A DNA stretch of 63,207 nucleotides, counting the filler, from Octopus bimaculoides (lineage: Eukaryota): the NCBI RefSeq assembly GCF_001194135.2. It is 3 parts of 3 records of this genome, joined end to end, with 100 filler letters (N's around TTAATTAATTAA, not from the genome) between each part and the next. Parts side by side here need not be neighbours in the genome. Positions count along the whole stretch, not along the records: positions 1 to 31,868 come from NC_068997.1; positions 31,969 to 61,186 come from NC_069003.1; 1 more part is not named here. One strand, given 5' to 3'. The notes beneath the pieces were generated by a model. That model searched no databases and was not told where the DNA came from. It saw nothing but the letters and a program-made list of their open reading frames with translations. Both the position numbers and the translations under genes were made by a program. This document shows positions 1-63,207 of this stretch, one piece after another; within the stretch, counting starts at the first letter, position 1; each line of letters starts with the position of its first letter.

Positions 1-224
1 ATATGTGTGTGTGTGTGTGTGTGTGTTTGTTCCCCAACATCGCTTAACAACCGATGCTGGTGTGTTTAGGTCCCCGTAACATAGCGGTTCGGCAAAAACG
101 AGACCGATAGAATAAGTACTAGGCTTACAAAGAATAAGTCTTGGGGTCGATTTCTTCGACTAAAAGGCGGTGCTCCAGCATGGCCACAGTCAAATGATTG
201 AAACAAGTAAAAGAGCAAAAGAGT
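1..224 (+). mobile_element. SINE family A, internal (TG)n plus 3' half
   Basis: Near-identical to the 3' half of the full copy at 20204-20610 (ccccaacatcgct...ggtgctccagcatggccacagtcaa...gtaaaagag tail). Confidence 0.9.
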
Positions 225-225
225 A

Positions 226-655
226 TACGCTAATGATCTTGGTCTTATTGTCGAATCAATAGCAGAACTGGAGAAGAAATTTCAGGTATGGAAGCAAAAC
301 CTGGAATCAAAGACCTTAAAGTTAACCTTGTAAAGAGCAAAGTTGTTGCTAGCAAGAAAGCAGATAAGACTCTATTTCCGTCATTTAAATTGCCTTGGTC
401 ATTTTATAGGAAAGGAGTGGAAAGTAATACCATTCGCTGCACCCAGTGTAAGACTGGGACACGTAAGAGCTGTAGTAGAATCATAGGTAGATTAACAGAT
501 AAAGTCGTCTTCGTATGTGGCAGATATGCAGAAACAATAATCTCTAAAAGCACATGGGACTTGGATTCTCTCAAATGCGCAGGAGGCTCTCTTGTGGTTG
601 AAGATGTTTTCTGTTACCTAGGTTACCAAATTATCAATGGTGAAGGATGCTCTGA
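226..655 (+). pseudogene. RTE-clade LINE RT fragment with PHD-finger insertion (decayed)
   Basis: 226-240 reads YANDL (YADD motif). It continues ELEKKFQVWKQNLESK / DLKVNLVKSKV ... CTQCK..RKSC..IIGRLTDKVVFVCGR ... VEDVFCYLG with a frameshift. Homologous to the minus-strand copy at 46900-48310. Confidence 0.85.
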
Positions 656-1790
656 TCGAGCAAAGAATATAAGTAGCGATCGTGATACCCACCACGAAGA
701 AATGATCAAGCTCAGTAACAATCTATTAAGAAACAACTACCCCAAGAACATACTATCTACTCCAATTATGAAGAAAAGAGAGGATGAAACCAATAAACTG
801 TCTACAGTCTGTCTACCCTATGTGAAAGGCCTCTCCGAAAAGATACAAAAGATATGCAGCCCATATGACATCAGGGCAGTATTCAAGAGCAATACANNNN
901 NNNNNNNNNNNNNNNNNNNNNNNNNNNNNNNNNNNNNNNNNNNNNNNNNNNNNNNNNNNNNNNNNNNNNNNNNNNNNNNNNNNNNNNNNNNNNNNNNNNN
1001 NNNNNNNNNNNNNNNNNNNNNNNNNNNNNNNNNNNNNNNNNNNNNNNNNNNNNNNNNNNNNNNNNNNNNNNNNNNNNNNNNNNNNNNNNNNNNNNNNNNN
1101 NNNNNNNNNNNNNNNNNNNNNNNNNNNNNNNNNNNNNNNNNNNNNNNNNNNNNNNNNNNNNNNNNNNNNNNNNNNNNNNNNNNNNNNNNNNNNNNNNNNN
1201 NNNNNNNNNNNNNNNNNNNNNNNNNNNNNNNNNNNNNNNNNNNNNNNNNNNNNNNNNNNNNNNNNNNNNNNNNNNNNNNNNNNNNNNNNNNNNNNNNNNN
1301 NNNNNNNNNNNNNNNNNNNNNNNNNNNNNNNNNNNNNNNNNNNNNNNNNNNNNNNNNNNNNNNNNNNNNNNNNNNNNNNNNNNNNNNNNNNNNNNNNNNN
1401 NNNNNNNNNNNNNNNNNNNNNNNNNNNNNNNNNNNNNNNNNNNNNNNNNNNNNNNNNNNNNNNNNNNNNNNNNNNNNNNNNNNNNNNNNNNNNNNNNNNN
1501 NNNNNNNNNNNNNNNNNNNNNNNNNNNNNNNNNNNNNNNNNNNNNNNNNNNNNNNNNNNNNNNNNATAATAGTAATAATAATAATATAATAATAGTAACA
1601 TCGTTAGGAATGAGAACCCAAGTTCGAAATTTCCCCAAGACACCTGACGAAGGCTGGAGGGTATATCAGCGGAAACGTTGTGTTAACAACAAACAAGATG
1701 AGGACAAATATCCGTCAAATGTAAATAATGTAAATAATGTAAATAATGTAAATAATTCCTCATCGCTTAAATATAGAACAGCCACTCCTG
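656..1790 (+). mobile_element. Penelope-like element 3' portion (RT C-terminus/linker, gap, terminal repeat)
   Basis: 656-895 translates DRAKNISSD...HEEMIKLSNNLLRNNYPKNIL...VCLPYVKGLSEKIQKICSPYDIRAVFKSNT, typical of the PLE RT thumb/linker. After the gap come an HHR motif and (aatgtaaat)n. Continuity across the gap is assumed. Confidence 0.75.
1639..1684 (+). ncRNA. Minimal type-I hammerhead ribozyme motif (PLE terminal repeat)
   Basis: GACAC-CTGACGA-A-GGCTG[gagggtatat]CAGCG-GAAA-CG-TT-GTGTT. Stem I GACAC/GTGTT; palindromic stem III ACGU; stem II closing pair is a G-G mismatch. Confidence 0.7.
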
Positions 1791-2009
1791 TGTATATTAG
1801 TTTTCCTTGGCATCCAGTTTTGAATTTCTCAGTTATGATCTGGAGGACTATAATGAAAAAGTGTGGGCTGAGAACTGAACATTTGTGAACCCCTACTTGT
1901 ACGCTAAATTCCCTACTGTATTCATGGCCGACTTCTCCTTATTGATAACACCACTGTACATGGCTTGTACAGCTCTAATGAGTCACTCATCAATTCCTAA
2001 CTTCCTTAG

Positions 2010-2410
2010 ACACCAGCAGATAACAGAGCGGGGCATCTGTCGAAAGCTTTCTCCAGGCCAATGAAAGCTAAGTACAACGGAATAATTTTGGGCAAATACG
2101 TTTCCTGCAGCTGTTTTACTTGGAAGGTGGTATATGTGGCACTCTTCCCTGGTACAAAACAAAACTGCATCACATCTAATTTAATTCTATTCCTAATTAA
2201 TTGTATTATAACCTTCTCAGTAACTTTCATGACCTGGTCTAGCAGTTTAGTACCTTTGTAGTTGTTTCTATATAAGGCATCACCTTTACCGTTATAGCAG
2301 CTAACTATAATAATACTACACCAGTCATTGGGAATGGTGCCTTACTGATTAACTCGATTAACTATACAGGTGGTTAGGCTGTCTCCTACACCACCATATA
2401 TTGTAACTAT
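2010..2410 (-). pseudogene. RTE-clade LINE RT fragment
   Basis: Minus strand reads IPNDWCSIIIVSCYNGKGDALYRNNYKGTKLLDQVMKVTEKVIIQLIRNRIKLDVMQFCFVPGKS...LYLAFIGLEKAFDR (RT domains 0-3). Confidence 0.85.
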
Positions 2411-2872
2411 GACATTCAATTATGAAATGTATGGTACGTAGCATAGCAGTCTGGAAATATTGCAATCTCTCTACTCTCTCCTGTGAACAATACAACATGC
2501 TGATAAGCAAACAGTCTATCAAGCCTATGTAGTCTACAAGAACAACACTTTCAGATACTAATTTCCCACATGGAATCTGTTTGTCATGCATTATCTCCTA
2601 CAGCTTCATATGCAGCTGTAGTCAGTTTCATATGCAAGCAACATAAACGCACACACCTTCCCAAGACTTTACAGACAGTGCTACCCAATTAACCCAGTTC
2701 TACTTAAATTAGTAAAAAAACCTGACCCCCAAATAGATTAAAAGTAAAGCAACACCTATCAACCCTATAATTTTTGCCAACAACACTGGAGAGCGTCAAA
2801 TACAGTCACTTATAAAACACACACACACACACTCACACACATATTACGGTGTTTTGAACTGTGACAAAGACA

Positions 2873-3385
2873 AATTATTGGTTGAAATGGATATAATTAT
2901 TCGTCTGATAGAGGAAAGATGGCTGCTGAGATGCCAGAGAAGTTCAGTATTGTAGACGTCAGACGTTAGGATTTTCAGTCATAAATCTTGGGCTTCTTCA
3001 GTTTGCCTGATGATTATTCATATTATGGGTCCTGTGTTGTCTGTATTTTACTTGTCTTTCTTTCCATGTATTCATCCATCTAGGCTACTTGATATTATAG
3101 ATTGCTGGTTGTCTGTATGTTACTTGTCTTTCTTGTCTTTTACCCCATATATTCATCCATCTAGGCTACTTGATATTATAGATTGGTGGTTGTCTGTATG
3201 TTACTTGTCTTTCTTGTCTTTTACCCCATATATTCATCCATCTAGGGTGTTTGATATTAAGAGTTGAAGGTTGTTTTCTACATTCCATGTGTTCTTATAT
3301 CGCGGTGTTGTTTTGGTGTTGTAGAATATGGGTTTGTGGTCTGCAGTTAGGGTGAACTGGAGGTCATCTCCGCTGTCTAGTTATC
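2873..3385 (-). mobile_element. Penelope-like GIY-YIG C-terminal fragment with internal 81-bp tandem duplication
   Basis: Minus strand reads RYKNTWNVENN...NTLDG*IYGVKDKK, resembling the PLE RYxNHxxSF..NSTxLS.YIW.LK motif. An 81-bp unit is repeated about 2.5 times at 3040-3250. The fragment abuts the Gypsy 5' LTR remnant. Confidence 0.6.
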
Positions 3386-6117
3386 TTATTCATTATACGT
3401 AACAATTCCGTTATAACATCTGGCAACGAGGGTTTTGAAGATCACGTAGGTTGTTTAACAATTTGTTCGTGATACAACTTGTTAGATATTACAGCTACAA
3501 CTACAACAACGACAATCACTGGAGTTATATTCAAAGAAGTAAAATAAATAAGGTGAGCTCGTTTTCGCCAGACAGCGTTTCGAACTCAATTAATGAATTC
3601 ACAGAGGAGGCTATAACCTTTGCATCATACTACAGAAGGTACGAGAAGATTTTTCAGCAAGATTTCAAATCATAGTCGGTTGAATAAAAAGTGAAATTGT
3701 TGTTGCAAAAACAAGGTTCGTTATAACATGAACGTTACTGTAATATCATATTGCGCCAAAAACCCAATGAAATTTGTTTTAAAGAAACAATAGAATTAGG
3801 GTGTAACATATTCGGTGATAGAATGTTTATAACACTCGAATGGAGTGTTGGAATTTAACAAAAAAGAGAATACTGGTTTTATCACATACGCAGGAACATT
3901 CAGCATGATGTGTGAAAATTTTAAACTTACACCTGAGATGTTCAAGTGTCTTATTTTCATACAAGGCCTTACAACAAGTGAAGATGCAGAAATTCGGGCA
4001 AGAATTCTTTCTGAAGTGGAACAAACAAACCAAAATCTTATCTTACAGTCCATGGCAGAAGAAAGCCAATGGAAGGTAAACCTGAAACACAATGTAGAAA
4101 TAATTCTAGAAAAAGATTCTTCAAAAATACAGACATGCCGACCGGAAAAGTAGAACCAAAAGAGAGCACCACGTCTTAACCCATGATATGGGTGTGGGAG
4201 CATACATTTCAGAAAAAAGCCTTTCCATTTAAAAATCAAGAATGTTACAGTTGCAAAAGAATTGCTCACAAGAGTTCACACTGTAGAACAAAATTAGGAA
4301 TGTCTAACGTTAAAAATCCTAGAATGCTCAGAGCAGAAACATAAGTCGACTTCCAAACAAGAAAATTTGTGCACTTAAAAATAAATGGTATACACATTAA
4401 ACTTCGATAGGATACGGGTAGGGATATTTCAATAACAGATATGGACATATGGAAGAAAATAGGGAAACGTATGTTCAGAAAAACAGCAAAATCTGCCTGT
4501 AGTGTGACGGGCGACAAATTACATTTTATAGGCAAAATGTAGACTAATGTCACATTTCAAGGGAAAATACAAAGCAAAAGTCTTCGTCGTTAAAAATACA
4601 ACTGATCTGTTTGGTACCGACTGGTTGGAGTTATTAGATTTGTGGTATCTCCCGTTAAGTACCTACTGTAAGAAAATAAATGCCTGTCCCACCAGTAAAA
4701 ATATTTCAGCAGCAAGAGTAAAGAAAGAATTTCAAAAAATTGTCTCCTGATGTGCTGTCAGACAAATTAGATCTCTGCTCTATGACTGAGAGCCCATGTT
4801 CCAGGATACATATCGACCACGCTGGACCAGTGAATGGCACATACTATCTAATCATAGTGGATAGCTATACAAAGTGGCCAGAGGTATGCAGATGTAATAA
4901 ACCCACAGCAAAGACAATAATAAAGTTCTTATTCGAGTCATTTGCTCGATACGGTGACCCAGACACATTAGTTTTAGATAATGGAGCACAATTCACACAA
5001 TATGAATTAAGAAATTTCTGCAAAATACATTCCATAGAGTGCATCTTTACCCACCCTACCACCTAACGTTAAATGGGCAAGCAGAAAGATTTTTCAACAC
5101 ATTCAAAAGAGCTCTAAGAAAAGCTAAGAGTGAGCTAGATTATGACGAGACACTAACGAAATTTTTGAGAATATATCGAATAGCACCAAATCTAAATACT
5201 AATTCAGGGAAGTCACCAGCAGAGTTAATACTTGCGCATAAACTAAAATCAATCTTAAATAAATTATTGCCAGAAAAAAATACATAAAGAGGAATGACAA
5301 AAAATACATTTGAATGAAAAACAAGAAATATTACGAAACATTTGGAAGTAGGATATAAAGTTCATTTTAAATGTAACAAAAATGGTAAAGAAGGTTGGGA
5401 GGATGGCTGCGTAATCAAAAGATAAGATAACGTGATGTATTTAATCAAAGGACAACGTTCGGGACATAAGCGATACCTTAAGCAGTTAACGATGAACCAT
5501 ACCGAAAAACGAAAGGTAATGCCAATGGAAATCTTCTATGATATTTTTGAAGTCTCAGTTCCGAGAGACATTGAAACCTATAGAACTAGCTTCAGAAAAT
5601 GAAAACACACTGAACACCTCGAAGTAATACCTAAATGAAAAAGATATTCAATTAAAAAAAAAAAAAAATAATAAACAAGATTGCTTAGAAGAGTACTTAC
5701 TACAACAAAAAGAAAAAACTACTGTGTGCAACGAAAAATACTATCTTAAAAGTCGGGTAACAACAGCTAAGAAAGAAGAGGGGGAGATGCTGGAAACAAA
5801 AAAAAAACATAAAAGAAATTCCACTTGCTCATGGTGGTCGAAATCTCAAAAGGAGAGATGTTGTGATGAGAATTACGACGTCCTCATGCGAGTGATAGAC
5901 TGATCCGAGTAAAGTATAAATAGTAACGATCCGAGTGAGTTCACAGTTCAGATTTGAGTGGAGTTCGAGTTAGTTCGCAGTGAATTCGGAAGTTGTCCGT
6001 TGGTTAGTTCACAAAGAATATTGATTTTGGATCATAAAGAGATTTGATAGTTCGTTACATTGTTTTAACTTTTGTCTGGTTATATTATTTATTGTATGTA
6101 CCAATTCTGATACAACA
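3386..6117 (+). mobile_element. Ty3/Gypsy LTR retrotransposon, internally deleted (gag-protease-integrase, no RT/RNaseH), decayed
   Basis: 5' LTR end ...ttataaca (3418), PBS TGGCAACGAG (3421-3430), gag FSPDSVSNSINEF..TFASYYRRYEKIF, zinc knuckles (ECYSCKRIAHKSSHC), protease DTG (4411-4419), integrase RIHIDHAGP / LVLDNGAQF / NGQAERF, PPT aaaaggagaga (5848-5858), 3' LTR TG..CA 5859-6117. Confidence 0.9.
5859..6117 (+). repeat. 3' LTR of the Gypsy element
   Basis: Starts TGTTGTG immediately after the PPT and ends caattctgatacaACA, resembling the 5' LTR end caattccgttataACA. Contains TATAAA. Confidence 0.8.
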
Positions 6118-6284
6118 ATTTGTATGAATCGGATGCTTATATCCTACAGAGTGGTTTACAGCTAAACATACAATATACGCTAAAAACTCGTTTATAAGGT
6201 TTGATTAAATGTATATAGAGAATAGACTGAAATTATAAACCGTACCAAATTATTTTTTATAGTCTGAGTTAATTTTCCTAATTT

Positions 6285-6682
6285 TATTCTTTTATTCTTT
6301 CACGTGTTTTAGTCATTTGACTGCGGTCATGCTGGTGCACTGCTTTTGGCTGAACGAATCGAGCCCAGGACTTATTCTTTGTAAGCTGAGTAGTTATCCT
6401 ATTGGTCACTTTTGCCGAACCGCTAAGTTACGGGGACATAAACATTCTAACATCGGTTGTCAAGTGACGGGGACAGGGATAAACATAGACACACAGACAT
6501 ACACACATACATATATATACGACGGGCTTCTCTCACTTTCCGCATACTAAGTCCACTCATAAGGCTTTGGTCGACCCGAGGCTATAGCGGAAGACACTTG
6601 CCTAAGGTGCCATATAGTGGGACTGAACCCGGAACTATGTGCGCTTGGGAAGCAAGCTTCTTACTATAGAGCCACGCCTATA
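6285..6682 (-). mobile_element. SINE family A, near full length
   Basis: Reverse complement has the tRNA-like head (ggcgtggct...gggttcagtccc), an internal (CA/TA) microsatellite and the same 3' tail as 20204-20610. Confidence 0.9.
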
Positions 6683-7340
6683 AATATTGTAATAATATTT
6701 AATGCTTGCTCATGCAAAACGTAGAATTACACAGAATGTGGGACTTCACTATACAGTGTAAAGAAATATACATTTTCATGGGACTTAGAATTTTGAACCC
6801 TTTTTTGTATTTCAGTGATGACCCCCTCCCCCTTCCATTTCTCATCCCTTCCATCCCGCTTCCTAAAATTGACATCTTTGAAAGGTCACCAGTCCTTGTG
6901 AGAAAATGTATTTATTTATAAATATTTTGATAGGTGTACAATGGAAAAAAAGAAAAGAGAAAGAAAAAAGAAAAAAAGCTTTGTAATGAAATTTCAATGA
7001 ATCGACCACATCAAATTGAAAAGAAGCCTTTTCCTCTTTCTCACTCCCCCCCTCTCTCTCTCTCTCTCTCCATCTATCTATTTATCTATCTCCCTATCTA
7101 TGTATCAATCTGTATATCTATCCTTTCCGCATCCTTAATTATTATTTTTTCTCCTCTTACTTGATTGTCCTGAAAACTCTCTCTCCCTCTATGTATTTCC
7201 CCTTCTTTACTTTTCTTTCTCTCTCTCTCCCTTTTTCCAAAAAAGGCAAAGCAATAATCTTCTTTTCTAAACAAAACAATGAACATCCGATTTATATAAA
7301 TGAATAACGAAACGTTCTGTTCTTACTCTTTTGGTTTTTA

Positions 7341-7386
7341 CTTTGTCTTGATGAGTTCGAAAACTGAACGAAAGCGTTAATAAAGG
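7341..7386 (+). ncRNA. Hammerhead ribozyme motif with C3U core change
   Basis: CTTTGTC-TTGATGA-GTTCG[aaaac]TGAAC-GAAA-GCGT-TA-ATAAAG. 5-bp stem II; self-complementary stem III AGCGUU; lies downstream of a CT-rich tract. Confidence 0.5.
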
Positions 7387-7421
7387 GTTATCCAAAATTC
7401 TGATTGCCTTCTTTCTCTCAA

Positions 7422-7447
7422 CATACATACATACATACATACATACA

Positions 7448-7478
<31 letters not shown>
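7422..7478. repeat. (TACA)n microsatellite
   Basis: Direct reading. Confidence 0.95.
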
Positions 7479-7959
7479 GTATATTAATCGTTGAAATGGA
7501 TTTGGGAAATGGATTTGGCAATAGTCCTTATTCAGCCGACAATCCTTTCGACCCCTCCTACAATTTTCCTTTATGAGTAGGATCTGATGCATCCAATTGT
7601 GTTGCATAAATCAATGCAGTCTGGGTCATATCAGGTACATGCATGCATAAAGTGGTGTCCCGCTAAATATATTAAGTTCTTCTCGTCATGTTGATGTCTT
7701 CCCGCTGTACCAGCAAATGGGGATTGCTACAGCTGTTCTTATATCAAGTAGTGTTAGGTTAGCATAATAATCATAAACATAAAACTATAAACTATAAAAA
7801 AATATACATAAGAAAGAAATAGAGAGAGGGTAAGACATGTTAAAAAAGGTTAGATCGCATTATATTTAAAGAGATGGAGACTACTAGCTACTAGCACAAA
7901 TTAATCTGAATGTGACCAGAAAGGCACTGGCAGTACACTACAAAATAAGAAACTGGTAA

Positions 7960-8330
7960 CGAATGCTAATGCAGAGACCGAGCTAATTATTCTGAACGTA
8001 ATATAAGCAAAAACGGTAATGAAATACATAAATACACCGTAAATATCAAAGGAGGCCCCTATGTGTATATCAGACAAAAGACGATACAGAAATCACATTG
8101 CGAGCTTGAAAAAGGTAAAGAAACGAAACTCAACATCACTGGCCGATTTCATTCAGAAACTCAAGGAAGAGAAGGTCAAATACAACTTTCCTGGTCCATA
8201 CAAGACGCTGTCCTGGATACGCCAACTATGTTCGGAAAAATCGCTGTCTATATTATTGACGAATGATAGAATTAGAAGTCGATTGACTGCTCAGATGCAC
8301 GAATGCAAATAAGCACACATTCACGCAGTA
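7960..8330 (+). pseudogene. Penelope-like GIY-YIG endonuclease fragment
   Basis: Frameshifted reading ECxCRDR... KYTVNIKGGPYVYI ... KRRYRNHIASLKKVKKRNSTSLADFIQKLKEEKVKYN ... RQLCSEKSLSIL. Confidence 0.75.
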
Positions 8331-8940
8331 TGAGAGGAACCACACCAAACAATTACAGACTAAACACGAAAGACGTATAACTCTCACAATTTAAATTCCG
8401 TGCCTCTTTTGAGTGACAATCTCATGAAAAACAGCTCCTAGACCTTATACCACGTAAGAATTGGATGGGACTGCTACAACATATATAATGTTAACTTTAG
8501 ACAACCTACTCAAGTTATACATATTCCATATAACTCTATCTTAAATAATGTCATCAATATTATTACTGAACACGATTAGGCCAACTGGATGTACAATCTT
8601 TGCCAGTCTATGTTTTATATAACACGTTTTGTAAAACCTGTCCAACTTCAGTTTCATACATGACATAGTCATGTATGTGTGTGTTTCTATCAGAATGCAT
8701 CTATACTTCACTAAAGTATATTAACAAAATGTAATTAAATGAATAACTACATAGACAAAATGCATATTTGTTTAAATGTATATGCAAATATAGATGCATG
8801 TGTGTGTGTATATTAAAAGGATGTGTTATAACATACGAACCTGATCTTTTCCCCGCCAAAAATTCCAACCACAGGACAGGCATGAAAACCTGCAATTTCT
8901 GGTTATCTAAATTCTACCCCTTCAAAGGTTTGCGTACGCA

Positions 8941-9362
8941 ACTAGGCACAAGGTCCGAAATTTTGGGGGAGGGGGCCAGTCAATTAGATCGACTCAGATA
9001 CGCAACTGGTACTTAATTTATCGACCCCGAAAGGATGAAAGACAAAGTCGACCTCGGCAGAAATTGAACTCAGAACATAAAGACAAACGAAATACCGGTA
9101 AGCATTTCTCCCGGCGTGCTAACGTTTCTTATTTCTTCATTGCCCTCAAGGGGCTAAACAGAGAGGAGACAAACAAGGACAGAGAAAGGGATTAAGTTGA
9201 ATACATCTACCCCAGTGCATAACTGGTACTTAATTTATCGACCCCGAAAGGATGAAAGGCAAAGTCGGCCTCGGCGGAATTTGAACTCAGAACGTAACGG
9301 CAGACGAAATACCATTAAGCATTTCGCCCGGCGTGCTAACACTTCTGCCAGCTTGCCGCCTT
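8941..9362 (-). mobile_element. SINE family B, dimeric (two tRNA-related monomers in tandem)
   Basis: The unit cgtgctaac...gcatttc..ccgg / gaactcagaac / gtcgacctcggc / ttatcgaccccgaaaggatgaaa occurs twice (8941-9130 and 9131-9362) with different tails. Confidence 0.85.
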
Positions 9363-9470
9363 ACAAATATCGAATAATAGCACCATACTCACACCAAGCA
9401 AGGGTCTATATTGGTGGTGGTGTTGATTTGAAGATCCGCTACCAAGCACACATGAACTCCCAATCCAAAC
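9363..9470 (+). pseudogene. GIY-YIG endonuclease N-terminal fragment (PLE-like)
   Basis: KYRIIAPYSHQARVYIGGGVDLKIRYQAHMNS: xYRI...VYIG...RY..H pattern. Confidence 0.5.
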
Positions 9471-9995
9471 TCCAAATTATCTACCTCCTTATATACACAA
9501 CCACAAATCCTCAAATGTTCCTTATACCCTAACCTAATCAATTGTAAGTGAGGCTTCCTCACACAATAGTAATTCCAGAATATGTAAATTGTGTTTCCAC
9601 AACTTCTCATTACTTAAAAGATTTTCAAAGATAATACTTACTTGGAAACATAGACAAAATACATATGTGTGTATATGTATATGCAAATATAGATGCATAT
9701 GTGTGATTGTATACATCAAAAGAATGTGTTATAACACTATTCTACATATACAAAACAGCCATACCAACAATTCAACATACCTCCATCATCAGCTGCCCCA
9801 CGGATATCATTATGGTTTCGACACCTGTGCAAAGTCCCATCCAATTCTTCCGTGGGAAATTGTTTGCCCATTTTGTTAAATCTATGTAATACCCTTACTA
9901 CGATTATCTGTAATTACGTTTAACCTTAAGGTACAGTTAAGTTTCACTAGAAACGTATTATCCTCCACTAATACTACTCTTTCTACTAAATTATT

Positions 9996-12446
9996 CCCTG
10001 TGATTACACAAGTCTGCATAAGTTTTGATGTTTAAATGTCAACATAACTTTAAAGGCAATCTTTTACGCTGATTTCAGATCTATTATTAGTTTTTCTCCA
10101 TTGCGTCATGTTTTTCTATATTATGGTATCGGAGATTCAGATGACAGTGATTGTCTGACTTATTTGCTCAGCAAAATAGATTGGTATAACCCAATGCTGA
10201 CCTAATAGTACTAAATGTAAAATAGCAGTCCATGTAAAGTTTATTAAACAATTGTTGGCAACCCTGACAAGTGACGTGGCTTTGAAAAGCTGTGTACACG
10301 ATTGCTAACTGAAGCTTTAATATTGTTTTAGTAGTTCCATAGATCAGTCTTTGGTGATATTTACTTATCAACTTCATTTAAAATGCGAACATATAGAGGT
10401 GCTTGAACAATCCAGACATACTCTGCTACATTTGTGGCAAATAAGTTGTCATTAAGCAGAGGCAACATATAACTGATCTTGTAAAAAATCTATACTTTGC
10501 TTATTTTAGTGTTAAACTCGGTGATGAAAACAGCATTGGGCTCCACGCAAAGTATGTCACATTTGTGTGGAAGGGCTGAGACACTGGAAAGCCGGTAAGA
10601 AAAAAGAAATGCCCCTTGGAATATCAATGGTGTGGTGAGAGCCAAGTAACCACATTTCTACATTACTAAAGTTGATGGGTACATCTGAAAAATTAAATAT
10701 AGGATAGTGTATCATAGTATTCCTCCAGCTATATGGCCTATTGCACATATGTTGATGTGGCAGTTCCTCTCCCCCACTATTTTGGAGAATGTTACATCAG
10801 ATAGTGATGAAGAATACACATTTGAAGAAGGTGATGACTACACTCATGACAAAATCGAAAGCCCGTAGTTATTTACAGAGGAAAAGCTCAATGATTTGGT
10901 GAGAGATTTGAACAAGCCAAAGGATGCAACGAAACTACTTGGTTCCAGACTAAAAATGAAAAACCTTTTGTTAATGGGAACATTCTTCTCTTACTATCGT
11001 CACAGGGAAAACGAGTTGCTACAACTTTTTACTGAGAATGAATCAGTGGTGTTTTGCTATAATATTCCAAACTCGCTAAACTATTTTGAGATGGAGAGCA
11101 ATCCCTCAGAGCGGAAGCTATTCATTGATTCCTCCAAAAGGATTTCAAAGCTGTCTTGCTACACAATGGAAATAAGTATTCATCCATTCCAGTGGCACAT
11201 TCCATACAACTAAAGGAGACATATAAAAATGTAAAAACACTTTTGTTAAATAAAAAGTGGCGTGTGGAGATTTCAAAATTAATTATAGGCATGCTTTGAG
11301 GCCAGCAGGCAGGCTACACAAAAATGCTATGCTTCTTCTGTGAATGAGACATCAGAGCTAAGGAAAAGCAATGGATGGTTAAAAACTGGCCACAAAGGAG
11401 ACGTTTGTTACCTGGATCCAAAAACATTCTGTACAAGCCCTTGATTGAACCTACAAAACTACTGCTATCACCTTCACCCATCAAACTGTGTTTGATGAAA
11501 CAGCTCGTTAATTCTTTGCCTGCAGATGAACCATGTTTGCAGTATCTCAAAAAAATTCCCAAATATAACCAGTGAGACAATTAAAGCAGAGATATTTATT
11601 GGTTCAGATTATGAGAAATCCATGAACGAATTTCAAAAACAGGGTGAGCTTCAAGTGTGTTGTCGAAAATGTTTTGGGAAACACTAAGCATCCAAATTAC
11701 AAAGTCATAGTTGATACCATGTTGCAAAACTTCAAAAAGCTTGGGTGCAACATGAATGTTAAAATTGACTTTCTTCACCCACAACTCGATTATTTCCCAG
11801 ATTACCTTGGCAATCTAAATGAAGAGCACGGCGAAAAATTTCAACGGGACGTTAAAGAAATGGGGCAGAGGTACTAGGACGTGGTTAAATGTAAACATGA
11901 TGGTGGATTACTACGGGACTGCAAGCAACTACTAAAAGCTGGAAGGACATCAAGGAAGTTTGAAAGGGAGCAAAAATACTTTAAAGCCATGGTAAGTGCA
12001 TTAAAATATATATTTAGTCAATATGTATAACTACATGCTATCCATATCTTTTTTTATTGTTGTTCTAGTCATTCTGCCGAGGTCGACTTTGCCTTTCATC
12101 TTTTCGGGGTCGATAAGTTAAGTATCAGTTGTGTACTGGGGTCGATCTAATTGACTGACTTTCTCCCTCAAAATTTTGGGCCTTGTGCCTAAAGTAGAAA
12201 AGATTATTGTTCTAGTTATTTGTTCTTAATTTCATCATATTTTTAATCTAAAAGTCTGCTGCAAAATGGAATGAGTGACAAGAAAAATCATCGTATCTTT
12301 GGCAGTCATTTGTGCAAAATCTGTACGTATTGGGCAAAATCTAAAAACATATTTCAAATCAGCATTAAAAATTTGTTCGGAATCACCTATAAGTAGACAA
12401 TCATCATTTACTTCATTTAAAAATGCAGACTTATGTTACTTTTGTG
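9996..12446 (+). mobile_element. Chapaev3 (CMC) DNA transposon relic with decayed transposase at about 10380-11930
   Basis: Reads CLNNPD..CYICG; KLNDLVRDLNKPKDATKLLGSRLK; LFIDSSKR; LLHNGNKY; GQQAGYTK..CFFC; IKLCLMKQLV; LGCNMNVKIDFLHPQLDYFPDYLG..NEEHGEKFQ. Degenerate TIRs at 9996-10019 and 12423-12446 share aca(c/t)aagtctgcat. Confidence 0.85.
12071..12208 (+). mobile_element. SINE family B second-monomer fragment inserted in the Chapaev3 3' region
   Basis: tctgccgaggtcgactttgcctttcatc...ccttgtgcctaaagtagaaaagattatt. Confidence 0.85.
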
Positions 12447-12469
12447 CATTCTTCTTACACCTCACATCC

Positions 12470-13200
12470 CATATCCCTTACAGCCACCCTATTCTCATAA
12501 GTTGCATTCCTTCCCCATTTTCTACTATCTCCTCTTCAAACTAAACAACTTATAACTACCACACTGTCTCAGATACCGACCTATCCACCTCTCCGCCCTC
12601 TGCATGCCTCCATGTTTTTACTCTCATACACTTCTACATACATCAGTACTCACCCTCCACCCCACCTTCATTATTTGATTCCCACTTGCAACCTAAATTA
12701 TCTACTACTAACTACCGTTGCCTTGCCTACCAACTTACCCCCACTCTGTCAACCTCCCTCTATCATTTCTCATCTTTGCTACATACCCTAGTAATCTCCC
12801 TCTGCCAACAACCTAACTTCTTTCTTCGAATTTCACCTTAGCCACCCTAGAAGTATTTATGAATTAGACCTTCGCTCTTCCTCCAATAATTACCCTTCCC
12901 TTTCTCACTATTTCAACTTCCCATAGTTCTAAAGTCATTATCCCTAAGTTTCAACACATCTATTCACTAACACAGCAATTAACCAATCCCCAGTTAATAT
13001 TCATTCCATTCCTCCCATTTATCTCTCAACTCTCTCCCTCTACCTCTACTTTCCTAATACCCTGATTGCTAATCCCTTCCATCTTCCTGAACGACTCTCT
13101 AATCTCCTTTCACCTTCCTTGCCTCAGTACTACTACCCACAAACCACGGAACCTCCTACTTCATCTCTCCAATGCTGCTTTTCTACATTTAAAAATTCTA
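12470..13200. repeat. Long pyrimidine-rich (CT-skewed) low-complexity tract
   Basis: Strong C/T strand bias with no recognisable ORF. Similar tracts at 48600-49240 and 54100-54470. Confidence 0.6.
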
Positions 13201-13460
13201 CCTTTAAACTTCACTGCATCATGATCTAAAATGTAAATATTTTTCTACCGTGATGGCTGAGGTCTTATTTATCCAATGTTTATTTGCTTCCATTACAGTC
13301 AGCATATTTTGGTGATCTAGACCAACCAACATGCTGGATCTCGGAACCTCCAGAAATAGAAAAGCAAAGCATAAGTTCTGGAATTTGATTTAAAAAAAAA
13401 AAACTTTGAAAGAGAATAACATCAACTGCACTTAGCATATTACAGAACAAGGAGGGAACA

Positions 13461-13803
13461 TGTGGTGTTATGGGCTGTGACGAGCTATGTGTTGTGGTGG
13501 AGAGGGGTGAGGCAAACAGAGGTGAAGCCAGACCGGAAGGGCCAAACCGGAAGGGTCAGATCGGAAGTCGGCGACACGCGGTTGAAGGCTAGCACGTGGG
13601 GCCAGTGAGAAAACAGCGACGNNNNNNNNNNCGACACGCGGTTGAAGGCTAGCACGTGGGGCCAGTGAGAAAACAGCGACGTTACGAGAAAGACGTGTTC
13701 TGATTAGGAGCGATCGTGTACCCCGCTGCGGTCAGCAAGGTAAGGTCCAACGCTTCATTCTGTCCTTTTGTTTCTTGTTGTCTTCTTCCTCCATCGCACC
13801 ACA
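13461..13803 (+). mobile_element. Solo LTR with 5-bp TSD
   Basis: Termini TGTGGTG...CACCACA are a perfect 7-bp inverted pair, flanked by GAACA at 13456-13460 and 13804-13808. A 50-bp assembly overlap around a 10-N gap inflates the length. Confidence 0.85.
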
Positions 13804-14359
13804 GAACATAAACAAATAAACAAACAAACCAATATTTAGGACGCTATACACTGTACCGCCAGAAATAATCAAAAGATCGCCCAAAGGAAGTATCATTTAT
13901 CAATTCAGACAATGAAATCCAAAAACTGATAGCTGTAGTGGCTGTACCTGCTGACCGGTTTGCTTCAAATTTCATTGAAGATAACCATGTCTTAAATGAG
14001 ATTGATCAGAGGAATGTACTACACATCCTTGACATCTGCAGACTGAATAGCAAAATAAGTTCATCACCACCACACACACCTCCATCCCCATATAATAAAC
14101 ATTCCTTCCTCTTTTTCCATCACCTTCCCCTCCTCCACACTAAATACACACAGAAACACCCGCATACCTCAATCAACCTTCGCTTTGGTCAAAACTGATA
14201 AACAAACCTCAAGCATCCATTAATGCTATATCGCCTGAAGAGATACCCACCGATACTACGATCTACACTGTAATCATCCTACGAATACGAACTGTGATCT
14301 TAAGAGGCATGTGATTTGTGGAAAGGTGCATAGCGTTGCATTAGAATATTTATAAATTC

Positions 14360-17300
14360 CACCTCTCAAGAAAAACAATATGGAGTCCAAAGTGATGGGG
14401 AGTGACTCTGGCTATTGTAACAGCCAGTACACTGTGGATTTCCCCCTCTTTACAGCACTCGCACGCAAAGCAATACCAACACTACCATCACCACCAGCAA
14501 CAAAGTAAACCAAGAAATCACCACCATTGTTCCTGAAAAAGAGGAGGAAGAGAGAAAAGGAAAGCAAAAAAGAATAACACTGACATCACCACCACTATCA
14601 CCACAAACAAATATAACGGCAACAGTTTCACCTCGGCGGTAAAGCAAACAAAAGACATTTTAAATTTAACAACAAAGGAATATAAAAAATATAAAGTTGT
14701 TAAAGAAGGAAGGAAACAACGTCTTCCTTAATACCCTTCAGGAATTAATTAAGGAGACCAATAAAAAACCAGTAATATACAAAGTTTTAAATATTAAGAA
14801 GAAAGGAGTAGTACGAGCTACCCAACAACTGTTGGAAATGGCGCTCAAAGCAATTTGAACTAATAAAACTTACGTGACAAGAGGAAAGCGCTTTAGCACG
14901 GTGGAACCGCGTTTTTATATTGAGCAGGAGGTAAGACAACGTTTCACTGTGTCCCTAAAAACGGAGGAATTGCTGCTCGTGCCGACATACTTTGGGCAGC
15001 GTGTTACAAAAATTGAAATTGAGGAGGTGCCCCTGAAATAAATATATGTTGGCTAGTGGCGGCTATCCTCTTTGATATAGAAGATACCGCTAAAATACTG
15101 GAGGTGCATAAATTGCACCAACAAAATTGGACGGGTTAGGGGTTGGAGCTCCTTGTTCAAATTGAACAAGAGACCCTAAATTCAATCCCTGGCTCAACAA
15201 ATTTGCCGGACGGCACAAGACTGCACGTTACTGCAGGTGGCCGAGGTGCTACTTTTGTGGAAATGATTAGCACCTCAAGGTCGACTGCCTCAAATATAAG
15301 TAGATGTGTCGGACCATTCAATCGACAGCAGAAACGGGGTACCTTCAGAACAGCAGCAGCAGAAACCAACCTCATAATCACTGGAAACAATAACAGCGAC
15401 GCCGCTTCCAGCCGTCACCAGGGCACCACCAACACCAACAGCCGGAGTACCACCAACACCATCACCAGCCGGATTACCTCTACCACCAGTAGCAGGAACA
15501 CCACCAGTAGCAGTAACACCACCACCAACAGCTACTGTAGCAGTAACAGATGAACCAAAACAAAACCTAGTCCCAGAGAAAATCCCACTTCCCGACCCAA
15601 ACAACTCAGACTGTTTGAGTACTGAGGTCGAGGGTGGGAGTGGTAAACAGGTCCCCACCAAAAAAAGAAAGAAAAGGACAATAGAAGAAAAAAGAAGGCG
15701 CAAACAAGAGGAATTTCCCAACAGTACCAACATGCACGCGCAACAACCAACAAAAAACACCACCTCCGCCCACAGTACCATCACAAACACTAACACAATG
15801 CACAACACAAACAGACTGGACAAATACCACCAACCTCACAACCATCAACACAGGCAATATAAAGCTTGTCACACACATCAGAAAAAGAAAAAAACAAATA
15901 ACACAATAGAAGGCTTTGTCTTCCCAACACACAATGCACCACCACCACCACACATACAAATTTTCAAACTGAAACATGAAACCTACAACACATTGAAAAT
16001 AAATTTTCCAAATGCTGTTGGGTCTTTCCAAAAGACTTTCTCTAAGAGACTGTATAAAAACCTCGTAGAAACGGCCACTTAAAAGACCAGGGGAACAGCC
16101 CTGCCAGACAACAATGGTAAGTAGAGCTCTTCTCCACCCTAATTTATTTTAACATGGTGATGCTCAAAATAATTTGTTTAAATGTCAGGGGCCTCGGGTC
16201 GGCTTCGAAACAAGGTCACCTTTTAAATGACTTNNNNNNNNNNNNNNNNNNNNNNNNNNNNNNNNNNNNNNNNNNNNNNNNNNNNNNNNNNNNNNNNNNN
16301 NNNNNNNNNNNNNNNNNNNNNNNNNNNNNNNNNNNNNNNNNNNNNNNNNNNNNNNNNNNNNNNNNNNNNNNNNNNNNNNNNNNNNNNNNNNNNNNNNNNN
16401 NNNNNNNNNNNNNNNNNNNNNNNNNNNNNNNNNGGTCTTTCTGGATCCAAAAGGTAAGTTTGTGTTCCTAGATGTGAACAGCAGTGACGGCAGTGCTTTC
16501 AGTCTGGTGGCTGCCTATGCTCCGACAGAGGCAGGGTGGTCTGACTACTTCAAGCATCTGGAGGTTTTCCTGGGGACGTCTCAGACTTTAGTATTGGTAG
16601 GGGATTGGAACACTGTCTTAGATGGACGTTTCAATTGCGTGGGAGTATCTGATAGGAAATGGAGTGTGTCAGCCTCAAAAACTTGCTCAGACGTTTCCAA
16701 TTGTCTGACAGGTACCGTCCATAGTACCTGAATGTGCCACTGTGAACTGCATCGGGTCATCTATATCGTATTTAGATAGGGCATTTTGTAGGTCAGCGGA
16801 CAAGGATAGCATAGGGTGTGCATAATTTCACATGGTCGGTTTCACGGACCATAAATTTGTGATTTATATGATCGACTTAGATAGGCTTTATAGACAGGGT
16901 CCTGGTTACTGGAAGCTGAACACATCGTTAACGGCGTGTCAAGCTTAGTGAATTAATTAAGCGGGTGTTGACGGGGGCAATCATCAACAACAACAGTTGG
17001 TTTGCTCTTAAAAGGGAAATTAGGGTAGAATCAATTAGTTTTAGCTAGGCATTAGGGATAGAACGAAATAGAATAGAGGGTGATTCACTTAGAAAGTTAG
17101 ATTAGGTGCAGAGGACAGTCATCTCAACCGACATGTTGGCGCTGAGGTTGGCCCTCGACCAATTTTTCGATGCCAAACATGAAGGCTGCATTGTCAGAGC
17201 TAAGGCACATTCACTAAGCGGAGAGAGAATGATTGGCCCGCGTGGCGGAAGCAAAAAGTGGCAATAAAGCCACTATTCAGTCTTTGGGGGACCAGAGTGG

Positions 17301-17505
17301 ATGTGAGGTGTTCAAACCGAAATAGGTGTGTGCGGCTTTTCAGCAGCACTTGCTCGACTGTTCAGAACGAATAGTAGGACGGATAACAGGGCAGACTTCG
17401 GTGTGTACCTAGACGGCCTGCCACAACTTTCGGCAAGCGAGGCGGAATGCTGCGAAAGGCCAGTAACAGTAGCGGAGATGCAGAAAGTGATGAAGAGTTC
17501 CGTGG
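14360..17505 (+). mobile_element. L1/Tx1-like LINE, 5' part (ORF1 plus APE endonuclease and start of ORF2), 3'-truncated and decayed
   Basis: ORF1-like region from 14380 (...TLNSIPGSTNLPDGTRLHV...). ORF2 starts at 16154 MVMLKIICLNVRGL, then AAYAP..LVLVGDWNTVLD, SYLDR, GPGYWKLNTSL. Confidence 0.8.
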
Positions 17506-17849
17506 TGGAACGAACTACTGCTATCTCTAGCAGACGGATGTCCACTACTGAGGATGAACACAAATAGCTCGAAACCATTGATACATAGACACATCCGTAC
17601 ATACATAATACATACAGAATGATGATGACTATTCAAAAAACAGTTTTAGATTTAGTTAGTATGGTGAACACAAAATGCGCATATAAGTAGAAGTGGTGTT
17701 GCTTTTATATACTACAATAAACAGAATGGTCATTTTAACTGTTTTATGGAAAGACCGAGCTCTTTTTATTTACATGTAGCACAGCATTATGTGTACATTT
17801 GTGAAAATTAGATTTTGTATAAATTTATTACAAATTGGTATATTTTTTT

Positions 17850-18930
17850 AACAGAAATGTAGTCACCCTTGAATTATCCTGCCATAATGAAACAGTGAAA
17901 TACATCAAGTGTCATTGAGATAATACATGTAATAGTTTAATAGTGCTCTATTGTAGATAAAATTCACTCTCAGCCATCAATGTCCGCGTTTTATGTTAAT
18001 TCAATATCTGAAGAATTTTGAATAATGGAAAAAAAAGCAAAAAAAAAAACACAGAATGTGCACTGTAAAAGAAAGTAGATCTACTTTCTTGGATTGTTGA
18101 ATTTTCGTTTTGTTCTATTGCTAGGGAATAACAACTGTTTGATATGTCTATTCATCATCATTTAAATACCAATTTTCTTTTAACGCTTTTCCTCAACTTT
18201 TGGGAATGCTAGAGTTTTTCTTAAAATATTAAAAAAAAATTTTAATTAGTTAATCTATCATTAGTATTATCTTAAGCCCATTAATTGAACTATTTAAATT
18301 AAACAGTATTTTTTCCATACTGAAGAGCTGCAAATGTTTTTCTCTTGTCAATAAAAACCAAATCCTGTTCTCAAAGCTGAAAGGATATTTTGATTCAAGC
18401 GGGATCTCAATAATTCTGCTGCTGTCATTGAAAGATCTAATTTACATACTAAGTCATTTAATTCAGTCTAGGTTAGCAGGTTATGCATAAGTTTAGTTCT
18501 CAGGGCTTCAAGATCATTAAAGACTTATTAATGATATAACAACATGCAATTCAGATCAATGATGCTCAGTTATAAATGTGAAGAACAAATTTGAGTAATT
18601 CATTTTCGATTTGTATCCTGCATTAAAAAATACAAAAATAGGAATTTTCAAGATGATTTCTTAGTTCTCAGCAGACCATTGGTCCAATAAAACTCATTCT
18701 CTTTCTTTTATTTTTGGTCCATTGCTTCAGATTTATATTCCAAGTTCAGTAGATGAAATAATCCATAGTTTTCTTTGATCATTTAACTTAATTAAAAATG
18801 CATGAAATATGGTCTTCTAATAAAGTCTATAACAAATTTCAGTTGTTTCGTTGTTTCAAATTATCCATAAATGTAATAGTAAATATTTGGGCTATCCTTG
18901 TACATTTTTGCTACTAATACTACCCATATT
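17850..18930 (-). pseudogene. Second, older Chapaev3 transposase relic
   Basis: Minus-strand fragments KDSPNIYYYIYG; IKLNDQRKLW; ELRNHLENSYFC; TELNDLVCKLDLSMTAAELLRSRLNQ; LNSSINGLKIILM align in order to the Chapaev3 motifs of 10380-11930. Confidence 0.65.
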
Positions 18931-20203
18931 AGATTTATATTTCGCTACAACAAACAAACTGAAAAATACAGTATAAACCCAGTAATTGAGAAATAAAGAA
19001 AGGAAACTATGCTTGCAGTCATCAAGGTTAGTATTGTATAGAAATCAGCCTCCAAAACTAAGGTTCGTTTCAAACAGTTCTCTATTCCCAAATTCTCGAA
19101 GTATCTATGGGCCACTCTTTATAAGAAGGACTAATTTGAGTACAAAATACTTGAGTACAAAATACTCTCTGAATTTCATGGAATTTATCTGGAGAATATT
19201 TTCTTGGACTATATTGTATTAGTTGCTTTATTGTAATGATGGTATCTCATTACTATTAGCCTTTTACCTTACATTCTCATTTTCCAATTCTTTCACCATC
19301 ATGTAGCAATTGTTTGTGGTTTTTCTAATTTATACGAAATTAACTTTAAGTTATTAATTCCTTAATTGTCTTAGGGTTGTTTATTATTGTCTAAATTGTC
19401 CAAATACTTTAGAATAAAAAAATAATATTTAAATTCTTTAAGAATCAGATATCCAAAGGTTTGGTGGTATAGTAAGGTTTCGAAATATGATGAATAAAAG
19501 TTATCTGGAAATGTCTGTCTACTTACTCATTATTCTTCACTCTTCTTCCACGCTAGAAAATAAAACAGAATCATGCTAACTGCTGAAAGAATAGCTATTA
19601 AAAACAAGGGTTTAACAGAATATAAGTTTAAAGGAGAGAATATAGAAGTAACAGTAGCAAGCAAGAGACAAAGAAGAATAACCACATCTAAAAATCCCAA
19701 CAACACACAAATATAGATACAGAAAAATTCATTTACAAAAAAACATAAACATCATTTATTTTCAGTTTAGTTGTAGATGTGCGATCATATTTAGTATCAT
19801 TGCTTTCAAAGATTATTACTTTCAAATATCTGCAATCATATTTATGATTATTTTATTTTTGTATGATTCAGTATCTGGTTGTTTTAGACATAATCCCAAA
19901 TCACTGAGGGAAATAAGATCATTAAATGTAATAGGAAACACAGGCTATATAATATACATGGATAGTAAAGATCCTGATATAATCAAAGACTCTACCTACC
20001 AAAGTTTAAAGAAGATAAAAATTAAAGGTTTTAAAGAGTTTTATAAATTATGGAGAATGTTTTAAAATTTGTGATTAACAAACAAATATTAATTAATGTA
20101 AGTTCATTTGGAAACATCTATGTTATTTGTTCAGGACATTTGAAGTAACACAAATATGTATCACTCGGTTATACATTTTTTCCGTTTGAAAAATGAACAT
20201 GTT

Positions 20204-20610
20204 GGCGTAGGAGTGGCTGTGTGGTAAGTAGTTTGCTTACCAACCACATGGTCCCGGGTTCAGTCCCATTGCGCGGCATCTTGGGCAAGTGTCTTCTACT
20301 ATAGCCTCGGGTCGACCAAAGCCTTGTGAGTGGATTTGGTAGACGGAAACTGAAAGAAGCCCGTCGTATATATGTATATATATATATATGTATGTGTGTG
20401 TGTATGTTTGTATGTATGTGTTTGTCCCCCCAACATCGCTTGACAACCGATGCTGGTGTGTTTATGTCCCCGTAACTTAGCGGTTCGGCAAAATATATCG
20501 ATAGAATAAGTACTAGGCTTCTAAAGAATAAGTCCTGGGGTCGATTTGCTCGACTAAAAGGTGGTGCTCCAGCATGGCCACAGTCAAAAGACTAAAACGA
20601 GTAAAAGAGT
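20204..20610 (+). mobile_element. SINE family A, full length (tRNA-derived head, internal TA/TG microsatellite)
   Basis: A-box-like TGGCTGTGTGG, B-box-like GGTTCAGTCCC (20257-20267), body with internal microsatellite at about 20367-20420, tail gtaaaagag. Confidence 0.92.
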
Positions 20611-21523
20611 ATGTTTATACAATATTTTACATCAAGTTTGTACTACGTTTGCAAGAGTAATGCATTTCAAACTGGAACTAAGTTCTTGGCTTTACCAATC
20701 TATCCATGACTGCATGTATTTTGCATAATTATTATAGACTTATGAAGTGCAATACAAATGCTTGCTTCAGAGATACACCTTTTGAGACACTGGCTCAAGG
20801 TATGGGTTCTAGTGACATAAACATTTACTTTCTCAGAAGATCAACATTATTTGAGTACATCCTGCAAACAAACTGAATCACAACTACTTTCAGTCGAGGT
20901 GATATAATATATGGAATGTTAGCAGCAGATCTGAGTTCTTCAGTAAGAGGTAGAACTGTTCTCTGTAATGAATTATTATTGGTTTATCTTAAACTTGAAA
21001 GACGTGCTGTTTTGATCCAGAAAAGGCATAGTATGCTGTCGTCCCAAACGCCATGTGATGTAACTGAAGGAATGAATTCATTTTGATTTCTTTCTTTTTA
21101 GTTTGAAAGAAAGATTTTTGCTTTTGTTCAAATGTGTGTATGTGTGCGTGTGTGTGCTTGCACGCGTACATGTCTAATTTTTAAAGTCACGTGGTTTGGT
21201 ATGAGTAAATTTAATTTAAAAACAAAAAGAGTAAAATACTCTGAGAACCTTATCACAAATAAAAGGAGGAAAATCTTTCTACTTATAAATCAATGAAACA
21301 ATATTAATAAAGACCAAACTACGAAATAGCAACAGAAATAAGAATAGAAACATGTGGAAAACCCAACAGTGATTTATGTTTAAATCTATCAGAAAGATGA
21401 GATATACGTTTTTTGAAAATAAAAGCAGGTCTTCAAAATAAAAGCAAAATGATTTCTTTGTGCGTTCGAAAGAAATTTATTCAACACACCCAGAATGTAT
21501 AGCAAACTACATAGGACAATTAA

Positions 21524-21580
21524 AGACAATGTGTGACCCTGCAGACAATGTGTGACCCTTAAGACAATGTGTGACCCTGC
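21524..21580. repeat. 19-bp tandem repeat x3 (agacaatgtgtgaccct+2)
   Basis: Direct reading. Confidence 0.9.
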
Positions 21581-21899
21581 ATACATCGCAAATTCTCAAA
21601 TATTGGAGTACAAAAAAATAAAGCTCATAGTGAAGATAGACACAAGCACGAGTTAGAAAGGACCACATTTTAAGATCTCTTTTATCAGTTTGTCGATGTC
21701 ATATCAAAACAGGAACACATTAGGAAATAAATAACATTCTTAACGAAATACCAACAACTGCACAACCATTGTAGTAAAATATCAGTCATTAGTGTTACTT
21801 GGATTCAAGCATATAGGAAAAGCCCGATGTGGGAGTGGAATACCAAAGCCTCATATAACTTCTTAAGTATTCTTAAATATCTGATAGACATTGCTTCGA

Positions 21900-22855
21900 T
21901 ATCCTGAATACGCTCTTGTGAACCTGGTCAAATCACAGTGGATCATGCCGGTCATATTTAGAGAGGGTTTACATCAGGGTAGTAAATGACCATGATATGA
22001 ATTGTTCACAGATTCAGATAGCTGGCTTCCCAAAACACAAATTCAGGAACTTTAGAGTCAACCTAGAAAAGGCGAATATACAAGTGCAGGATTATTGGAC
22101 AATGAACGAGTCGTTCTCAGCGTGGAATGATATCAGGGATTGAATTAGTATACTAGTCAAACAGGAATTAACAGTAGCTATCATCAATGACATGTGGTGG
22201 GTTCCACTAAAAAGGAAAGCCAGAGTGGCATCTGTTAGTTTAGACAAACTAATTAGTAACTTAGAATAGGCAAAAAAAAAAGTGAAATCACAAGTGTCAG
22301 GCTAGCGGCGAGAATGGCCCTCAAACATTTCATCGACTCAAAGCATGAAGGATGTATTGTCAGAGCTAGGATGTGTGCACAGAAACATAAAGTCTCAAAA
22401 GCTTAGGTTGGGCCCTTGTGGAGAAGACACAGCATGGTAACAAAGCTAAAATTTGGTTGGTCTGGTTTGCGACGCCTATTCGGCATTGAAAACCATGTGT
22501 AATATTGCAAGTAACCAATTGCGGTAGAGGAAGTGGAAGATGTTCTGAGCTGCAAAATAACAAGGACTGAAATAGTTTGTCTTGTGAGCTAGATTTTCAC
22601 ATGCAAGACGTTTTTCTTCATGTCTTAGCAGCTGTCTACTACAGCTTGCAGCAAATTGGATGTAATTCCAACCGAGTGAGCCTGGAAGTGATGAGCAAGA
22701 ATTTGAACAATAGGAATGTGATTGACAATTTCAGGCCCGTAATTTATCTTAACACTGAGTTAAAATTTTTTAGCTGAGGTACTCGCTAAGAAGCTGGCAC
22801 TTGGTAGTGTAATCAGAGAAGGGCAAACCGGTGCAAGCCCAGGCAGATATTTGCA
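21900..22855 (+). pseudogene. L1/Tx1-like ORF2 fragment (end of endonuclease to RT start), decayed
   Basis: SYLERV, decayed YWxMN, KHEGCIVRAR, NFRPVIYLNTELK..., EGQTGASPGR; parallels 16800-17500. Confidence 0.7.
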
Positions 22856-22859
22856 GGTT

Positions 22860-23030
22860 TCCTCTGCTTCAGGAGATTTTTGTCATTTTTCTCTTCACCT
22901 CAGCTCTTGAAACACTGCTTCTGATTATTTCTGAATAACCTGTTTTGCAGGAACTGCAATATGCGCTCAGTGTAGCGTTGCACCTTCAATGCTTTTGACT
23001 GATCATATTGTTTTTGGGTGTGAATAATAG
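22860..23030 (-). pseudogene. R4/Dong-like mid-ORF fragment
   Basis: Minus strand reads KALKVQRYTERILQFLQNRLFRNNQKQ, homologous to 27380-27480. Confidence 0.55.
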
Positions 23031-23094
23031 GTTTTTTTATTTTTATTTTTATTATATAATTGTTCGCCATTTTGTAGTTTGAGGTAAATTTCTA

Positions 23095-23657
23095 CTGCAT
23101 CACCTGCTATACTTCTAATGCTGGAGATGTACTACGGTGTCAGCTGCTCACTACCAGTGACCTAAGGTAACACATCTTATTTTTCGAGCACCTTCCGGCG
23201 TATTCCAGCAGTTCCAAGCAGTGCTGTTTTCTGAAAGTGCTCCACCCTTATTGCAGCCCCTATTTGTTGAGCACTATTTTCATCTACTGGGTTGCTCAGG
23301 TAGTAACACTACATGAACACAGCATTAATTTGCTTACTCCATCTATGCCGTGTGAGGTGGTCCCTTTCCAGAATCTCTAAGCCCGCCGGGTGTACCACTG
23401 TCACCATCAATGGCTTCAGTTTCATTACCACCGTTATTCACAATATTTTGTTTATTCATTGTGACTCTTACGAGGTAGTGATTATCAGGTTGCGCAATTA
23501 CCAGTGTTTTTATTGTGACACCTTCACTAGATGTATCATTAATCAGGACATGGGTAGACTCGGGGAGACTCTACCCACTCCTTTCATTATCATTATTATT
23601 ATCATCACTAATATCAATGGTATTATTATTTGGGCCTCAGATTCCTGTGCTATCAAA
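23095..23657 (-). mobile_element. Non-autonomous bipartite R4/Dong derivative (5' end fused to 3' end)
   Basis: 23268-23657 matches the 5' region of the long copy (28175-28527 plus 30583-30728). 23095-23267 matches the RLE-terminal/3' UTR segment at 42262-42430. Confidence 0.8.
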
Positions 23658-23679
23658 TTATTATTATTATTATTTATGT

Positions 23680-23840
23680 TTATCACAGGTTTTGTTGGAC
23701 ATCCTAGAGTCTTACATACGTAGCGGGCTTGCTACCTGCAGCCTACGGTACTATGCTATCTATTCTTTTCAGCTAATACTTTCCTGATTGTTCTGGCCGT
23801 GCCAACGCGGCAAATCTTTTGTAACAGTTCTACTGGGCAC
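23680..23840 (-). mobile_element. R4/Dong-like 3' end (different subfamily) ending at a (TAA)n tract
   Basis: Minus strand reads PVELLQKICRVGTARTIRKVLAEKNR*. Confidence 0.6.
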
Positions 23841-23879
23841 TCTTTTCATAAATTATCATCATCATCATCATCATCATTA

Positions 23880-24580
23880 TTAGGGAATAAGATATTTAGA
23901 GTTGTGAAACGTATGCTGAGAGATACAAGGTTAAGTATGAAAGTGAAAAGAAGTGTGTATGAGGGTATGATTGTGCCGACAATGTTATATGGTGCAGAGA
24001 TGTGGGGGATGAGTGAAGTGGAAAGGAGGCGACTAGATGTGATTGAGATGAGATGTCTAAGTACTAGGGTGAGTGTGACACGGATGGACAGGATGAGGTG
24101 TGAAGGTGAGAAGGAATGAGAGATTAAGAACCAAAATGGCTAGACGACTGTTCAGGTGGTTTGGCCACACACTAAGGATTGATGAGGAGCGGATGGTAAG
24201 AAGGGTGATGAAGACAGAAGTGGTAGGCAGCAGAACCAGAGGCAGACCTTTGTGTGGATGGATGGATGAACTGAGGAAAGCTTTGGTGGTTAGGGGTGTT
24301 AGAGTGAGTGAGGCAAGAGTGTATATAAATGATAGGAAAGCTTGGAGAGTGTTTGTGAACAAATGAGTGAATCTGATGTTGCTCAAGGGGTATGGAACCA
24401 GCATGATGCGGCAGGGGTAAACCAGCATATGCTGTCGCTGCTGATATTGGGGGTTGAGTTCTGTGCCTTCACTCGAACACAGAACGGGACTCACCTCTTT
24501 GAGGTGGGAAATGAATGGGATGCCTGGTGTGAGTCTTGTTGTGGCTACCCCTGCTAAAAAATGGGGAATAGGCCTGGGTA
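23880..24580 (+). mobile_element. RTE-clade LINE 3' fragment
   Basis: LSMKVKRSVYEGMIVPTMLYGAEMW...IEMRCL...RLFRWFGHTLRIDEERMVRRV...RTRGRPLCGWMD...DRKAWR. Confidence 0.88.
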
Positions 24581-25464
24581 TATATATATATATATATATA
24601 TATNNNNNNNNNNNNNNNNNNNNNNNNNNNNNNNNNNNNNNNNNNNNNNNNNNNNNNNNNNNNNNNNNNNNNNNNNNNNNNNNNNNNNNNNNNNNNNNNN
24701 NNNNNNNNNNNNNNNNNNNNNNNNNNNNNNNNNNNNNNNNNNNNNNNNNNNNNNNNNNNNNNNNNNNNNNNNNNNNNNNNNNNNNNNNNNNNNNNNNNNN
24801 NNNNNNNNNNNNNNNNNNNNNNNNNNNNNNNNNNNNNNNNNNNNNNNNNNNNNNNNNNNNNNNNNNNNNNNNNNNNNNNNNNNNNNNNNNNNNNNNNNNN
24901 NNNNNNNNNNNNNNNNNNNNNNNNNNNNNNNNNNNNNNNNNNNNNNNNNNNNNNNNNNNNNNNNNNNNNNNNNNNNNNNNNNNNNNNNNNNNNNNNNNNN
25001 NNNNNNNNNNNNNNNNNNNNNNNNNNNNNNNNNNNNNNNNNNNNNNNNNNNNNNNNNNNNNNNNNNNNNNNNNNNNNNNNNNNNNNNNNNNNNNNNNNNN
25101 NNNNNNNNNNNNNNNNNNNNNNNNNNNNNNNNNNNNNNNNNNNNNNNNNNNNNNNNNNNNNNNNNNNNNNNNNNNNNNNNNNNNNNNNNNNNNNNNNNNN
25201 NNNNNNNNNNNNNNNNNNNNNNNNNNNNNNNNNNNNNNNNNNNNNNNNNNNNNNNNNNNNNNNNNNNNNNNNNNNNNNNNNNNNNNNNNNNNNNNNNNNN
25301 NNNNNNNNNNNNNNNNNNNNNNNNNNNNNNNNNNNNNNNNNNNNNNNNNNNNNNNNNNNNNNNNNNNNNNNNNNNNNNNNNNNNNNNNNNNNNNNNNNNN
25401 NNNNNNNNNNNNNNNNNNNNNNNNNNNNNNNNNNNNNNNNNNNNNNNNNNNNNNNNNNNNNNNN

Positions 25465-28400
25465 NTAAGACTGCTTTTTGTAAGAGATTAATCTTGCATG
25501 AGATTTACGGTTGCCTTAAGGAGTTTTAAGTTTCGATAGGATTGCGTCCAGCGCTCCGATCCCCACTGGTATCACTTTTACATTACCCTCTCACACTCCA
25601 TACAGTCTTGCCATTTCCACTTTAAATTCGGAGTACTTGGTGATTTTTTCAACCTCTTTACTCACAACATACATGTCATTTGGTATTATTGGTAGCGCAG
25701 ATTAGAGCCTCTGTTTCCGGTTTTAAATCACTTTTAGTCATCCACAGCCATTTTTTTCTCCGTCTGTCTTATTTTTAACATCCTTATGAAATTGGTCATG
25801 CATTCTTTTCTTTACCCACCTATTTTCAGTTTCATTCGTTTTCATTTTCTTGTACAGTGCTTTATCTTTGCGATCTTTCTTACACACGCCTGACTTTCTT
25901 ACTTTTAATAATAGCGGTTCTGTGACATTTTTTACATACCATGCTACGTTGTTTTCTTCAGCCCTAATTCTGTGTTCTCATCCAATAAGTACTCTTCCTC
26001 CACTTTTTCTTGGTGCATACAGTCTGTCTGTGTCACTATTTGGGGTGGAGTGCCCCCATATCTAGTTAGCAACTTCCTTGTCTTTCTGTCTAGGCTGTTT
26101 AGTTCGTCTAGTGTCCATGCGATTACCCCTGCTCCATATCCAAGGAGTAAAATCACCCAGGTGTTGACAGCTTCGATCTTATTCCGTCCGTTTAATTTCG
26201 ACTGCGCAAGTACTCCACCTTAAATTTTTCTGTCATTTCTTTCTCCATCAATTTATCCATTTCCAAAATCTCCAAGTACTTATATCCCGTCTATCTGCTT
26301 CATAACCTCCCCGACGGTATTTTTAGCCCGTCTATACATTTGATTTTGCCTCTCTTCAAAACTAACTCACCACACTTTCTCAGTCCAAACTCCATTCTGA
26401 TATCAGCACTGAAAGTATACAACGTATCAATGAGGGAACTGAATTGGGCTTCACCTTTACCATACAGTTTGAGGTTATCCATGAATAACAAATGGTGGAC
26501 TTTTTGTTGGAGGCTTTTGAATACATACCCAGGTTTTGCTTTCCTCAGAATCAGTGTTAGTGGTATCAAGCAAAGTACAAAGATCAGTGGGGACAGGCAG
26601 TCCACTTGGAAGATGCCCCTCCTAATTTCCACTGTCCCTAAACTTCTTCCGTATGCTGTCAGGTCTGTCTTCCAATTCGCCATACATTCCAAGTAATCGC
26701 TCAACATTCGATGCAATACCAAATAGGTTCATACACACCATAATCCAAGAATGTGGGATCATATCGTACGCCTTACGATAGTCGATCCATGACAAGTTAC
26801 TTTTACTTCTCTTGTAGTCTCTACGAACAGTTTTATCTATCAGGAGTTGATCATTTGTACCTCTGCACTTACTTTTGCAATCTTTCTGCTCATGTGTCAG
26901 AACTCCATTTTTTTCCAGATATTCGTACATTGATTCTGCGAGCATTCCAGTCAATAACTTCCACATAAGTGGCAAAGAGGATTTTGGTCTGTAATTGTCT
27001 ACCGTATTGCCTTTTTCAATGTTTTTCAAGTACAGCACTGTCCTACCCAATATCAACTACTCTGGTGTTACTTGGTCGGCATTTAACAAGGTGTTGAGTT
27101 GCGCAGCTATTCGTGATCCAGTGGCCGTGATCTCATCTCATCCCAGGGCCTTCCAGTTGCTCATTTTTTGCTTGATTTCTTTCACTTCCCTTATTAAAAT
27201 GACTAGTTCTGCCTGTTTTGGAAGACAACTGTTTGTTTCAGTTCTTGCAATCATTCAGCATCCTTCTTGTGCTCCTAGTCTTTGCTCCAGATGTCACTGC
27301 AAAACCTTTGACTTACTTCCATTGTTATCTGGTATCAACTTTTCATCTGTACACTCTCCATTTATTTCTTTATAGAATCTCTTCTGATCTACTCTGAATA
27401 ACCTATTCAGGTGGTAACCCTTCATTCTTTGGTTGTGTGGTACTATCTTTGCTACGAGGCGCTGTTTCAGTTCCTCCATTACTACTTTCAGACCCTTTCT
27501 TTCACTATTACACTTCCTTTTCAGTGCCCTGTATTTTTGTTTGCTTTTAAGCTCCCCGTCCTCTTTTCGGTCTAACACAGAGATTTCCTTCGAGAGTATT
27601 CTTCTTTTTCACCGTGGATCTTTTCTTTTGTCATTCCCATTATGTTTCTTTTTCTTGACATCAACACCCACGTATTCTGCTACAACAATACTTGCAGCGT
27701 TGATAAAATTATTTGTTTCTGTGATATTTGTTCTGATATAGTTTAGAATTTCATTGACATTTTTCGTTTCTTGGTTCAATTTCCATCGATCATTGTTTTT
27801 AAGGTTGCAAATAATATCGCTATAGTTCTCCTGTTGTCTTACCTTTATTCTGTCATAGATTTCCTGTTATTCATTTGTGATGTCGCTATTAGTTTTGTTG
27901 TCTTCTTTTAGATCATCTCTATGTCCCCCATCAAGTAAGCTACCACTGCTCCTTTCCTGTGCTATGAGATTACTCTTCTTAGTAAGAACTGTATTTTCAT
28001 CGTTATCTCTGCTGCTATTTTCCAATACACGTCTTTTGATAGCTTTGAGCTCTACTTCTGCGAACCAACGATTTTTTATTATTGCTCTAATTTGATCACA
28101 TAGTCTCTGTTCCGTGAGTTCAAACAATCCCTTTTCTCTCCATGATCATACATAAATTCTCGGTAATCCCTAATTTGAGCACCATTTTCATCTGCTGGGC
28201 TGCTCAAGTAGTAACACTCCAAGACCACAGCATTAGTTTGCTTGCTCCGTCTACGCCGTGTGTGGTGATCCCTTTCTGGATATCGACATGCTGGAGCCGG
28301 ACAAGAATCTCTGAGCCTGCTGGGTGTACCACTGTCACCATCATTGGCTTCAGTTTCATTACCACCGTTATTCACAATATTTTGTTTCTTCATTGTCACC

Positions 28401-30728
28401 CATATGAGGTAGCGATTATCAGGTTGCGCAATTACCAGTGTTTTTATTGTGACACCATCACTAGATGTATCATTAATCAGTCCATGGGGTTGGGGGACTC
28501 CACGAGTTTCCTTTCATTATTATTATTTGTGGAAGGAGCGTGTCTGCCTATGCCGACGACGTTACCGTGATGGTGTCGAGCCACAGGCATATCGACCTGA
28601 TTGGCGAGACACTAAACGAGTATGAAGCGAAAATTAACGCGGAAAAGTCAATGGGCTTGCAACTAGGCACCTGGAGGGGCAAGACCATGCCGTCCAACAG
28701 CGTCGTAGGGCGCTGGACAGACGGACCCGTTAAACTGCTCGGGGTCTGGTTCGGTCCGGACCTCTAGTTGGAGATAAACTGGGAAGAAGTGACGAACAGG
28801 GTGGCCAACCTCACCCAGAAATGGGCTGAGAGGAAGCTCTCCATGAAAGGTCGAGCGGAGGTGGCGAATGCGTACATCGCATCCGTCATCTATTACCGTT
28901 TGACCGTCGTCCCTTGTCCCGACCGCTGGTTAACCAAGATAGTACGCTTGCTCTTCAACTTTTTGTGAAAGGGTCAGGNNNNNNNNNNNNNNNNNNNNNN
29001 NNNNNNNNNNNNNNNNNNNNNNNNNNNNNNNNNNNNNNNNNNNNNNNNNNNNNNNNNNNNNNNNNNNNNNNNNNNNNNNNNNNNNNNNNNNNNNNNNNNN
29101 NNNNNNNNNNNNNNNNNNNNNNNNNNNNNNNNNNNNNNNNNNNNNNNNNNNNNNNNNNNNNNNNNNNNNNNNNNNNNNNNNNNNNNNNNNNNNNNNNNNN
29201 NNNNNNNNNNNNNNNNNNNNNNNNNNNNNNNNNNNNNNNNNNNNNNNNNNNNNNNNNNNNNNNNNNNNNNNNNNNNNNNNNNNNNNNNNNNNNNNNNNNN
29301 NNNNNNNNNNNNNNNNNNNNNNNNNNNNNNNNNNNNNNNNNNNNNNNNNNNNNNNNNNNNNNNNNNNNNNNNNNNNNNNNNNNNNNNNNNNNNNNNNNNN
29401 NNNNNNNNNNNNNNNNNNNNNNNNNNNNNNNNNNNNNGCTGAACGGAGGCCTTGGCATGCCGTGGTTGCTGATGCGCAAACATGCGCTCAGGCTACGACA
29501 TCTCAAGCGTTTCGTGGACGGTGAACAGGTGTGGTCGCCTTTCGTCAGACGCAAATTTCCGCAGCTCGTTTCTTTAATAGAGCTGCAATCCTGGATCAAA
29601 CGTAAACCGAGAAAGGGCGCTTGGCACCTCGAGTGCCGCCAAGCTCTCACCGCCCTCAGTCAGGCGGGCAGTGCGATCGGTAGTAGCTCCACTCTAGCGT
29701 TCTATAGAGGGTTAGTGGGAGAAAAGTGCGACGACGTTCTCGGGGAAACTCTAGGNNNNNNNNNNNNNNNNNNNNNNNNNNNNNNNNNNNNNNNNNNNNN
29801 NNNNNNNNNNNNNNNNNNNNNNNNNNNNNNNNNNNNNNNNNNNNNNNNNNNNNNNNNNNNNNNNNNNNNNNNNNNNNNNNNNNNNNNNNNNNNNNNNNNN
29901 NNNNNNNNNNNNNNNNNNNNNNNNNNNNNNNNNNNNNNNNNNNNNNNNNNNNNNNNNNNNNNNNNNNNNNNNNNNNNNNNNNNNNNNNNNNNNNNNNNNN
30001 NNNNNNNNNNNNNNNNNNNNNNNNNNNNNNNNNNNNNNNNNNNNNNNNNNNNNNNNNNNNNNNNNNNNNNNNNNNNNNNNNNNNNNNNNNNNNNNNNNNN
30101 NNNNNNNNNNNNNNNNNNNNNNNNNNNNNNNNNNNNNNNNNNNNNNNNNNNNNNNNNNNNNNNNNNNNNNNNNNNNNNNNNNNNNNNNNNNNNNNNNNNN
30201 NNNNNNNNNNNNNNNNNNNNNNNNNNNNNNNNNNNNNNNNNNNNNNNNNNNNNNNNNNNNNNNNNNNNNNNNNNNNNNNNNNNNNNNNNNNNNNNNNNNN
30301 NNNNNNNNNNNNNNNNNNNNNNCTTTCTTAGTTTTTCTGACCAGGCTCCCGTGGTTTTATGGGTTTTTCCACGTGTAACCTTTCCTTTTTCGAAGCGCCT
30401 CCCCCTTTGGGAGTTCTACTTATTTATTTATCTATTTATTTATTATATCTTTTCTCCATTTTCTTCCTCTGTTTAGACGAACTTTCCTACCTTTTCGGAC
30501 AAAACCTTTTGTAACCTTCGTCCTGTCTTTGTCCTTACATGTCTTTAATTGATATTAGCCCTTGTGGCCAATAAAACGAATTAATTATTATTATTATTAT
30601 CATCACTGATATCACTGATATTATTGTTTTTCTCTGTAGTAGCCACAATAGTGGCAGCAACAGCACGAGTAGCAGGGGTGGGGGTAGTGGTAAGGGTGAT
30701 AGTTGGGCCTCACATTCCTGTGCTATCA
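25465..30728 (-). mobile_element. R4/Dong-like (restriction-like endonuclease) LINE, near full length, decayed, interrupted by a Tx1 insertion at 28528-30582
   Basis: [116 protein letters not shown]. The CCHC/PD region is deleted near 25690. Confidence 0.88.
28528..30582 (+). mobile_element. L1/Tx1-like LINE, 5'-truncated 3' half
   Basis: SAYADDVTV, KINAEKS, VKLLGVWFG, RKLSMKGR, NGGLGMP; 3' UTR ends gcccttgtggccaataaaacgaatt. High GC/CpG suggests a young copy. Confidence 0.9.
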
Positions 30729-31222
30729 TAATAGTAGTAATTGTAGTATTAGCAGCTGCAGCTTATTATTATTTTTATTTTTACTATTAACACCATCACC
30801 ACCACTACCTTTGTTATTATTGGTATTACTACTTCCATTTATTATTAATAAATTTTACTAAATGTTCTTTATTTTCAACTTTTGACTTGAGATAATCACA
30901 GATATGTGATTGTTGAAGGGAATAGTTGGGTAGGAGTGTGGTGAATAGATCGTGTTCTACAGGACTATAAATAGATTCGGCAGACGGTGGGGAGGTCAGC
31001 CATAGAGACAAACGGAAATTTCGCACCCTTTGGGTTAGCAGCGGTCAAATATGTTTACTACTACCAGTGACCACTGAGAGCGCTCCTTCGACCTTGAATA
31101 GAAGCAATTCAGCCTGTTCTGTTTGTAATGACTGGTAGAAAAAAAACCCAATAATATACATACACATACACACACACACATGCACACTCACACACACACG
31201 CACACACACACACATACACACA

Positions 31223-31268
<46 letters not shown>

Positions 31269-31422
31269 CTGATATTCATGTCGTTGAATCTTTGAATTTC
31301 TGAATCCAACTGTGTTGTGACAATAAAAGGTGTGCTTACATATATTAAAATTTTAAAGTTTTCTTGTGATGTTCGTTTGCCTGTCCAGTTGGAGAATACA
31401 GTAAGACTTTTGCAATGAAAAG

Positions 31423-31569
31423 GATGTTTACATTTTCGAATACTCAGCGGGAGTCAAAGAGAAAAGAAAAGGAGTTGTAGATAGTAAAGTTTTGTATGAC
31501 CGCACAGAGAGAAATGGTATTGTTCTTAGAATAATAATGAGTATGATGTTTACATTTTCGAATACTCAG
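31423..31569. repeat. Perfect 25-bp direct repeat (gatgtttacattttcgaatactcag), 122 bp apart
   Basis: Copies at 31423-31447 and 31545-31569. Confidence 0.9.
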
Positions 31570-31599
31570 GGAGAAAAGAAAGGATAGGTATACACAGTA

Positions 31600-31864
31600 T
31601 GTTATGTTTCCCTCGGACTGACTCGCAGAGATAACATAACGAGTTATACAGTTTAATTATTACATTTATTGTTCAATTACATACAAAGAACGCACTCACC
31701 CAATGTTCGTTATGAATAAACAAAAGTCATGTCCGCCATATATATATCAATGACATTTTACTACGACAGTCCCACAAGACAACAACAATGAAACAATGAA
31801 CTCAGACGAACCACATGACACACGGAACGTCAGACGAATTACATATCTAACAGTCCATATAACA
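31600..31864 (-). mobile_element. Solo LTR (265 bp) with probable 5-bp TSD
   Basis: Termini TGTTAT...ATAACA. Left flank CAGTA (31595-31599); right flank CAGT then gap. TATA followed by AATAAA on the minus strand. Confidence 0.8.
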
Positions 31865-31868
31865 CAGT

Positions 31869-31968
31869 NNNNNNNNNNNNNNNNNNNNNNNNNNNNNNNN
31901 NNNNNNNNNNNNTTAATTAATTAANNNNNNNNNNNNNNNNNNNNNNNNNNNNNNNNNNNNNNNNNNNN
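31869..31968. other. Artificial scaffold linker 44N-TTAATTAATTAA-44N
   Basis: Six-frame stop 12-mer centred in exactly 100 bp; identical at 61187-61286. Confidence 0.95.
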
Positions 31969-33625
31969 GGTGTAGGTGGTGGTGTAGGTGGTGGAGGTGG
32001 TGGTGGTGGAGGTGGTGGTGGTGGAGGTGGTGGTAGTGTTGGGGATGTGTTAGAAAATTTGACAATGTGGGTAATTTAATGATGGTATATTAAATAAACC
32101 CTCAACACACACACATTAACATACCACACACATGTATACACACATACATTCAAATTCAATACATGCATACAAACACATATGCATGTTTGTATACACACAT
32201 GTATACATACACACAATCATATATGCACAAATACATACACACACATATGCATACACAAACTAATATGCATACCACATATATGCACACATACATTCAAAAA
32301 GACACACAGACAAAATAAAATTCTTTATCTCTGTGTTTCAGTGAAAATTTATCAATGAAAGAATTTCAGTGAAATGTTGACTGGAGTCAATCGAGTGTGA
32401 CATACTTGTGACCACTCATGTGGATTGGAATGTCTGGGTGTGTTTGTATATATGTTTGTATGTATGCATCTGTTAGAATGTGTAGGTATGCGTGCATGTG
32501 AGTATGTGCATGTGTGTATGTGTGTCTTGTCATATATGTGTGTGTGTATTTGTGTGTATTGTGTGTATACATATGCATGTGTGTATTGTATGTGTGTATT
32601 GTATGTGTGTATTGTGTGTATACACATACATATATCTATATCCATCTATCTATCTATCTATCTACTTATATATATATATATNNNNNNNNNNNNNNNNNNN
32701 NNNNNNNNNNNNNNNNNNNNNNNNNNNNNNNNNNNNNNNNNNNNNNNNNNNNNNNNNNNNNNNNNNNNNNNNNNNNNNNNNTATATATATATATATATAT
32801 ATATTTGTATGTAAACATATGTATATACATATGTATATATACATAACCATCTGTCTGTATATCTCTCTATCTGTATATATATGAGTGTGTGTGTGTGTGT
32901 GTGTGTGTGCACACAGTGCATGTGTGTGCATTTGTGTAAGTGTAGTGTTTGTGGTGATATATAGTTGTGTCAGGTATATAAACAATACAAGCTATAAAAT
33001 CTTTCTCAGGGGAAATAACTGAAATGAGCCAATGGCATGAATTTGCTGAAGTAAGTTTAATGAGGTAATTTACTGAAGATTGTTTGTAAAAATAATTAAT
33101 TTAAGTCTTCTCTTTCAGTTGAAGAAAGAAAGCTAAAACAATAATTGGGAGTAAATTTCAGAGATTAAGATCTTGAAATTATCTCTCCTTGTCTTTGACA
33201 AGTGTTTTTTTTTTTTTTTTTAAATAATTTTTTTTTTATCCTTTTTCAATTTAGGGAAATATTAATTGGAATGTTTTTTAAACAAAAAAATTGCTGCAAA
33301 GCTGCATGATAATTGTGTCAGATATAGCATGCAAACCATCATTTAACTTGCTTGATGCATGCATATTATTTCTATTCTTCTCTTCCATTTTAGAAATCCA
33401 ATGTGCACATGTGCATTGCATGTTCATTACTTCTCTGTCCAGTTCCTACACAAAACTGTTTACAGATCACAACCGCCTAATAGACCTGAGGTCGTTAGGA
33501 CAGCTTTGCCCTCTGATGGATGTGGAAAAATTGTATTCAGTACATCAGCCATTTAATTATCCCCATTCATGCCATTGGTCTATTTTATTTATCACTCTTT
33601 ACTCATTTCTTATATTTTACTTGCT

Positions 33626-33828
33626 TCAGTCATTAGACTGTGGCCATGCTGGGGCACCACTGTCAAAACTTTTTTGTTGAATGAGTCAACCCAGTACTAT
33701 TTTTTCATTATGATTGGTACTTAGTCTATTTGTCTCTTTTGCCAAACTACTAAGTTATAGGGACATAGACACACCAACACCAGTTGTCAAGTAGAGGCGG
33801 GAGACGAACACTGACACAAAGACACACA

Positions 33829-33898
<70 letters not shown>

Positions 33899-34050
33899 CA
33901 GTGGGCTTCTTTCACTTTCTGTCTCCAAATCCACTCAAAAGGCTTTGGGTAGCCTGAGGCTATAGTAGAACACACATGCCCCAGGTGCCATGCAGTGGGA
34001 CTGAACCCCGTACCATGTGGTTGGGAAGCAAGCTTCTTACCATACAGTCA
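33626..34050 (-). mobile_element. SINE family A, diverged full length
   Basis: Tail cagtcattagactgtggccatgctgg, internal TA/TG microsatellite, head gggactgaaccc...cttcttaccatacagtcac. Confidence 0.85.
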
Positions 34051-34629
34051 CATATGTGCCATGTTTAACTATGCAAGCTATATTTTTCTCTTTTTGAAAC
34101 CACTTTGTCAACTTCAAAAAGGCTTCAATTAATATTGATGAGATACAATAGAACCGAAACACGTTTGCTTTTTGTCCTCCTGGGAATCAAGATCAAACTT
34201 CTCTCTGTACATGTAAGTTAACTGTAAGAAACTACTTTATTTCTCCAAATTATCTCCCTTTGTCCTTGAGACTCACCAACAATTAATGAAACTTTATTTA
34301 AATTAAAATTTCCTTTGTCAATTCTATTGATTACACTAATTACTATACATTAAATGATTGAGGGACTGTACTCTAAAGGAACATCTGTGCTCTATATAAT
34401 AGTCAAAACATTTCAAACAGCTGAATTATGCATATGTGTGTGGTGGTGGTGGTGGGGTCAAGTGTATCTGTTGTTTGTGTGTGTATTGTGTGTATGTGTA
34501 CGTGTGTGTTGTGTGTGTGTACCAGTCTAGAGCAGTGCATCCATTTATGCTCATTTCTGTTACATTCATCAACACACATACATACACACATGTACTAGAA
34601 AGAAAAAAAGTGCATAGTGCACTTTATAA

Positions 34630-34790
34630 AGTGGTTGGCATTAGGAAGTGTATCCAGCCATAGAGACCATAGCAAAGCAGACTGTAGACCATCATGTAGT
34701 CTTTGGACCTGTTAGATCTGGTTAAGCCTGTTAGATCCAGTGCATGCCAGCATGGAAGCTGGACATTAAAAGAGCATGATGATGATAAGG
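34630..34790 (+). mobile_element. Diverged RTE-tail type retroposon 3' end
   Basis: gtggttggcattaggaag...catgccagcatggaagctggacattaaa followed by (GAT)n; related to 38968-39300. Confidence 0.6.
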
Positions 34791-36276
34791 ATGATAATGA
34801 TGATAATAATGATGATGTCATGGTGATGGTGATGACAATGATGCTACATGAAATAAAGCTCTCTATTGGTAGTTTATTAGTTGAATTTAAATCATGGAAT
34901 ATTTTACATAAATTTATTATTTCAAACACATCGGCTATATTATTATACAACTATAAAGATTTCTATCTTTTTATTTTAATTTTTTTTAAGATTTTAATTG
35001 CCTTAATTTCATTTATGGAATAACTCACTATGAAGTGAAACAATAGAAACAGACTCACAATAAAATGAAACAATGAACATACATGTACACAAACAGCCAT
35101 ACAATTTGACAGAGTCATTCCCCCTTCTCCTCTTCATCAACATCATTCTCATTTTACAGTCCTTCTTTCCATACTCGCATAAGCAAGACAAGTGCTGTTG
35201 GAACAGGTTTTCCTATGGTTGTGTGTTGTGTGTGTGGGGGGGGGGAAGCGAGAGAGAGAAAGAGTGAGAGACAACACGTGTGCATGTGTGCAAGTATGTA
35301 TGTATGCAAGAGATATGGCATGTATGTATATCCTTTATATATATGTGTGCGTATAAGTATAGTGTGCGTTTTTGCGCTAGTGTAGTTTTATTTTACACAT
35401 TGATGTCTGTATGAAGGAATATGTGAGTTCAAATTAGTTACAAACAATGCTCTATCTGGTTCTACTTTTCCCCTTTTTATCCTTTCATCTTGCCCCCTTT
35501 CTCTTCTCTCCTCTTGCTTTATCTTCTTTAAGTCATCAACACCCTATCTTGTATTCTACATTCCCACTATGGTGCCTTTGCGTTTTTTTTTGTTTTTTTC
35601 AGCTTTACAATCGTTGAGGAAAACTATTAATTACCTAAAGCCCCCCTATACATCTATACAGTTAACAAACTACACCTATTCTAACCTTGCTGAAGTTATT
35701 TTTAACCAAAGCACTAGTTTGATTACTTGGCCAATTCCTTTTTCCATTTCCATTTCAACTGCAGAAATGTAAAAAATGTTTTCCAGTTTATTTTGGTGAA
35801 TTCATTATGGCAAAGGATTTCTAAGTGTCACATGACAATTACCTGATGAGAAAGAACACTAAATAATTATGAAGCACCTTAAAGTTACATAACATGCATT
35901 TCGTGCACCTTTTGAAACATGTGTTGTACATAACTACCTATTCCATTCCTTTTGTTCACAGATTTAATTATTGCATAATAAGCAACCATTGTTACTATAT
36001 ACTGGAGTTGTGTAGTACAGTCATCTTAGAATTTCTGTCTAGTCTCAATATGGGATAAAAATGTATTGGATACTTTGATTAAAAAAATTAATTAATTGAT
36101 TATCATCTCCATATATATATTATTGATAACACCTAGAAGATGCTTTCCATTCACCAAAGTGAATGGAGCTTTGGAAAGGAGTAACTGATGTTATCAGGTG
36201 GTATCCAATAATCATCAGGTGTTTCAACTCTGAACTGGTGAATAATTATATATATATGTATGTATGTATGTATGTA

Positions 36277-36310
<34 letters not shown>

Positions 36311-36703
36311 ATNNNNNNNNNNNNNNNNNNNNNNNNNNNNNNNNNNNNNNNNNNNNNNNNNNNNNNNNNNNNNNNNNNNNNNNNNNNNNNNNNNNNNNNN
36401 NNNNNNNNNNNNNNNNNNNNNNNNNNNNNNNNNNNNNNNNNNNNNNNNNNNNNNNNNNNNNNNNNNNNNNNNNNNNNNNNNNNNNNNNNNNNNNNNNNNN
36501 NNNNNNNNNNNNNNNNNNNNNNNNNNNNNNNNNNNNNNNNNNNNNNNNNNNNNNNNNNNNNNNNNNNNNNNNNNNNNNNNNNNNNNNNNNNNNNNNNNNN
36601 NNNNNNNNNNNNNNNNNNNNNNNNNNNNNNNNNNNNNNNNNNNNNNNNNNNNNNNNNNNNNNNNNNNNNNNNNNNNNNNNNNNNNNNNNNNNNNNNNNNN
36701 NNN

Positions 36704-36746
<43 letters not shown>

Positions 36747-36749
<3 letters not shown>

Positions 36750-36990
36750 GAGGCACATGGCTTAGTTTTTAGGGTGTCAGCACCATGAACGTAAGATTGT
36801 GGTTTTGATTCCTGGATTGGGCGACGCATTGTGTTCTTGAGCAAAACACTTCATTTCACATTGCTCCAGTCCACTCAGCTGGCAAAAATGAGTAACGCTA
36901 TGATGGACTGGCGTCCTGTCCAGCTGGGGAACACATACGCCATTGAAACCGGGCCCATGAACCTGACTAGGCTTTAAAAGGGCGCATTTA
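36747..36990 (+). mobile_element. SINE family C (tRNA head plus conserved central core)
   Basis: tggcttagtttttagg...gttttgattcc head; cttgagcaaaacacttcatttcacattgctccagtccactcagctg core; gatggactggcgtcctgtccag. Confidence 0.8.
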
Positions 36991-37217
36991 CTTATTATTT
37001 TATATATGTATATATATATATATATAGATTCAAGGCTTGAATATGGTACTTATGCGAAGGCACCCGAATATCACCCGAATATCTAGCCTGATAGACCCTG
37101 CTATGTCAAGATGGACTTATATATTCTTCCTCACATTTGGATTTTATGTATGCTCTCTCCCACTTGGTTTTAATATGTTGCCACATTTGTAATATGTCTT
37201 TTTTCTGCATTTTTTCG

Positions 37218-37306
37218 TGCAGCTGAAGATTGCTCTTCATATTGCATTTAAGGTAATGCTCACATTACTTAAATAAATTGAAGTAGCATGAAACGTGCGT
37301 ACTGCA
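37218..37306 (+). ncRNA. Type-I hammerhead ribozyme with long stem II, in a ~310-bp ORF-less element flanked by (TA)n
   Basis: TGCAG-CTGAAGA-T-[TGCT CTTCA..ATTTAA G GTAATG ctca CATTAC TTAAAT..TGAAG T AGCA]-T-GAAA-CGTGCG-TA-CTGCA. Confidence 0.75.
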
Positions 37307-37477
37307 ATCACTTTTGAAATCCGTGTTGCTTATTGTTTGATATATATATACATATATGTATATATATATATATATATATACCAAAGTAAGCACATAAATG
37401 TGAAACAAGGTGGAAAAACTGTACTCGAATACCGTAGGTAGAGTAATATACTTTATTAATACGGCTGCATAGACATC

Positions 37478-37527
37478 ACAAAAACTGTTACTCAGAGTTT
37501 CACATTCCCATTCGTTGGACAGTTTTG
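37478..37527 (-). ncRNA. Degenerate hammerhead (same family as 58834-58887), core CCAACGA
   Basis: Reverse complement aaaactgt-CCAACGA-ATG GGAA TGT-GAAA-CTCTGAG-TA-acagttttt. Confidence 0.6.
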
Positions 37528-37558
37528 GTTTGGAATCATCTATCTATCTATCTATCTA

Positions 37559-37592
<34 letters not shown>

Positions 37593-37916
37593 TATATAAA
37601 ATAATAACAAGAACTTTGGATGGAAATTCGTAAAATGGATTTGTAAAAAACCCACTCTTTTTTCCAGTTTTACTGAGTGTCAAGCTAATAGATTCCATGT
37701 GTACATCCTCTTATTGTTTTGTTATTTGTTATTTTTAATGTTTGATTGTTAATGTTCATCTTTTAATGTTCAATTTGGTACTATATACATATATATATTT
37801 ATATATATATATCTAATTATATATATGTGGTTATATATATATATTTTCATATATATTGTGTGTATGTGTGCATGAATATATCTTTAGTTATATATGTACA
37901 TATATCTTTATACATA

Positions 37917-37951
<35 letters not shown>

Positions 37952-38967
37952 ATGTATGTGTATGTGCAGATGTTTAGCATGTACAGTTAAGCTGAAAAAC
38001 ATGCGCTTGCATATACAGCAAACATACAGGTATTCGCACACACAAATTCACCCATCACAACCCCACACCAACCAAATCAATAACTCTGTAATATCAATCA
38101 CTCAATATTGACAGAACAAAACATTATTGCATAGCCACCATGTTCATGTTTCTAAACATCATTTGTCATCAATCACATTTTCTCCCTCCCTCTTTCTACA
38201 CTCTCTTTTCCCCTTTCTCCCTCTCCTTCTCTCCCTCTCCTTCTCTCCCTCTCCTTCTCTCCCTCTCTTTTTATACATACATACATACATACATATCCCT
38301 TTCTCATCCTCTCTCTCTCTCTCCTCACCTCTCTACCTCTGACACATCCACATATGCTTATCTGTTTTATTGTGGCGATAGTGGCAGTGGCTGTTGTTGA
38401 ATATTAAGCATTCCTTGCCTGTGTTCTTTCTTCTTTTATATCAGAATTTGTCTGCATCATTTCAAGAAATAATCTAAAACTATCATCTCATCCTTTTGAA
38501 GAAGATGCAATATTTCTAAAGAATATTGGGAATTCTGGTGCCAGTTTTGTTTGGTTTTAAATTGATTTTGGGTTTATGAGAGAGGAAGGGTTGGGTACCA
38601 TTTTAACTGAGAATTATATTTACATTTAAAAAAAAATTTATCTATCTTATATAAATCTAATAATTAATCACCATTTCAAATAAAAATTGATCTTTAATTG
38701 AAATTAGATTTGTAAAACATTTGAAATTGTTTCTGGATTCTAAAGTTTCAATTTAAATCTCAATTATCATTTGATGATTAATTTCAGTTTCCATATGTTT
38801 CACAGTTTTTAAAAATAGTTTTTGTTCGTTTTTCTGATATATCTTAGGTTATTTAGAAAAATAAATAAACTCTAGGGCTTCCTATATTGTTTAGTTAATC
38901 ATATATGTTAACAAATGTTTTGAGAAGTTGATTTTGGTGGATCAAAAAATGAGAGTTTAGGATAAAT

Positions 38968-39300
38968 GTCTTGTCGCCTTCCTGGCACGTGAAAAGACAT
39001 TCGAGCGAGTTCGTTGCCAGTCCTGCTGGACTGGCTCCTGTGCAGGTGGCACGTAAAATACACCATTTTGAGCGTGGCCGTTGCTAGTACCCCTTGACTG
39101 GCCTTCGTGCCGGTGACACGTAAAAGCACCCACTACACTCTCTGAGTGGGTGGCGTTAGGAAGGGCATCCAGCTGTAGAAACTCTGCCAAATCAGATTGG
39201 AGCCTGGTGTAGCTATCTGGTTTCACCAGTCCTCAGTCAAATCATCCAACCCATGCTAGCATGGAAAGCGGACGTTAAACGATGATGATGATGATTGATG
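38968..39300 (+). mobile_element. Retroposon with tggcacgtaaaa internal repeats and (GAT)n tail (RTE 3' UTR or RTE-tailed SINE)
   Basis: Three ggcacgt/gacacgt-aaaa units; tail catgctagcatggaaagcggacgttaaacgatgatgatg; near-identical minus copy at 51958-52248. The RTE link is from recall. Confidence 0.8.
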
Positions 39301-40030
39301 ACATCAGTGAAGTAAACCAACCATGAGCAAGTGTAACTTAGGGCATCTTTTGCTTCCTCCCAAACTTTATCTTCCACTTTACTAAATTTGTCCAGTTTTA
39401 TTTAGATGTGTGGTGATTTAACTCAGATTTATCTCACTTTTTGCTTGAGGAGTGTATACACAGGTGTATATGCTTCGTGCTATTTGCACCATCTAAAACA
39501 ATCATAACAGTTTTCACATGCTGATGGGCCTCCATATAAACAGCAGCATGAGTAGGCACTCCACTGTTCTTTTGGTGCCAAGCAAACACAAGAGGAAGGT
39601 GAAAGCAGTTGAGAATTTTGGGTTTGAAGATAATGGTGAGGGAGTGAAAGAAAGTGGGGAGACATAGATGAGCTAGTGTTGTATTATGCTAGAGTGATAT
39701 TGTGTTCAGTTGTCTTTGTTGAGTTCCGAATTTGTTCATATAGTGTACTGTTATTTCTGGTCTGATAGAAATGGAAGATGTGATGGGCACCAGTATTGAA
39801 GTAAATGTTTGTTGAAGTGCTTACATTTTTTAAAGATCTCAAATCTGGGTTTCACTATTTGAAGATATGCATGTTTATATACCACACAATGAGGTTTCGA
39901 TGCTTGGCACAAAATATAGTTGATAACTTAAAGTTCAAATTTTAAACCGGTCAATGGAGAAAATAATTTACCACCATTCATATTATATTCCCTGGACTTT
40001 AGCATCATTGGTTTTGGTTGCATATAAAAG

Positions 40031-40087
40031 ATGACAGTGCTGAAGAAACAGTTTTTATATAATGCTGTGAAACTAATAGTATACCAT
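40031..40087 (+). ncRNA. Type-I hammerhead ribozyme candidate
   Basis: ATG-aca-GTG-CTGAAGA-A-ACAG[tttttatataatg]CTGT-GAAA-CTAATAG-TA-TACCAT. GUA triplet; bulged stem I. Confidence 0.55.
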
Positions 40088-41020
40088 GAATAGTTACATT
40101 TTATGTATCTCTTCTTATATATTATATTCTCTCATTTATACTAAGTGCTTTAGTTTTGTTCCTGTTATCATCAACACCACATGTAAATATATATATATTC
40201 CTATATTGATCTCACAACCTTTTTATACTATCACACTGTTATAAATTAATCTCCAAGATAGCCAGACCATAACAAATTTGACATGTTGCTTATTTATTAG
40301 ATGAGATTGGTGTAAGATGGGTCCAGATAGAATATATTGATCGAGTAATTGATGGTTTTCTATTCTCTTTAATAATAAGTAATGAATGTTTTAAGTCATG
40401 TATTTTATTATTATTGGCCTCTACCGAGAAACAGTACGATCACAGAAAGTTAACTGATCAAAAGACAAAATGTAACATGAACAGATACGTATATTGGCTG
40501 GTATGAAGGCCTGGATTTGTGAATTTGTTTGAAACATTTACTTGGCAACTTTCATATCATAGGTTTGTCCGATGGAAACTAACTGAAACTCCTCAATGGT
40601 AAAAGAAGGTTGTAAATTAGTGAAACAAGAGTCATAGAAAATAATTAAATAAGTTCTATCTTTATCCAGCTATCTAGATTAGATAGAAATATTTCTTCAT
40701 GGCAGAGTATGTGATAAAGTGATAATGTAAGAATATTCTAGCAGTAATGGCCAGAGTTTGGTCTGAAATGATCTGTCTTAATGTAATTAACCCATTCACA
40801 ATGGTTCCAATCATCGAAGCATAGCTATTTGCTGGGAAAGTAAATGGCTTGAAGCTTTAACAATGATAAGACATACATATCAGGCAATATATCAGAGCAA
40901 CTTCTCCATTCTACTTGAGTATGACACATATGGAAGATGAAGTACATTAAGTTTTAGAAGATATAATTATGGCACCATTAATGATAGTAAATAATGTGTG
41001 TAGACGTGAGTGGATGTGTA

Positions 41021-41106
<86 letters not shown>

Positions 41107-41349
41107 AACACACACATTTATATAGATATACATATTTATATGTATTTACATATGTATGTGTATATATATATACACACACATACAGAATGTATTCAGTGAA
41201 CAGATAAAAGATGAAGATTATTGTTGTTATGTCATTGACTTGGCTGTTGTGGTTGTTACAAATACCATCCTCATTTATCTTTATAGCAGCAAATAGAATT
41301 TATCATCTTTTAATTAACGCCATAATCTAGAAGAATCTAACACAAACTC

Positions 41350-41770
41350 TACAGGCATGGAAGTGCTGTCAGCCAGGCTTGCCTGAGATGGGCACAGAGC
41401 AATGAAACTGTTCAGAATGCTCTTGACAAGTGCCCAAGCATTGCTGTTATATGTAAGACAGATCTGGCTATCGGCTGAGTCTGTTTTGAAAACCAACCCA
41501 CTATCTTCTGTTGGCTGGGAAAGACAGGCAGTGTTCCTTTATCTGATGGCCTTAGCAAAAGAGATTGTTTGGTGAACAAGATCGAAAGGACTGAAGGCAG
41601 GAATTTTCCTGTTTGGCCAAGATCTCATCAACTTTTTCAAGTTTCACTTGAAAAAGGAAGTGAGGGTAGAAAGAGAAGTGCTGGCACCCAGCAATTTTGT
41701 TGAAAGGTGGGTGAATGTTGCAAGAATGGTATGAGTGAATGAGTCTGCTCTGAACATGCTCCTATAGATG
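41350..41770 (+). pseudogene. L1/Tx1-like ORF2 C-terminal fragment
   Basis: ...GQDLINFFKFHLKKEVRVEREVLAPSNFVERWVNVARMV... Confidence 0.65.
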
Positions 41771-41829
41771 ATGTGAAAAAAACACTTGCCTTAGTGGTCA
41801 GGGCCTCCATAGTTTTGTAGGGTTTCCAC

Positions 41830-42430
41830 AAGCAGCCCCAGGTAGTCTCTTCATGTCTTCAGTTTTTGGTAGAAGGTATGTTGTTTGTTCAGCCAGTCAG
41901 GCAGGTATTTGCTCTGGGTTCTGAATGACATCAGTTAGGGATGTAGCAAGGCTTTGGTGTACTTCTGTTAAACAATTCAGCCAGAAGTTAGGAATCTGGT
42001 CCAGTCCTGGGATTCTCCACTTGTGAGACTTTCTAAGAACGTATCTTAGCTCTTCTACTCCTATTACCACCCATTTCTGCTCTTTGCGCTTCAGCATTGT
42101 ATTCTTTTTTTGTTGCTCAATATCTTCTTGCAGCACCCTTCCATTTCCTCAGTCTTAGGTGGCTCATTTACTTCTATCTTGATTTTGCCAATTTCCCTGT
42201 AAAATTTTTTTGCATCCATCTTGAATACCTTGCATTGTCGATAAAATTTGATTCTTTCATCTGCCTTTGCACAGCTTCTAACGCTGGAGATGTACTACAG
42301 TGTCAGCTGTTCACTACCAGTGAACTAAGGTAACACCTCTTATTTTTTGAGCACCTTCTGGAGTATTTAAGCAGTTCCAAGCAGTGCTGTTTTCTGCAAG
42401 TGCTCCACCCTTATTGCAGCCCCTATTTGT
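41830..42430 (-). mobile_element. R4/Dong-like fragments: 3' end (42262-42430) abutting a mid-ORF piece (41830-42261)
   Basis: Minus strand reads IRVEHLQKTALLGTA...KVL then the 3' UTR; followed by ERIKFYRQCKVFKMDAKKFYREIG...HKWRIPGLDQIPNFWLN...PEQIPA. Confidence 0.8.
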
Positions 42431-42435
42431 CCCTC

Positions 42436-42471
<36 letters not shown>

Positions 42472-42502
42472 CATTATTATTATTATTATTATTATCATCA
42501 TT

Positions 42503-42637
42503 ATTATTCTGCTGAGGTCAACTTTGCCTTTCATCTTTTCGAGGTCAATGAAATAAGTACCAGTGAAACGCTGGGGTTGATGTAATCAACTAGTCCCCTC
42601 CCCACAAATTTGTTGCCTTGTGCCTCCAGCAGAAAGG

Positions 42638-42693
<56 letters not shown>

Positions 42694-42709
42694 AATTATC
42701 ATTATTACT

Positions 42710-42741
<32 letters not shown>

Positions 42742-43130
42742 TATTGGCAGATTGGCAGAATCAGTAGAGTGGTGACTAAAATGTCTCACAGTTTATATTG
42801 TCTCTTTATGTTCTAGGTTCAATTTCCACCAAAGTCAACTTTACTTTTCATCCTTTTGGGATCATTAAAATAAAGCTCCAGTCAAGTACGGAGGTCAGTA
42901 GAACTGACTTAGCCCCTCCCCTCCAAAACTGCTGAAGCTATTATTATTAAAGGCAGCAAGGTGACAGAATTGTTACACTTCAAGTTCAAAACCCACTGAA
43001 ATCAACTTTTGCCTTTCATCCCTCCAGGGTCGATAAAATAAAGTACCAGTCATGTACTGGGGTCAATGGTTTTGAGTAATATCCTCTGCTCAAAATTGCT
43101 GGCTTTGGGCCAAAATTTGAAACCACTATT
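42503..43130 (+). mobile_element. Cluster of three diverged SINE family B copies separated by (ATT)n tracts
   Basis: gaggtcaactttgcctttcatc motif at about 42513, 42833 and 43000, each followed by aagtaccagt.. and ccttgtgcc/ctttgggcc tails. Confidence 0.8.
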
Positions 43131-43602
43131 ATTAACATCATCATCAACATCATCATCAGTAATAGAGTAGTAGTAGTAAGTTGTAGTGGTAGTAGTAAGT
43201 AGTAGTAGTAGTAGCAGTAGTAGTAGTAGTTGTAGCAGTAGTAGTAGTAGTAGTAGTAGTTATTTAAGTAGATTTATCATGTTATACAAATAATATTAAT
43301 GTCTCCAGTCCATTTTCTCTCTCCTCTCACTCCCCTCATGCACCCATCTCTCTCTCTCTCTCTCCATCTCCCCCTCCCCCTCCCTACCACTTCTCCAAGC
43401 ACCAATGTCATCTTCACTGATACACTTAAACTCCCCAACCGACAATTAGCTAAACAATTACCATCGGGTCCAATTAGCGACGCTAATTACTGACCCTTCC
43501 CCCAGCCCCTAACCACACACTAATAATAATAAAGAATTGAAAGGGAGTCAAAGTGACACCATAAAGTATTTAGACATGTTGCTGTTGTTGTGGTTGTGGT
43601 AG

Positions 43603-43633
<31 letters not shown>

Positions 43634-44376
43634 GATGGCAGTGGCAGTGGTGGTGGCAGTGGTGGTGGTGGTGATGGTGGGGGTGATGGTNNNNNNNNNN
43701 NNNNNNNNNNNNNNNNNNNNNNNNNNNNNNNNNNNNNNNNNNNNNNNNNNNNNNNNNNNNNNNNNNNNNNNNNNNNNNNNNNNNNNNNNNNNNNNNNNNN
43801 NNNNNNNNNNNNNNNNNNNNNNNNNNNNNNNNNNNNNNNNNNNNNNNNNNNNNNNNNNNNNNNNNNNNNNNNNNNNNNNNNNNNNNNNNNNNNNNNNNNN
43901 NNNNNNNNNNNNNNNNNNNNNNNNNNNNNNNNNNNNNNNNNNNNNNNNNNNNNNNNNNNNNNNNNNNNNNNNNNNNNNNNNNNNNNNNNNNNNNNNNNNN
44001 NNNNNNNNNNNNNNNNNNNNNNNNNNNNNNNNNNNNNNNNNNNNNNNNNNNNNNNNNNNNNNNNNNNNNNNNNNNNNNNNNNNNNNNNNNNNNNNNNNNN
44101 NNNNNNNNNNNNNNNNNNNNNNNNNNNNNNNNNNNNNNNNNNNNNNNNNNNNNNNNNNNNNNNNNNNNNNNNNNNNNNNNNNNNNNNNNNNNNNNNNNNN
44201 NNNNNNNNNNNNNNNNNNNNNNNNNNNNNNNNNNNNNNNNNNNNNNNNNNNNNNNNNNNNNNNNNNNNNNAAACTTTATTCAAGGTTAATCTTACATTCA
44301 ATACGCTAAGTTGTGAAATTCTTGTAGTGCTACAAGTGAATGAAATGGTTTAGTAATCTACAGGAAATTTAAATAA

Positions 44377-44722
44377 GGGTTGACAGCTCATTGGTTAGAG
44401 TGTCGAGCTCACAATCATGAGGGAGTGAGTTCAGTTCTCGGACCAGGCTGTGTGTTGTGTTCTTGAGCAAGACACTTTATTTCATGTTGCTCCAGTTCAC
44501 TCAGCTGTAGAAATGAGTTGCGATGTCACTGGTGCCAAGCTGTATCAGCCTTTGCTTTCCTCTTGGATAACATCAACAATGTGGAGATGGGGAGGCTGGT
44601 ATGCATGGGTGAATGCTGGTCTTCCATAAACAATCTTGCCTGGACTTGTGCCACGGAGGGTAAATTTCTGGGTGCAACCCTATGGTCATATATGACTGAA
44701 GGGGGACTTTACCCTTTACCCT
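44377..44722 (+). mobile_element. SINE family D (same central core as family C, different 3' part)
   Basis: gctcattggttagag...gagttcagttctc head; cttgagcaagacactttatttcatgttgctccagttcactcagctg core; tail tttaccctttaccct. Confidence 0.8.
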
Positions 44723-45619
44723 AGGCCGCTAGGGCAAAGAGCAAAGAGGCTTGAAGAGGTCTGAGAGTTTGGATGTGAAGAAATTAGGTTAAATATAAAT
44801 TTGGGCCTCAGTAGAGGAACTGGTGTTGAAGAGAGATACATGAGATGGATCAAATGTAGATGGTATGAGAGGAAAGAAGTGAGCTAACATATTCTAGAAA
44901 TTGGTGGAGTGGTGACGGTGGTGGAGGCGATGGCAGCAGCAGTGAGATAGGGGTGGTGGCAGTGGCAGCACTGGTTGTTGTGGTGGATGTGGTGGTGGTG
45001 GTGGCGTTGTTGTTGTTGTTGGTGGTGGTGGTGGTAGTGGTGATGGCAGGGGATGGGGTGGTAGTGGATGTGGTGGTGGTAGTGTAAGTAGCACTGGCGG
45101 TGGTGGTAGTGACGGCAGCGTTGTTGTTGTTGTTGNNNNNNNNNNNNNNNNNNNNNNNNNNNNNNNNNNNNNNNNNNNNNNNNNNNNNNNNNNNNNNNNN
45201 NNNNNNNNNNNNNNNNNNNNNNNNNNNNNNNNNNNNNNNNNNNNNNNNNNNNNNNNNNNNNNNNNNNNNNNNNNNNNNNNNNNNNNNNNNNNNNNNNNNN
45301 NNNNNNNNNNNNNNNNNNNNNNNNNNNNNNNNNNNNNNNNNNNNNNNNNNNNNNNNNNNNNNNNNNNNNNNNNNNNNNNNNNNNNNNNNNNNNNNNNNNN
45401 NNNNNNNNNNNNNNNNNNNNNNNNNNNNNNNNNNNNNNNNNNNNNNNNNNNNNNNNNNNNNNNNNNNNNNNNNNNNNNNNNNNNNNNNNNNNNNNNNNNN
45501 NNNNNNNNNNNNNNNNNNGGGGGGGGCTGGATGGGTTGACACAATATGGTGATCAGAGGAAGAAAGAGAGAGAGAAAGAAGGGGAAAGAAGGAGAGAGAG
45601 AGAGAGAGAGAGAAAGTGA

Positions 45620-45790
45620 GAGACAAATTAGTTGAGAAGAACTGTGTGGAAGTTAGTAGAAGATCATTCAGATATGAAGAGCAGTGGCCACTATTGTCGC
45701 AGTGGAAAAGTAAGAAGGAGGAGACAGTATGTCTATAGGTCAGAGGTTGAAGTATATTAGTTATCCGGGGTGAAGTTCTACGATCATTAT
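45620..45790 (-). pseudogene. CR1/Jockey-group LINE C-terminal remnant
   Basis: Minus strand ILQPLTYRHTVSSFLLFHCDNSGHCSSYL resembles the LQPLxHRRxVASLxLFYRYxxGxCSxEL motif. Confidence 0.4.
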
Positions 45791-46327
45791 CCAAAAATAA
45801 ATGAATAATGGTAATAAAATCCAATAGAATTAAATACAAATAAATAACATGCTTCATGCATACCTACACACATATATACATATAAAATATATCCACATGC
45901 ACACATACATGCACATGCACACATATATGCACAGTGCACACATAAACACATACACATATTAACAGAACAAAAACAAAAAAAACAATCTCATCTTCAATTA
46001 AAAATAGATAAGGAAAGAAAAGACTTAAAATATGAATTATAAAAAGAGATATAAAACCAAAACGTCTGGCAGTATCTGATGATATGCTGGAGGCTAGTAA
46101 ATATAATGATGCAAGAGGATATCAGGACGTGATGTTACATTAATATCACATTAGTCATTGGTTATTGACAACTTTCATACTTCTTTCTCTTTCTATTTAT
46201 GTACATACATGCAATTATACATACATACATAATCCATACATACATACATACATACATACATACATACATACATACATACATACATACACATGTACATGTG
46301 TGTGTGAGTGTCATTTTTAAATTATAG

Positions 46328-46880
46328 CTACTGATTTTCTATAGAATTTAGATTCAGAACTAAAAGTTACAATGTTTTGTATATGAATATGTCTATGTAA
46401 ACAATGCAATTGAAGACAGAAAAAAATAGGTAATGGGTGTACATGCATATTTCAGGAGTTCCTGCTCTTTCCTCAGTACCACATCCAACCCATTAACCAT
46501 CCATGAACACATTGCTCGAATAGCTTCTAAGTTTAGCAGTGTAAAACTACCAGATAGATCAATTTACATATTAAGCACATTCCTGGCAACTGGTACATAC
46601 ATATTGATTACTAGTAGGAGCATTGAATTTCGTTTTGCAACAAAAATACACTACCAAGAATATTAAAAGTTTATAAGTCAATGCTGTGTCTTACTTTTGT
46701 GTTAGCAGTGTAATACAATCACTTTAAAGCTATTTCTATAGATTTTCTACAGAATTTAGAGCCAGGAATGAAAGTTATGACGTTTCACATACAGATATGT
46801 CTATGTAAACAATTTGTTCAAAGATAGAAAAATAGGAAATGGGTGTATTTCCATATCTCAGGTGCTCCCTGTTCTCCACC
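46328..46880. repeat. Diverged ~150-bp direct repeat (46328-46490 and 46728-46880)
   Basis: Shared blocks gattttcta(t/c)agaatttaga, aaagtta, atatgtctatgtaaacaat, aatagg(t/a)aatgggtgta, tcagg. Confidence 0.75.
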
Positions 46881-46899
46881 ACATCACAGACAAGCATTA

Positions 46900-48310
46900 G
46901 CCAAAGTGGTTTAGGATATCAATTCTGATGTGAGGGACAGGTCTTCTTGAGTACAGCAACATGCCAGATATATCTCAATGCTTTGTCATTCCCTTCGTAA
47001 AACCCAGTGTCTTGAGATTGGCCTTCAGTGCTTCATCCCATGTCTCCCTCTTCCATCCATTTGAAGTGATCGGCACTTCTTTATACAACTATCCACATGC
47101 GTATGTATCACATGACCAAACCAGCACAGTCTTCTCTCTTGCACACTGCATCTAATTCCTCTTATGCCTAACTTTTATCTCAATACCCAACAGAATTCCT
47201 CTCGATACATGGCTCACAACCATGTAACATGGCTCACAACCATGTAACATGTCTCACTACCATGTTTCACTACCATGTGACATTGCTGTTTGTAAACATG
47301 CATCATGCAATTTTCCTTTCACACAGAGGAGGAAACTTTTGGCTGTCAACAGAGGTAAAGCTCTCTAAATTTTCTCTATCCTTTTCTTACACTACACTTT
47401 CTGTACATCCATTCCCACTGCTATTTAGGCCCCCTATATTGCAGGTATTATACATTACATTTAAAGATCCTTCAAGGCATTTGAGAAGATCAATTCCCCA
47501 TATATTTGTAGTCTTTGTGGCTCTTGTACATCTTCCACATACAAACACTACCTTCTCTGATAACCTTCCTATTATTTCCCTAGACCTCTTGTGTGTCCAT
47601 AGCTTGAACATGGTTCACCAAATGGAATTCCTGCATACACTTTTTCTACAAATCGAGCAGGGCCATTTGCCTGATAGGTATAGTGTCCCGTCCATTGTCT
47701 TGCTTACTAGAACCTTAGTCTTTGCTAAGTTAACCTTTAGGCCCTTCAATTCCAAGTTTTGCTTCCACACCAGGAATTTCTTTTCTAGTTTTGTTACACA
47801 ATCTGCTATAATAGCAAGATCATCAGTATATAGCAGTTCCTAGGGTGAAAGCTAGTCTTGAATTCTTCTGTTATGGCCTGGAGGACAATGATAAATAGGA
47901 GGGGGACTGAGAACCAAACCCTGATGGATGTTTAAATTCATTACTGTGCTCATGGCTAATGGCTAACTCTCACCACACAGACAGAACGTCTGTGCATGCC
48001 CTGTACAGCTTTCACAAGCAACTCATTTACCCCTAGCTTTCTCAGAGCCTACCTTATCACACAGCGGGGTACTGTGTAGAAGGCTTTTGTCAAGTCAACA
48101 AATACCAAGTACAATGGTTTATTCTTAGCCAAATACTTCTGCAGTTACCTGCCTATGAAGCCATCAGTAGTGCTTCTCTCCAACACAAAACCAAACTGCA
48201 TTTCATCTCATCTGATTCTGTTCCTAATTAATTGGGCTATAACTCTTTCTGTAACTTTCATGGCCTGGTCCAGCAATTTGATACCTCTGTAATTATTCTA
48301 AGGTATCTCC
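46900..48310 (-). mobile_element. RTE-clade LINE (RT with PHD-finger insertion), 5'-truncated, decayed
   Basis: NYRGIKLLDQAMKVTERVIAQLIRNR; MQFGFV; LYLVFVDLTKAF; LLYTDDLAIIA (47819-47830); SGKWPCSICRK...KLWTHKRS...VFVCGRC (47528-47659); RLCWFGHV. Confidence 0.88.
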
Positions 48311-48341
48311 TTTAACCTTGTAGTAGCTGATATATAAATAT

Positions 48342-48414
<73 letters not shown>

Positions 48415-49293
48415 TAGAGGGAGAGAGAGAGAAGCAGAGACAGAAAGTGAGGCATACATACATATACATTTGAGTAGCCCATATGCAAACGTGTTAGATA
48501 TAACTTTACACGAATATATATTGTGTTCAATTCTGCATCATACAGCTTTATTGAAATTTAGGTAGACCAAGCTTTGCACACCCCAACCAAAAAGATGTAA
48601 TGCTTTCAATATCTCTTCCTACACCTCCAGTTTTTCACCTCTCCTCCCTCTTTCTTTTGTGTGTCACTATTGCTTTTTCTGCTCCCACTACAGTGCTGAA
48701 TCTCCGCCTTTCAATTCTCTACCTCTTCCTGCTCCTCATTGGAGGCCTTTTCGTTTCCAACCTTTCCTTTCTCTCTCGTTCTTTCTCAATCGTTAATTTT
48801 GTTTCTCTTTCTTAATCTTCTCTCATTTACCCACCTTTTAACCACTTTATTACTATCAACTCTTTTTATATTTATTTTCCTTTCCTTTTACCCCCACCTC
48901 TCTCGCTCTCTCTATCCCCCATTTTCTCTGCCTCCTACCTCCTCACTCTCTTTATCACCATCTCTCACTTTCTCTTTGTCCTTTGCTTTTGCTCTCTTGT
49001 ATCTTTCTTTCATTGTCTTAACTTTCTATCTCTGCAACCCTACCACTACTGCATATTTCCTCTCACCTAATTCTGTCTCTTTCTTTCATTCTTTCTCTGT
49101 CTCCCCCTCTCTCTATGGCCTATCATTTCACTTCCCCAATCTCCCCTTCTTTTTTGCTTATATCTTTATATCTTCTTTCACTCCCATTTGCAAAATTACT
49201 TTCATCTCTCATTTACCTTGCAACTGTGTTTCTATTTAAAATCTCATTTCTTCAAATCCCCTTTCAATTACAATCGCATTTCTATTAATGTGT

Positions 49294-49409
49294 AGTAAAT
49301 CATTCATAAAAAGGGGAAAAATATATTTGCTTATAGCCATAATTCGAACTTGCATCCATGAATTTTTAGTTCCTGAATATACTTTTCCCCTTTTTATGAA
49401 TGATTTACT
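49294..49409. repeat. Inverted repeat: 27-bp perfect arms plus 6-bp extension around a 48-bp spacer
   Basis: agtaaatcattcataaaaaggggaaaa (49294-49320) versus ttttcccctttttatgaatgatttact (49383-49409); tatatt/aatata inside. Confidence 0.9.
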
Positions 49410-50149
49410 CCCCATTTCCCACTGAAATTAATGAAAATCAGATACTACATTGACATTTTCAGCATATCATTCTTGTGTAATCTTCATCAGCAACTGATTA
49501 TGGAAGCCATGCTTTATAGATACAGGTTCAAATTACACTCACAACCAAATATAATCCTTTCATTTATCAGTCATTTGTTTGAAATGACGTTCACATTAAT
49601 AAGGCCTCAGAAAAAGATGTCCCACACAACATCCTCTCTTGTTAACCCTTTTGATACAAACCTGCCCAAGTCTGTCCCAGCTTCTATGATACAAGCTTTC
49701 TATATAAAGTTAGCTAAATTAAAATTTCCCATTAAAATTCCATGTTAATTTATGTTCTAATTAGCAGCTTAGTAATGACCAAGATATTTTACTGAATTTT
49801 TTTTTTTATATTTTCAAAATTAATTGAAACAAGTGCAGTGTAGTTCAACAGAAATATGATTACAGAAGGGTTAAATGTTTGTGTGCTTTGAGGGCAAATG
49901 GAACCGAAAAGCTGTGACAACAAACAAATGCTGTCAAGAATGCAGCTCACAGAAGACAAGACTTAGCAGAAACAGGTAGGTTGTTCAAAGAAATAGGAGA
50001 TACCTGGTGAATAACAAGTTCACTTTTAACAGAATGTTACCAGATAGGTTGTGCGTAGGTGGCACGAAAGCCCACAAATGCACCGGGCTGAATGTAAAGC
50101 TCAATCAGTAAGACAAGCAGAGGCTAAATCTCAGTCGTACATATGAATA

Positions 50150-50860
50150 ATAGAAGAAAAATGAGTTCAACTATGATCCTAGATAGGATTATGCTTCCAG
50201 AAAAATTAGCACTATGTCCCAAAGTTTGTTACAAGTGCTTAAGTGAAAAAGGAAAACAATTGACTGCTGTAATGCATTGTTCTAATTTAAAAGTTAGTCT
50301 AGCTGTACTTGTTGATCCATCAGAGCCCTTAAGAAATCTTACTTCTACTACCGAGAAATTCAGCACTTTTGTTAAACATCAGAAAATACAACAGTTTTCA
50401 GATGACTTCTTTTCAAGCAGGGAGATATTCATACCAGCTTTTAAAGCACAAGAGTAGACTTAACAACAAGATCAAAACACTTCAGTCTCTTCCAAGAGAC
50501 AGGCCCATAAGAGAAAACATCATCTTTTTTATGTATAATATTTGAGCTGAGTCTCAAGAGGTGCTGCAAAAAAGCAATGTCAGTAGATTCAATATTGCAC
50601 TGGAATCTGTAACCATTTGAGACTTTTACATTATCATTTATGAATAATTAATACCCTGTATAGAACATGAACGTCAGAAAGCTATGAGGTTGTTATCATA
50701 AGCAGAGAGCAACTTGGGACATCGCTCTGAAGTACAAAGACACCAGTCAAAATTATAAAACATATAAATCTTATAATGTTCTGCAATGTTCCTATAATGT
50801 TCTACAATATCCTTTTCTTCAAGGCAAAAGTGAAGATGGGCATCACTTTGGAATAAAACA
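50150..50860 (+). pseudogene. Helitron Rep/helicase N-terminal region relic
   Basis: CPKVCYKCL..MHCSNLKVSLAVLVDPSEPL; NIRKYNS-FQMTSF; PAFKAQ; EHER; SYNVLQYP..SEDGHHFGI. Confidence 0.8.
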
Positions 50861-50954
50861 GGCTGGGTTAGGTTCTTTAAAGGCTTTCGTTATTAAGGAC
50901 CTAATTTTTAGCCCAGTCAGGTGGGGAATGGCTTTCATGAGTCTTTAGTTGAAT

Positions 50955-51270
50955 GAACCAACCCCAGTACTTATTTGTTTTGGCCTGGTACTTATTCTAT
51001 TTTCCTTTCTGCTGAATGGCTAGGTTATGAGGACATAAACACAGTAACACCGGTTGTCAAGTGGTGGTAGTGGACAAAGAGAAAGAGACAGACAGATACA
51101 CACACACACACGTATGCTATAAGTTTCTTTCAGTTTCCATTTGCCAAATCCTCTCAAAAGGCTTTAGTTGACCCAAGATTATAGTAGAAAACACTTGCCC
51201 AAGGTGGCATGCTGTAGGACTGAATCCAGAACCATATAGTTGGGAAACAAACTTCTTGCCCCACAGTCAC
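50955..51270 (-). mobile_element. SINE family A, diverged
   Basis: caaccccagtacttatt...ggttgtcaagtggtgg...cacttgcccaagg...ttcttgccccacagtcac. Confidence 0.8.
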
Positions 51271-51309
51271 TACTACACCATAATACATACATACATATAN
51301 NNNNNNNNN

Positions 51310-51341
<32 letters not shown>

Positions 51342-51482
51342 TAAATACAGTGTAGATTTAAACACATAAGAGGTATCCATCATAGAATTCCTTGCATGCT
51401 AGAAAGAACAGTTAAATTCCAAACCACTATTTGGGATAAAACTTCGAAGGGAATGAAAAATAAAAACATTCACTATCTAACT

Positions 51483-51551
51483 CCTGGACCATGATTTCTG
51501 ACTTATTTTAGCAAATAAAATAATTTGCTAGGTGAAGTCTTCTTCAGCAGG
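51483..51551 (-). ncRNA. Type-I hammerhead ribozyme (GUC), minus strand
   Basis: Reverse complement CCTG-CTGAAGA-A-GACTT cacc TAGCAAAT tatttt ATTTGCTA aaat AAGTC-A-GAAA-TCATGG-TC-CAGG. Confidence 0.72.
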
Positions 51552-51659
51552 TACACCCAGATTAGACATATATGCACGCTAGGCCACTGGTAGTAGAAAT
51601 TTCTAATATTTCTTATTACCCTTGATATTATTAATTATAATTGTTGTTGAGATTGGTTC

Positions 51660-51757
51660 TCTTTCTTTCCTGATGAGAAGATTACATTATTTTACACCGT
51701 TTATTCCTTTGGAATAAAACCAATGTTATCTTCGAAACATATGTCGAAAGTAAAAGA
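51660..51757 (+). ncRNA. Canonical type-I hammerhead ribozyme (GUC) with palindromic stem III
   Basis: TCTTT CTTTC-CTGATGA-GAAGAT..(TTTATTCC ttt GGAATAAA)..ATCTTC-GAAA-CATATG-TC-GAAAG ta AAAGA. G10.1-C11.1 intact; predicted cleavage after C51745. Confidence 0.85.
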
Positions 51758-51957
51758 ATTTGAATAACATTTGCATTCAACTCCATTTATTTACTTATAA
51801 TATACAAATTACTGCACATTAACCCAGTGTTTCTACCTTTGAATAGGTTGCTACATCCTTGTTACTTGCATTAATTTTGCTACCCAGGTAACTGTTTATT
51901 GAATTTTCTGTGTTAACTGTAAACAAAGGATAATTCATTCATCCATTTATATATATA

Positions 51958-52248
51958 TCATCATCATCATCGTCGTCGTTTAACGTCCGCTTTCCATGCT
52001 AGCATGGCTTGGATGATTTGACTGAGGACTGGTGGACCAGGAGGCGACACCAGGCTCCAATCTGATTTGGCAGAGTTTCTACAGCTGGATGCCCTTCCTA
52101 ACGCCAACCACTCCGAGAGTGTAGTGGGTGCTTTTACGTGCCACTGGCAAGAGGGCCAGTCAGGCGGGTACTGGCAACGGCCACGCTTGAAATGGTGTAT
52201 TTTACGTGCCACCTGCACAGGAGCCAGTCCATCGGGACTGGCAACGAT
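51958..52248 (-). mobile_element. RTE-tail type retroposon (as 38968-39300), runs into a gap
   Basis: (CAT)n cgtttaacgtccgctttccatgctagcatgg...ttttacgtgcca. Confidence 0.82.
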
Positions 52249-53199
52249 NNNNNNNNNNNNNNNNNNNNNNNNNNNNNNNNNNNNNNNNNNNNNNNNNNNN
52301 NNNNNNNNNNNNNNNNNNNNNNNNNNNNNNNNNNNNNNNNNNNNNNNNNNNNNNNNNNNNNNNNNNNNNNNNNNNNNNNNNNNNNNNNNNNNNNNNNNNN
52401 NNNNNNNNNNNNNNNNNNNNNNNNNNNNNNNNNNNNNNNNNNNNNNNNNNNNNNNNNNNNNNNNNNNNNNNNNNNNNNNNNNNNNNNNNNNNNNNNNNNN
52501 NNNNNNNNNNNNNNNNTAAAGAAATTTTGATTTAAGCATCTTAATGAATTCTTTATACTGAAATATATATTGAAGAAGATAAATATGTTCTTTTGAATTT
52601 ATACGTTTTTGCGTCGTAACTCCTTTATTATTATTTATATATATATATATTAACTTCTCTTTTTCATCATCGTTGTTTCTATGTCTGTCTCTCCATTTAG
52701 GCAACTGTCAGGCAATACTTTTAAAGCAGTATTTTATGGCTGGATGCCTTTCCTGGTGCCAACCTGTTTAGTTGTCTTTTATACAAACAATGATGCACTC
52801 TACCCATGTGCGTGCGTGCGTGTTTGTACATATGTGTGTATGTGTGCGTGTGTGTGTGTTTGCGTGCTTGTGAGTGTGTGTGTGAGTGCACGCATGCATG
52901 TGTGTGTGTGTGTGTGTGTATATTATTACTTTAAAAGGCATTTATTAAGTTAATGTAACAACCTCAGCTAACATTGATTTCTGATACATCAACAACCACC
53001 ATAATTATACAAGGAAATTAAAATAGTTACCCTCTACATTGTTAGTCACTGCTAGACAAACAACCATTATAATTGCACTAAAATAATGGACTGTGGAACA
53101 CAAACATAGTTCATACAGACTTTCATTAATGACTAATTTTTGTAATACCCTTAGATGGATCATAGGTCTTCACCTTTCCTTCCTCTCCATCACCCTCAC

Positions 53200-53266
53200 C
53201 TTCTTCTTCTTCTTCTTCTTCTTCTTCTTCTTCTTCTTCTTCTTCTTCTTCTTCTTCTTCTTCTTC
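53200..53266. repeat. (CTT)n microsatellite
   Basis: Direct reading. Confidence 0.95.
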
Positions 53267-53464
53267 TATGTATGTATGTATGTTTGTATGTATGTATATA
53301 TATATGTATATGTATATATNNNNNNNNNNNNNNNNNNNNNNNNNNNNNNNNNNNNNNNNNNNNNNNNNNNNNNNNNNNNNNNNNNNNNNNNNNNNNNNNN
53401 NNNNNNNNNNNNNNNNNNNNNNNNNNNNNNNNNNNNNNNNNNNNNNNNNNNNNNNNNNNNNNNN

Positions 53465-53499
<35 letters not shown>

Positions 53500-53501
<2 letters not shown>

Positions 53502-53940
53502 TATTCTTTTATTCTTTTACTTGTTTCAGTCATTTGTCTGCAGCCATGCTGGAGCACCACCTTTAACGGTTTTGTAATCAAAGAAATTGACCTCAGGACT
53601 CATTCTTTGTAGGCCTAGTACTTATTCTATCGATTACTTTTACTGAACTGCTACATAGGCTTCTTTCAGTTTCTGTCTACCAAATTCACTCACAAGGTTT
53701 TGGTCAGCCTAAAGCTATACTAGAAGACACTTGCCCAAGGTGGTTGGGAAGCAAACTTGGAGTATAGCCATGAAAAATTTAGTCAAACAAATCAACCCTA
53801 GTACTTATTTTTTTTTAAGCATGATACTTTTTCTATTTGTCTCTTTTGCTAAACTACTAGGTTACAGGGATGAAAACACACCAACACCAGTTGTCAAGCA
53901 GTGGTGAGGGACCAACACAGACCCAAAGGCTCACACACAT
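53500..53940 (-). mobile_element. SINE family A pieces (internally deleted copy plus second fragment)
   Basis: ttcttttacttgtttcagtcatttg...ggagcaccacc tail; head remnant gggaagcaaactt; second fragment ccagtacttatt...gttgtcaagcagtgg. Confidence 0.75.
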
Positions 53941-53959
53941 AAATATGTACATAGCACTT

Positions 53960-54890
53960 ACATAGCCTTACCTGGATTTTGGGTCTTCTGGATACCAAAA
54001 CCTCTCATCTGTCTGGATGTTTTGTTGTCCCTTTTCTGTATCATCTAACTGTCTGGATGTTTTGCGTTCTTGTCCCATTTTTTGTATTCCTTTTTATATG
54101 CATAAGGCAGTGTTCATACACTTTGGTCTCTTATATGTAAGTACATATATATATATATCTAAATTTTTTATTCTTTCATTCTTTCTTTCTATCAGCCCCT
54201 TCACACTTACTTCGTTCTTTCCACTCTTCTTTCTTTCATTCCTCCTCTATCATATTTCCTAGCTTTCTCTTCATTCTCACGTTCCCTCCTCTTTCACTTC
54301 ACTCTGTCCCTTTTCTCTTTTTCTCGTCCCTCCCTAATTCTTCTATCCCTCTGCCTCTACCTTTCTCCTCTCTCTCCACATGACCGGTGTTTGGCCAAGC
54401 CTGACCTTTCTATCTTGGTTCAACTACCATCCTTGCAACATCTATATTCCTCTCTGTGCCTGTCATCTCTTATGTCCCTGCCGTAAGGCTTCACTTCCGC
54501 ACACGCCAGCTTAATTTAATTCGTTCTTAGTCGAAAGACACCTGTTGTTATGTCCTGTTATTTGCATTTGTATTTGTGTACCAGTTCTCCGTTTTTTTCT
54601 GTCCTTGTTTTCATATACATTCACCACTTCCTTCCAAGGAATCTAGTGCTCATAGCTTAGTATTTCCTTGGGGGCTAGCCAGATTGGAGCAATCTCGAGT
54701 ATAACCAGCCGAAATTGCAAAGATAATCTGGAACTTGACTGAGGAAAGAAAACTCCAAATGACCTGTCCTTGTTTTTTCTTGTCCCTTTTTGTATCATCT
54801 GTCTGGATGTTTTGTTGTCCCTTTTTCATATCATCTGTCTGGATGTTTTGTGTTCTTGTCCCATTTTTTGTATTCCTTTGTGTGTGTGTG
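53960..54890 (+). mobile_element. Element with ~90-bp terminal direct repeats around a CT-rich core (possible PLE pseudo-LTR arrangement)
   Basis: tcatctgtctggatgttttgttgtccc...gttcttgtcccattttttgtattccttt at 54004-54093 and about 54794-54879; internal hairpin ccagatt...aatctgg. Confidence 0.55.
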
Positions 54891-55022
54891 TATATATATA
54901 AACAATAAATTAAATAGAGAAATACAATTGACAATCCAAGGATTTATTTATATTATAATATAACATAATATACTATTAATATAATTTAATATAACATATG
55001 CAATTATTAAAAGACCCCAAAA

Positions 55023-55104
55023 AGCCAACAGTTTGTTTCAACTTATATACATTTGTTTTGATATATAAACAATTCAATACCCTTATATAAGCCTCATCAG
55101 AGCC
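55023..55104 (-). ncRNA. Type-I hammerhead ribozyme candidate, minus strand
   Basis: Reverse complement GGCT-CTGATGA-GGCTTATATA..TATATAAGTT-GAAA-CAAACTG-TT-GGCT. 10-bp stem II with two G-U pairs; weak 4-bp stem I. Confidence 0.6.
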
Positions 55105-55224
55105 AATGGTTTGAAGATAGATGAAATTCCAGGTGAAAGGATAGCTGGATTGTAAAAAATTAATTCAAATGCCTATGTATTGAGCGTGAATGTTAGTCAT
55201 TCAACCACATAGGGATTACAGTTA

Positions 55225-55345
55225 TATGATGGATTTCTTTCAGTATTCAAAACGAAATCCCTTCACAAAACTTTGGTCAGCCTACAGTAGAATACACTCG
55301 GCCAAGGTGCCATGCCGTAGAACTGAACCTGGAACCATGTGATGG
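55225..55345 (-). mobile_element. SINE family A head fragment
   Basis: gatttctttcagt...cactcggccaaggtgccatgc..actgaacctggaaccatgtg. Confidence 0.7.
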
Positions 55346-56506
55346 TTTCTTTTGCTCCTTGTAGTGTTGTTACTACTGTGGTATCTCCTATTTGTACTTT
55401 TGCTATTTGACCCTGTACCTCTTGGGGTCAGCTAATTAAGCCATCACTGGTTCAAAGTATAGTCATTTCATATGATGATGGTGGTGATAGTTGTGGTGGT
55501 AGTGTGAAGGTGTTGTGGTGTGGTAGTGGAGGTGGTGATGGTAGTGGAGGTGGTGATGGTAGTGTGTGGTAGTAGTGGTTGCAGTGATGGGGTGGCGATG
55601 GTGAGGTTGTGGTTATTGTAATATTGTTGATAGAAGTTACAGTGGTGGTGGTGGTTGTGTGTTCCTTGGTAGAGTTGGTGGTGGTTGATAGTAGTGGTGA
55701 TGATGTTTGTAGTATTGCTAGTAGTGGTGGTCAAGGTTGTATTATTAGTTGTTTCAGTAAAATAGAGATTTATGACAATCTCTAGGGAGGAGATATTCTA
55801 CCAATTCCACAAGATGGAGCTGCTGTCAAATCAGTGAAATCATAAACATTCCACTTCTGTTCTTTCTTCTTTGCACTCTTAATTCCCTTTTTTCTGTTTG
55901 TACCTCTCTCCCTCTTCCTCTCTCTTTCTCCCTCTCTCTTTCTCCCTCTTTCTGCCTCCCTCTCAGACTTTAGTTTTGAAACCAAAATAATAAGGAATGG
56001 AGTTACAGAACTTTCAGGAGTCTCAAATAAATATATCACTGAATAAATTGCAATTTCATTCACAATGAAGTGTTTTATAACTGGCTGTGTTATAAATTGG
56101 TAGAAACAATAGAGTCCTTTAATATAGCATTTTTGTAAGTTGTCTAAGACACATGGGTAAATTGACCAAAATAGTAACAGAACAGGACTAAATAACTTGT
56201 ACAATTTACCATGATTCCTCTGTGTTGTGAGTCAGATTTCACAACAGCACACTTTGATTTCCATCTTTTGATTGCATTGAAATAGAGTTGCCAATATGGA
56301 ACCTTATTCTCTATAGAATGTAAATTGTGACTCTACCATTATGACACAGTCATTATGGCCATGTTCTCACCAGAAACCTTAAGTCTTTGCAATTTATACT
56401 CTGTTTGGTATTTCAACTAAAATTACAATAAGGAAGTTTTGTTGGAGCAAACTCAATACCAACAGCTAGAGTCAAAATAATATAGACCCTCCCCTGCAAG
56501 TGGGGG

Positions 56507-56715
56507 AACTGGCAGAATCATTAGCATGCTGGGCAAAATGCTTCAGGGCATTTTGCCCATCTTTACATTGCTAGTTAAAATTCTACCGGGGTTGGCTCTG
56601 TCTTTCATTTTTTTCAGGGTTAATAAAATAAGACCTGTTCAGTACTGTGGTTGATATAAATGACTTAGCCCCTTCCCGAAAATTGCTCGCCTTGTGCCAA
56701 AATTTGAAACCAATA
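56507..56715 (+). mobile_element. SINE family B, diverged monomer
   Basis: actggcagaatcattagcatgctgggcaaaatgctt...cgccttgtgccaaaatttgaaacc. Confidence 0.75.
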
Positions 56716-57300
56716 TAGACCCTCCCCACTACATATAAGCACCAAGGGCCAATTTATAAAATCAGTTAGCATTTTTGTTTGCTGAACATCATGTTTGCAA
56801 AAGAGTAGATTGATGAAGCAGAAAGATTTATAGCATCTAATTTTGATTGTCTGCATTCTGCATCTCAACCTTGTTCATGTTAATAAATATGTATATATCA
56901 GTTGGAAGAATAGACATATTAGATATTATATTTATGTATTTCAATATTGTTTTTTTTTTAAATAGACAGATGTAATCACAGAGCATATAAAACAGAGCTA
57001 CAATTACACGAGTCTTGTATGTATTCATAGACAGCAATGACATCTTTCTCAAGGACTTCAGAAAAAAATAATAAATATCCTGATTATTGATATTTTATAT
57101 TCTAATAATAAAATATCTCTTTGAAAAATCTCTATAAATACCTTTTTTCCCCATATAAAGATCTATAAATAGAAATATCTAAAAATGCTTTTAAAATATG
57201 AACAGAGTTAACAGAAGTGTGTTTTCAAGCTAAACTAGGTAACATATATGTATTAGGGGATTGATATTTTCACAACGCACAGGAATATATACAACATATA

Positions 57301-57462
57301 GGCATAGGCATGGCTGTATGGTAAGGTGTTTGCTTCCCAACCACATGCTCTTGGGTTCAGTCCCATTGCATGGCTCCTTGGGCAAGTCTCTTCTACTGTA
57401 CCCTCAGGCCAACCAAAGCCTTGTGAGCAGATTTAGTATACAGAAACTGAAAAAAGCCCATC
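57301..57462 (+). mobile_element. SINE family A 5' half running into its TA microsatellite
   Basis: ggcataggcatggctgtatggtaag...gggttcagtccc...gaaactgaaaaaagccc. Confidence 0.85.
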
Positions 57463-57478
57463 ATATATACATATACAT

Positions 57479-57513
<35 letters not shown>

Positions 57514-57518
<5 letters not shown>

Positions 57519-57600
57519 CTCATAAAAGATAGAGCTCAAAATCGATGCATTGAAGATACTTCAATGCATCGATTTTGAGCTCTATCTTTTAAGAGACATA
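57514..57600. repeat. Near-perfect palindrome: 42-bp arms, 3-nt loop, inside (TA)n
   Basis: tatgtctcataaaagatagagctcaaaatcgatgcattgaag-ata-cttcaatgcatcgattttgagctctatcttttaagagacata; one mismatch. Confidence 0.93.
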
Positions 57601-57628
57601 TATATATATATACAAAANNNNNNNNNNG

Positions 57629-57891
57629 GTAGCTGCACACCAGCATGAAGTATATTTGCCACTTAAATGCGGCTAACCACTAAGGGTGAATGCTACTGTA
57701 GCTTGTCATATCAGGTCAGGTCGATGATGGGAAGGATGACTTCCCTTTGCAAATACTGATAGGGCACAGAAAGTGTGTCAATGGCCAGCTGGAGAAGGGG
57801 TTCACCTGGGGCTACAAGCGACAGTAGCATTCACCCTTAGTGGTTAGCCGCATTTAAGTGGCAAATATATTTCACGTTGTTGTGCAGTTAC
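57629..57891. mobile_element. MITE-like element with ~78-bp terminal inverted repeats
   Basis: 57629-57706 is the reverse complement of 57814-57891 (shared tatatttgccacttaaatgcggctaaccactaagggtgaatgctactgt). Left TSD is hidden by a gap. Confidence 0.82.
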
Positions 57892-58833
57892 TGTTTATAC
57901 CTCATTCAGAGATTTATTATTACTTGTTTACACTTTTTTGAGANNNNNNNNNNNNNNNNNNNNNNNNNNNNNNNNNNNNNNNNNNNNNNNNNNNNNNNNN
58001 NNNNNNNNNNNNNNNNNNNNNNNNNNNNNNNNNNNNNNNNNNNNNNNNNNNNNNNNNNNNNNNNNNNNNNNNNNNNNNNNNNNNNNNNNNNNNNNNNNNN
58101 NNNNNNNNNNNNNNNNNNNNNNNNNNNNNNNNNNNNNNNNNNNNNNNNNNNNNNNNNNNNNNNNNNNNNNNNNNNNNNNNNNNNNNNNNNNNNNNNNNNN
58201 NNNNNNNNNNNNNNNNNNNNNNNNNNNNNNNNNNNNNNNNNNNNNNNNNNNNNNNNNNNNNNNNNNNNNNNNNNNNNNNNNNNNNNNNNNNNNNNNNNNN
58301 NNNNNNNNNNNNNNNNNNNNNNNNNNNNNNNNNNNNNNNNNNNNNNNNNNNNNNNNNNNNNNNNNNNNNNNNNNNNNNNNNNNNNNNNNNNNNNNNNNNN
58401 NNNNNNNNNNNNNNNNNNNNNNNNNNNNNNNNNNNNNNNNNNNNNNNNNNNNNNNNNNNNNNNNNNNNNNNNNNNNNNNNNNNNNNNNNNNNNNNNNNNN
58501 NNNNNNNNNNNNNNNNNNNNNNNNNNNNNNNNNNNNNNNNNNNNNNNNNNNNNNNNNNNNNNNNNNNNNNNNNNNNNNNNNNNNNNNNNNNNNNNNNNNN
58601 NNNNNNNNNNNNNNNNNNNNNNNNNNNNNNNNNNNNNNNNNNNNNNNNNNNNNNNNNNNNNNNNNNNNNNNNNNNNNNNNNNNNNNNNNNNNNNNNNNNN
58701 NNNNNNNNNNNNNNNNNNNNNNNNNNNNNNNNNNNNNNNNNNNNNNNNNNNNNNNNNNNNNNNNNNNNNNNNNNNNNNNNNNNNNNNNNNNNNNNNNNNN
58801 NNNNNNNNNNNNNNNNNNGGAGTTTCATGTTCT

Positions 58834-58887
58834 AACAAAACTGTCTGATGAACGGGAACGTGAAACTCCGAGTAACAGTCTTTTGTT
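58834..58887 (+). ncRNA. Compact type-I hammerhead ribozyme (GUA)
   Basis: AACAAAACTGT-CTGATGA-ACG[GGAA]CGT-GAAA-CT[CCG]AG-TA-ACAG tc TTTTGTT. Long stem I with a 2-nt bulge. Confidence 0.85.
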
Positions 58888-58912
58888 ATATTTCTGCTGC
58901 TTTTAAATAAAG

Positions 58913-58944
<32 letters not shown>

Positions 58945-59394
58945 TATATGTATGTTTTCCTGTTCTCATGATTTAACTTTATTTACTGTTCAGTATACAC
59001 TCATGTTTTTCTTATTAATGTACTTGTCTCATTTATTCCTGTCTTTGATCTTCTCTCATGTCTACTTTATTTATGCCCCAGCAATTCATGTCACTGACAC
59101 AGTGCCAGATTTTACAACATTGTCATCAGGTTTCAAAATTGTGATGACATCTGGATGACATCTGGCTGACAACTGATAAGGAATTGAGCTCCCTGCATCT
59201 GTTTTTTTTTTTTGTTTTGTTTGTTTTTTCCTATTTTTGCATAAATTCCTTTGTTGTTCCTCTATGCCACATTTTCATAACTTTTATATAAGATTTTAAG
59301 ATTTTTTATGATAAAAGGTAATGATATAAATACGTGTGCTGTTATGCACCAAGCGCCAAGTGATGGTGTTCCTTGACTGCAAGCAAACACCCAT

Positions 59395-59429
<35 letters not shown>

Positions 59430-59629
59430 ATGCATATAGATAGATAAACAGACATAGATACACTACACACAGTGAATGCTCTACTACATGGATCTGACAA
59501 CCAGTGTTAAGTAGGGCATATTCAGTGTTGTTACAACGGTTTCCTTTAATCTGAGATGACAAAAGTTGGCAGGTCAGATTATTAGATGCAACAGCTTCTA
59601 CTGTTTCTGTTCATTCTCATAACCAACAA

Positions 59630-59828
59630 TCCTCTCTCTCTGCCTCTCTCACTCCCTCCCTCTCACTCTGCTTCTCTCACTCCCTCCCTCTCACTCTGCT
59701 TCTCTCACTCTGCTTCTCTCACTCTGCCTCTCTCACTCCCTCCCTCTCACTCTTCCTTCTCTCTCACTCTGTCCTCTCTCTCACTCTGTTCTCTCTCTGT
59801 CTCTTACACTCCTCCTCTTTTATGAACT

Positions 59829-59905
<77 letters not shown>
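59630..59905. repeat. CT-rich minisatellite (ctctcactc units) followed by (CT)n
   Basis: Direct reading. Confidence 0.9.
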
Positions 59906-60350
59906 ATACTTCCCCACCTTTATTCTCACAATTGTCTGTTTCATTAATTTGTCTTCTAAATACGCTCTGCCCTCTACACATTAATGTGGTCAGATAAATA
60001 CAAGAGAAAGAGGACACCCATGGGCCACTGATAATGAGTTTGCAAACCCAGTACCCATGTTACACTTTCAGCTTCATACCCATTATTACTGGAGCCACAG
60101 GGTATGTATGAACTCACCGGGAGCAAAGTGTGGCTGAACTTGAGTTCTTGGGGAGAGAATGAAAATTCTTAATTTGTACACTATGAATGATTAAGATATC
60201 TGGGACAATAGACACCAGCAATACCTTCTTGTGATTTAAAGGATGATAAACTAAATAAGATGCTTTTCTTCACTAATTAGGTGGCTGGTCAAAACTAATA
60301 GTACATTAAAAGGAGAAAAATAAAACACACACACACACACATGTACACAG

Positions 60351-60399
<49 letters not shown>

Positions 60400-60536
60400 C
60401 ACGCACATATGCACACATGTGCACGTGTGCGCACACATACACACACACACAACCAGTGTGGCCTGAACTTGAAGTATATTACTACACTGTTTATCAAAAT
60501 AAATGTCATCAGGTTTTATTTAATCATCAACACATT

Positions 60537-60569
<33 letters not shown>

Positions 60570-60792
60570 TGAATTATTGTTGTTGTTGTTGTTGTACTTT
60601 AGCACTAATGTTGTTATAGTTGTTGTTGTTGTTGTTTCTGCATACAACAGGGCAGCAGTACTTATATGATATGACTGGAACACTTTTCATCATAGAAAAA
60701 AGACAGACGCAAAAAGGCAGACAGACGTAGACAAACACAAAAAGACAGAGACCTACACAGACAAACAGACACAAATAGAAACTGATAGACAC

Positions 60793-60831
<39 letters not shown>

Positions 60832-61071
60832 GACAGATATATATACTCACACACAGCTTAGAAACTGGGTGGTGGTGGTGGTGGTGGTGGTTGGGATGTG
60901 ATTCTGTAGTTTGCTGATATCTGCTACCATTTCAATGTCAGGCAAACATTTGTAGTATCAATTAGTGTTGGCATTGGGTTTTGGTGGTGTGTGTGGTGAT
61001 AGCATTGAGATGATGCATGTGTCTGTATATATATGCATGCGTGTATGCATGTATGCACACACATGGGCATT

Positions 61072-61102
<31 letters not shown>

Positions 61103-61143
61103 ATGCATGTATCTATATGTATGTGTGTGTGTGTATGTATATG

Positions 61144-61186
<43 letters not shown>

Positions 61187-61286
61187 NNNNNNNNNNNNNN
61201 NNNNNNNNNNNNNNNNNNNNNNNNNNNNNNTTAATTAATTAANNNNNNNNNNNNNNNNNNNNNNNNNNNNNNNNNNNNNNNNNNNN
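61187..61286. other. Artificial scaffold linker 44N-TTAATTAATTAA-44N
   Basis: Identical to 31869-31968. Confidence 0.95.
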
Positions 61287-61354
61287 TCCACTATTGCTTC
61301 GAGCCGATTAAAATCTTGTTGGAGGTTTCGGTACACGGAAAGTGAAAGAGCCCC

Positions 61355-61398
<44 letters not shown>

Positions 61399-61560
61399 TG
61401 TGCGTGCGTGTGCGTATGTGTATGTGCCTCTGTTTGTCCCCACCACCCCTTGACAACGGGTGTTGCTGTGTTTACGTCCCTGTAACTTAGCGGTTCAGCA
61501 TAAGTGGCCGATTGAATAAGTATCAGCCCTTAAAAAATGAGTACCAGTATCAATCTGTTC
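61287..61560 (+). mobile_element. SINE family A, diverged, 5'-truncated by the linker
   Basis: Internal (TG)n, then tttgtccccaccacccc...ccctgtaacttagcggttcagc...aataagta. Confidence 0.78.
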
Positions 61561-62536
61561 GGCGAAATAAATATATGGGCAGTTTGTACCAATATTGATG
61601 GAAGCGCAGAAAAATTGGGAGGAGTAGAATTGGTAAAACTGCGACGTTTTCTAGCCACTGATCTAAATCTGGGTTTTAGTCAGGATGAACATCATATGAA
61701 TGTCTACCTACGTACTCCAATAGCTACGTGAACTGTTTTGTATGGTAAAGAATAAGAAAAATATCAGTGGCCAAGGGTGCCAAGAAGTTACACAAATTTC
61801 ACCAGTAATGTCTACGAAACAGCTAAAAATCGTTTGGTGCAATACAATTAAAAATGTAGAAATGCTAAAACGAAGAAGGCGCCGTCCATAGCATTACACT
61901 TTCTCTGTTCCGCGAGAGTAAGTTACATTTCGTGTCTGCCAAAGAGTTGACATGCGAAGATAGCAATGGCACGCGAACACCAGCAGCTCAAGTATACGTA
62001 GTGTGGGACACCTGGTTATTCCAGAAAGACATCGAGAGGACGACGAACATTTATGTTGAAGCGGGAGTAACACAGTAGATGGAGCATGCTAGACGAAGTT
62101 AATTACCTTATGCATTGTATTCATATATATGTATATATATATATATATATNNNNNNNNNNNNNNNNNNNNNNNNNNNNNNNNNNNNNNNNNNNNNNNNNN
62201 NNNNNNNNNNNNNNNNNNNNNNNNNNNNNNNNNNNNNNNNNNNNNNNNNNNNNNNNNNNNNNNNNNNNNNNNNNNNNNNNNNNNNNNNNNNNNNNNNNNN
62301 NNNNNNNNNNNNNNNNNNNNNNNNNNNNNNNNNNNNNNNNNNNNNNNNNNNNNNNNNNNNNNNNNNNNNNNNNNNNNNNNNNNNNNNNNNNNNNNNNNNN
62401 NNNNNNNNNNNNNNNNNNNNNNNNNNNNNNNNNNNNNNNNNNNNNNNNNNNNNNNNNNNNNNNNNNNNNNNNNNNNNNNNNNNNNNNNNNNNNNNNNNNN
62501 NNNNNNNNNNNNNNNNNNNNNNNNNNNNNNNNNNNN

Positions 62537-62580
<44 letters not shown>

Positions 62581-62585
62581 CAGCG

Positions 62586-62639
<54 letters not shown>

Positions 62640-63166
62640 ATAAAGACAGAGGCAGAACTAATACCAAAACGAAATCTTGATCACCAACGAGACGCGTGGA
62701 AGTTGTGTCAGAATAACGAAGTATTCTCTATTCTGATACATTTACCTTGTAAATATCCTTCATAAGGATTCGTGGTGCATAAAAGAATACGTAATAATAT
62801 CGTTGACAGACCACACACACACACACATACACATAAATTATGATCCTTTGAACGATAACAGATGAGGATTTATCTATATTCTATGTGTGTTTTTTTCCGT
62901 TTGTTCGTATATTTGTATTTCTACATAATTTTTAAACACACATGCGAATTAATCCACTTAGATGTCTTCGACATTGGCTAACGAAGAAATCAGCTACGAA
63001 TTTTGTGCATCGTGTTTTTGTCTAATTTTCCGTTTGCTGTGTTTTCGTCTAAATTTTCTCTTGGTTGTGTTCATTTTGTTCAAACTCTGAAATATCTGTA
63101 CATATACACGCATGCATACATACATGCATACATACACAAACACACACACACACACAAATATATATA

Positions 63167-63207
<41 letters not shown>

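Follow-up and report, generated by a model that had tools for sequence, protein, structure and literature searches.

Dispersed single hammerhead ribozymes of Penelope-like elements (PLEs) are known from many animals (PMC4209133), and Octopus is rich in PLE families (PMC13282606). One of the hammerheads of Hydra-clade PLEs in File S2 of Craig et al. (2021; PMC8557442) is from Octopus bimaculoides. For another PLE group, the Naiads, that source gives no canonical hammerhead, with "core" and "half core" notes only, and the spread of Naiads without hammerheads was taken as a hint that hammerheads are mere parasites of PLEs. We analyzed a 63,207-nucleotide stretch of O. bimaculoides DNA, hereafter the window, in which an earlier note had described nine hammerhead motifs on both strands.

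Hammerhead motifs in the octopus window

The window contains eight hammerhead-shaped motifs and one broken copy. Seven of the nine show the type I order with exact CUGANGA, GAAA, and UH boxes (cores at 1644+, 37223+, 40040+, 51547-, 51670+, 55100-, and 58845+). The earlier description of all nine as CTGANGA/GAAA/NUH motifs stands for these seven, but the motif at 7341 has an extra U and the core at 37478 is broken. With nine motifs in 57,116 non-N bases, the overall spacing is one per 6.3 kb, matching the one per roughly 6 kb proposed; usable cores occur once per 7.1 kb, and matches to a strict descriptor once per 19 kb. Spans between the boxes range from 10 to 60 nt, in agreement with a stem II of up to about 60 nt.

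The first motif, m1 (1639..1684, +), is a minimal type I hammerhead whose helix III is a 4-nt palindrome only, with an extra A ahead of helix II and a G-G mismatch at the helix II base; this layout resembles the minimal hammerheads of PMC4209133. The variant m2 (7341..7385, +), with one extra U in the first box, reads CUUGAUGA and is followed 42 nt downstream by a (TACA)n tract. Type I motif m3 (37218..37306, +) has a 60-nt helix II arm with U-U at its base, and TA tracts at 37009-37026 and 37341-37380 bound its element. It lies tail-to-tail with m4 (37480..37527, -), with which it has one TA tract in common. m4 is a dead copy of the m9 family: its core reads CCAACGA at 37518- and has no CUGANGA match. 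m5 (40037..40084, +) is a weaker type I motif, with a helix I of 3 bp and a helix III of 4 bp plus 1 nt. Two members of high-copy families, m6 (51483..51551, -; type I, helix II arm of 42 nt) and m7 (51665..51750, +), are arranged head-to-head; m7 is the best motif, with a 57-nt helix II arm, a GUC site, and an exact 8-nt palindrome as helix III. In the type I motif m8 (55023..55104, -), the helix II arm is 54 nt and helix III consists of 3 bp and a 3-nt loop. Finally, m9 (58836..58885, +) is a compact type I motif with (TA)n beginning 38 nt downstream. When 11 candidates were compared, m4 and m9 were the sole related pair (81% over 83 nt). As 37478 is a decayed relative of 58834, the proposed count of about eight families holds.

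Microsatellites accompany the motifs mostly on one side. In eight of nine motifs, the site is followed at 38-202 nt by a TA-type tract, compared to one of nine with such a tract within 250 nt upstream. For m3 to m9, (TA)n follows at 38-202 nt in 7/7, placing the hammerhead near the 3′ end. With 7 independent tracts of 8 and a background of 18% within 250 nt, P is about 4e-5, for a cut-off picked afterwards.

The two families that we tested, those of m6 and m7, are high-copy repeats: in two DNA runs, 2,357 and 4,731 contigs, respectively, matched the 601 bp that carry both motifs. This fits the large, diverse population of elements without open reading frames (ORFs) that had been proposed. Loose contig ends reveal that m7 copies stop at several places and then run into (TA)n, and copies of this family continue upstream beyond the start of the window copy. 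Among the 40 variable sites listed of 120, nine fall inside m6 or m7 and none in the core boxes. Two listed variants strengthen m6 pairing; position 51494 is Watson-Crick paired in most other copies of the m6 family, and position 51499 is paired in many. The window copies of m6 and m7 have diverged from their families. Repeats with these motifs are common to three organism labels, although it is the families that are common, not the loci. None of the datasets listed for 51345-51945 is recorded as RNA.

The earlier note had suggested shuffled sequence and Rfam models as checks. With a strict descriptor, set before the scan, we obtained 3 matches versus 0.08 per shuffle (maximum 1) in 100 local dinucleotide shuffles, and 5 versus 0.16 when helix I needed only ≥3 bp. 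A relaxed, post hoc descriptor, defined after the motifs were known and passed by seven of the nine (m4 fails), gave 7 matches versus 0.65 and 0.48 per shuffle at two shuffle widths (200 shuffles each), and 7 was reached in 0/400 shuffles. Of 34 sites with the exact core, 6 passed, whereas ten decoy words yielded 162 sites, of which 1 passed. Motif density in shuffled sequence is therefore far below that of the window. The Rfam search went the other way: no hammerhead model was among the 80 window matches at E ≤ 1, all of which were microsatellite-driven. For the eight motifs whose core is usable, folding z-scores were unremarkable (-2.6 to +0.4), and minimum-energy folding, a method that cannot model permuted hammerheads, lacked the hammerhead fold for most motifs.

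The missing Rfam hit and weak z-scores favor chance matches in AT-rich DNA, as does the doubtful standing, as single motifs, of m5, 35843+, and 17548+; m5 passes the strict descriptor only at helix I ≥3 bp and fails the relaxed one. The shuffle and decoy controls, the orientation of the microsatellite link, and the high-copy families whose displayed variation misses the core boxes all argue against chance, a scarcely credible explanation that is largely refuted for the set, but not for m5 alone. The motif set is real, beyond chance. The candidate at 35843+ passed one descriptor and failed the other, and is without a relative in the window.

Probable affiliation with Penelope-like elements

An ORF fragment at 657..896 (+), truncated by an assembly gap (897-1565), encodes a PLE reverse transcriptase thumb and linker. 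Its translation is 79% identical to residues 59-138 of an Octopus sinensis protein (P0002), and 80 of 92 candidates matched it, several with RVT_1. From its short linker, we take the fragment to be Penelope/Poseidon-type. m1 lies downstream on the same strand, with 669 N between, and would be Poseidon-type as well. PLE coding sequence had been claimed near 1639 only, and there, across the gap, it was found. No adjoining PLE ORF remnant was detected for m2 to m9 using a profile built from Poseidon-type proteins only. A Pfam search matched 0 of 42 window ORFs, and 0 of 55 candidates among longer proteins were homologous to the ORF at 50128-50454. When six 12-nt window motifs were searched in the PMC8557442 supplement, the one match was in sea-cucumber, not octopus, elements. 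The seven motifs m3 to m9 resemble hammerheads of Hydra-clade PLEs and probably belong to that clade or a similar TA-targeting one. The link between motifs and PLEs was borne out, more strongly than first held.

We conclude, with a probability of roughly 0.78, that the nine motifs are the 3′ tails of PLEs, present as single 5′-truncated copies that are now mostly inert. Such tails represent an already known kind of element. Under this model, the element's GIY-YIG nuclease would nick a TA microsatellite, and reverse transcription would initiate a short distance 3′ of the hammerhead, in most cases halting early. Because of the early stop, a stub of about 100-300 bp would be inserted, its hammerhead 40-200 nt from the 3′ end. 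Cutting would occur in the tandem element, where two copies of one family share one transcript. The octopus DNA would then be rich in PLE tails, some of them long-armed and missed by Rfam models.

Helix III is self-complementary in all motifs, with a loop of 0-1 nt in eight of nine and 3 nt in m8, the only one of the nine in which helix III could close in a monomer. Among the eight motifs with usable cores, seven have a helix III pairing probability of ≤0.02; helices I and II of m7 form at about 0.9 probability. With a self-complementary helix III and so short a loop (0-3 nt), cutting would require two same-family copies per transcript, and lone stubs within host transcripts are unlikely cutters.

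Two rival explanations were considered. The motifs could be dedicated non-autonomous, retrozyme-like families that are transcribed as units, circularised, and mobilised by PLE proteins, and that may cut read-through transcripts. High copy number without an ORF would fit, as would the TA tracts on both sides of m3 and m4 and the lone retrozyme monomers of vertebrates (10.64898/2026.07.22.740005); two runs guessed as RNA, of presumed transcript status only, also contain both families. In window data, truncated copies and short non-autonomous families are indistinguishable. Yet tandem units of 150-450 bp, each bearing a hammerhead, define retrozymes, and self-comparison of the window placed none of the nine motifs in such a unit. 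Together with the variable 3′ ends, the upstream continuation of m7 copies, and a helix III that needs a second copy, this makes retrozyme-like families unlikely. It is less likely still, indeed very improbable, that the host retained some motifs to cut introns or long transcripts in cis. Although the stable helices I and II of m7 and the occurrence of the repeats under three organism labels point that way, the labels have families rather than loci in common, the window copies depart in sequence from most of the other copies, m4 is a dead copy, and a search of the window for host exons came up empty, itself weak evidence. Lacking tandem units, monomer closure of helix III in most motifs, undiverged copies, and a host exon, the proposal of retrozymes cleaving host transcripts was not supported.

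Predicted rearranged hammerheads at Naiad 3′ ends

A tenth motif, overlooked earlier, is a Naiad 3′ end at 9713..9850 (-), in which GAAA (9819-9816) lies upstream of CUGAUGA (9792-9786). By eye, it has about 6 differences over about 116 nt (9827-9713) from the Naiad_Obim 3′ end in the PMC8557442 supplement. Its cleavage block (9840-9829) has degenerated: G occupies the U16.1 position, and helix I is disrupted. There is also no upstream helix II strand. Thus, the window copy is decayed, while comparison with its relatives predicts that the family carries a rearranged hammerhead. An any-order hammerhead scan of the window did not detect this tail, and a search of metagenome contigs with a Naiad motif from the window gave 0 matches. 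The lone hit of that scan, 21413+, was dismissed as chance because shuffles give 1.1 matches each. We also rejected the long-armed motifs as Naiad tails, as they did not match the octopus Naiad ends compared. The Naiad tail, 5′-truncated and recognisable in the same window, was counted for the PLE-tail reading.

We inspected 30 published Naiad 3′ ends by eye, a sample in which flagged cores are over-represented, and read 17 of them as complete, non-circularly permuted hammerhead folds: seven in SGC order, four in CSG order, and six, octopus included, opened between A9 and helix II. The 11 ends with SGC or CSG block order have helices I, II, and III plus an outer stem, although helix II is just 2-3 bp in several SGC ends. 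In octopus-type Naiads, the helix II strand directly 3′ of CUGANGA is absent (0-2 bp); instead, in six ends (one of them with a mismatch), a helix II of 4-6 bp can form with a strand that lies 5′ of block S. Among at least 120 matches to a CSG descriptor, those listed include one full CSG hammerhead (L007), the other 119 being chance-like; no ORF connects L007 to a Naiad.

These folds tentatively suggest, at somewhat less than even odds, that Naiads kept the hammerhead and that many were rewired, to SGC in arthropods, to CSG in nematodes, and to a new opened layout in ctenophores, cnidarians, and cephalopods, all cutting as monomers. In the opened layout, the chain would be broken between A9 and helix II, with an extra helix holding the parts together. 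All three layouts would be predicted to cut as monomers; for the SGC and CSG hammerheads alone, activity is probable. We found no report in the literature linking Naiads to rearranged hammerheads. If true, this reading revises the published picture of a hammerhead-free spread of Naiads, gives non-circularly permuted hammerheads an animal-genome location and a biological home, makes arthropod and nematode Naiads the first SGC/CSG ribozymes in animal genomes, and means that the opened layout is a break inside the catalytic core. This lead outweighs the nine listed motifs in importance.

Comparison with known systems

Hydra-clade PLEs (Craig et al., 2021; PMC8557442, Files S1 and S2) insert at the same (TA)n target and likewise carry their hammerhead close to the 3′ end. 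Like the window motifs, their hammerheads have a helix III of 3-4 bp with a loop of 1-3 nt and U-U or A-U at the helix II base, and the m9 scaffold (helix III and the start of helix I) matches Hydra-2_Ajap and Hydra-2_Amil. They differ in that the window motifs are without an adjoining ORF, that by eye no window motif matches the one listed for Hydra-1_Obim, and that window helix II arms of 42-60 nt exceed any listed Hydra example.

The minimal hammerheads of metazoan PLEs (Cervera and de la Pena, 2014; PMC4209133) share the type I order, the palindromic helix III, and the extra base before helix II. They too form many heterogeneous families per genome, mostly as single copies, with opposite-strand pairs 100-700 bp apart. 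Unlike these, four window motifs have helix II arms of 42-60 nt, and density seems above the reported 4,000-9,000 per genome, for one window and a looser descriptor here. Non-LTR retrozymes (PMC7229834; bioRxiv 10.64898/2026.07.22.740005) likewise have a type I hammerhead, no ORF, and a likely PLE origin, but occur as tandem units.

The type-SGC and type-CSG hammerheads of Eckert et al. (2023; PMC10085705) have the same block order and three covarying helices as arthropod and nematode Naiads and L007, and in all of them an outer stem links the far sides of helices I and II. The described examples were recovered from metatranscriptomic and metagenomic data rather than from the genome of any known organism, and arthropod Naiads differ in S-G linkers of up to about 330 nt. 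As the octopus-type helix II strand lies 5′ of the cleavage block, it breaks the assumption in PMC10085705 of a contiguous block C. For Naiad PLEs themselves (PMC8557442), the octopus 3′ end is matched by 9713-9827(-), and both have a (TA)n target.

Hammerhead motifs m1 to m9

The earlier note claimed nine hammerhead motifs, m1 to m9, at 1639 (+), 7341 (+), 37218 (+), 37478 (-), 40031 (+), 51483 (-), 51660 (+), 55023 (-), and 58834 (+), respectively. Exact core boxes occur in seven; of the other two, one carries an additional U and one has a broken core. A strict descriptor, fixed in advance, recovered three motifs versus 0.08 per shuffle, and the same descriptor with helix I at 3 bp recovered five versus 0.16. 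A relaxed descriptor, tuned post hoc with the motifs already known, recovered seven versus 0.65 and 0.48 per shuffle, a count reached in none of 400 shuffles. The true core passed at 6 of 34 sites and decoy cores at 1 of 162. The proposed comparison with shuffled sequence favors the set, which is real, although m5 taken singly is doubtful. The Rfam search also proposed went the other way, as no hammerhead model matched the window, and folding z-scores of the motifs were weak. The claim of about eight unrelated families held, with m4 and m9 the only related pair.

All nine motifs have a self-complementary helix III, whose loop spans 0-1 nt in eight of them. For eight of nine, a TA-type tract lies 38-202 nt downstream of the cleavage site on the motif's own strand (background, 18%; distance cut-off post hoc, one tract common to m3 and m4); a tract within 250 nt upstream accompanies only one. 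Stubs (probable 5′-truncated element tails) of different families adjoin in pairs. Those of m3 and m4 (37009-37588) lie tail-to-tail on one TA tract; those of m6 and m7 (51310-51957) meet head-to-head near 51640, where no tract separates them.

Two DNA runs yielded 2,357 and 4,731 contigs on 601 bp containing m6 and m7, mostly 90-99% alike, a depth that does not equal copy number. In one run, depth drops steeply 40-60 nt past the m7 site, where loose ends run into (TA)n. Among 40 listed of 120 variable sites in this region, nine fall inside the two motifs and none in core boxes; two improve m6 pairing. Between the motifs, a short segment (51576-51638) has a high depth of its own, and in several contigs it is connected, through differing intervening sequence, to internal positions of the m6 stub, which suggests that the m6 family has length variants.

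An extra type I candidate at 35840-35928 (+), with a 69-nt arm and a TA tract 321 nt downstream, passed one descriptor and failed the other. At 17530-17610 (+), both core boxes and a flanking 8-bp outer helix occur without a valid cleavage triplet, possibly representing a decayed hammerhead.

Probable source elements and surrounding repeats

The window is AT-rich, with many microsatellites and 6,091 N. Pfam matched integrase and reverse transcriptase fragments, and nothing else, in 5 of 22 longer ORFs; 42 further window ORFs gave no match. Broken remnants of these two types, from other retroelements, lie at 4722-5284 (+), 26303-27056 (-), and 28477-28764 (+). Other repeats include a dispersed element of ~400 bp with many copies at 66-89% identity (6293-6680, 20208-20611, 33615-34051, 50944-51280, and others), a 295-bp pair at 92% identity (39011-39304 and 51955-52247), and palindromes at 57502-57612 (111 bp, near-perfect, 94%) and 49287-49416 (130 bp, weaker).

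The motif m1 lies downstream of a Penelope-like element (PLE) ORF fragment at 657-896 (+), across an assembly gap; the fragment's best protein match, at about 78% identity, is from Octopus sinensis. Together with the match to a published octopus Naiad end described below, this makes Octopus the likely genus. A frame of 25 codons opens inside the m1 core (1644-1721, +). For m3 to m9, no window ORF confirms the Hydra clade that their hammerheads resemble; Neptune-type elements are a possible source. Octopus is rich in PLEs (PMC13282606, PMC8967140), and the accessible portions of both papers make no mention of ribozymes. In giant squid, 235 Rfam hammerheads were counted (PMC6962438, in part).

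Predicted rearranged hammerheads in Naiad ends

Of the 54 Naiad PLE consensi in File S5 of PMC8557442, 30 were read by eye at the 3′ end, using a block scheme from the available part of PMC10085705 and record names assigned by file order. Rearranged hammerheads were predicted in 17 of 30, which is not an unbiased rate, since many ends were picked for an author-flagged core. Seven arthropod ends are of type SGC (S, cleavage-site block; G, GAAA block; C, CUGANGA block), with helix I of 7-9 bp, helix III of 6-11 bp (interrupted in one end by an internal loop), helix II of 2-3 bp or more, and an outer stem; one has a U3-A8 core. Four nematode ends are of type CSG, with helices I, II, and III of 5-6, 4-5, and 6-12 bp. 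The S-G-C order is kept in six ends (Beroe, Clytia, Morbakka, two Octopus, and Euprymna), in an opened layout, broken between A9 and helix II: the strand that completes helix II (4-6 bp) lies 5′ of block S, and an extra helix of 5-16 bp comes after it. Helix I is just 2 bp long in Beroe, and the Euprymna helix II contains a mismatch. Across families, helix sequences vary and pairing is kept. For Naiad-2_Dst, the upstream S block was predicted on record before the end was read; for four other ends, prediction preceded reading, unrecorded.

By eye, 13 ends (330-600 nt each) showed no rearranged motif; six of these are bivalve ends, and several are incomplete records. In the PMC8557442 supplement, five of six bivalve ends lack a hammerhead core and have another conserved motif in common. 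In 20 shuffles of window DNA, which has window rather than Naiad composition, cores in any block order gained helices I ≥ 7 and III ≥ 6 at 0.05% per core, a level reached by six SGC ends, and I ≥ 5 and III ≥ 5 at 1.1%. The pairing case for these predicted hammerheads is strong and rests on published consensi more than on the window. Literature searches, with subscription journals thinly covered, listed no paper that links Naiads to these hammerheads.

A tenth window motif, at 9713-9827 (-), matches the 3′ end of published Naiad_Obim, with GAAA upstream of CUGAUGA. In this copy, U16.1 and helix I are missing, as is the upstream strand of helix II, so the copy gives no evidence of function.

A metagenome scan with a CSG descriptor found one full CSG hammerhead among the 120 loci listed, of at least 120. 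Its helices of 6, 3, and 8 bp are all Watson-Crick, with an outer stem; at locus L007 (positions 1-352), it lies in a 252-nt partial tandem that adjoins a (TG)n tract and has no ORF. This locus shows that the CSG fold occurs in eukaryote-like DNA, which bears on the fold and not on the Naiad link. Its first copy begins exactly at position 10.1, the opening point of the octopus-type Naiad layout, in this one case.

Short tails, host transcripts, and known systems

PLE insertions are often 5′-truncated (PMC8557442, in part), and their reverse transcription begins at an internal point, 3′ of the hammerhead (PMC11167929, in part); together, these steps would most likely leave short tails like the window stubs. 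The earlier note suggested that the motifs could cleave read-through or intronic transcripts of either strand. This regulatory reading is weak: the window motifs are of dimer type and stand alone, and single motifs of this kind showed no cleavage in vitro in the consulted part of PMC4209133. In the part of PMC11167929 available, ribozyme mutations left insertion in vitro unaffected and no RNA-seq ends were seen at the ribozyme site. Cutting of host transcripts by the window stubs is therefore unlikely; of the nine, m8 is the case on which this is least certain.

The nine motifs are real, yet of an already known type. With a self-complementary helix III, they follow the dimer-type design known from hammerheads in PLEs (PMC4209133, in part), and the frame in the m1 core resembles the arrangement in PLEs that begin their ORF at the hammerhead (PMC11167929, in part). 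Hydra-clade PLEs, whose hammerheads are tabulated in File S2 of PMC8557442, share with m3 to m9 the size of helix III, the base of helix II, a (TA)n target, and a location near the 3′ end. Retrozymes, in the portions seen of PMC7229834 and bioRxiv 10.64898/2026.07.22.740005, are tandem, whereas the window motifs are not.
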